64,000 nucleotides of DNA, from contig OY969763.1 of assembly GCA_963702845.1 (NCBI GenBank), forward strand, positions 5,632,001-5,696,000. The letters run 5' to 3'. The DNA is from an uncultured Verrucomicrobiae bacterium (GTDB lineage Bacteria; Verrucomicrobiota; Verrucomicrobiia; Limisphaerales; Palsa-1400). Positions 1-64,000 of this stretch are shown in pieces. The position numbers and the translations under genes are program-made. Each line of letters starts with the position of its first letter. The first letter of the stretch is position 1. Under the pieces are notes generated by a model, which searched no databases, had not been told where the DNA came from, and worked only from the letters and a program-made list of their open reading frames with translations.

Positions 1-142
1 CCCCGTGCGACGTCGTAAAGGAGGTATGCGCATGTGTGCTCCCCACGTAAATCTGGTAAGCGGTAATGGGCAAATTCGTCTGTCCGGCGGATAACTGGAC
101 GCCCACAACACACGCCAGAAAAACAAAAACAATTCTAATCAC
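1..142 (-). CDS. 5' part of a secreted PHP-domain (CehA/McbA-like) metallohydrolase; runs off the left edge
   Basis: Manual translation from GTG at 142: MIRIVFVFLACVVGVQLSAGQTNLPITAYQIYVGSTHAHTSFTTSHG. This gives a signal peptide followed by a PHP-like G-x-x-H-x-H-T motif. Not in the ORF track. Confidence 0.5.
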   Translation of the reverse strand, partial: MIRIVFVFLACVVGVQLSAGQTNLPITAYQIYVGSTHAHTSFTTSHG

Positions 143-235
143 GACTATTGAGACGAAAGCATAGACTGCTTGGTTGCGAAACTATGTGGTCGGATCGAAA
201 AACTCGGAGAAGCCGAGTCGAAAGCGAGTGAAAAG

Positions 236-311
<76 letters not shown>

Positions 312-546
312 CCGGTCGTTGAAGTCTACGAGTCAAAATTCAAACTGCAAGGAGCAAAGTAAGTTGCGCGATTCGTCGCGAGTTCGGAAAAACGAATTAC
401 CGACCTCATTGACGGAAAAAACGAAAACACCCGTTCACCGCTCGCGCGGCTCCGTCGAGCCCGGTTATTGCTTCCCATTGAACTTGCGGTTGACAATTTA
501 TACTGTTTACAACCAGTGACTTGCGTCAAAAACGGCCTTTTCCCTG

Positions 547-576
547 TTGACGGTGCGTTCAACCGGCCCGTAAGCT
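547..576 (+). promoter_or_regulatory. possible sigma70 promoter for the 631-2043 unit
   Basis: TTGACG (547-552), 18-nt spacer, TAAGCT (571-576), about 55 nt upstream of ATG 631. Confidence 0.3.
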
Positions 577-630
577 ATATTCTTATAGCGGCGTGGCTTG
601 CCCAATTGCAGTTGCTGCCGCGATAATTTT

Positions 631-846
631 ATGTCTGAAGGATACTGTGTTAAATGCAAGGCGAAGAAAGAGATCTCTGACGGCAAAGAAGAGATCATGA
701 AGAACGGTCGCAGGGCCATCAAAGGCAAATGCCCCACTTGTGGCACCGTTATGTTTAAAATTTTGGGTGGCAAAGCCACTCCGGCACCGGCTGCGGCTCC
801 GGCACCGGCAGTCGTAGATAACAAAACTGGAAACGTGCCGAGCTGA
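631..846 (+). CDS. small basic zinc-ribbon protein, DUF5679-like
   Basis: MSEGYCVKCKAKKE...MKNGRRAIKGKCPTCGTVMFKI: two CxxC pairs and an Ala/Pro tail. ATG 631 is preferred over the TTG start at 598. Confidence 0.8.
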   Translation: MSEGYCVKCKAKKEISDGKEEIMKNGRRAIKGKCPTCGTVMFKILGGKATPAPAAAPAPAVVDNKTGNVPS

Positions 847-869
847 ACGAACGAATTTTACCGATCGAT

Positions 870-1382
870 ATGTCCCAACAACTGGCTTACGTCATCATTA
901 CACCTTACACGCTGCACAAGTCCCGCACTGGCGGGATCCTGGCACGTTTGATCACCCGCACCGGTCTCGAACTCGTCGGCGCGCGCATGTTTTCGCCCAG
1001 CGCGGAGCTAGTGAAGCAATATTCCGAAGTCATCATTTCCGCCAACGACCCGCAGGATCGCAAAATCCAGGAACTGATTCGCGATTACATCCTGCAAAAT
1101 CTTTCGCCCGATCCGAAGACCGGCAAGCGTCGCCGCGTCATGATGCTTTTGTTCCGGGGCGAAGAAGCCGTCCGCAAAGTCCGCAGCGTCATCGGCAACA
1201 TCAGCGCCGAGCGTCGTGGTGGCGAAACAATTCGCGATACCTACGGCGACCTTATCATCGACGAGCAGGGCAGCGTGAAATACTTCGAGCCCGCCGTCCT
1301 TGCCGCTCCGAACGTCGAAGAAGCCGAAGTGAAGCTTAAGCTTTGGGCCAAGTTTTCCGATGCCGACGGCGGCCTCGACTGA
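870..1382 (+). CDS. ndk: nucleoside diphosphate kinase, N-terminal degenerate NDK-like domain (frameshifted from 1360-2043)
   Basis: NDK-like fold motifs (LAYVIITPY...GILARL...GLELVGARM...AVRKVRSVIG...TIRDTYG) without the catalytic His. Ends at TGA 1380-1382, where the +1 frame continues. Confidence 0.75.
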   Translation: MSQQLAYVIITPYTLHKSRTGGILARLITRTGLELVGARMFSPSAELVKQYSEVIISANDPQDRKIQELIRDYILQNLSPDPKTGKRRRVMMLLFRGEEAVRKVRSVIGNISAERRGGETIRDTYGDLIIDEQGSVKYFEPAVLAAPNVEEAEVKLKLWAKFSDADGGLD

Positions 1383-2043
1383 TAAGACCTTGACCTATCT
1401 CCCTGAGGAGAAACCGCAGCGCACCCTGGTGCTCATCAAGCCGGACAACTTCCGTTTCGCCACCGGCCGTCCGGGTAACGTCATCGATTTCTTGTCCCGC
1501 ACCGGCCTCTACATCATCGGCATCAAAGTGCTGCGCATGAGCGTCGCCGACGCCGTGGATTTCTACGGCCCCGTCCGCGAAGTCCTGCGCACCAAGTTGA
1601 AAGACATGGTCGCCTCCAAATCGAAGGTTGCGTTGGAAAAAGAATTTGGTTTCAAAATCAGCGCGAACGAGGAAAAGCAACTCGGCGACATCCTCGGGCC
1701 TGTTTTCGGCGACAACCAATTCGAGAACATCGTCAAATTCATGTCCGGCCGCGCCCCGAGCGAAACCGACGAAGCCGGTCAGAAAAAGCCCGGCACCGAA
1801 AAGTGCATCGCGTTGATCTACGAAGGCGTCGAAGCCGTCCGCAAAATCCGCGACGTCCTCGGGCCGACCGATCCGTCGAAAGCGCCTCCGGGTTCCATCC
1901 GTAAAGAATTCGGTTCGAACATCATGGTCAATGCCGCTCACGCGAGCGATTCGGAAGAAAGCTCCGCGCGCGAAATGAAGATCGTGAAAGTGGACGAGAA
2001 CAACTTTCGTCCGGTCGTCGAAGAATTCTTCGGCAAGCTCTAG
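1360..2043 (+). CDS. ndk: nucleoside diphosphate kinase, C-terminal catalytic domain
   Basis: QRTLVLIKPD...LGPTDPSKAPPGSIRKEFGSNIMVNAAHASDS: the canonical NDK signature with the phospho-His. Confidence 0.9.
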   Translation: MPTAASTDKTLTYLPEEKPQRTLVLIKPDNFRFATGRPGNVIDFLSRTGLYIIGIKVLRMSVADAVDFYGPVREVLRTKLKDMVASKSKVALEKEFGFKISANEEKQLGDILGPVFGDNQFENIVKFMSGRAPSETDEAGQKKPGTEKCIALIYEGVEAVRKIRDVLGPTDPSKAPPGSIRKEFGSNIMVNAAHASDSEESSAREMKIVKVDENNFRPVVEEFFGKL

Positions 2044-2060
2044 TTGTTGAATCAAATCTC

Positions 2061-2099
2061 AGCGCGCGTCTTTCTTTGAGGGACGCGCGCTTTTGTTTT
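2061..2099 (+). terminator. Rho-independent terminator after ndk
   Basis: AGCGCGCGTC...GACGCGCGCT stem followed by a T-rich tail. Confidence 0.7.
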
Positions 2100-2203
2100 G
2101 TTCCAATAGCTCTTGAGCCATTGGAAAAGAGTAATGCAGGAACCTCGCGAGCAAGTTCGCTTACTTTAGCCTTCAGCCTTCAGCGTTTTGCCTTTTGGAA
2201 AGG

Positions 2204-2279
2204 TGGGGTGGCCGACGGGACTCGAACCCGCAACAACCAGAACCACAATCTGGGGATCTACCATTGATCTACGACCACC
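2204..2279 (-). tRNA. tRNA-His (GTG)
   Basis: Reverse complement GGTGGTCGTAGATCAATGGTAGATCCCCAGATTGTGGTTCTGGTTGTTGCGGGTTCGAGTCCCGTCGGCCACCCCA: GTG anticodon, G-1:C73 pair, encoded CCA. Confidence 0.96.
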
Positions 2280-2329
2280 AACCAAGGCCGAACAAGGTAT
2301 GTTTCCCGCACCCCATCGTCAAGCCCGTC

Positions 2330-3067
2330 CTACCAATCAAAAACGGTAATCGCGTCGAGATCTTTCAGTTTATCGCCAACTTTGATCTTCGGCGTCGTCC
2401 GCCCGTCATAATCCAAGACGCGGTGTCGCCCACCTTTCTCGACCGTGAAAAACAACGGATCGACGATGGCCGATAGAAAAAAGCTCGACGGCTCCATCTT
2501 GATGAGGATCACGGGCAGGCCCCTCGCCGTCGTTTCGCCCACCTTCATAAACTGAATTCCGACGGTTTCCGCACGCGACAAAGCGATGTAGCGGCACTTT
2601 ACAGCTTTCCCGCTCATCAGTTCATTCCAATGCGCGACCAGGCATGGATTGACCATGTCATTACTAACTGTGTCCGCTGTAAACGTCTCACTGCCCGTTT
2701 TGTGTTTGGTGCCGGAAACATAGTCGAAAACAATCTTCGTCTCGTCGCCCTCGCGCACTACTTTCGCTGAACCCCTGCCGTCGGCCTGCAAATCGTCCAC
2801 CTCGCACGAAACCAATTGGTCGCCTTGATAAGTCACACGTTCCCGTGCGGCAACCTTGCCCTGTGGCGTGGTGAATTCGCGCGCGACCTTTACCAAATTG
2901 CCGGCCTCGCTGAAAGTTCGCGTGAGCTTATAAAGCACAACTTTGCGATTCGAGTTGCGCGCGTAAATTGTCGCCGTCCGAAACTCCGGTTGCTCGTATT
3001 TTGACGTCTTTTCGTCGGCAACCACGGTCCATGCAACTATCAACAGCAATACCATCACAAATCTCAT
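2330..3067 (-). CDS. secreted hypothetical protein (beta-rich)
   Basis: Signal peptide [17 protein letters not shown] followed by a 245-aa ORF with alternating beta-strand patterns. ATG 3067 chosen as start. Confidence 0.75.
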
Positions 3068-3171
3068 CGCTGTTTCAATCGGCCATTTTGGCAATCATTG
3101 CAATCGAAAATCGCCCCTGTTTGCTTGTAATGGAGAACCACCTGTCGCAAATTGGGAATACCGCTCCTGTT

Positions 3172-4059
3172 ATGACAGTGCCCAAACGTGTTTCGAGCCG
3201 AGCCCCGTCCGGCTTCACCCTCATCGAACTTCTGGTCGTAATCGCCATCATCGCGATCCTTGCCTCGATGCTGTTGCCCGCACTCGGCCGCGCCAAAGAC
3301 AAAGCCAAGCGCATTGCCTGCCTCAACGACACCAAGCAAATGGGCATCGGCAGCCAGCTTTACGCCGATGACGATTATCGCGGTGCATTGACCGGCGTCG
3401 GCAACTTCATCGACGACGATTTGAATTGGCTCTACCCGAGCTATGTTAAGAACCTCAAAACGTTCATTTGTCCCGGCACCCAGAACGTCATCGCCAACAA
3501 ACCAACTCCTTGTCAGGGCTTCGGCGACCCCAACAACGGCACCGGCCTCTCGCCGAATCCGGGTCCTGCGGTGCCGTTCTATTCGGCGAACCGCAGCGTT
3601 CCGGACCGCATGCACGAGTATCCTAACTACATCACGCAACTTTCGGACAACGCGTTAAAGGGGCGCGAAGACAAGACCGGCGGACACAGCTATGAAGTTG
3701 GTGGATTCTTGCACGCTCAATCGTTGACTGGGCCGGTTGGGACCCGCAAAACGCAACGCTCTGTCGTCGGCTACACCTATCAACTCAACTACACCGTTTA
3801 TCCTCAGTACAACGTCTTCAACACGCGCGCGGGCGCTTCGGATATTTGGTTGATGTACGATGCTGATGACGGCGATCCGGCCGACCCGACCCGATTGAAC
3901 GAAGACTTTCCTGACCAGGGCGATAATCACGGAATTCTCGGCGGCAACGTTATTTTCGCGGACGGTCACGCGCAATGGGTGACCCGCAAGCAGTATCTGC
4001 CATCGTTCATCCGGGGTTGCGACGAAAATCACGGCGCGATTATCGGCGGTCTGCCTTGA
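3172..4059 (+). CDS. prepilin-type N-terminal cleavage/methylation protein with H-X9-DG motif (PVC pseudopilin family)
   Basis: [29 protein letters not shown] at the N-terminus and [18 protein letters not shown] near the C-terminus. Confidence 0.92.
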
Positions 4060-4060
4060 G

Positions 4061-4087
4061 GGTAGGGCGCCTGCTCCGCGCGCGCCG
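4061..4087 (+). repeat. GTAG-type REP-like element, family A
   Basis: GGTAGGGCGCCTGCTCCGCGCGCGCCG. Related copies in reverse orientation at 12141-12167 and 14753-14797. Confidence 0.65.
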
Positions 4088-4287
4088 GTTCGTTGAACGT
4101 TCGATATTGGACGTTGGAAGTTCGACGTCGTCTTCCTCTGCAGTGCTATCTGCAAAAGTTGCGCACTTTTTGCAAAGCTTTTCCAAATGGCTATCGGTTT
4201 CGCTTTTGGCTCTCGACTTTCGACCTTCGACCCTTCGACTTGCGTTGCGGCTTGGCCGCGCTGCGCCGCAGTGGTGAGTTCAGCTCC

Positions 4288-5583
4288 CTAGTAGTACTTG
4301 TTCCGGTAGTAGGTGATCTTCAACTGCTCATCTGGCGGATACATCGCCGAGAACGCGTCGACCATATCGGGAATTCTCATCAACATCCACGGCGACAGAT
4401 AATGCCCGCCGTTCTTGGTGTAAACGATGTTGTCCGCGACATAGACCGACGAGTGGATGATCTCGCCGTTCGGCTTGGAGAGAAACACCAGGTCGCCGTA
4501 GCGAGCATCGGTGAAAACCGGGTAATAATCGGTTTCCAACGTCTTGCGCACCACCGCCGCATTTGTAAACGCGTTGTCTGGAGGGTCCTTGAAAAAGTTA
4601 AACGACGTCCAATGACAGTTGTCGTGCTCGAGCGGTTCCATCGACGGAAACGCGAACGTGTAAAGCCGTGATGACGGCGCGGGCGGCAACAAGTTGATTA
4701 AAGAAATGCGCGCTCCGCCGGGAACTTTCGTCAGCGATTCGAACAATGGCCGTAAATCTTTCTCCAGGCCGGCGTGTCCCCAATATTTTAACAACTCGTC
4801 CACATTCGAGTTCGCGTCGATGGACAATTTCAAGAGCAACGTCGACCGGCGCGAGACCGCTTTTGCTAAACGCCGCTTGTCATCGTAGGTCTGCAGCTTG
4901 CGCAACACCAAAGGCAGGTCCGCAAAAAACTGCAGCTTGCCGTGCGGGTAACAAAGTTGTTTCACCAACGCGATCGTCTCGTCCGACACCCCGCTCTTGT
5001 CGAAGAACGTCTTCATGTCATCCGACGGGAAGAAGAACACGTCTTGTTGCGACGAATTTTCCTGCCATTGCCCAAGCATTTTGTAGATGGCCTCGCGCGC
5101 CGGCGGACGCAGCGAAATGATCGTATCCATCGGTGCGGTTACGAACACGCCGTTCTGCACGGTGTCCCACTTTGCATTCGCAAGCTGGCTGTGCTCAGAC
5201 GCCGTGATGCCGGCGCGGTCCAGAAGCGCGAGGGCCGTGTCGCGATTCATGCCGCCGAAGAACCAGCGCGAGTCAGTCGATTCAAACGCCTGGATCGACA
5301 GAAACTCTTCCGGCGTTTCGATCTTGATCGGAATGTATTCCAGTTTTCCCCATGGACCTGGGTTACAAGGCGTGGCTCCTTCCGAGGAGGCTCTGGCGCT
5401 CCCTGAGTCGGTGAGGTGGCGCCAATCGTACTTCGCCAGAAAAAATCCGGCGGCGATGAAGTAAGGGATGATCAGCACCAACAGCAGCACCAACAAACCT
5501 TTACGAGGAATCTCGATGTGGATGCGGCATCCGCCGGAACCAGCGTCTGCTTTCTTACGTTCGTTGGACTGACTTTTAACCAT
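4288..5583 (-). CDS. membrane-anchored hypothetical protein with a C-terminal NlpC/P60-like (papain-fold) domain
   Basis: Single N-terminal TM helix. C-terminal NCHW...YGDLVFL...IHSSVYV pattern. Confidence 0.7.
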   Translation of the reverse strand: MVKSQSNERKKADAGSGGCRIHIEIPRKGLLVLLLVLIIPYFIAAGFFLAKYDWRHLTDSGSARASSEGATPCNPGPWGKLEYIPIKIETPEEFLSIQAFESTDSRWFFGGMNRDTALALLDRAGITASEHSQLANAKWDTVQNGVFVTAPMDTIISLRPPAREAIYKMLGQWQENSSQQDVFFFPSDDMKTFFDKSGVSDETIALVKQLCYPHGKLQFFADLPLVLRKLQTYDDKRRLAKAVSRRSTLLLKLSIDANSNVDELLKYWGHAGLEKDLRPLFESLTKVPGGARISLINLLPPAPSSRLYTFAFPSMEPLEHDNCHWTSFNFFKDPPDNAFTNAAVVRKTLETDYYPVFTDARYGDLVFLSKPNGEIIHSSVYVADNIVYTKNGGHYLSPWMLMRIPDMVDAFSAMYPPDEQLKITYYRNKYY

Positions 5584-5721
5584 CTTCTCTTGGCGACGAA
5601 AAAAGCAGGGTAGCTACCACCTCACGCCGCCACAAGGGAAAACCCTACCAGCTTTGTAGCCGCCGACGTAAGTCGGCGGATTCGCAACGCGCCCTCGACC
5701 TTCGACTATCGACCCTCGACC

Positions 5722-6240
5722 TTATTTCGCCCCTTGATCAATCCACGCGCGCAACACACCGACTTGTTCCGCCGTCAACGGCTTTGGCGGAGTGAAATTG
5801 TGTCCACCAGGGCCACCTTGGCCATTCGGACGAGCTTGGCCATTTTGACCAGCACCACCACCGGGACCACCAGGCCCGCGATTCTTGCGTTTCGGCGGCA
5901 TCGCGACGTCCTCGTTCACTTGCGCGGCGGCGGCGACCATCAAGCTTTTCTTACTGTCACCGGGCACGACGATCTTGCCGTCGTCACCACCTTTGAGAAT
6001 GGCTTCTTTACTGTCGAGGCGCAGATGCGCTTTCGGCCGTTCGGAGCCGTGACAGCGGACGCAGGAGGCCTTCAACAGCGGCGCGACATCCTTTTCGTAG
6101 GCCAGGCCTGTTTTGTCGGACGCAGGCGGCAACTTGCTCACGTCAATTTTCGAAATGTCCCAGGCCTCATCATGCTCAGCGGCGAAATTCGATGTGGCGG
6201 CCGCAATCAACAGACCGATCGTCAAAAATGTCTTCTTCAT
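5722..6240 (-). CDS. planctomycete-type cytochrome c domain protein
   Basis: Signal peptide, CVRCHG heme motif, LRLDS...VVPG..SL..AMPP, and a C-terminal LRAWIDQGAK. Confidence 0.88.
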   Translation of the reverse strand: MKKTFLTIGLLIAAATSNFAAEHDEAWDISKIDVSKLPPASDKTGLAYEKDVAPLLKASCVRCHGSERPKAHLRLDSKEAILKGGDDGKIVVPGDSKKSLMVAAAAQVNEDVAMPPKRKNRGPGGPGGGAGQNGQARPNGQGGPGGHNFTPPKPLTAEQVGVLRAWIDQGAK

Positions 6241-6432
6241 AAACTTAGTAAGCTGCGTATTGAGAGTTATTTAAGCACAACATGCGTTGTAAATCAAACA
6301 GCAACCGGTAACGCCGACTGGCAGTCGGCTGTATCGCTCGCCGTCCTCTTCCCACTGTGCCTCTTGCGAACCGGACGTTCCGGTGCCTCTGTGGTGAATC
6401 CTCCCACCTTGGTGTTCTTGGTGCCTTGGTGG

Positions 6433-7284
6433 TTAATTTCCCACAAACTCCAACTCCATCCGCTTCGGAATCAGCCCCGCCTCAAACGCCTGCCCGAGAA
6501 ACCTTCGGATCGCCTCGCGCCCCTTATCGCCATAATCCAGCGTCCAATGATTCACATACATCCCGACAAACTGATCCGCGAGCTCCTTGCCCATGTCGCG
6601 CGCATACTGCAACGCGTGCTGCACCGCTTCCGCGCGATGATCCAGGCTGTATTGAATACTGTTGGTGAGAATGTTCGAAATCGCGCGACGCTCCGCCACC
6701 GGAAACCGTTTATGAATCACATTACCGCCGAGCGGCAACGGCAACCCATCGTTGTTGCTCTTGAACCACGCGCCAAGATCCTCGCAAAGCTCCAGCCCTT
6801 CGTTTTTAAAAGTGAGCTGGCCTTCGTGAATGATGAGGCCGACTTCGGCTTGGCCGGCGCGAACCGCCGCAAAAATCTGGTCAAACGGAACGACGACGTA
6901 ATTGATATCCTTAGCCGGTTTGCCGAGCCAAAGTTGCAACGCCAGAAACGCACTCGTCATCGTGCCGGGCACCGCGATTTTTTTCGTAGCGATCTCCGCT
7001 TTCGAAAACTTCTGTTTCGCCACCAACATCGGGCCGTAACCATCGCCCATGCTCGCCCCGCTCGGCAGCAGCGCGTATTTATCGCTCACATACGCGTAGG
7101 CATGGATGCTGATCGCCGTCACATCCAGCTCCCCGCGCGTGGCCCGTTCATTGAGCGTCTGGATATCCTGAAGAATGTGTTCGAATTTATATCCACCGGC
7201 GGCAATGCGATCCTTGGCCAACCCAAAAAACATAAAAGCATCATCCGGATCCGGCGAATGCCCTAGAGTTATCACTTGCGACAT
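6433..7284 (-). CDS. mqnD: 1,4-dihydroxy-6-naphthoate synthase (MqnA/MqnD family, futalosine menaquinone pathway)
   Basis: ITLGHSPDPDDAFMF, DIQTLN, GASMGDGYGP, LIIHEGQL, LPLPLGGN, FVGMYVN. ATG 7284 chosen as start. Confidence 0.88.
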   Translation of the reverse strand: MSQVITLGHSPDPDDAFMFFGLAKDRIAAGGYKFEHILQDIQTLNERATRGELDVTAISIHAYAYVSDKYALLPSGASMGDGYGPMLVAKQKFSKAEIATKKIAVPGTMTSAFLALQLWLGKPAKDINYVVVPFDQIFAAVRAGQAEVGLIIHEGQLTFKNEGLELCEDLGAWFKSNNDGLPLPLGGNVIHKRFPVAERRAISNILTNSIQYSLDHRAEAVQHALQYARDMGKELADQFVGMYVNHWTLDYGDKGREAIRRFLGQAFEAGLIPKRMELEFVGN

Positions 7285-7297
7285 AAAGGCAAAATTA

Positions 7298-7325
7298 GGT
7301 AGGGACGACCGGCTCGGTCGTCCGC
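7298..7325 (+). repeat. GTAG-type REP-like element, family B
   Basis: GGTAGGGACGACCGGCTCGGTCGTCCGC. Reverse-oriented relative at 12107-12134. Confidence 0.65.
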
Positions 7326-7652
7326 TGCCGCCAGTCTGAGGCCGGCGAGTGGAAGTTTCAAGTTTCCTCCCGAACGCTTCGCATCGGATTAAGCGTCGAT
7401 ACGGCGAAGCTTTTGGAGTGCGCCAGTCCCCTGGCGCTTTTTTGAACGGACTAACATTCGGTCCGGCATCGAAGTCGTCCAATAGCGAATGCCACGACGC
7501 GACCTTTGTCCATTCGGGACTTATTCAATCCCGATTCCTTACCCGGCGTTTCAACGCCGGGCTGCATCTGTTGTGCCTTCGGCACAGAACGTTTCCCTCG
7601 CCAAGTAACGTATTGAAACCAACCACGCCCCGCCACATCCTGCGCGACGGGC

Positions 7653-8312
7653 ATGGAATCCAATCCGCAAAACGACACACATTCGAAACGGCGCAAGAAA
7701 CTCATCCTCGTTCTCTCCCTGTTCATCGTCGCGTTGATGGCGGTGGCGGTGGCCATGATTTTCGACGCGGACGACTCGTCTTCACCCATCCAATTCACGG
7801 TGGCACCCTTGCGCTCACCAGATGTTCTCAAGCCGACTTTTAACATCACCAACCTTTGCGACAGAGGCGTGCTATTAAACCTGCGTTTGGAATGTCAGAC
7901 CAATGGCCAATGGGTCGCCTGGCCGTTTCAAGCGCCCGATGCGGGCACCATATGGTCGAGCATCCAGCTCTCAAAGTGGAAAGTGATGCTCAAAAAGCAC
8001 GATGTCACTTCGACCCTTCCTTTCGAGGCTCCAGAAAACTCCATATCGAACCCGCTGCGTATGCACCCACTGCGTGTGCGTGGTTTTGTGGCCAGAGAAA
8101 CGGTCGGCCTGCCCAAACTCGGCGAACGTGTGCAAACCTATTTTCAATACCACAATTCAACGAATTCGTCGTTGAGGCAAATGGCGTGGAGCCCGTATTT
8201 CCGCTCGTATCCCGCGCCCGCGGAATTCGTCACCTCGCCCTTCTATATGACCAACGCTCCAACGACCTTGACCATCACCATGGGCGAAAAATTGTACGTC
8301 AATAAACCCTAG
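7653..8312 (+). CDS. hypothetical protein with N-terminal membrane anchor
   Basis: 219-aa ORF, basic stretch KRRKK followed by a hydrophobic helix. Confidence 0.7.
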   Translation: MESNPQNDTHSKRRKKLILVLSLFIVALMAVAVAMIFDADDSSSPIQFTVAPLRSPDVLKPTFNITNLCDRGVLLNLRLECQTNGQWVAWPFQAPDAGTIWSSIQLSKWKVMLKKHDVTSTLPFEAPENSISNPLRMHPLRVRGFVARETVGLPKLGERVQTYFQYHNSTNSSLRQMAWSPYFRSYPAPAEFVTSPFYMTNAPTTLTITMGEKLYVNKP

Positions 8313-8407
8313 CAATGAAGTAGCACCAAGCGCCTGCGCTCGCCCCTTCCAAAACCGTCCGTCAATTATAATAGACCCTCACAAACGCTGCCCATACGAT
8401 AAGCTTC

Positions 8408-8500
8408 GTGTCAGGATTCTTCCTCATTTGCTTCACCTTATGCTGGTCTGCCGGAGCGCTGTTCTTTGATGGTCTTATCGTTCGCTCCAACTACAAGCTT
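8408..8500 (+). pseudogene. truncated paralogue (N-terminus only) of the downstream DUF3592 gene
   Basis: ..WSAGALFFDGLIVRSNYK aligns with ..LSAIVLFFDGHVAYSAYK of the 8592 gene, and the upstream DNA is also duplicated. Confidence 0.6.
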
Positions 8501-8591
8501 CGGGACGTGAACCACCCCTGCGCTCGATCTCTTCCAAAATCCTCCGCCATTTATAATAGACCCGACCAAGGGCGGCTCCTACGATGGGATC

Positions 8592-9641
8592 GTGCCGGTT
8601 TTAGTTGCATTATTTTTGTCTGCAATTGTGCTGTTTTTCGACGGACACGTCGCTTACAGCGCGTACAAACAGCATGAAGCTGCCTCCTACCAGACAGTGA
8701 CGGGTACCATCACGCATAGCATCGTTAGCGCCCGGCGCGGTTCCAAAGGCGGCACCACCTATTCAGCGGATATCGGTTACAGTTACCAGGTCGGTGAGCA
8801 AAAGTATTTCGGACAGAAAGTGCGCTTTGGCTTCAACATGGACGATCGTTCTCATGCTTATCAAATCGTGCACAGCCATCCGCCGGGCTCCGAGGCCACG
8901 GTTTATTACAATACCATGAATCCGGATGAAGCCATCCTTGAACCCGGATTCGACGGCAGCGACCTGATGATTGTACTGATTCTCACGCCCTTTAACGCGC
9001 TGATGATTTGGCTCTGCGGCAGGGCGATCGATTGGTTACGCGCCAGGAAGTTCCACCCCATTGCCGGGGGCGCAAAACTGATTTTCGATGACCTGACCAT
9101 CCGCGCGCGCCTGCCGCGATATGGACCCTTGGTGTGGGGCCTCGTCGCCACTGGCGGGCTTGGCTTGATTTCATTTTTTGTGCTAGAGGGTTTCATCGGC
9201 ATGCACCCGAGCTGGACGGTTGGGACCTCGGTAATTGCCGGAGTTTACGCGGCGGGTGTGATCGCTTATTTCTGGCAATGGCGCGTCGTGTCTTCAGGCG
9301 CGGACGATCTGGTCATCAACAAATATACCCGGACGTTGTCGCTGCCGACGACCTTCGGCCGCAAAAATCCGATTACCGTGGACATATCCGATATCCAATC
9401 CATCTGGGTGGAAACGATCGAGCACCGCGGCAGCAGAGGCGGTGCAACCTATAGTTACGCACCGACCTTGCGCCTGTTACGCAGCAACCATTCGGACCAA
9501 AAACTCGCCGACTGGCGCGATAGCTTGAGAGCCGACAACTTCGCCCAATGGCTCGGCAAAGAAATCGGCGTGGCCGTCGAACTGAGCGATCGGTCAAGCC
9601 CGACCATTGCTCCTAAATCGGGAACTGATATTGCGAAATAA
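8592..9641 (+). CDS. DUF3592 domain membrane protein
   Basis: GTITHS...YSADIGYSYQVGEQKY...YYNTMNPDEAILE motif flanked by TM helices. Confidence 0.85.
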   Translation: MPVLVALFLSAIVLFFDGHVAYSAYKQHEAASYQTVTGTITHSIVSARRGSKGGTTYSADIGYSYQVGEQKYFGQKVRFGFNMDDRSHAYQIVHSHPPGSEATVYYNTMNPDEAILEPGFDGSDLMIVLILTPFNALMIWLCGRAIDWLRARKFHPIAGGAKLIFDDLTIRARLPRYGPLVWGLVATGGLGLISFFVLEGFIGMHPSWTVGTSVIAGVYAAGVIAYFWQWRVVSSGADDLVINKYTRTLSLPTTFGRKNPITVDISDIQSIWVETIEHRGSRGGATYSYAPTLRLLRSNHSDQKLADWRDSLRADNFAQWLGKEIGVAVELSDRSSPTIAPKSGTDIAK

Positions 9642-10389
9642 ACAGAACGCGCCGCCTCACAGCGTTTGTGATTCGAATCGAAATCCTATATTCAGTTGAC
9701 ATGGCTTCCCAGATGGAAATACGGACATTTCGTGAGTTTGTGCCTGATCCGGAACTTCGTTACTGGGCGCGCTACTCTTTCGCACATGGAAAAGGGTCGG
9801 TTCTTAGTATTGACAAGTAAAAGCCCCTTTCTCGATCGAGTGATTCTTGACGTCCGCAACAAAACAATTAAACTACTTCACATCAATCTAAGTAGATTGT
9901 GAATAGACGGAAATGGAAATCGACACGATTAAGAATGCAACCCGCAACAAAAACGCGAACGAAGATCAACTTCGTCCTGTCCGCCAACCTGAAGGTGGAC
10001 ACGGCGAAGATCGCGCTTTCGTGCCCTCCTGTCCTGCGTAGCCTTGGCGAAGCAGGATCGTGCGTTGATGCGGTCGCGGACGTTGGCGTTGCTGTTGTGC
10101 CTGAGGCTCGTGGGGGCCGGAACTTCCGCCAGGAAAATATCACTAAATATCACCACCTATCACTAAATATCACCCAAACTAAAAAAATTCAGCGCGTTCG
10201 GTTTGGCCGAATGCAAACGAGCTCACATCTTCCGTATCGTTAATCCGCCCAAGCCACCGTTGCAGAACCGCAACAAAAGTAGAAACATTTCCTTCTACAA
10301 AGTTTCTCCACTTGGCAACTAATTGCCAGAAGTTGAAGGAAGTTGCCGGAAGTAGAAACATTCCCGCGATATTTTTGCAGAGTGTGGAC

Positions 10390-12006
10390 TCAGAATCTAC
10401 TGACCGCGACGGTTCGAAATTGAGTGGTAATGTTTCGGCGGGCCTTGATGCTCGTGACCAAGCTCACCACTGCTCCCATTGCCAACCAACTACCGATGAC
10501 CAGCGCCGGACCTTCATTCCCCATTCGTGGTTCGCAGATGATGAGAAAGAAAGTCAGCAGCCAGCCGGGCGCCAGAATTTGCAGGATGGTTATGATGACG
10601 GCGTAATGGTGCTTGCGCGATTTGATCGCGCGCCACATCGCCAGCCAGGCCAGCCCGGGAAAATCGAACGCCAGCGCGAACATCCCGCCGAAGAAAATCA
10701 TCCCGAACGCCATGAGCGTCTCGTTGCCGGTCGTGTGCAATTGTTTCGAGAAATTGATAACGCAAAACATCATGGCTGCGTTCATGGCACACAGCACAAC
10801 GAGCACTCCGCGAAATTGCCGTTTCAACGCCGCGAATTGGCCTATGAGGATTTCTTTGATCTGGATCGGTGTGACGAGGAGAAGTTCGAGCGCGCCGCTT
10901 TGGCGGTCTTCGGCGAAACGGCGGCTGGCTTCGAGTGCGATGAAGATTTTCGTCGCGAGATGAGCGGCATAGGCGGTGAAAAAAGCGGCACAAAACAAAG
11001 CTTCGTTGCCGGACTTTCGCGTGACGGACAGGAACAGAAAGCCAAGCCAGATCGGCACGAGAATTATCAATGTGGTGCGCACCTGCCGGCGCGTCCGGGA
11101 GTCGTGCATGCACAAGTTGAAGATTGGGTTGGCGTTGTCGAAGCGCGGCCTTGAGCCCGCTGCTCTGCGAAATAGGGATTTGAAACGGGACAGCAAATTC
11201 GGCGTGTTTGCTTCGTTGTGCCATACGCGCGGAAGCAAGAACGTCGCGACGGCGAGGCAAGCCAGGGAAATACCGAGCAAGGTCCACAGAGACGACCAAT
11301 AAGCAGGCAAACCGTAGCGAGTAGTGTAGCCCGATGAGAAGGCTTTGATGTAGGTGTAAACGGGACAGGGCCAGAGCAGAAAATTGAAGGCGTTATCGGA
11401 CGGGATTCCGGTTGTTCCTTTTTGGGTAGCGAGCGCGATCAACCACCAAAGCGCCGGCATCAATACGGAGAAAATAAACATCGCGGCAACGGCCGCGGTG
11501 AGGGCGTCCTTGGCCTCGCGGCTGAGAACGGATGCGAGCAGGCCAATGCTCAATGAGAAAAATGCGGCGAAGGCGAAGGCGAGTAAGAGTCGCGCAAATT
11601 CGGAGCCGGTAACGCCGCCGACCAGAATCGGTAAAGCAAGCACTGGAAAAACGGCGAGTAGTCCGAAGAGAGCGTTGAGGGATGAGCCGGCGAGTTTACC
11701 GAACAGCACATCGTAAGGTTTTAAATCGGTGAGGAAGAGCAGGCCGATGGTGCCGTCGCGTTTTTCGGAGGAGATGCAATCGGCGGTTAAAAACAAACCG
11801 GAGATGATGGTGAAGGCCAGGGCCAGCATACCACAGGCATTGAGCAGACGTTGGCCGATGACGTGTTGAGAGACGTTGCCGCTTACTATGAGAACGAGGG
11901 TGAACATCGCGACCATCACCGCCGCCGCACCGGCGCGTGTGCGGTAGGTGGACGGTTGGCGCGCTTTAACGATCAGCTCTCTGGCGACGACAGGGAGAAA
12001 GGTCAT
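10390..12006 (-). CDS. ABC-2 type transporter permease (tandem-domain PVC type)
   Basis: VVARELIV..R, ISSEKRDGTIGLLFLTDL...VLFGKL, and a second FAEDRQSGALELLLVTPI repeat. Multiple TM helices. Confidence 0.88.
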   Translation of the reverse strand: MTFLPVVARELIVKARQPSTYRTRAGAAAVMVAMFTLVLIVSGNVSQHVIGQRLLNACGMLALAFTIISGLFLTADCISSEKRDGTIGLLFLTDLKPYDVLFGKLAGSSLNALFGLLAVFPVLALPILVGGVTGSEFARLLLAFAFAAFFSLSIGLLASVLSREAKDALTAAVAAMFIFSVLMPALWWLIALATQKGTTGIPSDNAFNFLLWPCPVYTYIKAFSSGYTTRYGLPAYWSSLWTLLGISLACLAVATFLLPRVWHNEANTPNLLSRFKSLFRRAAGSRPRFDNANPIFNLCMHDSRTRRQVRTTLIILVPIWLGFLFLSVTRKSGNEALFCAAFFTAYAAHLATKIFIALEASRRFAEDRQSGALELLLVTPIQIKEILIGQFAALKRQFRGVLVVLCAMNAAMMFCVINFSKQLHTTGNETLMAFGMIFFGGMFALAFDFPGLAWLAMWRAIKSRKHHYAVIITILQILAPGWLLTFFLIICEPRMGNEGPALVIGSWLAMGAVVSLVTSIKARRNITTQFRTVAVSRF

Positions 12007-12071
12007 TTGCTGTCGCTTAATGTCTCAACTGTAAAATGAATGGGAAGGGTGAAGTTTGCGGGGAACTTCTG

Positions 12072-12167
12072 CGGAGTGCGGACTGTCCGCACTCCGATGG
12101 AGAAAGGCGGACGACGCAGCGCGTCGTCCCTACCGCGAAGCGGCGCTCGCGGAGCGATCGCCCTACC
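12072..12167 (-). repeat. cluster of three palindromic REP-like units between metG and the ABC permease
   Basis: CGGAGTGCGGAC-T-GTCCGCACTCCG (12072-12096), a family B copy (12107-12134) and a family A copy (12141-12167). Confidence 0.7.
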
Positions 12168-12170
12168 TAC

Positions 12171-13727
12171 CTACGCCGGCTTCTGGTCTTTGCGCGGGAA
12201 TAGCGGGACCGCGTCGTTGACAACGTGGCCGACCGGCAAGGTCTTCGCCAAGTCGGAGAACAGGTGCGTTGGTTGTGCGATGCCGAGTTGTTGTTGAATT
12301 TTTTCCGACGCGCCGGGCAGGACGGGCCAGAGCAGAATCGCGATGACGCGGGCGGCGTCGGCCAAGGTGTACATGACGTTGTCGAGCGCTGCGGCTTTGG
12401 CGGGGTCTTTGGCCATTTTGAATGGCTCTGTCTGTTGAATGTATTGGTTGGCGCGCGTGACCAATGCGTTGATGTGGACCAGGGCGTCTTGCAGGGCGTG
12501 CTTGCGATAGCACTCGATGACGTCGGTTTGGGCTTTGGTGATTTCGGTGGCCAACTCGTTCTTGCCCGCGGGCAAGGCGCCATTGCGATATTTTTTGATC
12601 ATCGTCAGCGAACGGTTGAGCAGGTTGCCGATGCCGTTGGCCAACTCAGCCTGGTAACGCGCCTGGAAACTGGCGTCGGTCCAATTGCCGTCGGGTCCGA
12701 TGTCGAGTTCGCGCACGACGTAATAGCGGAAGGCGTCGAGGCCCCATTCGTCGATGATGGCGATCGGGTCGACGACGTTGCCAGTGGTCTTGCTCATTCT
12801 CGCGCCGTTCTTTTGCCACCAACCGTGCGCGAGGATCTGTTTGGGTAAGGGCAGGCCCAAAGCTTTGAGCATGATGGGCCAATAGACGGCGTGGAATTTA
12901 ACGATGTCTTTGCCGATCAAATGAATATCTGCCGGCCAGAGTTCGGTTTTCGGTGCGGAAGGCGGCGCGGCTTTTAGGACGCTGAGATTGGGATCGCCGA
13001 GTCCGCCGGGGACGGTGATGTAGTTTACAAGGGCGTCGAACCAGACGTAGGTGACGTAGTTAGTGTCGAACGGGACTTGGATACCCCAGGTCAGGCGCTC
13101 TTTTGGGCGGGTGACGCAAAGGTCTTCGAGTTTCTCTTTTTTGAGGAAGCCGAGGACTTCGTTGCGGCGGTAGCTGGGTTGGACGAAGTCGGGGTTGGTC
13201 TCGATGTAGTTGATGAGCCAGTCCTGGTGCGGCGCGAGTTTGAAGTAGTAGTTTTGTTCTTCGAGCTCGATGACTTTGCCGTAGAAGGGATCGAAGGTGC
13301 CGTCCGGCAAGCGGTCTTTCTCAGTGAGAAAGGTTTCCTGGCTCGGCGAATACCAGCCTTTGTAGATCTCTTTGTAGAATTGGCCGTTGTCGAAAAGGTA
13401 TTGGAGGATGGCCTGAACGACAGCTTGATGGCGTTGTTGGGTGGTGCGGATGAAGTCGTCGTTGGAGAGGCCGAGTTTGGTGGCGAGTGCTTCCCAGCTT
13501 TTGGAGAGTTCGTCGCAGTAGGCTTGTGCGGTTTTGCCTTCTTTTTCGGCGGCTTGCTGGACTTTTTGGCCGTGTTCGTCGAGGCCGGTGAGGAAGTAAA
13601 CTTCTTCGCCGAGGGAGCGATGGGCGCGGGCAATCACGTCGGCGATGACTTTTTCATAGGCGTGGCCGAGGTGCGGCTGGCCGTTGACGTAGTCGATCGC
13701 GGTCGTGATGTAGAAGCGTTTGCTCAT
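12171..13727 (-). CDS. metG: methionine--tRNA ligase (short form, no C-terminal tRNA-binding domain)
   Basis: YITTAIDYVNGQPHLGHAY (HIGH motif), GLDEHGQK, YVWFDALVNY, IGKDI..FH, RMSKT (KMSKS motif). Confidence 0.97.
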   Translation of the reverse strand: MSKRFYITTAIDYVNGQPHLGHAYEKVIADVIARAHRSLGEEVYFLTGLDEHGQKVQQAAEKEGKTAQAYCDELSKSWEALATKLGLSNDDFIRTTQQRHQAVVQAILQYLFDNGQFYKEIYKGWYSPSQETFLTEKDRLPDGTFDPFYGKVIELEEQNYYFKLAPHQDWLINYIETNPDFVQPSYRRNEVLGFLKKEKLEDLCVTRPKERLTWGIQVPFDTNYVTYVWFDALVNYITVPGGLGDPNLSVLKAAPPSAPKTELWPADIHLIGKDIVKFHAVYWPIMLKALGLPLPKQILAHGWWQKNGARMSKTTGNVVDPIAIIDEWGLDAFRYYVVRELDIGPDGNWTDASFQARYQAELANGIGNLLNRSLTMIKKYRNGALPAGKNELATEITKAQTDVIECYRKHALQDALVHINALVTRANQYIQQTEPFKMAKDPAKAAALDNVMYTLADAARVIAILLWPVLPGASEKIQQQLGIAQPTHLFSDLAKTLPVGHVVNDAVPLFPRKDQKPA

Positions 13728-13920
13728 TTGCTGTTGATACTGTGGCGAACGGTGTTGCAGTTGGCAAGGGGGGAGGAGGTCGAAGGGCGAGGGTCGAAAG
13801 TCGAGAGGCTAGCAATCAAACAAAGGCTTGCAGTTTGGGGCGTGATTTGGAGAATACGCGCCGCAACAACCAAAGCGGTGAGCCTGTGTCCGGCCTGCCA
13901 CTGACAATGCAAATGTTTAA

Positions 13921-14691
13921 ATGAAAAACCTGTTATCCCTTCGATCACAATTCGTCCTTATCACAGCCGCTACACTGGCCATCCAAGTTTCAACTCGCGC
14001 TCAAGATCCGACACCGGCTTCGAAAGGGCCGACGTGGCAAAGCAGCGCTGCCGCCGGCTTGACGCTCACGAGCGGTAACAGCGATACGGTGCTGGCGACG
14101 CTCGCCGCAACGACGGGCAAGAAATGGACAAATAATGAAGTAGCGTTCGGCGCGGACGGCGCTTACGGGAACTCTAAGGTAAATGGTGTCGAGTCGAAAA
14201 ACGCGGCGAACATTCACGGGTTCGGCCAATACAATCGGTTGTTTAACGAGCGCCTCTACGCGTATGCGCGCGTGGAAGGGCTGCACGATGATATTGCAAA
14301 AATCCGCTATCGCCTGACGCTCAGCCCCGGTGCTGGTTATTATTTCATCAAAAACAAAACCACGGATCTGTGCGGCGAAGTCGGTCCAGGCTTCGTGGCA
14401 CAACGTCTGGGGGTGGAAACGAAGGATTATTTTACGCTGCGTCTCGGCGAAAAATTTAATCACAAGTTGAGCGACCGCGCGCGCATTTGGCAAACGGCTG
14501 AGTTCCTCCCGCAGGTCGATAACTTGAGCAATTACATCATCAATTTCGAGATCGGTATTGAAGCGGATATCACAAAGGATAAGAAGTTGTCGCTGCGCAG
14601 TTATTTGCAAGATACCTACAACAGCATTCCGGCAGAGGGCCGTAAGAAGAATGACATGAAGCTGGTGACGGGAATCGCCTATAAGTTCTAA
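13921..14691 (+). CDS. DUF481/YdiY family outer-membrane beta-barrel protein
   Basis: Signal peptide, GLTLTSGNSDT, amphipathic strands, and a C-terminal GIAYKF barrel signature. Confidence 0.88.
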   Translation: MKNLLSLRSQFVLITAATLAIQVSTRAQDPTPASKGPTWQSSAAAGLTLTSGNSDTVLATLAATTGKKWTNNEVAFGADGAYGNSKVNGVESKNAANIHGFGQYNRLFNERLYAYARVEGLHDDIAKIRYRLTLSPGAGYYFIKNKTTDLCGEVGPGFVAQRLGVETKDYFTLRLGEKFNHKLSDRARIWQTAEFLPQVDNLSNYIINFEIGIEADITKDKKLSLRSYLQDTYNSIPAEGRKKNDMKLVTGIAYKF

Positions 14692-14710
14692 ACATTATCA
14701 AGCACTCCTC

Positions 14711-14746
14711 AACCCTCTCTGCTTCGGCAGGGAGGGTTTTTTATTT
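14711..14746 (+). terminator. Rho-independent terminator after the DUF481 gene
   Basis: AACCCTCTCTGC-TTCG-GCAGGGAGGGTT followed by a T-run. Confidence 0.85.
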
Positions 14747-14824
14747 GTGGATGGCACGCGCGGAGCCGGAACGTCCGGTTCGCCAACGCGCCCTACCTGC
14801 CGCGGCTGAGCTGCCGATGAATGA

Positions 14825-14902
14825 TGGCAAGTTAATTGCTAGATTTTGATTATCAGGTGGATGCGACAGGTCATAAATAATTCTCATGGCATGAATATGG
14901 CT
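14825..14902 (+). promoter_or_regulatory. two candidate sigma54 (-24/-12) promoters upstream of the 4042-aa gene
   Basis: TGGCAAGTTAATTGCT (14825-14840) and TGGCATGAATATGGCT (14887-14902). Both have GG-N10-GC spacing and lie in an AT-rich leader. Confidence 0.5.
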
Positions 14903-15067
14903 GACTTTAGTCGTTATTTATTTTGCGAACTAACTCGGAGGCTTTTTGCCTCACGCTGCATATTTGACGCATGTTACTGTCAATTAGACAGTTAGGTGCG
15001 ATATGTGGAAGTTTTGTCTTTATAGGTATTTGCAGCCGTGATACAGTCGGCGGCTTTTTAAAATTTT

Positions 15068-18000
15068 ATGGAAAACCAGATGATGGTTATCGGGGAAACT
15101 AATGTGGACATTAACAGGAATGTTACTGTCCAGAAAACGGGCTGCTTAACCTTCGCCGAGCGCGTGCGTGGCAAATTTGCGACGCTGCTGCTCGTGGTGG
15201 TGGCCGTTTTTTCGTCTGCTCAGGTCGTGCATGCCGCCGTGACGTATTCGTTGGACGGGCAGGTCAATGGCAGTTCGACGTGGGGTAACAAACTCAGTGG
15301 CTACAAGGAATTGGACTGTATGCCGTGTCGTGTGGACATGATCGGCGGGCCAGGGACGAATCTTGTGATTACGATTAATTTTCCTCGAGACAATGGGACG
15401 ACGCCGTGCATTCAGGATCTTTATAGCTGGTCGTATTCGTCGAATGTCGTTGTGGTTTCGCCGCCTGCTTTGACGGTCTCAACCGGTAGCATATGGACAT
15501 ATTCATTAACGGTTACGGTAACGAACGGCGCGGAGGCGGACGTGTATTTCTGTGCGAGGTTGGCGGCTGGAGCCCATGGCATTCCGGGCACGTCGGAGAA
15601 AATAACCGGGACGGGCGGGTCGGTGCAGATTGTCAAACCAGGGGCGGGCTCCGGCACGCCGGATTTGTCTATCGTAAAAACCGGACCCTCATTGATTAAC
15701 GCAGGATCATTTGTCACCTATACGCTTACTTGGTCGAACACGACCGCCAGCACTGCCGGTGGTGTTCAAATCACGGACTTTTTGCCAACCAATGCAGTAT
15801 TCGTTAGCTGCAGCGGAGGTTGCACCGGCAACACGAATAACAGCACAATCGTCTGGGACCTAGGGTTGCTCGCAAAGGGAGCGAGCGGCATCGTTTCTTA
15901 TACGATGTTTGTTTCTACCAACACCCTGAACGGAAGTTCCGTGGTGAATACCGCGACAATTCTTACGGCCGACAACGATTCAAATAGCGCGAACAATACT
16001 TCTACGGTCACGAGCACGGTCACGAGCGGCTGCGTGGCCGCGTCTATCGGCGCCCAACCTGTTTCGATTGTTGTATGTCCCGGGACGGCGGCGACCGTCA
16101 GCGTTGGCGCAAACGGGACGACGCCATACGCGTATCAGTGGCAAAAGAACGGAACGAATATTTCGGGAGCAACCGCGAGCGCGTATACGATTGCGTCAGC
16201 GTCGGCTGCGGATGTTGCCTCCTACTCGGTGGTTGTGACGAATGGTTGCGGTTCGGTGACGTCGTCCGCTGCTACGGTGACGCTCTACACGGCCACGACT
16301 GCTTCGGCTTTGACCAACCAGATTGCTTGCCCGAGCAATAGCGTCGCATTCGCCACGACCGCATCGGGTACCGGGCCGTTTACGTATCAGTGGCAGAAAA
16401 ATGGTTCGAACCTCACGACTCAGACCAACAGCAGTATAGCTTTGACGAACGTGTCGGCAGCTGATTCGGCCACGTATAGCGTGCTCGTGACTGGCAATTG
16501 TAATTCAGTGACCAACAGCGCAACGTTGACCGTCAATACACTGGCGAGCTCGGCTGGCTTGACCAGCATTACGAATAATTGTTCGGGGACGACCGCAGCG
16601 TTCACGGAAGTCGTCTCAGGAACGGGACCGTTTACGTATGTGTGGAAGAAGAACGGCGCAGTAGTGAGTGGACAGACGAGCAGTTCGTTTGTGATTCCGG
16701 CGACGGCCACGACGGACTCGGGAACCTACGCCGTTGAGGTGACCGGGTCGTGCAATAGTATTACCAACAGCGCAACGCTCGTGGTCAGCACGGGAACGTT
16801 TGGGACGGCGCTGACCAATTTGGTGCTTTGCCCAGGTAACTCGGCAAGCTTTAGCACGGTTGCATCGGGCGCGGCTCCGTTTTCTTATCAATGGCGAAAG
16901 AACGGCGCCAATATTTCGGGGCAAACCACCAGCGCATATAATATCGGTTCTGTTTCGATCACGGACGCGGGAACGTATTCGGTCGAGATTACCGGCAACT
17001 GCAATAAGATCACAAATAGCGCGACGCTGGCGGTCAACACACTTTTGAGTGGTGGGTCGTTCGGCGGCCAAACGGTGTGTGTCGGCCAGAGCGCGACGTT
17101 CACGACCGTGCCGGCAGGTAGTGCTCCTTTCACTTACGTATGGAAAAAGGACGGGGTCGTCCAGGGCATTACGTCTAATTTGCTTACGGTTGTTTCAGCT
17201 ACGACTGGCGATGCCGGAACGTATACTGTTGAAATCAACGGGCCTTGTAATTCGATTACAAACAGCGGAACTCTCACGGTGAACTCGGCGACGACCGCGT
17301 CGGCGTTGATCAGTCTGACGAATTGTCCCGGACAAAGTGCGACATTCAGCACGGTGGCTTCTGGAACTAGTCCGTTCACGTATGTTTGGAAAAAGGACGG
17401 CGTCGTTCAGAGCAGCACGAGCAGTTCGCTGACTGTGGCGTCTGTTTCGGGTGGTGACGCGGGAACTTACACCGTCGTGGTGATGGGCGCGTGCAATTCA
17501 GTAACGAATAGCGCGATGCTGGCGGTGAACACCGCGACGGCGGCGACTGCTTTGAATGATTTAACGAACTGCGTCGGGCAGAGCGTCGCCTTTACGACAG
17601 CCGCTTCCGGCACTGGACCTTTTACATACGTGTGGAAAAAAGACGGCATTGTGCAGGGCAGCACATCGAACACGTTGAGCGTTGCGTCTATTGCAACGGG
17701 GGATGCCGGATCTTACACGGTAGAGATTACCGGCACGTGCAACAGCGTGACGAACAGCGCGACGTTAATGGTGAACACGCTCACCACCGCAACGGCATTG
17801 ACACCAATTATCACCTGCGAAGGTCAGAGCGCGACTTTCAGCACGACTGGTGCCGGCGCTGGGCCATTGACATACGTGTGGAAGAAAAACGGCGTGAACC
17901 TCGGCAACAGCTCCAGCTCGTTGACGATTGCGTCGACGGCGATCGCGGATTCTGGAACTTACACCGTTGAAGTCACGGGCGTGTGCAATAGTGTGACGAA

Positions 18001-21000
18001 CAGTGCGACGTTAACGGTTAATGCGCTCGCGACTGCGTCGGCTTTGAATAATTTGACAAACTGCGTTGGGCAAAGCGTTGCCTTTTCGACAGTCGCTTCC
18101 GGCACTGGGCTATTTTCATATGTGTGGAAAAAAGATGGCGTCGTCCAGGGGAGCACGTCGAACACGTTGAGCGTTGCGTCTATTGCAATGGCGGATGCTG
18201 GATCTTACACGGTAGAGATTACCGGCACGTGCAACAGCGTGACGAACAGCGCGACATTGACGGTGAATTCGCCGACAACGGCTTCGCTGTTGACGAGCCT
18301 GGTGCTGTGTCCGGGGCAGAGCGCGAGTTTCACAACGACTCCTTCGGGCAGTGGGCCGTTTACTTATGTGTGGAAGAAAGACGGCATCATCCAAAGCAGC
18401 GCTTCGGATACTTTGACGATCGGGTCGGTCGCGAGCGGTGATGCCGGCACATACACGGTGGAAGTGACCGGCACGTGCAACAGCGTGACCAATACCGCGA
18501 CCTTAACGGTGAACGATCCGACGACGGCAACAGTGTTGAATAGTTTGACGATTTGCCCTGGCCAGAGTGCAGCGTTTGGGACGACGGCTTCTGGCACTGG
18601 ACCGTTCACATATGTTTGGAAAAAGGACGGCGTCGTTCAGGCCAGCACGACTAATTTATTGACGATCGCTTCAGCGACGAGCGCGGATGCGGGCAGTTTT
18701 ACAGTCGAGGTCGCCGGCGCGTGTAACAGTGTGACGAACAGCGCGACTTTGACGGTGAACGCTAGCACGGGCGCGACTGGCCTCGTGGATCTGGTGCTTT
18801 GTTCTGGCCAATCCGCCACGTTCAGCACGACGGCTTCCGGCACGGGTCCGTTTAGTTATGTTTGGAAAAAGGACGGCGTTGTGATGGGCACAACAACGAA
18901 CACGTTGACGATTGCTTCAGTTGCGACGGCTGATGGCGGCATTTACACGGTTGAAGTCAGCGGTGCATGCAACACTGTGACGAACAGCGCAACTTTAACA
19001 GTCAACGAATTGACGACAGCGACGCCGTTGATCGACGTGGTAACGTGCGGACAAAGCGCGACATTTAGCACGGTGGTTTCGGGTGCGGGACCGTTTACTT
19101 ACATTTGGAAAAAGAACGGCGTCGTCCAAAGCAGCGCGACGAATTCGTTGACGGTTCCGTCGGTGACGAGCGCGGACGCGGGCACATACACAGTGGAGGT
19201 CAGCGGCAGTTGCAACAGCGTGACCAATAGCGCGATGTTGACTGTCAACGCGGACACGAGCGCGGCGGCTTTGAATAATCAGGTTGTCTGCCCGGGACAA
19301 AGCGCGACGTTCAGCACGGTGGCATCGGGCAGCGGACCGTTCACTTACGTTTGGAAGAAGGATGGCGCAGTGCAAAGCAGCACCTCTAGTTCGCTGACGA
19401 TTGCGTCTGTCGCGAGCGGCGATGCGGGAACATACACCGTTGAGGTGAACGGCGCGTGCAACAGCGCCACCAACAGCGCGACGCTCGCGGTCAACACGCC
19501 CACGAGCACGAGCGTCTTGAGCAGTTTGGTGGTTTGCCCTGGTCAAAGTGCCACGTTCACGACTGTGCCGTCGGGCACCGGTCCGTTTGTATATGTGTGG
19601 AAGAAGGACGGCGTTATCCAAGCGATTACCATGAATGTTGTGACAATTGCATCTGCCGCAGCTGCGGACGGCGGAACGTATACGGTCGAAGTGTCTGGTG
19701 TTTGCAACTCGGTCACTAACAGCGCCACGTTGACGGTGAGCGAAAACACGGTGGCAACAAGCCTCACGGATATCGTCCTTTGCCCAAGTCAGTCGGCAAC
19801 ATTTACGACGACTGTGTCGGGCACTGGACCGTTTGGATATGTCTGGAAGAAGGATGGTGTGGTGTTGGTTGGCGAATCCACAAACACGATCAGCATCGCC
19901 TCGGTGAGTGCAGCGAATGCGGGAAGTTACACGTTGGAAGTCACTGGGGTTTGCAATGCGGTTACGAACACGGCGACTTTGACAGTGAATGAGAATGTGA
20001 GTGCGACAGCGCTCAGCGATGTTGTGGTTTGTGAAAATCAACCGGCAGCATTTACGACGACGGCATCTGGCACAGGTCCGTTTGCTTATGTGTGGAAGAA
20101 GGACGGCAGCGTTCTGCCGGGTCAAACCGATAGCAGCGTCAGCATTGCATCGACTCAGGTAAGTGACGCGGGAATATACACAGTGGAAGTAACTGGCCTT
20201 TGCACGAGCGTGACGAACATTGCGACTTTGACGGTCAATCGCTTAACCACGACTTCTGATTTGACGAGCCTGGTTGTTTGCCCGGGCCAAAGCGCGACCT
20301 TCACGACCGTTGCTTCCGGCGCTGGTCCGTTCAGCTACGTGTGGAGCAAGGATGGTCAAACGATTGCCACTGAAACGGCCGACCACATCACGCTGGACAA
20401 TGTCGCGGCAGCAAACGCGGGCACATACAGCGTCCACGTCACTGGCATCTGCAACAGCGCTGACAAGAGCGCGACGCTGACCGTTAATGAAAACACAGCA
20501 GCAACGAGTTTGACGGATCTCGTTCTGTGTCCCGGTCAGTCGGCAGCATTTACGACGGCTGTGTCCGGTACTGGACCGTTTGGATACGTGTGGAAGAAGG
20601 ATGGGGTGGTGTTGACTGGTGAGACTACAAACACCATCAGCATCGGATCTGTGACGGCGGGCAATGCGGGAGCTTACACGGTTGAAGTCACTGGCGTCTG
20701 CAAGAGCGTGACAAACACGGCGACTTTGACGGTCAATGAAAACGTGAGCGCGACAGCGCTGAGCGATGTGGTGGTTTGTGAAAACCAATTGGCGGCGTTC
20801 TCGACGACGGCGTCGGGGGCTGGTCCGTTGGCTTACGTGTGGAAGAAGGACGGTAGTGTTCTGTCGGGCCAAACCGACAGCAGCATTAGCATTGCGTCGG
20901 CTCAAGTTGCCAACGCCGGGACTTACACAGTGGAAGTCACTGGTCTTTGCACGAGTGTTACGAACAGTGCGACGTTGACAGTGAATCGTCTGACGGCCAC

Positions 21001-24000
21001 ATCTGATTTGACGAGCATGGTTGTGTGCCCAACCCAGAGCGCCACGTTTACGACGGTTCCTTCCGGTACTGGACCGTTCAGCTATCTGTGGAGCAAAGAT
21101 GGTCAGGTGATCGCAAGTGAAACGACTGATCACATCACGTTGAACAACGTGACTGCTGCAAATGCCGGCACCTATAGCGTTCATGTCACTGGTATCTGCA
21201 ACAGCGTCGACAAGAGCGCGACGTTGATCGTGAATGAAAATACGGCGGCGACTGCTTTGACGGATATCGTGCTCTGCCCTGGTCAAGCGATGACGTTTGC
21301 GACGGTGGTTTCTGGCACTGGTCCGTTTGGTTTCGTGTGGAAGAAGGATGGTGTCGTTCTGGATGGCCAAACGACAAATAGCTTCAACATCGGTCCGGTT
21401 GCTGCGATTGACGCGGGAACTTATACGGTTGAAGTGACGGGCGTTTGCAACAGCGTGACCAATAGTGCGGTTGTCACAATTAATCAGAACGTTAGTTCGA
21501 GCGCCTTGACGGATCTGGTCGTTTGCCAAGGTGCACCGGCGATATTCTCAACAACGCCGGCTGGCACTGGACCATATACATATGTGTGGAAGAAAGACGG
21601 CGCGGTGTTGTCGGGCGAAACGCAAAACAGCCTGACAATTGCGTCGGCGGATCTGGGCAATGCGGGAACATATTCAGTGGAAGTGGCTGGCGTTTGCACT
21701 GCGGTGACGAATAGCGCGACGTTGATCGTCAATACCACGACGACGACTACGGATTTGACGAGTCTGACATTGTGCCCCGGCCAAAACGCGTCGTTTGGCA
21801 CGATTCCTTCGGGGACTGGACCGTTTACATATGTGTGGACCAAGGACGGTCAGGTGATGGCGAGTGAAACAGCGGATCACATCACCGTCAATGGAGTCGC
21901 AGCGGCGAACGCGGGTACTTACAGCGTGCACGTGACCGGCACATGCAACGGCGTGGATAAGAGTGCGACATTGACAGTGAATGAAAACACGGCGGCAACA
22001 AGTTTGACTGATCTCGTTTTGTGTCCCGGCCAATCGGCAGCATTTACGACGGCAGTCTCTGGCACCGGACCGTTTGGATATGTGTGGAAGAAGGATGGTG
22101 GGGTGTTGACTGGTGAGACTACGAACACGATCAGCATTGCAACGGTCACTGCGGTCAATGCTGGGACTTACACGGTCGAAGTCACTGGTGTTTGCAATAG
22201 CGTGACGAATACGGCGACCTTGACGGTGAACAAAAATGTGAGCGCGACGGCGCTCAGCGATGTGGTGGTTTGCGAAAATCAATCGGCGGTATTTACGACG
22301 ACCGCGTCGGGCACTGGGCCGTTGGCTTACGTGTGGAAGAAGGACGGTAGTGTTTTGCCGAGTCAAACCGACAGCAGCGTCAGCATTGCATCGGCTCAGG
22401 TAAGTGACGCGGGAATATACACAGTGGAAGTTACTGGTGTTTGCACGAGCGTCACGAACAGCGCGACTTTGACGGTCAATCGCTTAACCACGACTTCTGA
22501 TTTGACGAGCCTGGTTGTTTGTCCGAGCCAAAGTGCGACCTTCACGACCGTTCCTTCTGGTACCGGACCGTTCAGCTACGTGTGGAGCAAGGATGGTCAA
22601 ACGATCGCCTCTGAAACGGCTGACCACATCACGCTGAACAATGTGACTGCGGCCAATGCGGGCACCTACAGCGTGCATGTGACCGGGACATGCAACAGCG
22701 TGGATAAGAGCGCGACGTTGACCGTAAATGAAAATACGACGACGACGGCACTGACGAGTTTGGTGTTGTGCCCTGGTCAAACGGCGACGTTTACGACCAT
22801 AGCTTCTGGCACTGGCCCCTTGAGCTACGTGTGGAAGAAGGATGGCGTGGTGCAAGGCAGCGCGTCCGACACATTGACGATTGGTGCGGTCGCGAGTGGC
22901 GATGCGGGAACTTATAGTGTGGAAGTGACCGGAACGTGCACGAGCGTGACGAACACGGCGACGTTGACGGTGAATGAAAATGCTACTGCGACAGCACTGA
23001 CGAGTTTGGTGCTCTGCCCTGGGCAGCCTGCAACCTTCACGACCGTTGCTTCCGGCACTGGTCCATTGACGTATGTATGGAAGAAGGACGGTGTTGTGCA
23101 AGGCAGCGCAACCAACGCGCTGACGATTGCGGCTGTCACGAGCGCTGACGCGGGCACTTACACAATTGAAGTCATCGGAACATGCACGAGCGTGACAAAT
23201 TCTGCGACGTTGACCGTGAACGAAAACACGGCGGCGACGAGTTTGACTGATCTCATTTTGTGCCCTGGCCAATCCGCAGCATTTGCGACGACTGTGTCCG
23301 GCACTGGACCGTTTGGGTTCGTGTGGAAGAAGGATGACGTGGTCTTGCTTGGCGAGACCACTAACACCATCAGCATCGCAACGGTCACTGCGGCGAATGC
23401 CGGCATCTACACGGTTGAAGTCAGCGGTGTGTGCAACGCGGTGACGAACACGGCGACTTTGACGGTGAACGAGAATGTGAGTGCGACAGCGCTAAGTGAC
23501 GTTGTGGTTTGCGAAAATCAATCGGCGGCGTTCTCGACGACGGCGTCGGGCACGGGTCCTTTGACTTACGTGTGGAAGAAGGACGGCAGCGTTCTGCCAG
23601 GTCAAACTGATAGCAGCATCAGCATCGCATCGGCGCAGGTAAGTGATGCGGGAATGTACACAGTGGAAGTCACGGGTCTTTGCACGAGTGCGACGAACAG
23701 CGCCACGTTGACTGTTAATCGTCTGACGACGACATCTGATTTGACGAGCCTTGTCGTCTGCCCAACTCAGAGCGCCACGTTTACAACGGTTCCTTCAGGC
23801 GCCGGACCGTTCAGCTTTGTCTGGAGCAAAGATGGTCAGGTAATCGCAACCGAAACCAGTGCTCACATCACGTTGAACAACGTCACTGCTGCCGACGCAG
23901 GCACATACAGCGTCCATGTCACCGGCATTTGCAACAGTGCTGACAAGAGCGCCACGCTGACCGTTAATGAAAACACGGCGGCAACAAGTTTAACTGATCT

Positions 24001-27000
24001 CGTTTTGTGCCCCGGCCAATTGGCCGTATTTACGACGACGGTGTCTGGCACCGGACCGTTTGGGTTTGTGTGGAAGAAAGATGGCGTGGTGTTGCCGGGC
24101 GAAACCACCAACACAATCAACATCGCCTCGGTGACAGCGACGAATGCGGGGAGTTACACGGTGGAAGTCAATGGCGTTTGCAACAGCGTTACGAACACGG
24201 CCACTTTAACGGTGAACGCAAACGTGAGTGCCACAGCGTTAACGGATGTTGTGGTTTGTGAAAATCAACCCGCAACCTTCTCGACGACGGCATCCGGCAC
24301 CGGGCCGTTGGCTTACGTGTGGAAAAAGGACGGAACTGTTCTGCCAAGTCAAACCGACAGCAGCATCAGCATTGCATCGGCTCAGGTAAGTGACGCGGGA
24401 ATGTACACAGTGGAAGTCACTGGTCTTTGCACCAGCATGACGAACAGCGCCACGTTGACCGTTAATCGCCTCACGACCACATCTGATTTGACGAGCCTTG
24501 TCGTCTGCCCAACTCAGAGCGCCACGTTTACAACGGTTCCTTCTGGTAGCGGACCGTTTAGCTTCGTCTGGAGCAAGGATGGCCAGGTGATCGCAACCGA
24601 AACCACTGACCATATCACGTTGAATAATGTGATTGCTGCAAATGCGGGCACCTACAGCGTCCATGTCACTGGAACCTGCAACAGCGCTGACAAGAGCGCC
24701 ACCTTGACGGTGAATGAAAATACGGCGGCGACTGCTTTGACGGATATCGTGCTCTGCCCGGGTCAGCCGGCCACGTTCTTAACCATTCCTAGTGGCACTG
24801 GTCCGTTCGCCTACGTGTGGAAGAAAAATGGAATTGCGCAAAACAGCACGTCTAATTCATTGATTGTTCTGTCGATCACCAGTGGCGACGCGGGCACGTA
24901 TACTGTTGAAGTTTCCGGCACGTGCACCAGTGTGACAAATTCTGCGACGCTGACCGTGAACACGAACACATCGGCGACGGCGTTGGTGGATATCGTCCGG
25001 TGCCCCGGCAGTTCCGCTGTATTTAGCACGGTTGCGAGCGGCACTGGGCCGTTTACATATTTGTGGCGCAAGAATGGCACCGTGGTGAATGGCCAATCCG
25101 GCAGTTCGCTCACGATCGCTGCTGCCACGTCAACTGACGCTGCCGCGTATAGTGTTGAAGTCAGTGGCGTTTGCCATAGCGTCACAAACACCGCATCGCT
25201 TGTTGTGAATACGAACGTCAGTGCCACTCCGCTGACCGGCATCAACGCCTGCCCCGGCACGACCGCTACTTTCAGCACTGTCGCTACCGGCACCGGTCCC
25301 ATTACTTACGTTTGGAAAAAGAACGGCCAGATTCTCAACGCCCAAACAAATCCGTCGCTGTCGCTGACACTAGTTAGCGCGAGCGATTCGGGCACGTATT
25401 CGGTTGAGGTTTCCGGAACGTGCAACAGTGTCACAAACAGTGCGATGCTCAGTGTGGACACCCTGGTGGCGACGCCATTGATCAATACAACTACTTGCCA
25501 GAATCAACCGGTGACGTTCTCAACAGTCGCCAATGGCACCGGACCGTTCAGCTACGTGTGGAATAAAAATGGCGCAATCATCGCGGCCGCGACCATCAGT
25601 TCCTACACCATTCCGAGCGCGCAAACATCTGACGCTGGCACTTATAGCGTTGTGGTCAGTTCGAGTTGTTCGTCGATTACGAATACGGCAACGCTATCGG
25701 TGGGGCAATCGTTGACGGCGAGCGCGCTGGTCCCAGTGACCCGTTGCCCTGGGCAATCGGCCACGTTCACCACTGCTGTCAGCGGTGGCGGTCCGTTTGT
25801 ATTCGTGTGGAAACAGAACGGCCAGATTCTCGCAGGCCAAACCACTAACTCACTCACCTTCAGTTCGCTTGCGAACGGCAACAGCGGAACGTATTCCATC
25901 GAAGTCACGGGTACCTGCAATAGCGTGACCAACAGTGCAATCTTGACGGTGAAGACGAACGCCAGTGCCACGCCGGTTGGTGATTACACAGTGTGCTCGG
26001 GCCAAAGCGTTACATTCACCACGACTGCTTCCGGCACGGCGCCGTTCGCCTATCGTTGGCGCAGAAACGGCAGCGTTATATCCGGGGCAACAGCCAGTGT
26101 GCTGACGATTGCGTCGGCCACTACGACCAATACTGGAACCTATAGCGTCGAAGTGACCGGTACATGCAATACTGCAACCAACTTCGGTTCGTTGACAGTG
26201 GCCACGCAAACGACCATCACAGCGCTCGCCGATCAGAATATTTGCTCCGGCGAAAACGTGATTGTATTCAGCACGACTCCTTCGGGCGGCGCGCCGTTCG
26301 CTTTCACGTGGAAGACTAACGGAACTGTGATTAGCGGTCAGACAACTAACGTGCTGACGCTGACCAACGTGCCTCCTTCGACCAATGCTTACATCGTGTC
26401 TGTTGACGTGACGGGTGGTTGCGGCAGCGCGTCGAGCACAGCGAACCTGATGGTTTACGGAGTTACCAATGTCCCTGGTGCGATCACGTTCGGCTCCGGC
26501 CAGGATATCAAAATCAACGACAACCAACCGGCGACGCCATACCCGGCCAACATTTTCGTGCATTGTATTCCCGGTATTCCGAAGAAAGTGACGGTCACGC
26601 TGCGCAACGTCACACATTCTTATCCAAGAGACATTAATGCGATGTTGGTTAGTCCAAGCGGGCAAGCTGTGCCGCTGATGATTGAATGCGGCGGCGCCGG
26701 TCCGATATCATTTGTGACGTTAACCTTTGATGATGCAGCCGCGTCGTCACTGCCGCAAAACGACCAAATCATCAGCGGCACCTACAAGCCGACGTCGTAT
26801 CTGTCGAATCCGGAGTTCCCGGTGCCTGCGCCGCAGCCGAATGCAGTTGGTTTAAGCTCTCTCGCGGGCCGAGATCCGACCGGCACGTGGTCGCTCTACG
26901 TGCTCGACGACGATATTATTGACGACGGCTTCATGAAAGGCGGTTGGGAACTAACGTTATTCTACGGTGACGACGTCGCGCCGAAGTTCGTCAACTGGGG

Positions 27001-27196
27001 CTGCCTCGACGACGGAACGTTCCAAACCACGTTGATTGGCACCGCTGGATTGACACACGTCGTGCAGTCCTCGACCGACCTGGTGAACTGGACTTCAGTC
27101 GCGACGAACACGTTGCCAGAGGGAAGTTTCCTGTTCACAACGCCTGTGCCGACGACGGGAGTGAAACAATTCTATCGCGCCATCCGGACGCCGTAG
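15068..27196 (+). CDS. giant secreted surface protein/adhesin: DUF11-like domain, ~42 tandem Cys-containing Ig-like domains, proprotein-convertase P-like domain, short C-terminal 'FYR' domain
   Basis: Signal peptide ending VVHA; PDLSIVKTG...WDLG (DUF11-like); 42 Y/FxWxKxG...DAGxYxVxV units of ~83 aa counted by eye; HSYPRDI...GTWSLYVLDD; terminal QSSTDLVNW...QFYR. Confidence 0.92.
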   Translation: MENQMMVIGETNVDINRNVTVQKTGCLTFAERVRGKFATLLLVVVAVFSSAQVVHAAVTYSLDGQVNGSSTWGNKLSGYKELDCMPCRVDMIGGPGTNLVITINFPRDNGTTPCIQDLYSWSYSSNVVVVSPPALTVSTGSIWTYSLTVTVTNGAEADVYFCARLAAGAHGIPGTSEKITGTGGSVQIVKPGAGSGTPDLSIVKTGPSLINAGSFVTYTLTWSNTTASTAGGVQITDFLPTNAVFVSCSGGCTGNTNNSTIVWDLGLLAKGASGIVSYTMFVSTNTLNGSSVVNTATILTADNDSNSANNTSTVTSTVTSGCVAASIGAQPVSIVVCPGTAATVSVGANGTTPYAYQWQKNGTNISGATASAYTIASASAADVASYSVVVTNGCGSVTSSAATVTLYTATTASALTNQIACPSNSVAFATTASGTGPFTYQWQKNGSNLTTQTNSSIALTNVSAADSATYSVLVTGNCNSVTNSATLTVNTLASSAGLTSITNNCSGTTAAFTEVVSGTGPFTYVWKKNGAVVSGQTSSSFVIPATATTDSGTYAVEVTGSCNSITNSATLVVSTGTFGTALTNLVLCPGNSASFSTVASGAAPFSYQWRKNGANISGQTTSAYNIGSVSITDAGTYSVEITGNCNKITNSATLAVNTLLSGGSFGGQTVCVGQSATFTTVPAGSAPFTYVWKKDGVVQGITSNLLTVVSATTGDAGTYTVEINGPCNSITNSGTLTVNSATTASALISLTNCPGQSATFSTVASGTSPFTYVWKKDGVVQSSTSSSLTVASVSGGDAGTYTVVVMGACNSVTNSAMLAVNTATAATALNDLTNCVGQSVAFTTAASGTGPFTYVWKKDGIVQGSTSNTLSVASIATGDAGSYTVEITGTCNSVTNSATLMVNTLTTATALTPIITCEGQSATFSTTGAGAGPLTYVWKKNGVNLGNSSSSLTIASTAIADSGTYTVEVTGVCNSVTNSATLTVNALATASALNNLTNCVGQSVAFSTVASGTGLFSYVWKKDGVVQGSTSNTLSVASIAMADAGSYTVEITGTCNSVTNSATLTVNSPTTASLLTSLVLCPGQSASFTTTPSGSGPFTYVWKKDGIIQSSASDTLTIGSVASGDAGTYTVEVTGTCNSVTNTATLTVNDPTTATVLNSLTICPGQSAAFGTTASGTGPFTYVWKKDGVVQASTTNLLTIASATSADAGSFTVEVAGACNSVTNSATLTVNASTGATGLVDLVLCSGQSATFSTTASGTGPFSYVWKKDGVVMGTTTNTLTIASVATADGGIYTVEVSGACNTVTNSATLTVNELTTATPLIDVVTCGQSATFSTVVSGAGPFTYIWKKNGVVQSSATNSLTVPSVTSADAGTYTVEVSGSCNSVTNSAMLTVNADTSAAALNNQVVCPGQSATFSTVASGSGPFTYVWKKDGAVQSSTSSSLTIASVASGDAGTYTVEVNGACNSATNSATLAVNTPTSTSVLSSLVVCPGQSATFTTVPSGTGPFVYVWKKDGVIQAITMNVVTIASAAAADGGTYTVEVSGVCNSVTNSATLTVSENTVATSLTDIVLCPSQSATFTTTVSGTGPFGYVWKKDGVVLVGESTNTISIASVSAANAGSYTLEVTGVCNAVTNTATLTVNENVSATALSDVVVCENQPAAFTTTASGTGPFAYVWKKDGSVLPGQTDSSVSIASTQVSDAGIYTVEVTGLCTSVTNIATLTVNRLTTTSDLTSLVVCPGQSATFTTVASGAGPFSYVWSKDGQTIATETADHITLDNVAAANAGTYSVHVTGICNSADKSATLTVNENTAATSLTDLVLCPGQSAAFTTAVSGTGPFGYVWKKDGVVLTGETTNTISIGSVTAGNAGAYTVEVTGVCKSVTNTATLTVNENVSATALSDVVVCENQLAAFSTTASGAGPLAYVWKKDGSVLSGQTDSSISIASAQVANAGTYTVEVTGLCTSVTNSATLTVNRLTATSDLTSMVVCPTQSATFTTVPSGTGPFSYLWSKDGQVIASETTDHITLNNVTAANAGTYSVHVTGICNSVDKSATLIVNENTAATALTDIVLCPGQAMTFATVVSGTGPFGFVWKKDGVVLDGQTTNSFNIGPVAAIDAGTYTVEVTGVCNSVTNSAVVTINQNVSSSALTDLVVCQGAPAIFSTTPAGTGPYTYVWKKDGAVLSGETQNSLTIASADLGNAGTYSVEVAGVCTAVTNSATLIVNTTTTTTDLTSLTLCPGQNASFGTIPSGTGPFTYVWTKDGQVMASETADHITVNGVAAANAGTYSVHVTGTCNGVDKSATLTVNENTAATSLTDLVLCPGQSAAFTTAVSGTGPFGYVWKKDGGVLTGETTNTISIATVTAVNAGTYTVEVTGVCNSVTNTATLTVNKNVSATALSDVVVCENQSAVFTTTASGTGPLAYVWKKDGSVLPSQTDSSVSIASAQVSDAGIYTVEVTGVCTSVTNSATLTVNRLTTTSDLTSLVVCPSQSATFTTVPSGTGPFSYVWSKDGQTIASETADHITLNNVTAANAGTYSVHVTGTCNSVDKSATLTVNENTTTTALTSLVLCPGQTATFTTIASGTGPLSYVWKKDGVVQGSASDTLTIGAVASGDAGTYSVEVTGTCTSVTNTATLTVNENATATALTSLVLCPGQPATFTTVASGTGPLTYVWKKDGVVQGSATNALTIAAVTSADAGTYTIEVIGTCTSVTNSATLTVNENTAATSLTDLILCPGQSAAFATTVSGTGPFGFVWKKDDVVLLGETTNTISIATVTAANAGIYTVEVSGVCNAVTNTATLTVNENVSATALSDVVVCENQSAAFSTTASGTGPLTYVWKKDGSVLPGQTDSSISIASAQVSDAGMYTVEVTGLCTSATNSATLTVNRLTTTSDLTSLVVCPTQSATFTTVPSGAGPFSFVWSKDGQVIATETSAHITLNNVTAADAGTYSVHVTGICNSADKSATLTVNENTAATSLTDLVLCPGQLAVFTTTVSGTGPFGFVWKKDGVVLPGETTNTINIASVTATNAGSYTVEVNGVCNSVTNTATLTVNANVSATALTDVVVCENQPATFSTTASGTGPLAYVWKKDGTVLPSQTDSSISIASAQVSDAGMYTVEVTGLCTSMTNSATLTVNRLTTTSDLTSLVVCPTQSATFTTVPSGSGPFSFVWSKDGQVIATETTDHITLNNVIAANAGTYSVHVTGTCNSADKSATLTVNENTAATALTDIVLCPGQPATFLTIPSGTGPFAYVWKKNGIAQNSTSNSLIVLSITSGDAGTYTVEVSGTCTSVTNSATLTVNTNTSATALVDIVRCPGSSAVFSTVASGTGPFTYLWRKNGTVVNGQSGSSLTIAAATSTDAAAYSVEVSGVCHSVTNTASLVVNTNVSATPLTGINACPGTTATFSTVATGTGPITYVWKKNGQILNAQTNPSLSLTLVSASDSGTYSVEVSGTCNSVTNSAMLSVDTLVATPLINTTTCQNQPVTFSTVANGTGPFSYVWNKNGAIIAAATISSYTIPSAQTSDAGTYSVVVSSSCSSITNTATLSVGQSLTASALVPVTRCPGQSATFTTAVSGGGPFVFVWKQNGQILAGQTTNSLTFSSLANGNSGTYSIEVTGTCNSVTNSAILTVKTNASATPVGDYTVCSGQSVTFTTTASGTAPFAYRWRRNGSVISGATASVLTIASATTTNTGTYSVEVTGTCNTATNFGSLTVATQTTITALADQNICSGENVIVFSTTPSGGAPFAFTWKTNGTVISGQTTNVLTLTNVPPSTNAYIVSVDVTGGCGSASSTANLMVYGVTNVPGAITFGSGQDIKINDNQPATPYPANIFVHCIPGIPKKVTVTLRNVTHSYPRDINAMLVSPSGQAVPLMIECGGAGPISFVTLTFDDAAASSLPQNDQIISGTYKPTSYLSNPEFPVPAPQPNAVGLSSLAGRDPTGTWSLYVLDDDIIDDGFMKGGWELTLFYGDDVAPKFVNWGCLDDGTFQTTLIGTAGLTHVVQSSTDLVNWTSVATNTLPEGSFLFTTPVPTTGVKQFYRAIRTP

Positions 27197-27208
27197 TCCG
27201 GAGGCGCG

Positions 27209-28630
27209 TTACCGGATACGCTCCGCCAACTCCGCGGCTGGGTAAGTCCAGATTTCGGCCAACGTGGGGTGATAGTGCGGCATCGCCGCGAGTTGGTTAA
27301 CCGTCATGCGATTGTGCATCGCAGTGATGATCTCGTGAATTAATTCGCCCGCGACCGGGCCGACGCAAGCACCACCAATGATTTCGCCCGATTCCGGATT
27401 GGCGAGCAGTTTCACGAAGCCGTCTTTAGCATCCATAATCATGGACTTACCGTGATCGCTGAAAGGATAGGACGCGACTACGAATGGCACACCGCGCGCG
27501 CTCGCTTCGCGTTCTGTTAATCCAACGGTAGCAATTTGCGGATCGGTGAAGACCACACTCGTCAGTAAACGATAATCCATCGCGCGCTTGCGTCGCGGAT
27601 AAGCAATGTTGTTGGCCGCTACCTCGCCTTGCTCAATGCCGATGTGGACGATTTCGTAGGGGCCGGAACAATCGCCCGCCGCATATATGTGCGGCGCGCT
27701 GGTTTGCATTTCCAGCGTGGTAACAATGCGGCCGTATTCTGTTTCTACTCCTGAGTTTTCGAGGCCAAGCGAAGCTGTGTTCGGCACGCGGCCGAGCGCA
27801 AATAGAATTTCCTGCGCTGCGACTTTGTGCGTTGAATCGTCGTGCTCGAATTGTATTTGCTTCAATCGCCCACGCCGCGCGGCACTCAGCAAACGGGTAT
27901 TGCTGATGACGCGGACATTTTCACGACGGAAAACTTTTGTGAGCACTTGAGCGGCGTCGATGTCGAAGTCGCGCAACAGATGTTCGCTGCGTTGAATGAC
28001 CGTGACCTCGACATCAAACCGCACAAAAAACTGCGCGAGTTCGACTGCGATCGCTCCACCGCCAAGGACTATGAGTGATTTCGGCGGCTTTTCCAACGAG
28101 AGCGCTTCGTCGCTGGTGAGAAAGCCGACTTCGTTCAGGTGCGGCAGCGGTGATGGCGCAATCGTTGATCCGGTGGTGATGACGAAGTTTTTGGCTGTGA
28201 TCGTCTTCGGAACACGTTGTTTGGATTCGCTTGGCAGGGCGGTGAGTTCCAGCGTGTGTGGGTCCCGAAAACGCGCGAGCGCCCGGATAAAAGTGAATCG
28301 GCCCTTTTCCAACTGCTCGTGCCGGTAGTTCGCGAAATCGGCGATCATCTCGGCTTTGCGCGCCATGACGGCTTTGAAATCGAAACCGATCTTCGGGATT
28401 TTCAGGCCCCAGGTTTTGCCGCTACGCGCAAGATGTAAAACATGCGCTGCGTGCAGCAACGCTTTGCTCGGCATACACCCGCGCAGGATGCAGAGACCGC
28501 CCACTTCCTTGCCGCCTTCGATGACAACGACGCGCAATTTTGCATCAGCCGCGCTGCGTGCCGCGGCGTAACCGGCGCTGCCGCCGCCAATCACCGCGAC
28601 ATCAAAGTCAAATGAACTCGATCGTTTCAT
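27209..28630 (-). CDS. pyridine nucleotide-disulfide oxidoreductase (dihydrolipoyl dehydrogenase / mercuric-reductase-like family)
   Basis: VIGGGSAG FAD site, GGLCILRGCMPSK redox disulfide, IYAAGD, HYHPTLAE. Confidence 0.9.
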   Translation of the reverse strand: MKRSSSFDFDVAVIGGGSAGYAAARSAADAKLRVVVIEGGKEVGGLCILRGCMPSKALLHAAHVLHLARSGKTWGLKIPKIGFDFKAVMARKAEMIADFANYRHEQLEKGRFTFIRALARFRDPHTLELTALPSESKQRVPKTITAKNFVITTGSTIAPSPLPHLNEVGFLTSDEALSLEKPPKSLIVLGGGAIAVELAQFFVRFDVEVTVIQRSEHLLRDFDIDAAQVLTKVFRRENVRVISNTRLLSAARRGRLKQIQFEHDDSTHKVAAQEILFALGRVPNTASLGLENSGVETEYGRIVTTLEMQTSAPHIYAAGDCSGPYEIVHIGIEQGEVAANNIAYPRRKRAMDYRLLTSVVFTDPQIATVGLTEREASARGVPFVVASYPFSDHGKSMIMDAKDGFVKLLANPESGEIIGGACVGPVAGELIHEIITAMHNRMTVNQLAAMPHYHPTLAEIWTYPAAELAERIR

Positions 28631-28676
28631 TCAACTCAACATGCCTCCACATGTGAGTTGTCCAAGTGGAAAAATT

Positions 28677-29687
28677 TTAGGCGGGTTGTTCGCTGAGCCG
28701 TGGCCGGTCGCTAAGCCGTATCGGCAGCTTGGACGAATAAAATAAAACGAGCAGGTTCGCGGCGGTGATCAATCCACCACCGGTCAGCAAGTGCATCGTA
28801 ATTTTTTCATTGGCATATGCAATTCCCGCGAACGCAGAAAAGAGCCCGGGAATGAACAATGCAAAGATGCTCGTGAACAGGGGTTCGCAGCAGTAAATCA
28901 GGCTGGCATGCGTCGCGCAGATATGGCGCTGCCAATAATTCATCAGACCGTAAGCGAGCAGGGTGCACCCGAGCGTTAGGAAGACAATCAGCCCAATCGC
29001 TGGCGGGGAATTGTAACTTACCAGCCACTGGCTTGGATGTCCCCCGGTGACAGCGACTACCGGCAACATGATCAGCGCGATGCTCGCGAACATGATTGTC
29101 GTCGTTGGACCGCTGCGATTCTCCGTATACCTGGGCCGTTCCAGCCAAAGGATCTGGCCGGTGAAAAAGAGCGATGCCAAAATAGATTCCGCTTCACCGC
29201 GACCGAGGGTGAGTTGCGTCCAGTTAAAGTTGGACAGCAAGGCGACTCCGCTCGTCACCATCAAACAGCTCATCACTACAATTTTGGACGGCCAGCAACG
29301 TTTGCGTAGCGCAACGTAGATGGGAATGAAAATGCAATAGCACTGCGTCAGAAATGCGGAGGCCGATGCCGTCGTGTGCAACACGCCATCCATTTGGAAA
29401 AGAATCCCGAGTCCGCCGAACAATCCGAGGACCAACCCCTGCTTGAACTCCAGCCGGGTGATGTTGCGAACGCTGCGTGCACTACAAATCGCCGTTACCA
29501 CTGCGGCAATCCCGAAGCGCAACAGCAACGACATTGCCGATAAAAACCACGTGCTCGCATTCGGAAGAACCTGCCGCTGGCAATCGCTCAGCGATTTCAT
29601 CGCCACGAAACTGGCACCCCAGAAAGCTGTAGCGAAGAACAACAGCGCAACAGCTTTTGCAGATTTTTCCGACTTAACCAAAAACAC
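28677..29687 (-). CDS. DMT/EamA family transporter
   Basis: About 10 TM helices, FWGASF, TTASASAFLT, ASLIYCCEPLF. The start is uncertain (GTG 29687 or ATG 29744). Confidence 0.88.
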   Translation of the reverse strand: MFLVKSEKSAKAVALLFFATAFWGASFVAMKSLSDCQRQVLPNASTWFLSAMSLLLRFGIAAVVTAICSARSVRNITRLEFKQGLVLGLFGGLGILFQMDGVLHTTASASAFLTQCYCIFIPIYVALRKRCWPSKIVVMSCLMVTSGVALLSNFNWTQLTLGRGEAESILASLFFTGQILWLERPRYTENRSGPTTTIMFASIALIMLPVVAVTGGHPSQWLVSYNSPPAIGLIVFLTLGCTLLAYGLMNYWQRHICATHASLIYCCEPLFTSIFALFIPGLFSAFAGIAYANEKITMHLLTGGGLITAANLLVLFYSSKLPIRLSDRPRLSEQPA

Positions 29688-30162
29688 CGGCCAACGATAG
29701 CACAGAATCAGAAACCCACAAATGGAGGCGCTCCTTTTTTGCATGCCGCTTTAGCGGGGCGGCTACCGCACGTTTTTCTTCACCGGAAGCGAAAATTCGA
29801 GGCAATGTTTCAACACTTCAGTTACTGTTTCAGAGCGCTGCATTAATTCGGGCAACGTATAACCGGTTAATTGTTGTTCGATATATCTAGGGCTCCGACG
29901 TGCGGTCCCCGTGGTTTGCCTTTGTATGTGTGTGCATTCGATCTTACTGGTTTCTGCGGCTTTCATACTAGCAATGAATCAGCGTTCCAGCGCTGGCGCT
30001 TTGCGAGAATTGCGAAAATTTTTACCGCAATTGCCTGTTTCGCTTCAGTACAGCAACAAGGCGCGTTTTTTCAAACGCGCCCAGGTCGTTGCCATCTAAG
30101 TTTCCGGCAATGCTCAGTAGGAATGAGCGTTGGTAAGAGCCGGGTTTGCAGCCACCTCCCTG

Positions 30163-30381
30163 TCAGATTTTTTTGAAACGGCGCCCCGTGGAGGTCTGTT
30201 CGGTAGCGAGTTGTTGATCAAAAAGGTCAGACTCTTTTTCAAGTACGGTGGTGATTAGAAATAGTCCGAAGAAAATTGCAGCCATTGGACGGCCGAGGTC
30301 GAGATACATCGAATCACCAGCCGTGAAGCCCAAAACTGCACAAATAAGAGTTAAGATTAAGAAAACGTATTTTGCTCGCAC
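30163..30381 (-). CDS. small membrane protein
   Basis: 72-aa ORF with two hydrophobic helices. Confidence 0.6.
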   Translation of the reverse strand: MRAKYVFLILTLICAVLGFTAGDSMYLDLGRPMAAIFFGLFLITTVLEKESDLFDQQLATEQTSTGRRFKKI

Positions 30382-30465
30382 GTCATCAATGTGGAGCGGA
30401 TGGGCGGCTCGCGCTCACCATTTATTGCCGAATGTCATCCGTATTTTGCCTACCCACCGGATCAA

Positions 30466-30927
30466 CTATTTGCGCCCTATTAAGCGAACAATCTTTAGAT
30501 CGACGGCATTCGCGTTGGTCGCGAGGACCTGAATTTTTGCGGCTTCTTTAGGTTGTATCTCACCCGCGCTGTTTGTCACCCAGCCGACTGGCTTGCCGGC
30601 TTTGTCGAGGACTGCGAGTTGGGCGAACGGAGCGATAGCGCGAGTCCCGACGTTGGTGACGAAAAATGTTCCTGCTAGACCGTCGATTTTGCCAAACAAC
30701 TTAATTGGTGATGGCTTTAGGTCAGCTTCGATCGCCGGCGCTTGAGCGGCAGGTTTGGCGACCGCGGCCGAGGCAGCCGGAGGACCCGGCTTGGTCAAAT
30801 CCGGTCGCGGGGCGGGCGGGATGATGCCTTGTTTGCTCAACGGCTGAAGGGCGCGACGCGCGGTGACCTGCGCCGAGGCTGAAAGGACCAGCGCGAGCAA
30901 AAGAGCAAAAATGATAGGAATCTTCAT
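30466..30927 (-). CDS. secreted hypothetical protein
   Basis: Signal peptide MKIPIIFALLLALVLSASA, Pro/Ala linker, small beta domain. Confidence 0.72.
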   Translation of the reverse strand: MKIPIIFALLLALVLSASAQVTARRALQPLSKQGIIPPAPRPDLTKPGPPAASAAVAKPAAQAPAIEADLKPSPIKLFGKIDGLAGTFFVTNVGTRAIAPFAQLAVLDKAGKPVGWVTNSAGEIQPKEAAKIQVLATNANAVDLKIVRLIGRK

Positions 30928-31169
30928 AGTTCTTATATTCATCCGCAATGGGCCTTGTGACAAGCGTTGGCCAGTACCCGGTAGCAACTCGGATTGAAAG
31001 CATCGTCAGGGTCACTCATATGAGCGATAGACGATTTTGAGCGGTTTTGACACGTTCAGTCTGAACACTACGGAAACTGCATTCAAAGCACCAATCACCG
31101 CGTACGAGTTAACACTAACGGTTAAAAGTTTGATTTGATTGCCCGTTCAACCAAATCCATTCGGATCCT

Positions 31170-34100
31170 ATGAAAAAAAACCTCGCCTCAATAATGTTTT
31201 TGTTTGTGCTTTTTGCGGTATGCAGTGTGGCTACCGCCGCGAGCCCTATGTTCTGGTCGGCTAATGGTTCCACTTTGGGTGGAACTGGCACATGGGACGC
31301 CACAACCGCGAATCGCTTTGGCACGTCGTCCGCTGGCCCGTTTACGTCCGCATGGAATAACGCCAACGGCGATACTGGGGTCCTTGCTGGTAGTCCCGGG
31401 ACGGTTACAATCTCGAGTGTGACTGCCGGTGGTCTCACGATGACGAACTCGACATCCGCCGCGTGGGCTTTTGGAACCACTGGCACGTTGACCCTGTCGG
31501 GGAGCGCTCCGACCGTTTTCCTAGATGGCGCCAACAACAGCAATGCAACAACTAACTCGGTCCAAATGAAGTTTATCATCAGTTGCGCTGGCACGTTTAC
31601 CAAGACTGGTGGCGGCTCGTTGGCTGTAAATAATACAGGCAATACCATTGCAAAGCTGGTGCTAAATGGTGGTTCGATGGTTACAGGAGCTAACACGATA
31701 GGAAGTGATAGTCTCAAGGCAATTATTGGAACGGCCCCAGCGTTGTTGACGACTGATTGTATTATACTAAACGGTGGGGGCATAGGTTACACGGCTGCCG
31801 CTACCATTCCGAACCAGCTGACAGGCACGAATCGTGGAATTACTCTTGGGGCAAACGGCGGTTGGTTTGGGTTTAATCGCTCGGGGTTTGGCGTCACGAT
31901 CGACGGCCCGATCACAGGAGTAGGTGATCTTATTTTCCCAGGCAAGACTGAGTGGCCCGGCCAAGCTCTTGACAGTTCCTCGTCTCTTTTCACAATTGCT
32001 AACACAAACAATAACTATCAGGGGCAGACCCGAATCTCTGCTGGCGAAGTCCGATTGGGCACCAACCAGGTTCTGCCATCCACGACGACGATTAACATCA
32101 ACGACAGCACCAGCTTGGCTGGCACAGGCAAGCTGAACTTATTCGGGTTTACCAATCGCGTTACGAAGGTCATCCTCGATAGCACAGGTGCTTCATCGGT
32201 TATTGACTCCGGCGGCACCGGAGCGAGCCTGGGCCTATACGCGAACGAAGTTGAATTGCGGAACAGCACGGCTGCCCCGGCAGTCAGCGCGACTCTGGCG
32301 GGTAGCGGCACATTGCGCAAGACGACCTCCGGCACGATCTTGATCAGCAGCACCAACACTTACACTGGTGACACTAGCATCGAGGCCGGAACTCTTGTCC
32401 TGACGAACAACGGTACCATTTCCGGGTCGTTCAGCAACAGCGCGAATATCGCTATTTATGCTGGCGCAATCTTGAAGGCCACCAACCGCCTCGACGGAAA
32501 ACTCACCGTCGAATCGGCGCAGAACTTGAACGGTAGCGGAACCGTCCACGGCCCTGTTGTCCTAAAGGGAAATGTTAAACCAGGAACCAACGGATATGTC
32601 GGCACACTGAACGTTGTCGGCGACACGACGTGGAGCGGTGGCTCGAAATACACCTGGGACGTCAACCAGGCGGGCGGCACGGCGGGGACGGATCCCGGAT
32701 GGGACCAGCTCAATATCACCGGCGGGTTGACCATTACAGCAAGTCAAGGCAGCCCGATGACTATTTACGTGACTTCGCGCACGCTTGCGGATGCGCTCGG
32801 ATTGGTCTCTGATTTCAACAATGGCACTCAATACAGTTGGAGCATTGCCAAGACGACGACTGGTATCACCGGCTTCGATACCAACGCGTTTGTGATTGAT
32901 TCCTCCGGCTTCAGCAACCCGCTGGATCCGTCCGGTGTATTCCGCGTTACGACCAATGTGACTGATATTCTCCTGGTCTATACGTTGAGAACTTCCCAGA
33001 GCATTACCTTCAATCCTCTGTCAAATCAGCTTTATGGCGACACGTTCAATCCGGGTGCGACGGCGTCGTCCGGCCTGCCTGTGACTTACTCAATTGTGTC
33101 CGGGCCGGCATCAGTTTCAGGAAACAACGTGACGGTAACGGGCGTGGGCAGTATTACGGTCAGGGCTTCGCAAGCAGGCAACTCTACATATGCGGCTGCG
33201 GCAAACGTTGACCAAACCTTCACTGGTTTGGCTGCACCGCTGACTGTCAGCGCTGCCGCTGTTTCGCGTGCTTACGGTTCGGCCAACCCATCGTTCACGG
33301 CCACCTATACTGGCTTCAAATTGAGCGAGACATTGGGAACAAGTGATGTGACTGGTGCTCCGACATTGGGAACGTCGGCGACTTCCAGCAGTGTGCCGGG
33401 CAACTATCCGGTTACAGTCAGCGCCGGAAGCCTGAGCTCATCCCATTATGCGTTGAGTTACAGCGCTGGAACATTGACCGTCACCCAAGCGGTGTTGACG
33501 GTTACGGCGGATAACCAGACCCGGTCATATAACACAGCCAATCCGACATTTACTTATACGATCATAGGATACGTACTTGGCCAGAACGCCGGTGTCGTCA
33601 GCGGCACGCCAACCCTTAGTACGCCGGCGACCATCGGCAGCAACCCTGGGCAATATTCGATTACAGTCACTCAAAACACCCTGTCGGCGGCCAATTACAC
33701 ATTTGCATTTGTTAGCGGAACACTAACCGTGCAGGGTTTCCCGCTGACTGTGACGGTAGTGAACACCAACCGCGCCTATGGCGATACCAACCCCACATTC
33801 ACGGTCACATACAGTGGTTTCGTTGAGAGCGATAACGCAAGCGTGGTCAGCGGATCGCCGGCGTTTACAACAACGGCCACGAACACAAGCACCGTTGCTG
33901 GCAGCCCCTACACGGTTTCCGCGTCGGTGGGGACACTGACGGCAGCCCGTTATTCGTTTACAACTTTTGTGGATGGACAATTGACCATTACCAAGCGGCC
34001 GTTGACCATTACGGCCAATAACACCTCAAGAGCCTACGGCGCTACGGATCCGACCTTCAGCGCGAGCTATTCCGGTTTTGTTAATAGCGACAATTCGTCT

Positions 34101-36410
34101 GTGGTTCAGGGTGCGCCGCAATTTTCGGCAACGGCCACGGCGACCAGCACCGTCGCGGGTGGTCCCTATGCGATCACACCGTCGCTGGGAACTCTTAACG
34201 CGGACAACTATTCGTTCGGCAGCTTTGTTAATGGGCAGTTGTCGATCACTCAAGCTCCGTTAAGCGTGACGGCTGACAACAAGCTGCGTGTGGTTGGAGT
34301 AGGTAATCCGACGTTCACCGGCGTTATCTCTGGTACTCTAAACGGCGATAGTTTTAGCGCTACCTACAGCACGCCTGCCGACGTAAACAGCCCTATCGGC
34401 ACCTACGCGATTATTCCGGCTTTGGTGGATCCCGACAGCAAAGCTGGCAACTACAACGTCGCCTTGAACAACGGAACGCTGACGGTTACGAATGACCCGG
34501 CGATCACCGGTCAACCGACCAGTCGCACGAATGTCGCTGGCACGACTGCGACTTTCACCGTGATCGCAATCACCGCGACCACAGTACAATACCAATGGCA
34601 GAAAGGCGGCGTGAACCTCGCTAACGGGACGGATTCAGTGTTGACGCTCGCCAACGTTTCTCAGACTGATGCCGCCTCTTACTCGGTTATTGTCAGCAAC
34701 CTGGCCGGTTCAGTCACCAGTTCATCTGCCAAACTGACGGTGATTGATCCGATAATCATCACGTCAGGCCCAGCCAATACAACCGTGCCCTACAACACTC
34801 CCGCAACGTTCACGGTCCAGGTTACTGGCACGTCGCCCAAATATCAGTGGCGCAAAGACGGAAACAACCTGGTCAACGGTGGCAATATCGCTGGAGCAAC
34901 CACAGCCACCTTGAGTCTTACCAACGCAACGTCGGCGGACCTCGGTAACTACAGTGTGGTAGTGACCAATCTAGCCGGCGCGGTAACGAGTGGAACGGCT
35001 GCCCTCAGTCTGTCTGATCCTGGCATCGTCACGCAACCAGCTAGCCGCACCAACAATGTTGGCGATAACGCGTTCTTTTCAGTCAGTGCCGGAGGGGCCA
35101 CGGCTCTGGGTTACCAATGGAAATTCAACGGCAACAACATCGCTGATGCCACAAATTCTGCTCTTAATATAGCTGTGAGTGACAGCAGTAACGCGGGATC
35201 GTATTCGGTTGTGGTCACTGACGGCAACGGCAGCGCCACCAGTTCGGACGCGTTGCTTTCGGTGTTTTTCCCGACTCGGACAAAAATCGCGCAATTTAAT
35301 TTCAATAGCACGTCACCGGACGGCAACGTAGCAACCGGTGCGACGACTCCTTCGATTGGCTCATTCACGCAGACGATTGTCGGAACAGCCACCGCCAATG
35401 GTTTTAACACGGGGTCGACGTCGGATCCGAATATCTCAGACAATTCAAGCCGTCGCTGGAATGGTTTTCCGGCAACTGCGCCGAATAAGACGACCGGCTT
35501 GAAGTACGCGATCAACACGATGGGCTATAAGAACATTGCGTTCACCTGCGAATTATGGGTGACGACGCGTAGCTCGGCTTATTGGCGCGCCCAATGCAGC
35601 GTTGACAATGGGACCAATTGGATCGATCGCGGAGTCATTAACAGATTAAATGCCGGTGGCTTCGTCTATTTCGGCGACGATTTGACTTCGGTCTCCGGGG
35701 CACCAAACAATACGAACCTCCTCTACCAGATCGTGGCGGAGTATGAATCCACCGCTACCGGGAGTGGCACAAATGCTTATGTGTCAGTTGACCCGACCTC
35801 AACGTTCACCCCCACCAGCTCTCTGTTCGGTATGGACCTGCCGACGTTCTTGGCAGACGTCTATTCCCCGCCGGTCGTGCAGTCCTCGCCGACGAGTCAG
35901 ACCGTGACCGCCGGCGACACTGCGATTTTCAGTGCATCCGCTTCGGGCCTCGGAGTTACGGTTGTCTGGAAGAAAGATGGTAATAGCATCGGCACCGGAT
36001 CGGTATCGACGTCGGGCGGTGTGACCACCGCTACGTTGACCCTCGAGAATGTTCACGTTGGCGACGCGGGTGCTTACCTGGCGAGCTTCAGCAATTCAGA
36101 TGCTTCCGGCGTTAACAGCAGTTCGGCCACGCTCACCATCACGCCAGCGTCGCTCACGATCACTTCGGACAGCACGGGCAAAGTTTATGGCGATGCCAAT
36201 CCTACCTTCACCGGCAGTGTTTTGGGTCTGCTTTCTGGAGACAGCATTTCAGTGTCTTACGTAACTGTGGCGGATGCCTCCACTGCGGTTGGCTCGTACA
36301 GACATCACCCAAACGATCGACGACCCCAATGGAGTTTTAGCCAACTACTCGGTAACGACGAACAATGGGTCGCTTACCATTACTTCGGCTCCTCTGTCGG
36401 TCACCGCTGA
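31170..36410 (+). CDS. giant secreted protein, 5' part: autotransporter-associated beta-strand repeats (beta-helix), MBG-like domains, Ig domains, jelly-roll domain; frameshifts into 36274-38823
   Basis: Signal peptide; NTYTGDTSIEAGTL repeats; LTVTADNxxRxYGxxNPTFT (MBG) repeats; ITxQPxSxT...YQW Ig units. The last ~37 aa are out-of-frame sequence. Confidence 0.85.
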   Translation: MKKNLASIMFLFVLFAVCSVATAASPMFWSANGSTLGGTGTWDATTANRFGTSSAGPFTSAWNNANGDTGVLAGSPGTVTISSVTAGGLTMTNSTSAAWAFGTTGTLTLSGSAPTVFLDGANNSNATTNSVQMKFIISCAGTFTKTGGGSLAVNNTGNTIAKLVLNGGSMVTGANTIGSDSLKAIIGTAPALLTTDCIILNGGGIGYTAAATIPNQLTGTNRGITLGANGGWFGFNRSGFGVTIDGPITGVGDLIFPGKTEWPGQALDSSSSLFTIANTNNNYQGQTRISAGEVRLGTNQVLPSTTTININDSTSLAGTGKLNLFGFTNRVTKVILDSTGASSVIDSGGTGASLGLYANEVELRNSTAAPAVSATLAGSGTLRKTTSGTILISSTNTYTGDTSIEAGTLVLTNNGTISGSFSNSANIAIYAGAILKATNRLDGKLTVESAQNLNGSGTVHGPVVLKGNVKPGTNGYVGTLNVVGDTTWSGGSKYTWDVNQAGGTAGTDPGWDQLNITGGLTITASQGSPMTIYVTSRTLADALGLVSDFNNGTQYSWSIAKTTTGITGFDTNAFVIDSSGFSNPLDPSGVFRVTTNVTDILLVYTLRTSQSITFNPLSNQLYGDTFNPGATASSGLPVTYSIVSGPASVSGNNVTVTGVGSITVRASQAGNSTYAAAANVDQTFTGLAAPLTVSAAAVSRAYGSANPSFTATYTGFKLSETLGTSDVTGAPTLGTSATSSSVPGNYPVTVSAGSLSSSHYALSYSAGTLTVTQAVLTVTADNQTRSYNTANPTFTYTIIGYVLGQNAGVVSGTPTLSTPATIGSNPGQYSITVTQNTLSAANYTFAFVSGTLTVQGFPLTVTVVNTNRAYGDTNPTFTVTYSGFVESDNASVVSGSPAFTTTATNTSTVAGSPYTVSASVGTLTAARYSFTTFVDGQLTITKRPLTITANNTSRAYGATDPTFSASYSGFVNSDNSSVVQGAPQFSATATATSTVAGGPYAITPSLGTLNADNYSFGSFVNGQLSITQAPLSVTADNKLRVVGVGNPTFTGVISGTLNGDSFSATYSTPADVNSPIGTYAIIPALVDPDSKAGNYNVALNNGTLTVTNDPAITGQPTSRTNVAGTTATFTVIAITATTVQYQWQKGGVNLANGTDSVLTLANVSQTDAASYSVIVSNLAGSVTSSSAKLTVIDPIIITSGPANTTVPYNTPATFTVQVTGTSPKYQWRKDGNNLVNGGNIAGATTATLSLTNATSADLGNYSVVVTNLAGAVTSGTAALSLSDPGIVTQPASRTNNVGDNAFFSVSAGGATALGYQWKFNGNNIADATNSALNIAVSDSSNAGSYSVVVTDGNGSATSSDALLSVFFPTRTKIAQFNFNSTSPDGNVATGATTPSIGSFTQTIVGTATANGFNTGSTSDPNISDNSSRRWNGFPATAPNKTTGLKYAINTMGYKNIAFTCELWVTTRSSAYWRAQCSVDNGTNWIDRGVINRLNAGGFVYFGDDLTSVSGAPNNTNLLYQIVAEYESTATGSGTNAYVSVDPTSTFTPTSSLFGMDLPTFLADVYSPPVVQSSPTSQTVTAGDTAIFSASASGLGVTVVWKKDGNSIGTGSVSTSGGVTTATLTLENVHVGDAGAYLASFSNSDASGVNSSSATLTITPASLTITSDSTGKVYGDANPTFTGSVLGLLSGDSISVSYVTVADASTAVGSYRHHPNDRRPQWSFSQLLGNDEQWVAYHYFGSSVGHR

Positions 36411-38823
36411 CAGCAAAATTAAAGCAACGGGCGCGCCGAATCCATCGCTCACCGGCACCGTCCAAGGGCTTAGAAACGGTGACAATATCACAGGTGCGTT
36501 TACGACCTCGGCAACCGACGCAAGCCCGGCAGGAGATTACACGATTGCGGCGGGGATCAATGATCCCGATGGGAAAGCAATCAATTACAACATCGCATAT
36601 CACAACGGAACTTTGTCCGTTGTTGATGTGCCGGCCATTACTGACCAGCCTGCAAGCCTCACAAAGGACTCCGGAGACAACGCTGTTTTCACCGTCACCG
36701 CTTCCGGCGCATCACTGGCTTATCAGTGGTATAAAGACAATGCGCCGGTCGGCAATACCGGAGAATTCTCGGGCGCACTCAGCAGCAGCTTGACGATTAC
36801 TTCTGCTACGGTGGCTGACGCAGGAAGTTACTACGTGGTCATTACAAATGCGGTGGGCGGCGTTACGAGTTCGAATGCGACCCTGACCGTCCAGTCTGCT
36901 CCCGGTCTTGCTGTGCAACCGCTGTCATCCACGAACAATGCCGGCACAGCCAAAGTGTTCAGTGTCAGCGCGACTGGTGCCGGGCCATTGATATATACCT
37001 GGTATCGCGGCGCGTCGCCCTTGAGTGATGGCGCGGATATTACCGGCTCGGCGTCGGCAAACCTGACTATTGGCAATTTGCAGCGCAGCAGTTCGGGCGA
37101 TTACTCTGTCGTCGTCACCAACGATTTCGGGTCGGTAACCAGCGAAACGGCGACGCTTACGGTAATTGATCCTGCGATTCTAAGCGATCCCGCCAGCACA
37201 TCGCTTATCGGCGGGCAAACCACCGTGCTTAGCGTGACGGCGGCAGGGACTCCTACGCTTCGTTACCAGTGGTATCAGAGCAATATCGTCGCGCACACCG
37301 TGGCCAAGCTTACGGGCAAAACAGCGGCGTCTCTGACTATTGGGCCCGCGACTGACGCTACTGCAGGCGGCTACTACTGTATCGTCACAAACCAGCTTTC
37401 CGCGCCGAATAGCGCCACCAGTGCGGTTGCATTGGTCGTTGTTTATACAACCGCTGAACTCATCATCAATACAGACTTGGGCACCGGCACTGGCGTCACC
37501 GCGCACGTCGGTTCCACGAAGTACGGAACGGTCGCCAATCACGCGATCTTGCAGCGTGGCCGAACCTATACCGTCAAGGCGACCCCTGCCAGCAACTGTA
37601 TTTTCAGCAACTGGACCGATGGCAATGGAAACGTTCTCACCAACAGCAGCATGTTGAAAAACTTTGTCATGCAATCGAACCTGGTGCTTAACGCAAACTT
37701 CATGACGAATGCTGCTCTCGCAGCAGGTGTCGAGGGCAAATACAACGGGCTCTTCTATGAAACGGTTAGCAGTCAGCCTGATATTAAAGTTGAATCTGCA
37801 GGTTTGTTGACCGGGTTGAGCGTCAAATCGAAAGCGCAAAAAGGGCCGAATAGCACAACCGTCGGTTATGGCCCGGTGAGCGGAAAGATATTTGTTGATG
37901 GAGGGACCAAGCCATTGGCCGGCATATTTGACCTGAACGGGAATTTGAAGAAAAACGTGAAGCTAGAGCCGGTCATCATCTCGCGCTCAAAGTTGGGCAA
38001 GCCGGACCTGGCGGTGACTTTGCACATGGATTTGGACGGAGGAACCCGGCAAGTCACCGGCACGATCTCAAATATGACCGCAGGCGGTTGGGTTGCAGAT
38101 GTGCGCGCCGATCTCGCGGTAAGTGCCGGTCTCGCCCAGTACACGATGGCAATAGACCACGGGACTAACACCACCGATTTCCCTGGAGGCTTTGGCTTTG
38201 CTACTCTCAGCGGCAAAGCATCGGGCCTGTTTACGCTCGGTGGCAAAGTTGCAGATGGCCAACCGATTTCGCAATCCGTCGCTCCTGACGTCCACGGTAA
38301 ATTGCCGCTCTACGTCAAACTGTATAACGGCGGCGGGCTGTTGCTCGGCTGGATCGACATGAACGGCGGCGCTCCCGCGGGCGATCTGACCTGGATTAAG
38401 CCGGGCGGTTGGTCGAGTCCGCACAACATCAACTACACAACTGGATTCACCAACACGTTCGCCATTTCTGGCTCGGTTTACAATCCACCTGCGGTAGGAA
38501 CTCGCATCTTGACCAGCGATTCCAATAGCTATGTCGTTACTGCAAGTGACATTGGCAGTGGCACAGAGACGAGCCTCTCCTGGATCGTGAACCTGACCAC
38601 AGCAAACAAGTTTGTCATTCTGCCGGGCAGCGCGACGAACGCTTTGAGCCTGACCGTCAAAGCGCCCACTGGCGAAATCGGCATGAAATTCCGGCCCACA
38701 GCGGCGGGTACCCATAGTGACAAAGTTGTCGACGGCGTCGTGCTGCAGGGAACCACCAATATGTTTGGTGCATTCCAGAATACTGGAACGATTGGCGGCG
38801 TGACCGTCCAACCGGCGCCATAA
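36274..38823 (+). CDS. giant secreted protein, 3' part: MBG, Ig domains, InlB-B-like repeat, ~350-aa C-terminal beta domain
   Basis: From DITQTIDDPNG it completes the MBG repeat broken at ~36300. The C-terminal GKYNGLFYE domain is shared with 49246-56541. Confidence 0.85.
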   Translation: MPPLRLARTDITQTIDDPNGVLANYSVTTNNGSLTITSAPLSVTADSKIKATGAPNPSLTGTVQGLRNGDNITGAFTTSATDASPAGDYTIAAGINDPDGKAINYNIAYHNGTLSVVDVPAITDQPASLTKDSGDNAVFTVTASGASLAYQWYKDNAPVGNTGEFSGALSSSLTITSATVADAGSYYVVITNAVGGVTSSNATLTVQSAPGLAVQPLSSTNNAGTAKVFSVSATGAGPLIYTWYRGASPLSDGADITGSASANLTIGNLQRSSSGDYSVVVTNDFGSVTSETATLTVIDPAILSDPASTSLIGGQTTVLSVTAAGTPTLRYQWYQSNIVAHTVAKLTGKTAASLTIGPATDATAGGYYCIVTNQLSAPNSATSAVALVVVYTTAELIINTDLGTGTGVTAHVGSTKYGTVANHAILQRGRTYTVKATPASNCIFSNWTDGNGNVLTNSSMLKNFVMQSNLVLNANFMTNAALAAGVEGKYNGLFYETVSSQPDIKVESAGLLTGLSVKSKAQKGPNSTTVGYGPVSGKIFVDGGTKPLAGIFDLNGNLKKNVKLEPVIISRSKLGKPDLAVTLHMDLDGGTRQVTGTISNMTAGGWVADVRADLAVSAGLAQYTMAIDHGTNTTDFPGGFGFATLSGKASGLFTLGGKVADGQPISQSVAPDVHGKLPLYVKLYNGGGLLLGWIDMNGGAPAGDLTWIKPGGWSSPHNINYTTGFTNTFAISGSVYNPPAVGTRILTSDSNSYVVTASDIGSGTETSLSWIVNLTTANKFVILPGSATNALSLTVKAPTGEIGMKFRPTAAGTHSDKVVDGVVLQGTTNMFGAFQNTGTIGGVTVQPAP

Positions 38824-38927
38824 CGAGCAATTTGGCAACTGCAGGTGAATTAACGTTGGTCTGGATCGGATCGACATTGGGTTGTCACCTCAGTTGCCTT
38901 TTTTTCGTCCAATCCAGAGTGGAAAAT

Positions 38928-40715
38928 GTGCTGACCGATTTGCTGGAGTTTTCTCGAAACCGCAACGCGGTTCGAATTTGTCTCGCGTTGTTTTTGCTGT
39001 GCACTGGCCATGCGGCGGCAGCGAGCCGACCGAATATCGTTGTTATTCTTGCCGACGACCAGGGATGGGGTGATCTGAGCGTTTCCGGCAACACTAATCT
39101 CCACACGCCGAACGTCGACGCGTTTGCGAAACAAAGTGCGTCGTTCGATCGTTTCTACGTGTGTCCCCTCTGTTCACCCACTCGCGCGGAGTTTCTCACC
39201 GGCCGATATCATCCACGCGGCGGTGTACGCGGTGTTTCGACAGGACAAGAACGGTTGAATCTCGACGAGAAAACAATTGCCGACGCCTTCGAGGCCGCGG
39301 GTTACGCGACCGGAGCATTCGGCAAATGGCACAATGGCAGCCAATGGCCGTATCATCCCAACGCGCGCGGTTTCGATGAGTTCTTCGGCTTCACGTCCGG
39401 TCATTGGGGCGAGTATTTTGATCCGCCGCTCGATCACAACGGCCAACTGGTTCGCGCAAAAGGTTACGTTGCGGATGTTTTCACCGATCATGCGATCGAC
39501 TTCATTGAGAAAAATAAAGAGCGGCCGTTCTTTTGTTATCTTCCATTCAACACGCCGCATTCGCCTTTTGCCGTGCCGCCGGAATATTGGGAACGGTTCA
39601 AAAATGAACCGATCGCGATGCGTGCGCGAGCCGGTGATTCCGAGAACATCAACCAAACGCGGTGCGTGCTGGCCATGTGCGAAAACATCGATTGGAACGT
39701 CGGCCGCGTGTTGGGCAAACTCGACGAACTGAAGCTGGCCGAAAATACGATCGTGATTTATTTCTCCGACAACGGGCCGGCCGGATATCGTTGGAACGGC
39801 GATATGAAAGGCAGGAAAGGGCTCACTGATGAAGGCGGCGTCCGCGCTCCGTTCTTCATCCGTTGGCCGGGAAAAATCATACCCGCGACGGTGCGCGAAA
39901 TCGCAGGAGCGATCGACCTGTTGCCCACGCTCACTTCGATGGCGGGAATTAGCCGGGTTGGCGACAAAAAATTGGATGGAAAGGATCTGTCGCAGCTACT
40001 TGAGGGCCGCGCGGCCAACTGGCCCGACCGACTGATTTTTTCCTGCCGCAATGAAAAAGTCAGTGTTCGCTCGCAACAATATCGTCTCGATAGCGCCGGC
40101 GCGTTGTTCGACATGGCGGCCGATCCCGGCCAGCGCGTAGATTTGGCGCATGAGAAGCCCGAACTTGCCGCGAAGCTTTCTCGCGCAGTGGCTGATTGGC
40201 GCAAGGAAGTTTTTGCAACGCCGTCTTACGCCGTGGATGACCGTCCGTATCCGGTTGGTTACGCGGTGTTCCCGCGCACGCCGCTGCCTGCCCGGGATGG
40301 CGTGCCGCATGGTGGAATCAAACGCAGCGCGAACGCGCCGAATTGCTCATATTTCGTCAACTGGACCAGCCCGGAAGATGCGATGACGTGGGACATCGAC
40401 GTGGCCACTGCCGGCGATTATTTCGTCGAGATTCAATATACGTGCCCGATGGCCGACGCTGGTTCCACTGTTCAGCTCGGTTTCAGGGATAGCAAGCTCA
40501 CGGGTAAAGTCACTCCCGGTTGGGACCCGCAGCTTTATACCAATCAGGACACGATCGAGCGAGTTGGTGAATCGCGGATGAAAGAGTTTCATCCACTGAA
40601 CCTCGGAATCATTCATCTGGAAAAAGGCCGTGGTCTGCTGGCGTTGCGCGCACTGGACATCCCAGGCAAAACGGTGATGGACATGCGTCAGATTAATTTG
40701 ACGCTGAAAAAGTGA
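38928..40715 (+). CDS. arylsulfatase (formylglycine-dependent) with C-terminal beta-sandwich
   Basis: PNIVVILADDQGWGD, CSPTRAEFLTG, GKWH, SDNG. Signal peptide present; start approximate (GTG 38928). Confidence 0.92.
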   Translation: MLTDLLEFSRNRNAVRICLALFLLCTGHAAAASRPNIVVILADDQGWGDLSVSGNTNLHTPNVDAFAKQSASFDRFYVCPLCSPTRAEFLTGRYHPRGGVRGVSTGQERLNLDEKTIADAFEAAGYATGAFGKWHNGSQWPYHPNARGFDEFFGFTSGHWGEYFDPPLDHNGQLVRAKGYVADVFTDHAIDFIEKNKERPFFCYLPFNTPHSPFAVPPEYWERFKNEPIAMRARAGDSENINQTRCVLAMCENIDWNVGRVLGKLDELKLAENTIVIYFSDNGPAGYRWNGDMKGRKGLTDEGGVRAPFFIRWPGKIIPATVREIAGAIDLLPTLTSMAGISRVGDKKLDGKDLSQLLEGRAANWPDRLIFSCRNEKVSVRSQQYRLDSAGALFDMAADPGQRVDLAHEKPELAAKLSRAVADWRKEVFATPSYAVDDRPYPVGYAVFPRTPLPARDGVPHGGIKRSANAPNCSYFVNWTSPEDAMTWDIDVATAGDYFVEIQYTCPMADAGSTVQLGFRDSKLTGKVTPGWDPQLYTNQDTIERVGESRMKEFHPLNLGIIHLEKGRGLLALRALDIPGKTVMDMRQINLTLKK

Positions 40716-40720
40716 GTTGG

Positions 40721-41722
40721 TTAGATCGTCTTCACTTTGCCCGCATGCGTTCTGCGGAAAGCATGAAGGCAATCGCCCGTCGAACTGATATATTGCACGT
40801 CGATGTTGTCGCGAGTGACGTGCAGGTGGACAAATCCAAATAGCTTTTCGGCAAAACCACGGCCCGGGCGTTTAATCGCGTATAGTCCGGCGCCACCTCC
40901 GCCGGAGACGACGAAGCTGGTGTTGTAACCTTCCACTTCGAGATGTTGTAGGTTGTGATCGTGGCCTGCCACGAAAAGGGAGATGTTGTTGGCTTTCAAA
41001 AGCGGGCCCCATTCGGCAATGAGACGTTTGCTGTCGCCCTTAGTCCCTGCGCTGAACATCGGATAATGGCTGATGACCCAACGCCATGGGGCGCGCGTTT
41101 CTTTTTTAAGCTCTGCTTCGAGGAAACGTTTCTGCTCAATTTTTTCCTGTGGCGTCAATGCGCCTTCGAACATATTCGCATCGAGGAAAATAATTTTGAG
41201 GATGGGATTTTGTGAGTCGGGAAATTCCACCGCATACCATTTGGCCGGCATCTTCCAGCGTGAAGATGGATTGCTCTTGGCGTAGTCCAGTTGCATCTGC
41301 GCTTTGGCTGGTCCTTGTTTGGCGTCGTAAGATGGGCCGTAATCGTGATTGCCCAAACAGGCGTAAAATGGGCAGGCCAGATGTTCTTTGGAGTACATGG
41401 CCTCGAACCCCGGGAGAAAGCGTTTCGGGGTCATTTTGCCGTAGAAGTTGTCGCCCAAAGCAAACACCGCGGTCGGCGGGTGCTTCAATTTTTTTGCGAC
41501 TTCCGCCATGGCATAAGCCACGGCGCGCTGGTTGACATTTCCAGTGCCAAAGTCTCCGAGCGCGAGGAAATCCAGTCCACCATCGGCAAATTCAGTTGAG
41601 GGAGGTTGTGCGGCAAGTTTCCAGGCGCCTGTCATTGTCAACAAACTGCTGCTGAAAAAAATCGTCTTCTTGACCGCTTCACGGCGACTGATGTAACTGT
41701 CGTTGGGCGGCGTTGGTTTCAT
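40721..41722 (-). CDS. Tat-exported metallophosphoesterase (purple acid / tartrate-resistant acid phosphatase type)
   Basis: SRREAVKK Tat signal; GDFG, GDNFY, GNHD, HYP and GHDHNLQH motifs. Confidence 0.9.
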   Translation of the reverse strand: MKPTPPNDSYISRREAVKKTIFFSSSLLTMTGAWKLAAQPPSTEFADGGLDFLALGDFGTGNVNQRAVAYAMAEVAKKLKHPPTAVFALGDNFYGKMTPKRFLPGFEAMYSKEHLACPFYACLGNHDYGPSYDAKQGPAKAQMQLDYAKSNPSSRWKMPAKWYAVEFPDSQNPILKIIFLDANMFEGALTPQEKIEQKRFLEAELKKETRAPWRWVISHYPMFSAGTKGDSKRLIAEWGPLLKANNISLFVAGHDHNLQHLEVEGYNTSFVVSGGGGAGLYAIKRPGRGFAEKLFGFVHLHVTRDNIDVQYISSTGDCLHAFRRTHAGKVKTI

Positions 41723-41773
41723 AGCTTTGCTTACACGAACGAATTACAACATCGGTCCGCCGTCGTGCATAGT

Positions 41774-43045
41774 TCATTTTGCCGCACGCTTGCCGAGAAC
41801 CGCCGAGGCCGGTTCACGCACAACTATCAAAGAGTCAGCGCGTGTGCGTTCCCTGCCGCCGGGGATCGAATTGCATATCTTGCCCTGCTTCCAGAAAGTC
41901 GACGAGCCGCCGCCGTCCATATTCATCGCCTCGCGGCAGCCGAGGGTGGCCATAAACTCGGCCAACTCACGGGAATTCATCCCCATCGAGAGGTGTTTTT
42001 GTCTTCCGTCCACCACGACCATGAAGAAATAGCGATCGTTGAAGCCAATGGCCGTACGCGGATTCCGGTGCTGAATGACCGCGCCTGCGTCAAATGTCTC
42101 CAGCGGTTTGCCGTCGCTCACCACCGGGAACACGCCGTGGCACGCGGTGACCACGTTTTGCAGTGACGGAGAGGTCGATAGTTCGATTTGAATGGCGTCG
42201 CCGGCGTGAATGGCGCTTGCTTTGGGAGCCGCTTGCGCGCTGAAGCTCAGAACACAAACGGTGTTCGACAAACCTGAATTGCCCGCAGGATTGATGGCTT
42301 TGACTTGCATGACGCGGGTTTCGCCAACGCGCCAGGACAAACTCGAGTGCGCTGCGCTTTCAAGAACCAGTTCCAGATGATTTGTAGCGCGCGTTTGCTT
42401 GCCCAGCGTATGTGTGAAAAGCACGACCTCGCCCGCGAAACATTCGCGATTCAAGCCAATGGCCACTTTCTCGCCGCCCGGCAATTTTGCGTTGTAGGAC
42501 GATTTAATGTCGCCGATGTGCATCGACCTGTCCTCGTTGACCCAAAAACTGAACTTCGATGGAGCGCCGACGACTTCACCATCGACGATTACCATAGCCT
42601 CATGCGCGTCTTTGCCGATGCCGCGTGGCGCACCCATGTATGGGTTGGCGGTGCGAATGCAAAATCCCGCGTTGATTGCGACCAATGGCTCGCCCCTGGA
42701 TTTCGGAAATGAGCTCGCAATGGCGGATACAGGCGCCACGCCGAAAATTTCATTGTGCGCGAGATTCTCCGCAAGTCGTAATTCCTTGTGTGTGCGGTCG
42801 AGGCGCGCGATGTGAATCGACCACGGGTCGCCGCTGTTCCAGTTCGACATTTGCAAAGTAGCGTAATCGAGCCCGGGAACAACGGCCGTGTAATTCAGAG
42901 CCAGATTGTGTTTTGTCGCAGCCGATGCGACGTCGGCCCTACCAGCCAATAAAATGATGAGAAGGTATCCAACCGCCCTAGCCCAAGACCCGGTGGCCGA
43001 GGAGAATCCGTCAGGGCGCCGGCCAATTCGAAAGACAAGCTTCAT
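41774..43045 (-). CDS. phosphodiester glycosidase (NAGPA) family protein, secreted
   Basis: AINAGF, RNPRTAIG, VVVDGRQ, AMNMDGGGSST. ATG 43045 chosen as start. Confidence 0.9.
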   Translation of the reverse strand: MKLVFRIGRRPDGFSSATGSWARAVGYLLIILLAGRADVASAATKHNLALNYTAVVPGLDYATLQMSNWNSGDPWSIHIARLDRTHKELRLAENLAHNEIFGVAPVSAIASSFPKSRGEPLVAINAGFCIRTANPYMGAPRGIGKDAHEAMVIVDGEVVGAPSKFSFWVNEDRSMHIGDIKSSYNAKLPGGEKVAIGLNRECFAGEVVLFTHTLGKQTRATNHLELVLESAAHSSLSWRVGETRVMQVKAINPAGNSGLSNTVCVLSFSAQAAPKASAIHAGDAIQIELSTSPSLQNVVTACHGVFPVVSDGKPLETFDAGAVIQHRNPRTAIGFNDRYFFMVVVDGRQKHLSMGMNSRELAEFMATLGCREAMNMDGGGSSTFWKQGKICNSIPGGRERTRADSLIVVREPASAVLGKRAAK

Positions 43046-43735
43046 TACGTGGACAGTTTGGCTTTTACACAGTGACAGGTCTATCGTCCAAAAGAGTGAT
43101 GACATTTCCATAGGCCTGTTTTTCGTTGTCGTGTTGCGGGTCGCGAAGTGCCTGAGCGGGCTGACTTTGCCGTGGTGTCGACGGGCTGTCTCCGGGCAAG
43201 GCAGTGCTGCTTCACAATTTGGGTGAAGCGGGACGATGGTATCGGTTTGTGGTCCTGTGCTCATGATTTGGTTCCTGTCATTTTGGTGCGAATTACCGCT
43301 AATTCGGCAGACGATCCGTTTTTTGCGTAAAGGGTGTTCATTTTTTATTTTGGTGCAAACCGCTGCAAGCGAGTGCAAACCACTGCAAATGGGCTGCAAA
43401 AACCTTTTTTACATTTACGATGAGCGTTATTGCCCAGCGGTTCCGCCGTCGCCGAGGCTATGCGGACGGGTGGATTAGGTCAGGGAGTAGCTACTCGTCA
43501 AAAAATGTAGGGAAAGGAGGGAAGTCAGGGAAAGAAATGGCACTTTTTTGTGACGAAAACGTGCGTTGTTACGCGGTTGGCATGAAAGTTGAGGGGGTGT
43601 TCAACGCGAAGGCGCGAAGAAACAATGGCGCAGAAAGTAAACTCAAAATCAATACGCGAACGGCCTGCGTCCAGCCCAGCTCACAGAACACACAGATCAC
43701 AAAGAGAGATGGGGATTCATAAAATCACGCCAGCC

Positions 43736-45271
43736 TCAGTGGTCTTTTTTCCGATCATTGCTGATGGACTCTGGCGCATCTGTTTCAGTTTCCTTCACTT
43801 CGGTTCGCAACCGGGCAAGTTCTTTTTGTAATTGCTCCTGAATGCTCGCGTAACTTTTCTCGCCGTAAACATTGTTCAGTTCGTTCGGATCTTTCTTTTG
43901 ATCGATTAACGTCCAGTAATTGATGTCCGGTTCGTAAAAGTGGAACAACTTGTAGCGATCCGTCACCACGCCGTAATGCTTGCGGACTTTGTGGGGGCCG
44001 GGGAACTCGTAGTAATGGAAGTAGAAGCTGGTTCGCCAATCGCTGGGTGCCGTTCCGCGCAGGATCGGCATAAGGCTGCGACCTTGCATGTCGTCAGGAA
44101 CTTTGACGCCAGCGGCATCCAACAATGTTTCCGGATAATCGAGCACTGACACCATCGCTTTGCTTCGTGTGCCTGGTTTAATAACGCCGGGCCATCGGAT
44201 CATCAACGGAGTGGTGAGTGATTCCTCGTAAATCCAGCGTTTATCGAACCAGCCGTGTTCGCCGAGGTAAAACCCTTGGTCGGACGAATAAACAACGATG
44301 GTGTTGGTGGCGAGCCCTTCATCGTCCAAATACTTCAACAAACGTCCGACGCTTTCATCGACGGACAAAATCGTCCCAAGATAATCATGCATGTAGCGTT
44401 GGTAACGCCAACGCACGAGATCTTTGCCGGTCAGGTTTTCCGACTGCATTTTGGCATTACGCGGTTCGTAGTAGGCGTCCCAAACTTTCTTTTGTTCCGG
44501 GGTGAGTGAGGGTGGAGAAGTGAACTTTGCATCGCGTGCGGTGAACGTTTTCGCGATGGTCATGTCCTGCTCATGTTCAGCGCGACCGCGGCCTGAGTAA
44601 TCGTCAAACAATGTTTCAGGTTCGGCGAACTTTCTGTCCTTGTTCCAATTGAGATTTTTGAGATTGGGCGACCATTCGCGATGCGGCGCTTTGTGTTGGG
44701 CCATCAACAGGAATGGCTTTGATTTGTCGCGGTTTTTCAGCCATTCGATCGAAAAATCAGTAATGAGATCGGTGACATAGCCCTGGTGTGTCACTTTCTG
44801 TCCGTTCCGAATCATCGGTGGGTTGTAATAAATTCCCTGGTCGGGAAGTATTTCCCAGTGATCGAAGCCGGTCGGATCGGACACGAGGTGCCACTTGCCG
44901 ATGATCGCGGTCTGGTAACCGGCTTTTTGCAGCAGCTTGGGAAAGGTCTGTTGTGCGCCATTGAAGGTGTTGCCGTTATTGCGATAGAAGCCATTCAGAT
45001 GGCTGTATTTGCCGGTCAGAACAGTCGCACGACTCGGGCCGCAAATCGGATTGGGAACGAGACAACGTTCGAACAACATTCCTTCTTTGGCGATTCGATC
45101 GAGGTTGGGAGTTTCGACGAGTTTAAGCGGATTGTTATACGCGCTGATGGCCTGTCGTGTGTGATCATCTGTGAATATGAACAGGATATTCGGGCGCTGC
45201 GCGGCTTGTGTGTTTTGGAATAAAAGCGAGAGGACGATGGCGGCAACAAGCCGGCAGGTTTGCATTCTCAT
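43736..45271 (-). CDS. sulfatase (N-acetylglucosamine-6-sulfatase-like subgroup, DUF4976-like C-terminus)
   Basis: [49 protein letters not shown]. Confidence 0.92.
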
Positions 45272-45377
45272 AAAGGATCGAATCGAATTTTTAACGATTC
45301 GTATGGTACTCGGAGGCGTTGTTTGCGACTATCACTCAACCGAGTGATCAGCTTGTTGTATTGGCCGGAAAATCAAC

Positions 45378-46043
45378 TCAAACGAACGGGCGCAACTCTG
45401 CTTTTGCGACGCTCTCCGCATTGCGCAGATAGCGTGTCGCAGCTTCGGTGCGCGAACGGACGTGAAGCTTCTCGTAGATGTGACGCAAATGAGTCCGAAC
45501 AGTATCGAAACTGACGGAGAGCCGGTCGGCAATTTCCTTATTGGCATAGCCCTGGGTCAGCAATTCGAGAATTTCTTCTTCACGGGCGGTTAAGCCGGCG
45601 TCTTTGATAGTCACCGGAGCAGGGCGGCGGAATGATGCGATGACTTTTCGTGCGATTTCGCCGGTCATCGGCGCGCCGCCGTTCAAAACATCCTGAATGG
45701 CGCCGAGGAGTTCGGCTGGAGTCGTGCGCTTGAGCAGATAACCGCTCGCGCCTGATTGCAAGGCGGATAATACGCGATCGTTGTCGGCATGCACGGTCAC
45801 AATCAAAATCTGGACCTGCGGCATGGATTGTTTGAGTCGCGCGGTGCATTCGATGCCCGACATACCCGGCAGATTAATATCCATCAGCACCACGTCCGGG
45901 ACGGCTTGCGGCACCTTTTTAAGAGCATCTTCACCCGATCCGCATGCGCACACACATTGAAATCCTGGAGAGGCGTCAATGAGTTTTGCCCAATTTTCAC
46001 GGATTCCGCGAGTGTCTTCGACAAGGGCAACTTTGATTCTCAT
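45378..46043 (-). CDS. NarL/LuxR family response regulator
   Basis: REC domain (VEDT...LMDINLPG...YLLK) plus LuxR HTH (LTAREEEIL...NKEIA...TVRTH...IYEKLHV). Confidence 0.95.
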   Translation of the reverse strand: MRIKVALVEDTRGIRENWAKLIDASPGFQCVCACGSGEDALKKVPQAVPDVVLMDINLPGMSGIECTARLKQSMPQVQILIVTVHADNDRVLSALQSGASGYLLKRTTPAELLGAIQDVLNGGAPMTGEIARKVIASFRRPAPVTIKDAGLTAREEEILELLTQGYANKEIADRLSVSFDTVRTHLRHIYEKLHVRSRTEAATRYLRNAESVAKAELRPFV

Positions 46044-46130
46044 GGTAGGGAGGAATCCGCGTCGTGCGGTTCGGATATGGGTTAGTGTGCGCAATTTGAT
46101 CTTCGGCGAATATCGCTCAAACGGGTGACA

Positions 46131-49127
46131 TTATGATACAGGCGTCTTTTGGCCCACCAACGGTAGTATAAACGAGATGCGTGAGCCTTTTCCCGGCTCA
46201 GTAACGATTTCGGCGCGGCCCTGAATGGTTTCCATTCGCGCCAACATATTTCCCAGGCCGTTACCGCGTTCGGCTTCTTCGGTGAAACCGCATCCGTTAT
46301 CATCGACGGTGACGTTCAGTCGGTTCTCTCGCCACGCTATGCGCAACCAGACTTCGGCGGCGCCGGAATGTTTTACCGCATTGTTCAGGGCTTCCTTGAC
46401 GCTGAGGAAAAGATTGTGCCGCTGTTGCGCCGTTACCGGTATCGATGGCAAATTTTCCATCATGTCAATGCGGCAGCTCACGTTAGCAGCGCGCAGGAAT
46501 TCGTGAGCATGATCGGCAAGGTAACTGGCTAAATCAGGCAAAGAATCGTTCTTCGGGTTAACCGTCCACACAATTTCATCCATCGCCGTGGCGACCTGCC
46601 GCGCTTTTTCGGTGATGCCATCGAGTTGCGAGCGGATTTCAGTCGGCGGCACGTCCCCACCCGCCAATTCGCTCAACAGCATGATTTCAGTAATACCTGA
46701 GCCGAGATCATCGTGAAGATCTTGCGCGATGCGGCGACGCTCTTTCTCCATTGCTTGCTGCATTTCCAGGCGTTCCAGTTTTCGCCGCAATTTCGCGCGT
46801 CCGACAAAATGCGCTCCTGTTCCAACCATGCTGAGGACGAGCAGTCCGACCGTCGTCTGGAACCAGAGGGTTTCATAGTAATGGAGTTTGACGATCAGTG
46901 TCACGGGATTGGCTGTTTCGGTCCAATCATTGGCGCTGCCCGAGCAGATGACGTGGAAACGATAGGTCCCCGGCAGAAGGGCGCCGTAGGTCGCTTTGCG
47001 TTGGGCCCCGGCGTCGACGAACCGATCGTCCTGGCCCTCCAGTTGGTATCTGAACTTGAGTCGTCCCGGTGAATCGGCATCAGCGATCGTATATTGAAAT
47101 TCGACACGCTTCATCCCTGTGTAGATTTCCAGCGGCTTCGTCAAAGAGAATGATTGCTCCGCCTCGTCAACTTTCACTGCTTCAATCAGCACGGGCAACA
47201 AGGGACGATTTCGCAGCAATTCTTTTGGATTGAATGACAGAATGCCGTGTCCCACCGGAAACCAAAGGCGTCCATCCGGTGACTGCGCCGCGGATGGTTG
47301 GCCGCTGCCGACACTCCAATTCTCCACCTCGGACGCCGCGACTTGGATTAAGGGTAATGGTGTGCCACCGCGCCTGTTTGCAATTAAAGCATTTTTCGCG
47401 ACGCCAAACACACCGTCATTGGAACTGAGCCACAGGATTCCATTGGAGTCCTCGATAATCGAATGCACCCAGTCACTTGGGAACCCGTCCGTGCGCGACC
47501 AATAGCGCATGTTACCGCCTTTCATACGGTAAAGGCCTCGGGCCAGGGACCCAATCCAAAGCGCGCCGTCATCATCGCGATAAAGAGTCTCCACAGCCGG
47601 CCGTTGAAACTTCGCCGAGTGCTCGACCTTATCTTTGTGGATCCGGAAAAGACCACCGCTGCGCGTGCCGACCCACAATTCGTTGCGACCCGCGGCGATG
47701 GCGCGCACTTCTTTATCGTGTCCAGGATTTCCTAAAGTGTACGTTTTGATTTCATTACCACGCTTGCGTATCACCGCGCCGATGGTGCCGAACCACAAAG
47801 CGCCCTCCCGGTCCTGGAATAGCGCGGGCACAGGTTGGCCATGGATGACGGATTCCAGTTCTGGCTTCAGCCGATCATTTTCCAGCCTGAACAATCCCGA
47901 CAATGTGCCAAACCAAATTTGATTATCGCGGTCCTCGAAGATTGCCATCACGGTTGCGTTGGAACTACGCGAGGAAATATCGAACCGTGAAAAAACTTCT
48001 TCTTTGAATCGGTAGATACCATTTCCGTCGGTGCCGACCCACACCGTGCCGTCGTGCGCCACGCAGACGGTTTGCGGTACGTTTTCCTGCGTGACGGTTG
48101 GAAGAGATAAAAGGTTAAATAGCCGCGGTTTGATCTGGTGCAAATTGCCCGCGACAGTTCCCGCCCAAACCAAGCCTTCATTATCTTCATAAAAGCAGGA
48201 AACACCGCCGAGTGAACGCGACCTTTTTGGGGTAATCTCCCGCCAACCGGTTCCGGGAATAAGGCAATGAATTGCGCCATTGCGCGTGCCGGCCCACAAC
48301 CTGCCGGCGTGATCTTCGATCATGGCGCCGATGGAGGTTTGCGGACAAGCACCCGATGCATCAACCCATTCAAGGCGAAATTGATTGTTGGTTTCTAGCA
48401 GGCGTCCAACCGTTGTTCCAGCGGTCACCCAAAAACCGCCAAAGCGGCTGGCACAGTGAATGTCAGGTTTAATTTGCTTGTTGATGTCATCACCTAGCTC
48501 GATGACTTGATCTTGCTTAATGATGTAAGCATCCGAAGATCCCGCGACGAGCAGAGTTCCGTGCGGATCGCAAATCAGCCTTCGACGTCCTTTTCCTGCC
48601 GGCACATGCACTGTCGTGATTTTGCCATTCGCCATTCGGGTGATCTCATTGGTGCCGAACAGAGCCCAGATGGTCCCGCTTGAATCGCTGACCAACGATT
48701 TGACAACAGACTCCGGCGCGTTCTCCACCGGTTGAATTTCTGTCAGCCTTGCTTCGGTGCAACGAAATAAGCCTTTGGCAGTGCCGAGCCATAAATTTCC
48801 GTTGGTTTCGGCGAGCAACGTGGTGACTTTGTTGCTCTGGAGCGCAGGAATCGAATCCGCGTTCAGCAGGTTGAAACGCACGCCATCGAATCGCACCAGA
48901 CCTTTTTCAGTCGTCAGCCATAGATAGCCGTTCGCACTTCGCTGCACGTGGCTGATGACTGCGGCGGGAAGGTCATTGCGCCGGTCCCAACTTTTTAATT
49001 CGAACTGCGGCTCAACCGGATTGGCGACCACATCCGTCGGTATGGAAAATGCGACGAAAAGTGCCAATTGCAGCACCGAAAGGACTCTCAGGACAGCAAC
49101 GCGCATTTGTCGAATTATAAATATCAA
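46131..49127 (-). CDS. sensor histidine kinase with periplasmic two-component-regulator beta-propellers, Y_Y_Y domain and HisKA_3/HATPase
   Basis: Repeated DxxGxLWxGT propeller blades; FRYQLEG...YGALLPGTYRF; TM helix; ERRRIAQDLHDDLG; EALNNAVKH, DDNGCGF, GNGL. Confidence 0.94.
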   Translation of the reverse strand: MIFIIRQMRVAVLRVLSVLQLALFVAFSIPTDVVANPVEPQFELKSWDRRNDLPAAVISHVQRSANGYLWLTTEKGLVRFDGVRFNLLNADSIPALQSNKVTTLLAETNGNLWLGTAKGLFRCTEARLTEIQPVENAPESVVKSLVSDSSGTIWALFGTNEITRMANGKITTVHVPAGKGRRRLICDPHGTLLVAGSSDAYIIKQDQVIELGDDINKQIKPDIHCASRFGGFWVTAGTTVGRLLETNNQFRLEWVDASGACPQTSIGAMIEDHAGRLWAGTRNGAIHCLIPGTGWREITPKRSRSLGGVSCFYEDNEGLVWAGTVAGNLHQIKPRLFNLLSLPTVTQENVPQTVCVAHDGTVWVGTDGNGIYRFKEEVFSRFDISSRSSNATVMAIFEDRDNQIWFGTLSGLFRLENDRLKPELESVIHGQPVPALFQDREGALWFGTIGAVIRKRGNEIKTYTLGNPGHDKEVRAIAAGRNELWVGTRSGGLFRIHKDKVEHSAKFQRPAVETLYRDDDGALWIGSLARGLYRMKGGNMRYWSRTDGFPSDWVHSIIEDSNGILWLSSNDGVFGVAKNALIANRRGGTPLPLIQVAASEVENWSVGSGQPSAAQSPDGRLWFPVGHGILSFNPKELLRNRPLLPVLIEAVKVDEAEQSFSLTKPLEIYTGMKRVEFQYTIADADSPGRLKFRYQLEGQDDRFVDAGAQRKATYGALLPGTYRFHVICSGSANDWTETANPVTLIVKLHYYETLWFQTTVGLLVLSMVGTGAHFVGRAKLRRKLERLEMQQAMEKERRRIAQDLHDDLGSGITEIMLLSELAGGDVPPTEIRSQLDGITEKARQVATAMDEIVWTVNPKNDSLPDLASYLADHAHEFLRAANVSCRIDMMENLPSIPVTAQQRHNLFLSVKEALNNAVKHSGAAEVWLRIAWRENRLNVTVDDNGCGFTEEAERGNGLGNMLARMETIQGRAEIVTEPGKGSRISFILPLVGQKTPVS

Positions 49128-49245
49128 TAGCTCGGCTTACAAGCTTCGCAGCGTCATGGTCGGTCACTCAAATGAGCGATGGACGCTGCTCGCGGCACTG
49201 TGACACGCTGGTACGTCCAGTTACCACACCGCCAAGCCAACAAAC

Positions 49246-52200
49246 ATGAGAACCCCTGCCTTCGTTGTGTTGACCGGATTGGTTTTTGGGCTTGTGTGCG
49301 GCTATCCACTCGCTCGAGCCGGTGCGGCAGGAGTTGGCGTTGAAGTGGAGTTTGCGGACAGCGCCACCGGTTACTCGCTGCAACCAGATGAAATTGTGGC
49401 TCATCCGCATCGCAACGGGGCAATTGAGCAACGATTTGGCCGGGCTCACACTGGTGCTGATGGTCGTGCAAAGATGCAATTGGAACGCGGTCGGCACACG
49501 GTCAGCGCCAGTATACCTTCCTATCATCCGCTCAGCGGCGAAGTGCAGGTCCGGGAGAATTTTCCCTACAAAGTTCGTTTCCTGCTGGATCCGATCGAGA
49601 AACCGCGTGAGCTGCAGGCTGACAATATCGCGGCCCGTCACCGCGACGATGCGACGCTCTTCCAGGGATTTGTCGTGTCAGATGAGACCGGGCGGCCGTT
49701 GCGTGGAGTTCGGATCAAATCGACGCCGAGTGGTGTGAGTGCTGTCACCGACGAGCGCGGTTTCTACGAGATATACGTGCCGTTGCAGGCACCAGCCAGC
49801 TTGGTTGTGGACAAAGGAGGTTACAAGGTTGAAGAGCGGCAGTACCTGGAACTCTCGCCGCGCGGGGATTGGACCTACAACTTCCGGTTGGAGCGAGGCA
49901 ATGGGAAGCAAACACTCGATGAACGCAGCCGGTTGCGCCAAGCCATCGAGCAAGACCCCACAGAGGAAGTGATTGCGCCCAAGGCGACATTTACTCAAAC
50001 GATGACACGGCTAGTCACTCCCAAATCCACGCTTCCCGCCAATGCGACCATTCGAGTTCCTCGGAACATTCGGGTGGAAGACGGGACCAATCTTTATTAC
50101 GTGACGATGAATTTCTATGAGAAGCACGTGTTGCCGCATGAATGGATTGCCTCATGGAACACCAACAGCTTGAATGCGGGCGCGGTGCCCGTGCGATGTT
50201 ACGCCATTGCGCGTATCAATGCCCGCGCGCCGGACAGCGATTTTGATATTTGCGGTGATAGCAATTGTCAGAACTTCAAGGCCAACGTTTCCTCCAGTTC
50301 GACTGATGGAGCGGTGGACTATACCGCTGGCTATGTAGTTATTAACGGTAGCGGTGATATTCCTAGCACCGAGTACTCGGCGGAGAACAACAGCCTTGGA
50401 AAACCGTGCGGAGACGGTTTTGCTGCGCCAAGCAGCGGGTGTCTTTACGATCCGATTTGTGCGGGACACGATCGGTCGGGCCACGGTAGGGGCATGTGTC
50501 AGCGCGGGACGCAGCGGTGGGGTTCGGGGGGCAACGGGTATCCGGTACGCGATTGGCTTTGGATGGTTGAACATTACTATCCCACCCTCACGCTCGTCAA
50601 AGGAGCCGAACTGGTCATCGGTGATGACGTGAAATCTACTTCCAGCGATTGCAGCGTGCGCGCTTGTGCGGGCGGGGGAATCGATAACGGAACTTTATGC
50701 GCGTTGATCACAAGCAAAGCCTCTGGCCAAACCGGCGTGATTATCGGCGGACCCATACTCGTGACCAACGACAGCAAAGGCTTCACGTGGTATCAAGTGC
50801 GTTGGAACGACGCTAGTTCGACGACGGGTTGGTCCTGCGAAAGCTATCTGGATCGAGTGGTATCGGCACCCACAGCGCCGACCGGTTTGACGGCGACGGC
50901 CAGTGGGTCGAGCCAAATAAACCTGAGTTGGACGGACAGCAGCAGCATCGAAGCAGGATTCTACGTCGAGAGAGCGCCCGCCTCGAGTGGGCCTTGGTTA
51001 CAACTCGCAACGCTTGTGGCGAACGCGGTGAGTTACTCGGACAAAAACCTTTATGCCAGCAGCACCTGGTTTTACAGGGTTCGCAGCTACAACTCGGCGG
51101 GGAACAGCAGCTATAGTAGTGTGGCGAGCGCGACTACTCCCAACAACGTCGCGCCAACCCTGGCTGCAATTCAAAATCGCGTCGTCGCTCCGGGAATACT
51201 GATCACGTTCACGAACACCGCGACCGCGCCCGACACCGTAAAATCGATCACGGATTTTGAAGCGTTTCAGAGCGAAACCGGAAACGGTGCGGTGTTGTTC
51301 GATACGCCAAACACGTCCAGCAGCACGAGCAACTTTCTGAACAATGCGCCGGAAATGGACATTGCCGTAATTACCGACACGCATCCCACCGGAGGACAAT
51401 CTTCGGGCAATGTGCTGATGCTGATTTGTCAGTTTACCAATGCGAACAATCCCTGGCTGAGACTAACGACGGCTGGCACGAGCTACTTTCCCGATGCGGT
51501 GATCGATATTACACGCAAGCTGCGCTTTGATATGTATGCGGACCAGTCGGTGCAGGTGGCGGTAGGATGTCGCGAGACTACGACGGCGGTTGGAACGGCA
51601 ATCGGAATGGATGGCGGGACTAGCGGCGCGATCGAATGGGCCGGAGTGACCAATGTGGCTGGAACCGCCCCGATGCCGACACGAACGATTACGCCGAACA
51701 CGTGGACAACGGTGACATTTGATTTTGCCAACGAACCGATCCGCAGTTTTTCTGGTGGCAACGGCGTGTTATCGACGACATCCGGTTTGGGTGTTCTCGA
51801 ACATCTCGCCATTGTTCCGCAGAATGGTACGAACACGTACACCTTTTACGTCGACAACTTCGCGGTGTTGTATCCTCGAACATTTACCTACAGCTTGGGT
51901 GCAGGTGCGCCGTCTGGAGCCACGCTTGATGCAAACACGGGTATTTTCTCCTGGACCCCCTCTCAAGCGCAATCGCCCAGCACGAACAACATTGCGGTAA
52001 TCGTCACCGACAACAGTTCCCCACCTTTGCGCACGACTAATACCTTCACGGTGACAGTCTCGCAGTCTTCGCCGACCGTTATAGTTACCCAACCACAGAA
52101 CGCCACTGCGAATGTCGGCTCCGACGCGGTGTTTAGCGTTGAAGCGAGTGGAACATCGCTGAAATATCAATGGCTGTTCAACGCGACGACTGTCCTGGCG

Positions 52201-55200
52201 GGCACAACAAATTCGACGCTGACCGTGACCAACTGCCAACTCACGAACGCCGGCAGTTACTCGGTGATCGTCAGCAACGCTACCGACAGCATTACCAGCT
52301 CCGATGCTACACTCGTGGTTTTCGCTCCGATTACGCTTTCAACTCCACCGTCCAACTGCACGAACAACATTGGAGACAATGCGCATTTTGCTGTCACCGC
52401 AATTGGAACGAACCTGACTTATCAATGGCAATTTCAGGCGAATGATATCGCTGGCGCAACGAGCAGCGCCATCGACATTCCGGTCAATGGCATAACCAAC
52501 GAAGGAGTCTACACAGTTGTCATCAGCAGCCCGGTCGCAACCAAGGTCACAGCGAGCGCTGCTCTATCTATTCCGTTTTTTGATTTGACGAAGATTGCTC
52601 AATGGGATTTCAACAGCGTTCCTGCGGATAACAATACTAACACGGGTGTAACCGCGCCGTCACTCGGGAGTGGAACTGTTGCGACAGTTGACGGCGCCAC
52701 GGCGTTGTTCGGCGACAGCGTTACCTCCGACATTGCGTCTCTGGGATTGGATAATACGTCATGGCTGATTACAAATTACCCGCCGTCCAGCACGGGAAAC
52801 AAAATCCGTGGCATTCAAGTGAACGTCAGTACGCTTGGCTACAACGAAATCGCCGTGACCTGGGAACAGCGAAACAATGCACGAGCCTCGAAATACGCGC
52901 GCTTTCAATACACTACCAACGGAACGGATTGGATCGACCGCGACGTGATCAACCACACCAGTTACGCTAACTTCCAGTTCAAGTTCGCTGATCTTTGGGA
53001 CATCGATGGCGTCAGCAACAATCCGAATTTCGCGTTTCGCATCCTTACCGAATGGGAGAACACAGCCACGGGCTCCGGCGCGGCTGCCTACGTTCCATCC
53101 AACCCGAGTAGCACCTATAATACTGACGCAGTAATACGCTTCGACATGATTACGATTCTTGGCTCAATCGCCGAGCCGGTCATCGTCAGTCAGCCGCAAA
53201 GCGTCACGCGACAAGTCGGACAAACCGCAGTTTTTAACGTTGCCGCTACGGGCATCAATCTTTCGTATCGTTGGCAAAAAGATGGCGTGGACTTGCAAAA
53301 TGACACTCGAATCACCGGCGCTGATACCGCCAGTTTGTCTGTCGCAAACATTGGCGATAATGATGCCGGATCGTTCACCGCGATCGTCAGCGCCGCAAAC
53401 GGGCTGTTCTCGATTCAAAGCGATCCCGCGACACTGTTTGTCTTCACACCCGTTTCGATCACGCAGCAACCACAAGGCGGCGCATTCAACGCTGGCTCGC
53501 CGATTGCACTGAGCGTTTCCGCGAACGGGACCACTCCAATCACTTATCAATGGAAGAAAAATGGCGCCATTATTTCGGGCGCGACTCAAAGTTCATTCGC
53601 AATCAACAGTTTTGAGTCTGCTAACGCAGGAACATACACCGTCATCGTTGACAATGGCGGCACTCCAATCGAAAGCGATCAAGCTATCCTGTCGATCAAT
53701 GTTGCACCCTTAATATCGGTAGAGCCTCATTCGATAACCATCGTTGCGGACAACATCGCGTCATTCAGCGTGACCGCCTCCGGCACCGCGCCGCTTGCTT
53801 ATCAATGGCGCAAAAACGCCGCGCCCATTTCCGGCGCGACCCAGAGCAGCTATACGATTGCGAGTGCGAAAACTTTGGATGCCGGCACCTATACCGTCGT
53901 CATTACGAACGTCGCCGGCTCGGTTACTAGTTCAACTGCCATGCTCGCCGTTACGATCGTGAAACCAGTAATAGTTTCGCAACCTCTTAGCGGAACGAAT
54001 GTGGTCGGTAGCACTGTCACTTTTAATGTTGGCGCGACGGGCGGCGCCCTCAGCTACCAGTGGCGAAAAAACGGAGCGAAACTGTTGAATGTCGGCCGCG
54101 TGTCCGGCGCGACAACAGCCTCATTGACGATTACTGGTGTGTATACAACTGACAATGGCAACTACAGCGTTGCCGTTTCCAACTCCGCAGGCGCCGTCGT
54201 CAGTTCCACCGCTGTGTTCAAGGCTTTCTTTGCACCCGATATTGCGACACAGCCAGCCAGCCGGACCAGTGCCGCAGGCACGACCGCGATCTTCCGCGTT
54301 GCCGCAGTCGGAACTGCGCCCCTGAAATATCAATGGCGCAAAGGAACGAACAATCTGGTCAACGGCATGGGCGTTTCCGGCGCGACCGGCGCGGCGTTGA
54401 CTTTGACTGGCGTTTCGACCGGAACTGTCGGCTCTTACAATGTCGTGGTCATCAACGCCGTCGGGTCCGCGACCAGCGACGCGGCCACCCTGGATGTAGA
54501 TACGAAACCTCTCATCGTCGGGCAGCCCGCCAGCCGCACGGACAACGAAGGGACCACCGTCAGCTTCCATGTCACCGCTACTGGCGGACACTTGCTCTAC
54601 CAATGGCTGCGTGGAACAAATCTCGTCGATGACGGAAATATCTCCGGTTCCTTGACTGATACGTTGACAGTGTCGAACATCACCACGAAAGACGCAGCAT
54701 CGAACTATAGCGTCAAAACTAAAAACGTTGCTGGTTCGGCTGTCAGCAGTTACGCCGCTCTCGCAGTTGTGGTGCCGGTGCGCATTGTCAGCGGTGCCAC
54801 CAATCAATTGGTTCTGTATAATTCCAAAGCAATTTTTGCGGTCGCAACGAGCGGCACCGCGCCGCTGGTGTATCAATGGTACAAAAACGGCACCAACAAA
54901 CTCGTGAATTTTCCCGGCCACATTTCTGGCGCGACTTCCAGCGTGTTAACGATTTCCTCGTGCGTCGAAACCGACGTCGCGAGCTACTCTGTTTTTGTCA
55001 CTAACGTCATTGGCACCGCGAACAGTTCGAATGCGGTGTTGATGATTGTGCCGAAGATTTCGATCTCTTCACCCTCCGCGAACGCGGCATTCAGTGTCCC
55101 GACGGTCAGCGTTACAGGCACCGCCTCCGATTTCAGCGGCAGCTCTATCGCGCAGGTTCAATGGCAACTGAACGGCTCACCTTTTTCGCTCGCCATCGGC

Positions 55201-56541
55201 ACGAGCAGTTGGTCCGCGACCATTTCGCTGCGTGCCGGCACGAATATTTTTGTGGTAAAAAGCATAAACGCAGCCGGCATCGAGTCCGCCGCTGTTTCGC
55301 GCATCTTCTTGTTCAACGTCAGCAGCCCGCTGATACTGACGAAGACCGGCACGGGCACATTCAGCGGTGTGGCAAATGGCCAGATGTTGTTTGTCGGCCG
55401 AAATTACAAAGTCACTGCCTTGCCGGGGAACGGCCAGGTCTTTTCCAATTGGACTGGCACAATCAGTTCCTGCACGAATCCGCTGACATTCATGATGCAG
55501 AGCAACATGACGCTCGTCGCGAACTTTGTTGCCAATCCATTTATTCCGCGTGCTGGCGTTTACAATGGCCTTTTTTACGAGACGAACACGCACAGTCATT
55601 ATAGTTCTGGTTTCTTCAGTTTTACGCTCGGCGCCTCGGGCGCATACAGCGGACGCTATTACGTTGCGGGTCTGAGTTACGCGATAACTGGCAAATTCAA
55701 CATTGAGGGCGAGTCGCTCGTCGTATTTCCGAACGCGCCGAAAGTTACCTTTGATCTAAAACTCGACCTAACATCAGCGGGTGACACCGTATCAGGAACG
55801 GTAACCGGCACAGATTGGGCCGCCACCCTCGCTGGCGGACGCGCAAGGTTCCTATATTCGCCGCCCGCGCCGCAATCCGGCAGCAATTACACATTGGCGT
55901 TTCCTGGCAGTAGTGATGGCCTTTTAAGTCCGGGTGGTGACGGCTTTGGAAATCTTGCCGTCACAACGGCTGGTCAGGTTCTGTTCAGTGGAAGAATGTC
56001 GGACGACTCCGCTCTGGTTCCACCGCTGACCTACATTACCGCGAATGGCGATTGGCCGTTCTACGTGGCGCTTTACGGCGGCAGGGGGGCGGTGATGGGA
56101 TGGCTTACGAACGTTACAGGCCAGCCTCGGAGTTATCAGGGCAATGTCAGCTGGATTAAGACGCGTTCGTACGGAACTAATTACCTCGCCGGTTTCACCA
56201 ATCAGTCCGTTGCGATCAGTTCTGTGCTGCCTTCGCTGTCCACTGGCATACCTGCATTCAATTCGCCGAATGCGATGATCATCTTCCACGACGGTATTCT
56301 GGCCGCGCCGATCACCAACTATTTTTCTCTTAATAACAACGTCGTCAGCCTTTTCGACGGCCAAACCAACGGCCTCGCTCTTTCGCTTAGCAAATCGACC
56401 GGCCAGTGGAGCGGCAGCTTCAATTATCCATCGACTGGCTTGAAGATGAATGTCAGGGGCATCCTCCTGAAGGACCAAAACCAGGCGCGCGGCTACTTCC
56501 TCGGCTCGCGAACGGGATATTTGTTTATCGAACCCTATTGA
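49246..56541 (+). CDS. giant secreted SpoIID/LytB-domain protein with FN3, cadherin-like, CBM-like, multiple Ig and C-terminal beta domains
   Basis: Signal peptide; YEKHVLPHEWIASW..SLNAGAVPVRCYA, ICGDSNCQ, GHGRGMCQRG...HYYP (SpoIID); FN3 (APTGLTAT...LSWTD...YRVRSYN); about 10 Ig units; GVYNGLFYE C-terminal domain. Confidence 0.9.
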   Translation: MRTPAFVVLTGLVFGLVCGYPLARAGAAGVGVEVEFADSATGYSLQPDEIVAHPHRNGAIEQRFGRAHTGADGRAKMQLERGRHTVSASIPSYHPLSGEVQVRENFPYKVRFLLDPIEKPRELQADNIAARHRDDATLFQGFVVSDETGRPLRGVRIKSTPSGVSAVTDERGFYEIYVPLQAPASLVVDKGGYKVEERQYLELSPRGDWTYNFRLERGNGKQTLDERSRLRQAIEQDPTEEVIAPKATFTQTMTRLVTPKSTLPANATIRVPRNIRVEDGTNLYYVTMNFYEKHVLPHEWIASWNTNSLNAGAVPVRCYAIARINARAPDSDFDICGDSNCQNFKANVSSSSTDGAVDYTAGYVVINGSGDIPSTEYSAENNSLGKPCGDGFAAPSSGCLYDPICAGHDRSGHGRGMCQRGTQRWGSGGNGYPVRDWLWMVEHYYPTLTLVKGAELVIGDDVKSTSSDCSVRACAGGGIDNGTLCALITSKASGQTGVIIGGPILVTNDSKGFTWYQVRWNDASSTTGWSCESYLDRVVSAPTAPTGLTATASGSSQINLSWTDSSSIEAGFYVERAPASSGPWLQLATLVANAVSYSDKNLYASSTWFYRVRSYNSAGNSSYSSVASATTPNNVAPTLAAIQNRVVAPGILITFTNTATAPDTVKSITDFEAFQSETGNGAVLFDTPNTSSSTSNFLNNAPEMDIAVITDTHPTGGQSSGNVLMLICQFTNANNPWLRLTTAGTSYFPDAVIDITRKLRFDMYADQSVQVAVGCRETTTAVGTAIGMDGGTSGAIEWAGVTNVAGTAPMPTRTITPNTWTTVTFDFANEPIRSFSGGNGVLSTTSGLGVLEHLAIVPQNGTNTYTFYVDNFAVLYPRTFTYSLGAGAPSGATLDANTGIFSWTPSQAQSPSTNNIAVIVTDNSSPPLRTTNTFTVTVSQSSPTVIVTQPQNATANVGSDAVFSVEASGTSLKYQWLFNATTVLAGTTNSTLTVTNCQLTNAGSYSVIVSNATDSITSSDATLVVFAPITLSTPPSNCTNNIGDNAHFAVTAIGTNLTYQWQFQANDIAGATSSAIDIPVNGITNEGVYTVVISSPVATKVTASAALSIPFFDLTKIAQWDFNSVPADNNTNTGVTAPSLGSGTVATVDGATALFGDSVTSDIASLGLDNTSWLITNYPPSSTGNKIRGIQVNVSTLGYNEIAVTWEQRNNARASKYARFQYTTNGTDWIDRDVINHTSYANFQFKFADLWDIDGVSNNPNFAFRILTEWENTATGSGAAAYVPSNPSSTYNTDAVIRFDMITILGSIAEPVIVSQPQSVTRQVGQTAVFNVAATGINLSYRWQKDGVDLQNDTRITGADTASLSVANIGDNDAGSFTAIVSAANGLFSIQSDPATLFVFTPVSITQQPQGGAFNAGSPIALSVSANGTTPITYQWKKNGAIISGATQSSFAINSFESANAGTYTVIVDNGGTPIESDQAILSINVAPLISVEPHSITIVADNIASFSVTASGTAPLAYQWRKNAAPISGATQSSYTIASAKTLDAGTYTVVITNVAGSVTSSTAMLAVTIVKPVIVSQPLSGTNVVGSTVTFNVGATGGALSYQWRKNGAKLLNVGRVSGATTASLTITGVYTTDNGNYSVAVSNSAGAVVSSTAVFKAFFAPDIATQPASRTSAAGTTAIFRVAAVGTAPLKYQWRKGTNNLVNGMGVSGATGAALTLTGVSTGTVGSYNVVVINAVGSATSDAATLDVDTKPLIVGQPASRTDNEGTTVSFHVTATGGHLLYQWLRGTNLVDDGNISGSLTDTLTVSNITTKDAASNYSVKTKNVAGSAVSSYAALAVVVPVRIVSGATNQLVLYNSKAIFAVATSGTAPLVYQWYKNGTNKLVNFPGHISGATSSVLTISSCVETDVASYSVFVTNVIGTANSSNAVLMIVPKISISSPSANAAFSVPTVSVTGTASDFSGSSIAQVQWQLNGSPFSLAIGTSSWSATISLRAGTNIFVVKSINAAGIESAAVSRIFLFNVSSPLILTKTGTGTFSGVANGQMLFVGRNYKVTALPGNGQVFSNWTGTISSCTNPLTFMMQSNMTLVANFVANPFIPRAGVYNGLFYETNTHSHYSSGFFSFTLGASGAYSGRYYVAGLSYAITGKFNIEGESLVVFPNAPKVTFDLKLDLTSAGDTVSGTVTGTDWAATLAGGRARFLYSPPAPQSGSNYTLAFPGSSDGLLSPGGDGFGNLAVTTAGQVLFSGRMSDDSALVPPLTYITANGDWPFYVALYGGRGAVMGWLTNVTGQPRSYQGNVSWIKTRSYGTNYLAGFTNQSVAISSVLPSLSTGIPAFNSPNAMIIFHDGILAAPITNYFSLNNNVVSLFDGQTNGLALSLSKSTGQWSGSFNYPSTGLKMNVRGILLKDQNQARGYFLGSRTGYLFIEPY

Positions 56542-56679
56542 TTTGTGTCATCCTCACTCATCTGAGCGATGGACACATTTGGCAGCGATTGAGACAATGT
56601 GCTGTCCCGATGACCTGTTTAGAAAATTCCCAAAGTCGAACGTCGACCTCGCCAAAGGGTTCATGCCTTGCCCAATGAT

Positions 56680-59600
56680 ATGACCACCCAACTATCGCAT
56701 CTCTCGAAAACTTTTACCGCCAGTGCATTTGCCCTGATTCGCCAAAGGACCTGCCAGGTTGTAACCTTGGGGTTGCTACTGTCGGCATTGTCAGCTGCTG
56801 CACAACCGGCCATTAGCACGCAACCGCTCAACCGCACCAACAACATCAGCGATCTCGCACAGTTTAGCGTAGTTGCCACGGGCGCCGCACCGGTGACTTA
56901 CCAATGGCGACGTAATGGTGCGAATATCAACGGCGCGACTGGGAGTGCTCTCAGTCTATTGGTCACTAACATCGGTAATGCTGGCACCTACAGCGTTGTG
57001 GTAACGGACAGCACAGCTCTTACCACTACCAGTTCTGATGCTGTTCTTTCCGTATTCTTCGCTGACCGAACAAGGTTTACGCACTGGAACTTTAACAGCA
57101 CTACATCGGACAATTCTGTCACTACCGGTGTCAGCAGTCCGGCAATCGGCTCCGGCGTGCTCACCGTTGTTGGCACGGGCATTACCGCCAATGGATTCAA
57201 CACAGGTTCCGCTTCAGACCCTAATTTGACGGATAATTCAAGCCGTCGTTGGAACAATTATGCTTCAACCGTGCCCAACAAAACCGGCGGCGCGAAATAC
57301 GCGGTTAGCACAGCGGGCTTCCAGAATGTTGCCGTCAGCGGTGAACTGTGGCTGGCGCAGCGCAGCTCCGCCTATTGGCGCGGGCAATACAGCATTGACG
57401 GCGGCACGAATTGGATTGATCGACTAGTCATTAGTAGGCACAGCGTGTCGCTTCAGAACTTCTTTTATTTTTCCGATGATTTGACTGGCGTCGACGGCGT
57501 TGCGGACAACTCAAACTTTGTTTACCAGATCGTTGGTGAATACGAAAGCACCGCCACTGGTAGCGGAGCCGCTGCTTACGTCTCTTGCGATCCCGCTTCG
57601 ACTTTCAACCCCACCAGTTCTCTTTTCGGGTGGGACCTTTTCAGCGTGTTCGGCACCGCAATTTCTCAACAGCCCGCGATCACTCAGCAACCGCGAAGTC
57701 ACACTAATTATTTAAACACAACCGGCGGATTCACCGTGAAAGCGACCGGTGGGAATCTCTCCTACCTGTGGTATTTCAACAATTCTCCAATTAATTCTGG
57801 CACTGGTTCGGATTTGGTTATAACCAACGTCCAATATTCCAATGCCGGCACCTATCACGTCGTCGTTTCCAATACCGCCGGAACTGTCACCAGCGATGAT
57901 GCGATCCTGACGGTCGAAGACGTCGTGCTCCCGCAAGGTGATCGTTTTTGGTCCGCCGATGGCGTAAACGCGGGTGTTAGCGGCGGCAATTGGGACACTA
58001 ATACACCGAATCGCTGGGGACAAAATATCGCTGGTCCGTTCAATCTCCAGTGGAACAACACCCGCCTCGATAACGCGATATTTCCTCCCGGTTCCGGCGT
58101 GATCACCAACTCGACGGGCGTAGCCGTGAACACCATCACGCTTACCAACGCTCCGAGTGCAGCCTACGCTTTTAACGGTGCTGGCAAAATCAGTTTTCTC
58201 GGGCCCGACTCTTCCATCTACGTCGCCGGCGCAAACAACTCGAACGCCAGCAATCTTCTGTCCAGCACCTGCGAATTCGCCGGTTCGATCATTACCAAGA
58301 ATGGAGGCGGCCGCTTGCATCTCGATAATACCAACAGCAACATCGGCCGCTGGGTTGTTAATCAGGGTTCAATTACCGGCAGCGCCGCGGCAAATCTTTT
58401 CGGGATTGCTCCCTCGCAATCGCTTTCAAATTTCATCACGCTCGATGGCGGTGGATTTGGATTCATCGCTTCCTCCGCGATGTCTCTGGGCACCAATCGC
58501 GGTATTTACCTTGGTCTGAACGGTGGCCAACTCGGCAATCAGGGCACTGGCGGCATCATCACAATTGACGCGCCGATCACCGGCCCCGGTTCACTGAACT
58601 TCCCCGGCAATACAGAATGGCCCAGCCAACTCCAGGGCGATAATTGCATCTTCATCGTAAGCAACACGAACAACAATTATCAAGGGATCACGCGGATTGC
58701 GACCGCCGAAGTCCGTCTCGGCGCCAATCAGGTGTTTCCAGCGACCACCACGCTGATGGTCAGCAATCTCTCTCTCAATGGCCGACTCAATTTGAACGGC
58801 TTCAATCAGACGGTGGCCACAGTGATTCTTGATAGCACCAGCGGCAACGCTCGTATCATTGACACTGTCGGAACAGGCAGTCTCACTGCAGCGCAATTCG
58901 ATTTGCGCCGTAGCGCTACGGCTACAAATGTGAGCGCGATTCTTGCCGGTCCCGGTACACTCACCAAAACGACTAGCGGCAATATCACTCTCGCCGCCCC
59001 CAACACCTACAGCGGCGATACATTCCTGCAGGCCGGAACGCTCACGCTCAACGCTTCGGGGCGTTTCGGCAATGGCGTCGGCACTCTCCACCTGCAAGGC
59101 GCTACGCTCACCGTTCCAGAATCACGGACCGATGCGACCGCTATTATCAATCCCACTTCCCTCGAGGCCGAGACGCTCGTGCAGGGGACCGCGAACGCCA
59201 CGAATAATATCCAGTTTATCCACGGCGGGACGTGGACGATGGGTGGAGGCGTTCTATACGTGTATAACCCGAATACGAACGGCTTCTTGTTTCAGGTTGC
59301 TTTAACGAACACGTTCAATTTTTCGCTTCCGATCGATATTGGGAACGGGTGCCACCTCGTTTCTTACAATCCTGCTGGAAGCGATCAAACCTTTAGCGGC
59401 GGCCTTTCCGGAGCGGGCGTATTCAGACGCGCTGTTTCGACAGGCAGCGGCGGACGCACCATCTTTAACGGGGATAATACCTACAGCGGCGGGACCATAG
59501 TTAGTTCTGGCACGTTGCTTGCGAATAACCAAAGCGGCGCCAGTGCGACAGGCAGTGGTACGGTCACTGTCACCGCAGCTGGTGTTCTCGGCGGAACAGG

Positions 59601-60525
59601 CACAATCAGCGGCCCAGTCGCTGTTACCAACGGCGGCAATCTTTTGGCTGCTGCTGCTGGCGGAGTTTTAACCTTGCAAGGCGGCCTTGATATGAGCGGC
59701 AGCGGAACAAACACATGGGAACTGGCCGCCTTGCAAGATAATAGCACCGGCATTGCCGGAACTGGTTTCGGCCAAATTGTCCTGACTGCTGGCGAATTAC
59801 AGTTGGGCGGCAGCTCTGTTCTGTCGCTGAAATTCTCCGGCGGCACTGCGCCAGATGGCTCCGTGCCGTTCTGGCAATCCACCCACCAGTGGAAAATCAT
59901 CAGTCTGATTGGCGGCCTGAACACAGCCAACGCCTCGTTTGCTTCTATTGCCAATGGAAGCTACAGCGCGGGTAACTTCTCAACTGCTGTTGATGGAAGT
60001 GGCAACATCATTCTCACGTTTACGGCGTCAGTTCAGTCGTCACCCACCATTACGAGTCACCCGCAAAGCCGGACCAATGTTGCTGGAACAACGGCGTCTT
60101 TCACGGTTGCTGCGAATGGCTCGCAGCCTCTCACGTATGCTTGGTTCCGCAGTACGGCTCCGTTTACGCCCATTCCGGGGGCGACAAACACCACCTTTAC
60201 TTTGGCGAACGTGCAGGCGGCAAGTGCGGGCAGTTACTTTGCTCGTGCTTACAATGGTCTCGGAAATGATACAAGCCAGCTTGCATCGCTTACAGTTGTG
60301 CCGTCACCATCGCTTCAACCCTTGTCCGGAGCCGGAACCGCGAATGTCGTGCTGAGTTGGAATACAGTCGCGGGCAACCAATACCAGGTGCAATACAATA
60401 CGAATCTCTCCACCGCTAACTGGATTCCGGTGACCACATTTGTGGGCGCTGGCGGCAACGTTTCGGTGACCAATCATCCACCCGTTGGTGATCCGCAGCG
60501 TTACTTTCGCGTGATTATCTGGTAA
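56680..60525 (+). CDS. secreted Ig / jelly-roll / autotransporter-associated beta-strand repeat protein with C-terminal 'YFR' domain
   Basis: Signal peptide; Ig units; NTYSGGTIVSSGTL repeats; ends LSWNTVAGNQYQVQYNTNLSTANW...RYFRVIIW. Confidence 0.9.
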   Translation: MTTQLSHLSKTFTASAFALIRQRTCQVVTLGLLLSALSAAAQPAISTQPLNRTNNISDLAQFSVVATGAAPVTYQWRRNGANINGATGSALSLLVTNIGNAGTYSVVVTDSTALTTTSSDAVLSVFFADRTRFTHWNFNSTTSDNSVTTGVSSPAIGSGVLTVVGTGITANGFNTGSASDPNLTDNSSRRWNNYASTVPNKTGGAKYAVSTAGFQNVAVSGELWLAQRSSAYWRGQYSIDGGTNWIDRLVISRHSVSLQNFFYFSDDLTGVDGVADNSNFVYQIVGEYESTATGSGAAAYVSCDPASTFNPTSSLFGWDLFSVFGTAISQQPAITQQPRSHTNYLNTTGGFTVKATGGNLSYLWYFNNSPINSGTGSDLVITNVQYSNAGTYHVVVSNTAGTVTSDDAILTVEDVVLPQGDRFWSADGVNAGVSGGNWDTNTPNRWGQNIAGPFNLQWNNTRLDNAIFPPGSGVITNSTGVAVNTITLTNAPSAAYAFNGAGKISFLGPDSSIYVAGANNSNASNLLSSTCEFAGSIITKNGGGRLHLDNTNSNIGRWVVNQGSITGSAAANLFGIAPSQSLSNFITLDGGGFGFIASSAMSLGTNRGIYLGLNGGQLGNQGTGGIITIDAPITGPGSLNFPGNTEWPSQLQGDNCIFIVSNTNNNYQGITRIATAEVRLGANQVFPATTTLMVSNLSLNGRLNLNGFNQTVATVILDSTSGNARIIDTVGTGSLTAAQFDLRRSATATNVSAILAGPGTLTKTTSGNITLAAPNTYSGDTFLQAGTLTLNASGRFGNGVGTLHLQGATLTVPESRTDATAIINPTSLEAETLVQGTANATNNIQFIHGGTWTMGGGVLYVYNPNTNGFLFQVALTNTFNFSLPIDIGNGCHLVSYNPAGSDQTFSGGLSGAGVFRRAVSTGSGGRTIFNGDNTYSGGTIVSSGTLLANNQSGASATGSGTVTVTAAGVLGGTGTISGPVAVTNGGNLLAAAAGGVLTLQGGLDMSGSGTNTWELAALQDNSTGIAGTGFGQIVLTAGELQLGGSSVLSLKFSGGTAPDGSVPFWQSTHQWKIISLIGGLNTANASFASIANGSYSAGNFSTAVDGSGNIILTFTASVQSSPTITSHPQSRTNVAGTTASFTVAANGSQPLTYAWFRSTAPFTPIPGATNTTFTLANVQAASAGSYFARAYNGLGNDTSQLASLTVVPSPSLQPLSGAGTANVVLSWNTVAGNQYQVQYNTNLSTANWIPVTTFVGAGGNVSVTNHPPVGDPQRYFRVIIW

Positions 60526-60568
60526 CATCGTCTGCAACGATTGAGCGGGCCTATGCAGGCCAAACAAC

Positions 60569-63500
60569 ATGAGAATCCGTGCATTTGTTGCCTTGACGGC
60601 CCTGACGGTCAGTCTTGGGCTGCCTGTTTCAAATGTGCGGGCCGGTGAGACGCCACAGGAAGTCGATCTCCAGTTCTTCGATAGCGCGACTGGTTACGCG
60701 CTGCAGCCCGATGAAATCGTGGCTCAGCCACATCGCGACGGCGCAACGAGACAACGTTTCAATCGTGCCCACATGCGTGCGGATGGGCATGCAAAAGTTG
60801 CGTTGGAACACGGCCGCCACACGATCAGCGCGAATTTGTCGGCATATCATCCGCTCAGTGGCGAACTGCAAGTGCGCGACGCTTTTCCCTACAAAGTCCG
60901 TTTTCTCCTGGACCCAATTGAGAAACCAATCGAGCTTCAACCGGACAACATCACCGTGCGTCAACGCGATGACGCCACGTTGTTCCAGGGTTTCATTGTT
61001 TCCGACGATACCGGCGAGCCATTGCGCGAAGTCCGCATCAAATCAGAACCCAGCGGTGTAAAAACCGTCACCGACGCTCGCGGCTTTTATCAACTTTATA
61101 TCCCGCTGCAATCGCCGGCAAATCTCGTTGTCGAAAAACCCGGCTATCGCACCGAAGAACGGCAACAACTCGAACTCTCCCCGCGAGGAGACTGGACCTT
61201 CAACTTCCGGCTGGAACGCGGCACTGGAAAGCAAACCCTCGATGAGCGCAGCCCCTTGCGTTTGGCCGTCGAACAAGATCCGCCCACAGAAACAACGCAA
61301 ACATCACCAGCGTCGACAGTCGCGCCGCAGCCCTTGTTAATTACGCCAAAGATTCCGACCATTGGCACAAACGCAACACTTCGCGTTCCGCGCAACATCC
61401 GCGTCCAGGACGACACGAATATTTATTACGTGACCATGAACTTTTATGAGAAGCACGTGTTGCCGCATGAGTGGATCGCGTCATGGAACAGCAACGCTTT
61501 GAACGCCGGCTCGGTACCGGTGCGTTGTTACGCCATCGCGCGGGTCAATGCTCGCGCGCCGGACAGCGATTTCGATATCTGCGGCAACAGCGATTGCCAG
61601 AACTTCAAAGTCAACGTGTCATCCACTTCGACCGATCGCGCGGTTGATTACACCTCCGGCTATGTGGTGGTTAATTCGAGCGGCAACGTTCCCAGCACCG
61701 AGTATTCCGCTGAGAACAACAGCCTTGGAAAACCGTGCGGCGACGGCTTCGCCGCTCCAACTTCCGGATGTCTCTACGACCCCATCTGCGCTGGTCACGA
61801 TCGCTCTGGCCACGGGCGCGGCATGTGCCAGCGTGGAACACAACGATGGGGCGACGGCAACAATGGCTATCCCGTCCGCGATTGGATTTGGATGGTCAAT
61901 CATTACTACTCGACGCTTACGCTGGTCAAAGGCAGCGAACTCATCATCGGCGACAACGTTGAATCGACTTCGGGCGATTGCAACGTGCGCGCGTGTGCCG
62001 GGGGAGGCATCGGCAGCGGCGTGTCGTGTCCATTGCTCACCAGCAAATCGGCGGGCCAAACCGGCGTCATCATCGGCGGTCCCATCCTCGTGACGAACGA
62101 CACCAAAGGCTTCACGTGGTTTCAAGTGCGATGGAACGATGCGAATTCAACGACGGGTTGGTCCTGCGAAAATTATCTTGATCGCATCGTGTCACTTCCG
62201 GTCACACCTGCGAGTTTCACCGCGACGGCGATCAGCGGTAGCCAAATTAATCTAAGTTGGATCGACAGTAGCAATATCGAGGCGGGCTTTTATATCGAGC
62301 GCGCGCCGTCGTCCACCGGCCCATGGCTGGAAATCGCGACGATTTCAGCAAGCGTGACGACTTACTCCGATCGGAACCTATATCCAGGCAGCACATGGTA
62401 TTACCGCATGCGCAGCTACAACTCCTCTGGAAATAGCAGCTACACTGCTGCCGTCAGCGCGACCATTCCCAATAGTGTTGCCCCAACATTGGCCGCTGTT
62501 CAAAACCGCGCCGTTGCACCTAACACCTTGATTACATTTACGAACACAGCGACAGCGCCCGACAACGTCAAACTCATCACCGATTTCGCAGCATTCCAAA
62601 GCGAAACGGGCAACGGCGCAATTTTATTCGAAACGCCAAACACTTCGACCAGCACCTCAACCTTTCTGAACGACGTGCCGGAGATGGATCTCTCCGTCAC
62701 CACCGATACTCATCCGAACGGCGGCCAAGCGTCCGGCAACGTGCTTATGGTCCAATGCCAGTTCACCAATTCCAACAATGCATGGTTGAGGCTGACGACT
62801 GCTGGACCAACATGGTTCGCTGACCCGGTGATTGATCTGGCCAAAAAAATCCGCTTTGACATGTACTCCGACCTGTCGGTTCAGGTTGCCTTGGGCTGTC
62901 GTGAAACAACAACCCCTGTCGGAACCGCAATCGGTTCCGATGGCGGCACGAGCGGCGCGATTGAATGGGTCGGTGTCACTGGTGTTTCTGGCACTGCACC
63001 GGTCTGTACCCGAACTGTTACCTCTAACACTTGGACGACCCTGACATTCGACTTCACCAACGAACCGATCCGCAATTTCTCGGGCGGCAATGGCGTCTTA
63101 TCAACCGCATCCGGCCTGGGCGTGCTCGAACATCTGGCCATCGTTCCGAAAAGCGGGAACAACATCTACACGTTCTACCTCGACAACTTCGCTGTTCTCA
63201 CGCCACGCGTTTTCACCTATAGCTTTGGAACGGGCGCGCCGACCAACGCGACACTTAATGCCAGCACCGGCATTTTTTCATGGATGCCAACTGCTGCGCA
63301 AAGTCCGAGCACGAACCAAATTTCAATTATCGTTACCGACAACAGCATCCCAGCGTTGCGTGCGACCAATTCTTTCGTCGTAACCGTTGGCCAATCTTTG
63401 GCGAACAGTCCTCCTCTACTCAACCCGATTGATAACCGCACTGTCTATGCAGGGACGACAGTCGTCGTTACCAACTCGGCCTACGACCCGAATCCATCCG

Positions 63501-64000
63501 ACACGCTGACCTTCAGTCTCGGCACCGGCGCGCCGCCAACCGCCACCCTCAATTCCAGCACGGGCGTATTCAGTTGGACGACGACGACTGCCGACACGAA
63601 TTCTGTTCACAACATCACCATAAAGGTCACCGACAACGGTTCACCGCCGATGAGCGCCAGTGGAAGTTTTTCCGTGACAGTGCTTCCTCCTCCGCCTGCG
63701 AACAGCTCGCCACTGCTTTATCCGATCGACAACCAATCCATCCATGCAGGCGCGACATTGACGTTTACGAACCTTGCCTACGACGCCGACACCAACGACG
63801 TTCTGACTTTCAGCCTTGATCCTGGCGCTCCATCCGGCGCGACCATTCATCCGGTGACCGGCGTCTTTTCGTGGACGCCTCCCGATTCTGAAAGTAATAC
63901 TGTCAAATCTGTCACCGTCCGCGTCAGCGACAATGGTCAGCCGTCCAAAAGCGCTTCCAGCACATTTTCGGTCACGGTTTTGCCTCGTTTGCCGAACAAT
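60569..64000 (+). CDS. second giant SpoIID/LytB-domain protein (paralogue of 49246-56541); runs off the right edge
   Basis: Manual translation from ATG 60569 (MRIRAFVALTALTVSLG...FFDSATGYALQPDEIVA). The same frame still reads sensibly at 63.4-64.0 kb. It has the same SpoIID motifs, followed by cadherin-like repeats. Absent from the ORF track because no stop codon falls in the window. Confidence 0.92.
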   Translation, partial: MRIRAFVALTALTVSLGLPVSNVRAGETPQEVDLQFFDSATGYALQPDEIVAQPHRDGATRQRFNRAHMRADGHAKVALEHGRHTISANLSAYHPLSGELQVRDAFPYKVRFLLDPIEKPIELQPDNITVRQRDDATLFQGFIVSDDTGEPLREVRIKSEPSGVKTVTDARGFYQLYIPLQSPANLVVEKPGYRTEERQQLELSPRGDWTFNFRLERGTGKQTLDERSPLRLAVEQDPPTETTQTSPASTVAPQPLLITPKIPTIGTNATLRVPRNIRVQDDTNIYYVTMNFYEKHVLPHEWIASWNSNALNAGSVPVRCYAIARVNARAPDSDFDICGNSDCQNFKVNVSSTSTDRAVDYTSGYVVVNSSGNVPSTEYSAENNSLGKPCGDGFAAPTSGCLYDPICAGHDRSGHGRGMCQRGTQRWGDGNNGYPVRDWIWMVNHYYSTLTLVKGSELIIGDNVESTSGDCNVRACAGGGIGSGVSCPLLTSKSAGQTGVIIGGPILVTNDTKGFTWFQVRWNDANSTTGWSCENYLDRIVSLPVTPASFTATAISGSQINLSWIDSSNIEAGFYIERAPSSTGPWLEIATISASVTTYSDRNLYPGSTWYYRMRSYNSSGNSSYTAAVSATIPNSVAPTLAAVQNRAVAPNTLITFTNTATAPDNVKLITDFAAFQSETGNGAILFETPNTSTSTSTFLNDVPEMDLSVTTDTHPNGGQASGNVLMVQCQFTNSNNAWLRLTTAGPTWFADPVIDLAKKIRFDMYSDLSVQVALGCRETTTPVGTAIGSDGGTSGAIEWVGVTGVSGTAPVCTRTVTSNTWTTLTFDFTNEPIRNFSGGNGVLSTASGLGVLEHLAIVPKSGNNIYTFYLDNFAVLTPRVFTYSFGTGAPTNATLNASTGIFSWMPTAAQSPSTNQISIIVTDNSIPALRATNSFVVTVGQSLANSPPLLNPIDNRTVYAGTTVVVTNSAYDPNPSDTLTFSLGTGAPPTATLNSSTGVFSWTTTTADTNSVHNITIKVTDNGSPPMSASGSFSVTVLPPPPANSSPLLYPIDNQSIHAGATLTFTNLAYDADTNDVLTFSLDPGAPSGATIHPVTGVFSWTPPDSESNTVKSVTVRVSDNGQPSKSASSTFSVTVLPRLPNN

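Follow-up and report, generated by a model that had tools for sequence, protein, structure and literature searches.

The window, a stretch of 64,000 nucleotides from the genome of an uncultured Verrucomicrobiae bacterium (G000; the other G numbers denote comparison genomes), contains a locus of exported, glycan-acting and regulatory proteins (Table 1). The genes of the sensor kinase and of the giant protein S1 are divergent, with a gap of 118 bp. All genes named by a first-pass annotation are present on the strands given there, and the divergent gap and the convergent arylsulfatase are confirmed as well. Both of its giant SpoIID-headed proteins, S1 and S2, stand, but it missed a third exported protein between them (1285 aa), which has no recognised enzyme head. 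The unit runs further than annotated, on the left to about 31,012 and on the right to a prepilin-like gene just beyond the window.

Table 1. Features of the locus (positions in the window).
Feature	Position	Strand	Remarks
FxLYD-like exported protein, 173 aa	30466..30987	-	divergent from giant; NF038353 E 3e-4, below cut-off
Operator site, 7-2-7 inverted repeat	31012..31027	+	158 bp before PATR/MBG/Ig giant
PATR/MBG_2/Ig giant, exported	31170..38823	+	two ORFs, 31170-36410 and 36274-38823
Arylsulfatase, signal peptide	38928..40715	+	ORF opens 38832; convergent with phosphatase operon
Tat-exported metallophosphoesterase, purple/tartrate-resistant acid phosphatase-like	40721..41722	-	metal motifs intact; 64-65% to G170
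NAGPA-family phosphodiester glycosidase, signal peptide	41774..43045	-	ORF opens 43399; about 50% to G170
GlcNAc-6-sulfatase-like sulfatase	43736..45271	-	CxPxR motif intact; 79% to G170
Operator site	45332..45347	-	before sulfatase-NAGPA-phosphatase operon
NarL/LuxR-type response regulator	45378..46094	-	likely start 46043
Operator site	46113..46128	-	between kinase and regulator
Reg_prop/Y_Y_Y/HisKA_3/HATPase_c sensor kinase	46131..49127	-	53% to G170
Sigma-70-like kinase promoter	49114..49142	-	10/12 consensus matches; such sites not above chance in region
Operator site	49164..49179	+	faces S1, abuts weak -35 hexamer
S1, 2431 aa	49246..56541	+	signal peptide, SpoIID/SleC-type head, Ig stalk
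Operator site	56554..56569	+	before PATR/Ig protein 56668..60525
Ig/PATR exported stalk protein, 1285 aa	56668..60525	+	RFYR-type C-terminal domain; 49% to G170
S2, 1310 aa	60569..64000	+	runs 501 bases beyond window

The signal peptide of S1 is followed by transthyretin-like pre-domains, a flexible linker (a low-confidence segment of the predicted model, residues 253–266), the catalytic domain (271–454) and an SH3b domain (456–539). After these come an fn3 domain, a CBM-like insert (661–885), an Ig stalk of more than 1,400 residues and a C-terminal domain of ~345 residues. Domain matches comprise SpoIID (PF08486, residues 285–365), CarboxypepD_reg, fn3 and seven Ig_3 stretches. S2 has an S1-like head (74.5% over 945 aa), three He_PIG domains and an RFYR-type C-terminal domain.

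A single-sequence PDB search with the head gave no match, and profile and fold searches were needed to place it. Its fold matches SpoIID of C. difficile (5I1T; Z 17.9, rmsd 2.8, 168 residues aligned) and SpoIID/LytB of B. anthracis (4RWR; Z 14.2), with which it also has in common the catalytic glutamate, the GHG-G-Q and YY motifs and two cysteines matching C140/C146. Glu299 (codon 50140–50142) aligns to C. difficile E101 (5TXU), the counterpart of the catalytic glutamate E88 of B. subtilis, and is invariant in 68/68 homologues. E101 is essential in C. difficile SpoIID, and SpoIID requires earlier amidase action (available text of PMC6221140). The SH3b domain matches an endolysin domain with Z 9.2. 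Unlike SpoIID/LytB, the heads of S1 and S2 carry a Cys-rich loop and long stalks and do not keep the His zinc ligands: of the four ligands of SpoIID, His134 and His145 (C. difficile numbering) are absent. The assignment to SpoIID made by the first-pass annotation is upheld by fold, glutamate and Pfam cut-off but not by TIGR02669, which the heads fail with 48.6 and 48.4 against 83.3 bits because ~95 residues of the classical domain are replaced by the short Cys-rich loop. Sequence and model together describe each head as a compact SpoIID fold that keeps the catalytic glutamate, is joined to an SH3b domain and is predicted to cut peptidoglycan.

The arrangement of S1 also resembles the clostridial SleC zymogen, in which a pre-domain, a flexible linker and a compact SpoIID-type catalytic domain are followed by a wall-binding domain. 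Residues 134–457 of S1 match residues 1–329 of prepro-SleC (9H68) with Z 17.4 and an rmsd of 4.5 over 264 residues, the pre-domain included; this Z is near that of SpoIID, the identity is 14–18% (14% in the direct comparison), and 9H68 is absent among the profile-search matches listed. S1 adds to the SleC plan the SH3b and CBM-like domains, the Ig stalk and the export-type C-terminal domain, and its host is Gram-negative and presumably non-sporulating. SleC is activated by proteolysis and prefers cortex, according to the available part of PMC6021603.

The PATR/MBG_2/Ig giant ends in an S1-type C-terminal domain. Its split into two ORFs by a frameshift near 36,270 is likely an assembly error; lepA is likewise split, in three, in the same assembly. 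The S1-type C-terminal domain is common to 27 proteins of the genome, has no Pfam match and gave only atlas matches under 0.9. The RFYR-type tail is found on 84 proteins, belongs to no NCBIfam family and gave only weak, FN3-like PDB matches. Neither S1 nor S2 matches PF18962 (Por_Secre_tail), and a profile comparison showed no similarity between the RFYR-type and T9SS tails (hhalign probability 0.2%), so that surface display is something we only infer. The RFYR-type tail would point to an undescribed verrucomicrobial sorting domain.

The NAGPA protein matches PF09992 at 94.5 bits and keeps the PRTA, VDGR and DGGGS motifs (DGGGS at 493–499); its best PDB match is 3OHG. The role of DGGGS and PRTA in NAGPA/DUF2233 enzymes is described in the available text of PMC13474241, and no natural bacterial substrate of these enzymes was found in the literature searched. 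Its action on the teichoic-acid linkage is a conjecture, which would supply a candidate for such a substrate. The phosphatase matches purple/tartrate-resistant acid phosphatase with E 3e-21. The operon's sulfatase, which the first-pass annotation counted among the wall-degrading members, has the GlcNAc-6-sulfatase 5G2V as its best PDB match (E 2e-163). Its closest relatives of solved structure remove sulfate from glycans, and the sulfate-bearing group cut by this type is not expected in peptidoglycan, which speaks against a role on walls. The genome carries 59 sulfatase matches, and the presence of a sulfatase alone therefore means little here. The arylsulfatase is possibly co-transcribed with the giant from the site at 31,012, as it starts 104 bp after the giant. 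A hydropathy scan for membrane anchors missed the expected helix of the kinase and is thus uninformative.

The two arms of the locus are joined by an operator, the 7-2-7 inverted repeat TCACTCA-N2-TGAGYGA, with five sites in the window against 0.40 expected matches. They precede S1, the stalk protein between S1 and S2, the regulator, the sulfatase-NAGPA-phosphatase operon and the giant at 31,170; the last of these sites was left out of motif building. The site at 56,554 likely serves S2 as well, judging by the 43-bp gap after the PATR/Ig gene, and from the site between kinase and regulator we infer autoregulation of the latter. The 173-aa protein is possibly a further member. Genome-wide, ten sites score at least 18, of which eight are intergenic (0.9 expected; four of the eight lie outside the motif training set). 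A third SpoIID-type gene, 2.6 Mb away, is also preceded by a site.

The inverted repeat adjoins the -35 element, as in NarL/LuxR regulons, and a -10-like xAxxxT lies 22–25 bases past the operator on the gene side in 25/25 sites and on the other side in 6/25 (background 0.19; four rows of the site table were omitted from this count). Judged from the site sequences, this is activator geometry, and the co-regulation of both arms claimed earlier is thereby supported. A scan of the region for sigma-70 promoters and terminators remained at chance level. The three closest regulators (84, 76 and 74%) have the same recognition helix and their genomes hold 10, 2 and 4 sites, a co-occurrence that makes the NarL-type regulator the candidate binder. 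As far as sequence can tell, the region is a real co-regulated unit, the core of a two-component regulon with an inverted-repeat site before each unit. Since one operator stands before both the lytic-head proteins and the sugar-sulfate and sugar-phosphate hydrolases, one sensor likely switches on the whole kit.

G170, a genome from another family, has orthologues of 8/9 genes in one cluster, in a gene order different from that of G000 and without an orthologue of the arylsulfatase. Of the 12 exact operator sites of that genome (the reversed-pattern control gave 0), 11 are in the cluster; the remaining one is found 37 bp upstream of the gene of NamZ, a peptidoglycan-specific muramidase. The G170 regulon takes in an Amidase_2 gene by adjacency. 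Among the extra genes of the cluster are three sulfatases, two CehA/McbA metallohydrolases, a ribulokinase, a sodium symporter and an M6/M11-like metalloprotease. A 714-aa protein of G170 with only one further homologue was tried as NlpC/P60 on a motif seen by eye, and found no Pfam or PDB support. The gene set recurs in G170, but of 77 GTDB loci with a head homologue none shows the kinase or NAGPA in the flanking sequence retrieved (up to 10 kb). Among 80 metagenome kinase loci, a close relative (L173) repeats the gene order of the window and another (L180) has a head gene beside a distant kinase.

The head itself is found in 14/200 genomes of the order and 1/30 of the family, and the compact SpoIID/SleC-like family numbers 554 clusters at E 1e-30 or better. 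Most homologues stand alone, the single-copy ones often among housekeeping genes. They occur also in Lysobacterales and in Bacteroidota, where they carry a T9SS tail; 6/60 sampled homologues have such a tail and 2/60 an N-terminal Amidase_2, both of the latter having been picked by hand into the sample or noticed before it. The stalked secreted Amidase_2 of G000 co-occurs with the head (6/14 against 4/186 genomes; 0.7 expected). In G170 and L143 an amidase gene adjoins a head gene.

On balance, we read the regulon, from sequence and predicted structures, as one that probably lets the cell hold on to the walls of foreign bacteria, most likely dead ones, and break them down. The propeller sensor would bind a sugar fragment, and the NarL regulator would bind the 7-2-7 site and activate its own gene, the hydrolase operon and the stalk, lytic and prepilin-like genes. 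S1, S2 and the third copy would pass the outer membrane, stand on their Ig or cadherin-like stalks, grip the wall via their SH3b and CBM-like domains and cleave glycan strands already stripped by an amidase, a protease perhaps first removing the SleC-like pre-pro part. NAGPA, phosphatase and sulfatase would remove phospho- and sulfo-groups from wall-linked polymers, and NamZ, AnmK and MurQ, encoded elsewhere, would pass the sugars into metabolism. G000 encodes AnmK, MurQ and a beta-lactamase-family/NamZ fusion, and AnmK is also present in G170. With NamZ under the operator in G170, this resembles the NamZ/AmiE/NagZ/MurQ salvage of Bacillus subtilis and Tannerella forsythia, with the difference that a two-component pair takes the place of MurR and the first cut would come from stalked lytic transglycosylases.

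Several findings count against this foraging reading. Heads are under the operator in only two independent families, and among the 68 head loci for which upstream sequence was available, the G170 copy is the single one with a site. In G000 itself the genes of NamZ and of the stalked amidase lack an operator site, and no site scoring at least 15 lies near its AnmK or MurQ genes. The co-occurrence of NAGPA with the head is not significant (5/14 genomes, 3.4 expected), and the loss of two zinc ligands weighs on the same side. The sites of G105 and G026 stand before sulfatases, prepilin-like genes and PATR proteins and not before the heads of these genomes, and in G272 a near-identical site leads stalk proteins adjoining a GH35 galactosidase. 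The unit may instead be a general forager of particles or biofilm matrix, tuned to sulfated or phosphorylated glycan, with the heads as accessories recruited in two lineages to loosen material rich in cells and with an inducer other than wall material, which is possible but clearly less probable. The core conserved over three families indeed consists of sulfatases, prepilin-like genes and PATR stalk proteins. At 197 kb a paralogous kinase-regulator pair is arranged likewise, together with PATR giants and a sulfatase, and no lytic head accompanies it. The G272 site and the additional sulfatases, metallohydrolases, ribulokinase and symporter of G170 fit as well. Against it, the distal sites lead peptidoglycan enzymes (the third head in G000, NamZ in G170), and a quick tree without bootstrap groups the five heads of the regulon together (SH-aLRT 98), with the unregulated copy of G170 outside.

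The earlier description of the locus as PUL-like holds in part: sensor, glycan-acting enzymes and shared site are co-located, but no SusC/SusD is seen among the annotated genes and the layout is not general. As in Bacteroidota PULs there are a Reg_prop/Y_Y_Y sensor, clustered and apparently co-regulated hydrolases and a BT4656-like GlcNAc-6-sulfatase; a separate HisKA_3 kinase and NarL regulator replace the fused AraC output, prepilin-like H-X9-DG genes and stalk proteins are present, and the members are spread over the genome. Neither a TonB-receptor nor a SusD family turned up when proteins of the window and of the G170 cluster were scanned, a set that took in part of the small ORFs.

A broader version of the wall-digesting reading, a sensor-controlled surface machine that dismantles whole Gram-positive walls, even of live cells or endospores, appears unlikely in its entirety. 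Here protease-activated SleC-like enzymes on long stalks would cut glycan, NAGPA would unhook teichoic acid at its GlcNAc-1-phosphate link and phosphatases would strip phosphates. The symporter, oxidoreductase and ribulokinase of G170 would take up and burn the released pentitol, and export would follow an undescribed C-terminal sorting route by way of the RFYR-type domain of the 84 proteins.

A contact weapon, in which the stalked lytic enzymes attack live neighbours or endospores after the hydrolases have stripped wall polymers, is quite improbable. The long stalks, the SH3b domain and the SleC-like zymogen layout would suit it, as would the metalloprotease and the NlpC/P60-like motif protein of G170 and the homologues in Lysobacterales and Bacteroidota, groups with many members that lyse bacteria. 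However, no immunity gene or delivery system is seen in the window, the exo-acting NamZ under the same site suits scavenging better than killing, and the NlpC/P60 reading found no support, as said above. The need of SpoIID for a prior amidase (PMC6221140, in its available text) also speaks against a weapon.

Remodelling of the cell's own peptidoglycan, be it in turnover, in division or to insert surface structures, with NamZ, AnmK and MurQ recycling the products, is more doubtful still. The head is missing from most relatives, the head protein has no lipobox, homologues end in T9SS tails, and stalks of the S1/S2 type are by estimate far longer than the periplasm is wide. It is favoured by the single-copy homologues among housekeeping genes and by precedents known from parts of two papers: Waddlia SpoIID is a septal enzyme acting on its own septum (PMC6635528) and NamZ serves own-wall turnover in Bacillus (PMC8054146). 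Chance assembly of genes with no shared function, conceivable in a genome so rich in sulfatases and in RFYR- and S1-type-tailed proteins and given the differing gene orders, can practically be dismissed, since the genes have an operator in common and their best-hit orthologues lie together in a genome of another family.

It is not settled which organisms, and which of their enzymes, break down bacterial walls in soil, sediment and sludge; an enrichment study implicates Verrucomicrobia, by abundance only (available part of PMC7511781). A regulon of this kind was not found described in the literature searched, which mostly left out subscription papers. The locus offers a testable set, made up of an operator, the regulator that likely acts on it and a compact SpoIID/SleC-like family that is widespread and has phylum-specific export tails. 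The operator would allow regulons to be read straight from uncultured Limisphaerales genomes. Motif matches in G386, G194, G401 and G128 are read as a repeat and not as a regulon: for the most part they are copies of a single 16-mer, often located at the ends of contigs, in genomes that have no close regulator. A scan of viral contigs for the motif gave one match.

All genes named by the first-pass annotation were found with the domains and orientation it gave, including the 118-bp divergent gap between S1 and the Reg_prop/Y_Y_Y sensor kinase. A 1285-aa Ig/PATR protein between the exported giants S1 and S2 was missing from its list. S1 and S2 are 74.5% identical over their first 945 residues, and S2 ends 501 bases past the window edge. 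The genome (6.03 Mb, a single contig) contains 59 sulfatase, 3 NAGPA (phosphodiester glycosidase) and 3 SpoIID matches, as well as a second Reg_prop kinase-regulator pair, which again has PATR giants, a prepilin-like gene and a sulfatase as neighbours. Gene adjacency by itself is an insufficient case for a unit. Frameshifts are weak evidence for broken genes here because the assembly carries indel errors (lepA is broken into three ORFs).

Positions of the features discussed (in the window unless a contig or locus is named; G000, genome of the window)
Feature	Position	Strand	Remark
S1, 2431 aa	49246-56541	+	
S2, 1310 aa	60569 on		
Ig protein, 4042 aa	15068-27196		
RFYR-type domain, example	60298-60522		
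~345-aa C-terminal domain, example	55501-56538		
Third SpoIID/SleC-type giant	G000:C1:3092378-3102700 (L041, L042)		own operator site
Stalked Amidase_2, 1691 aa	G000:C1:5784370-5789445 (L254:6370-11445)	minus	internal RFYR-type domain
S13 carboxypeptidase	L358:7217-9631		
Beta-lactamase-family/NamZ fusion	L357:10349-12706		
RFYR-tailed Golvesin_C protein	L304:2330-5248 (G105); L305 (G026)		
RFYR-tailed protein, 714 aa	L026:3831-5975 (G170)		
Head gene beside distant kinase	L180:1235-7320		

Judged from its sequence, the region appears to be a real co-regulated unit, bigger than first described. Intergenic gaps share the inverted repeat TCACTCA-N2-TGAG(C/T)GA, with five sites judged real in the window, plus a single stray hit that has one mismatch, against 0.40 matches expected; four window sites, the site of the third head copy, one in the metagenome contig L173 and one in genome G170 were known before the pattern was fixed. 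At a score of at least 18, a matrix trained on four window sites picks out 10 sites genome-wide, 8 of them intergenic; column-shuffled matrices find 1-2. Of the sites outside the training set, one lies in front of the giant at 31,170, one before the prepilin-like gene that follows S2, one before the third head copy and one ahead of a small unknown ORF. A second prepilin-like gene has a weaker site upstream. The 4042-aa protein of the window (~29 I-set Ig stretches, DUF11, P-domain, RFYR-type tail) has no operator site upstream.

The operator adjoins a weak -35 hexamer, and ~17 bases further on there is a -10-like hexamer. This arrangement is found on the gene side of 25/25 sites and on the other side of 6/25 (background 0.19), four rows having been left out of the count: both readings of a site without a clear gene and two G272 sites with poor -10 matches. 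This spacing corresponds to class II activator geometry. In a set of 400 genomes, the closest regulators are those of G170, G026 and G105, and all three have the recognition helix of the window's NarL-type regulator; their genomes carry 10, 2 and 4 sites, respectively, most of the 400 having 0 or 1, and all three encode the head. An identical operator-matching 16-mer recurs near contig ends in G386, G194, G401 and G128 and probably belongs to a repeat or a mobile element. One stretch of a viral contig (L359) matches the extended pattern exactly.

The conserved synteny on which the first-pass annotation would have its unit judged fails around most heads, G170 being the exception. Head homologues are mostly solitary, with the kinase or NAGPA in the retrieved flanks of 0/77 loci, many of these flanks being short contigs. 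The set recurs in G170, from another family, where eight window-gene orthologues lie on a single contig, within ~57 kb and with their order changed (regulator 84% identity, sulfatase 79%, phosphatase 64%, kinase 53%, NAGPA about 50%, PATR protein 49%, and both heads). The window's genes are the best hit for all eight, and only the arylsulfatase lacks an orthologue in the cluster. L173, from a close relative, keeps the window gene order at 84-97%. In a quick tree with all rows kept, one clade (SH-aLRT 98) unites the five heads of both clusters, among them the distant third copy of the window's genome (a frameshift-split protein with, besides the head, ~3058 aa that include PATR and Ig domains); the lone head copy of G170 falls outside it. 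In an unrelated metagenome contig (L180) a head gene lies immediately upstream of a distant Reg_prop kinase and regulator.

Eleven of the 12 exact sites of G170 lie inside the cluster. They precede the regulator, the phosphatase, a sulfatase pair, NAGPA, a CehA/McbA metallohydrolase, two PATR proteins, one head and a metalloprotease-like protein; one leads a prepilin-led run with a second metallohydrolase, symporter, oxidoreductase and ribulokinase, and another a run ending with the sulfatase orthologue. The twelfth stands in front of NamZ, an exo-beta-N-acetylmuramidase described as specific for peptidoglycan fragments (PMC8054146). An Amidase_2 gene begins directly downstream of the S2 orthologue. 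The N-terminal Cys/His motifs of a 714-aa G170 protein, for which one other homologue was found, resemble NlpC/P60 by eye, without Pfam or PDB support.

A head profile of 18 homologues matches solved SpoIID proteins in two pieces, ~95 residues being exchanged for a Cys-rich loop. The AlphaFold model of S1 residues 271-539 (pLDDT 84.6) aligns with SpoIID 5I1T (Z 17.9, rmsd 2.8, 168 aligned) and SleC 9H68 (Z 16.2), its residues 456-539 matching SH3b domains of wall hydrolases (Z ~9). In the longer model (28-545, pLDDT 86.8), which gives Z 16.2 with SpoIID (170 aligned), residues 134-457 align in a single piece with prepro-SleC 1-329 (Z 17.4, rmsd 4.5, 264 aligned), so that the transthyretin-like domain and disordered linker of S1 would occupy the pre-pro position of SleC, whose activation is described as loss of an inhibitory propeptide (PMC6021603, PMC13434707). 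Glu299, invariant in 68/68 head sequences, corresponds in the alignment to C. difficile SpoIID E101, reported as essential in an enzyme requiring earlier amidase action (PMC6221140). Both Cys zinc ligands are present in 63/68 sequences; the two His ligands are not conserved. Residues 661-885 (atlas scores 0.92-0.94 to glycan-binding modules; Pfam SGBP_B_XBD E 0.07) are only a lead to a glycan-binding module.

The head occurs in 14/200 other genomes of the order and 1/30 of the family, and outside the order in Acidobacteriota, Lysobacterales, Bacteroidota and Chlorobi. At a threshold of E 1e-30 there are 554 matching clusters. Tails vary by lineage: the protein ends in a T9SS tail in Flavobacteriaceae and Chlorobi, in Golvesin_C in some Acidobacteriota and in the RFYR-type domain in Verrucomicrobiota, and the last of these shows no detectable relationship to T9SS. 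In a sample of 60 homologues (alternate hits starting at rank 33, and P0018, which was put in by hand), T9SS tails were found on 6 and Amidase_2-head fusions numbered 2, one named from Chitinophaga. The RFYR-type domain (~75 aa) ends 84 proteins of the genome and a ~345-aa domain 27; neither is annotated, and each resembles a lineage-specific module for sorting or anchoring. Signal peptides without lipoboxes, stalks and the tails of homologues predict surface exposure. RFYR-tailed heads are also present in records titled Bifidobacterium or Bifidobacteriaceae (L087, L103, L108, L119) and in one titled Akkermansia (L109); the four included in the tree group with verrucomicrobial copies, and the titles are probably wrong.

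An exported, Ig-stalked Amidase_2 (31% identical to the fused amidase) is encoded 88 kb beyond the window. Such amidases occur in 6/14 head genomes vs 4/186 others (0.7 expected), the six representing five families; related genomes are not independent. NAGPA shows no association with the head (5/14 genomes vs 3.4 expected). The amidase head has 15 copies in G050 and 11 in G199, genomes of the order. A D-Ala-D-Ala carboxypeptidase with fn3 domains and RFYR tail and a NamZ fusion enlarge the genome's set of exported peptidoglycan enzymes.

Foraging on foreign cell-wall material, as first proposed, is the reading we favour, with moderate confidence. A general regulon for sulfated or phosphorylated glycans with the lytic heads as accessories is the main rival, and less likely. 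The window sulfatase is close to BT4656-type GlcNAc-6-sulfatases, a poor fit to plain peptidoglycan. The sites of G105 and G026 precede sulfatases, prepilin-like genes and PATR proteins, their heads being without one, and the G272 site (regulator 64%) precedes stalk proteins adjoining a GH35 enzyme; the site therefore marks a family of glycan-foraging regulons, into which wall enzymes were probably recruited within the lineages of the window and G170. AnmK was not found in G105 and G026 (86-89% complete). In the window's genome no operator site stands at the NamZ fusion or stalked amidase, and none scoring at least 15 near AnmK or MurQ. The window NAGPA retains the DGGGS motif, critical in the human enzyme (PMC13474241); for surface phosphoesterases that carry fused NAGPA domains, teichoic acids are the proposed targets (PMC11488536). 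None of the sources consulted shows cleavage of the teichoic-acid linkage. Attack on live cells is improbable, and remodelling of the own wall, which the first-pass annotation set aside, slightly more so.

With wall foraging as the preferred reading, the unit would work like a PUL coupled to a peptidoglycan salvage route, and belongs to neither as defined. The operator and the SleC-like zymogen layout, modelled here in a widespread exported family, appear to be new, as does the link of the regulon to NamZ and amidases. In G105 and G026, an RFYR-tailed protein with Golvesin_C, fn3 and a weak Amidase_3 match ends just before the operator site leading the prepilin-like genes.
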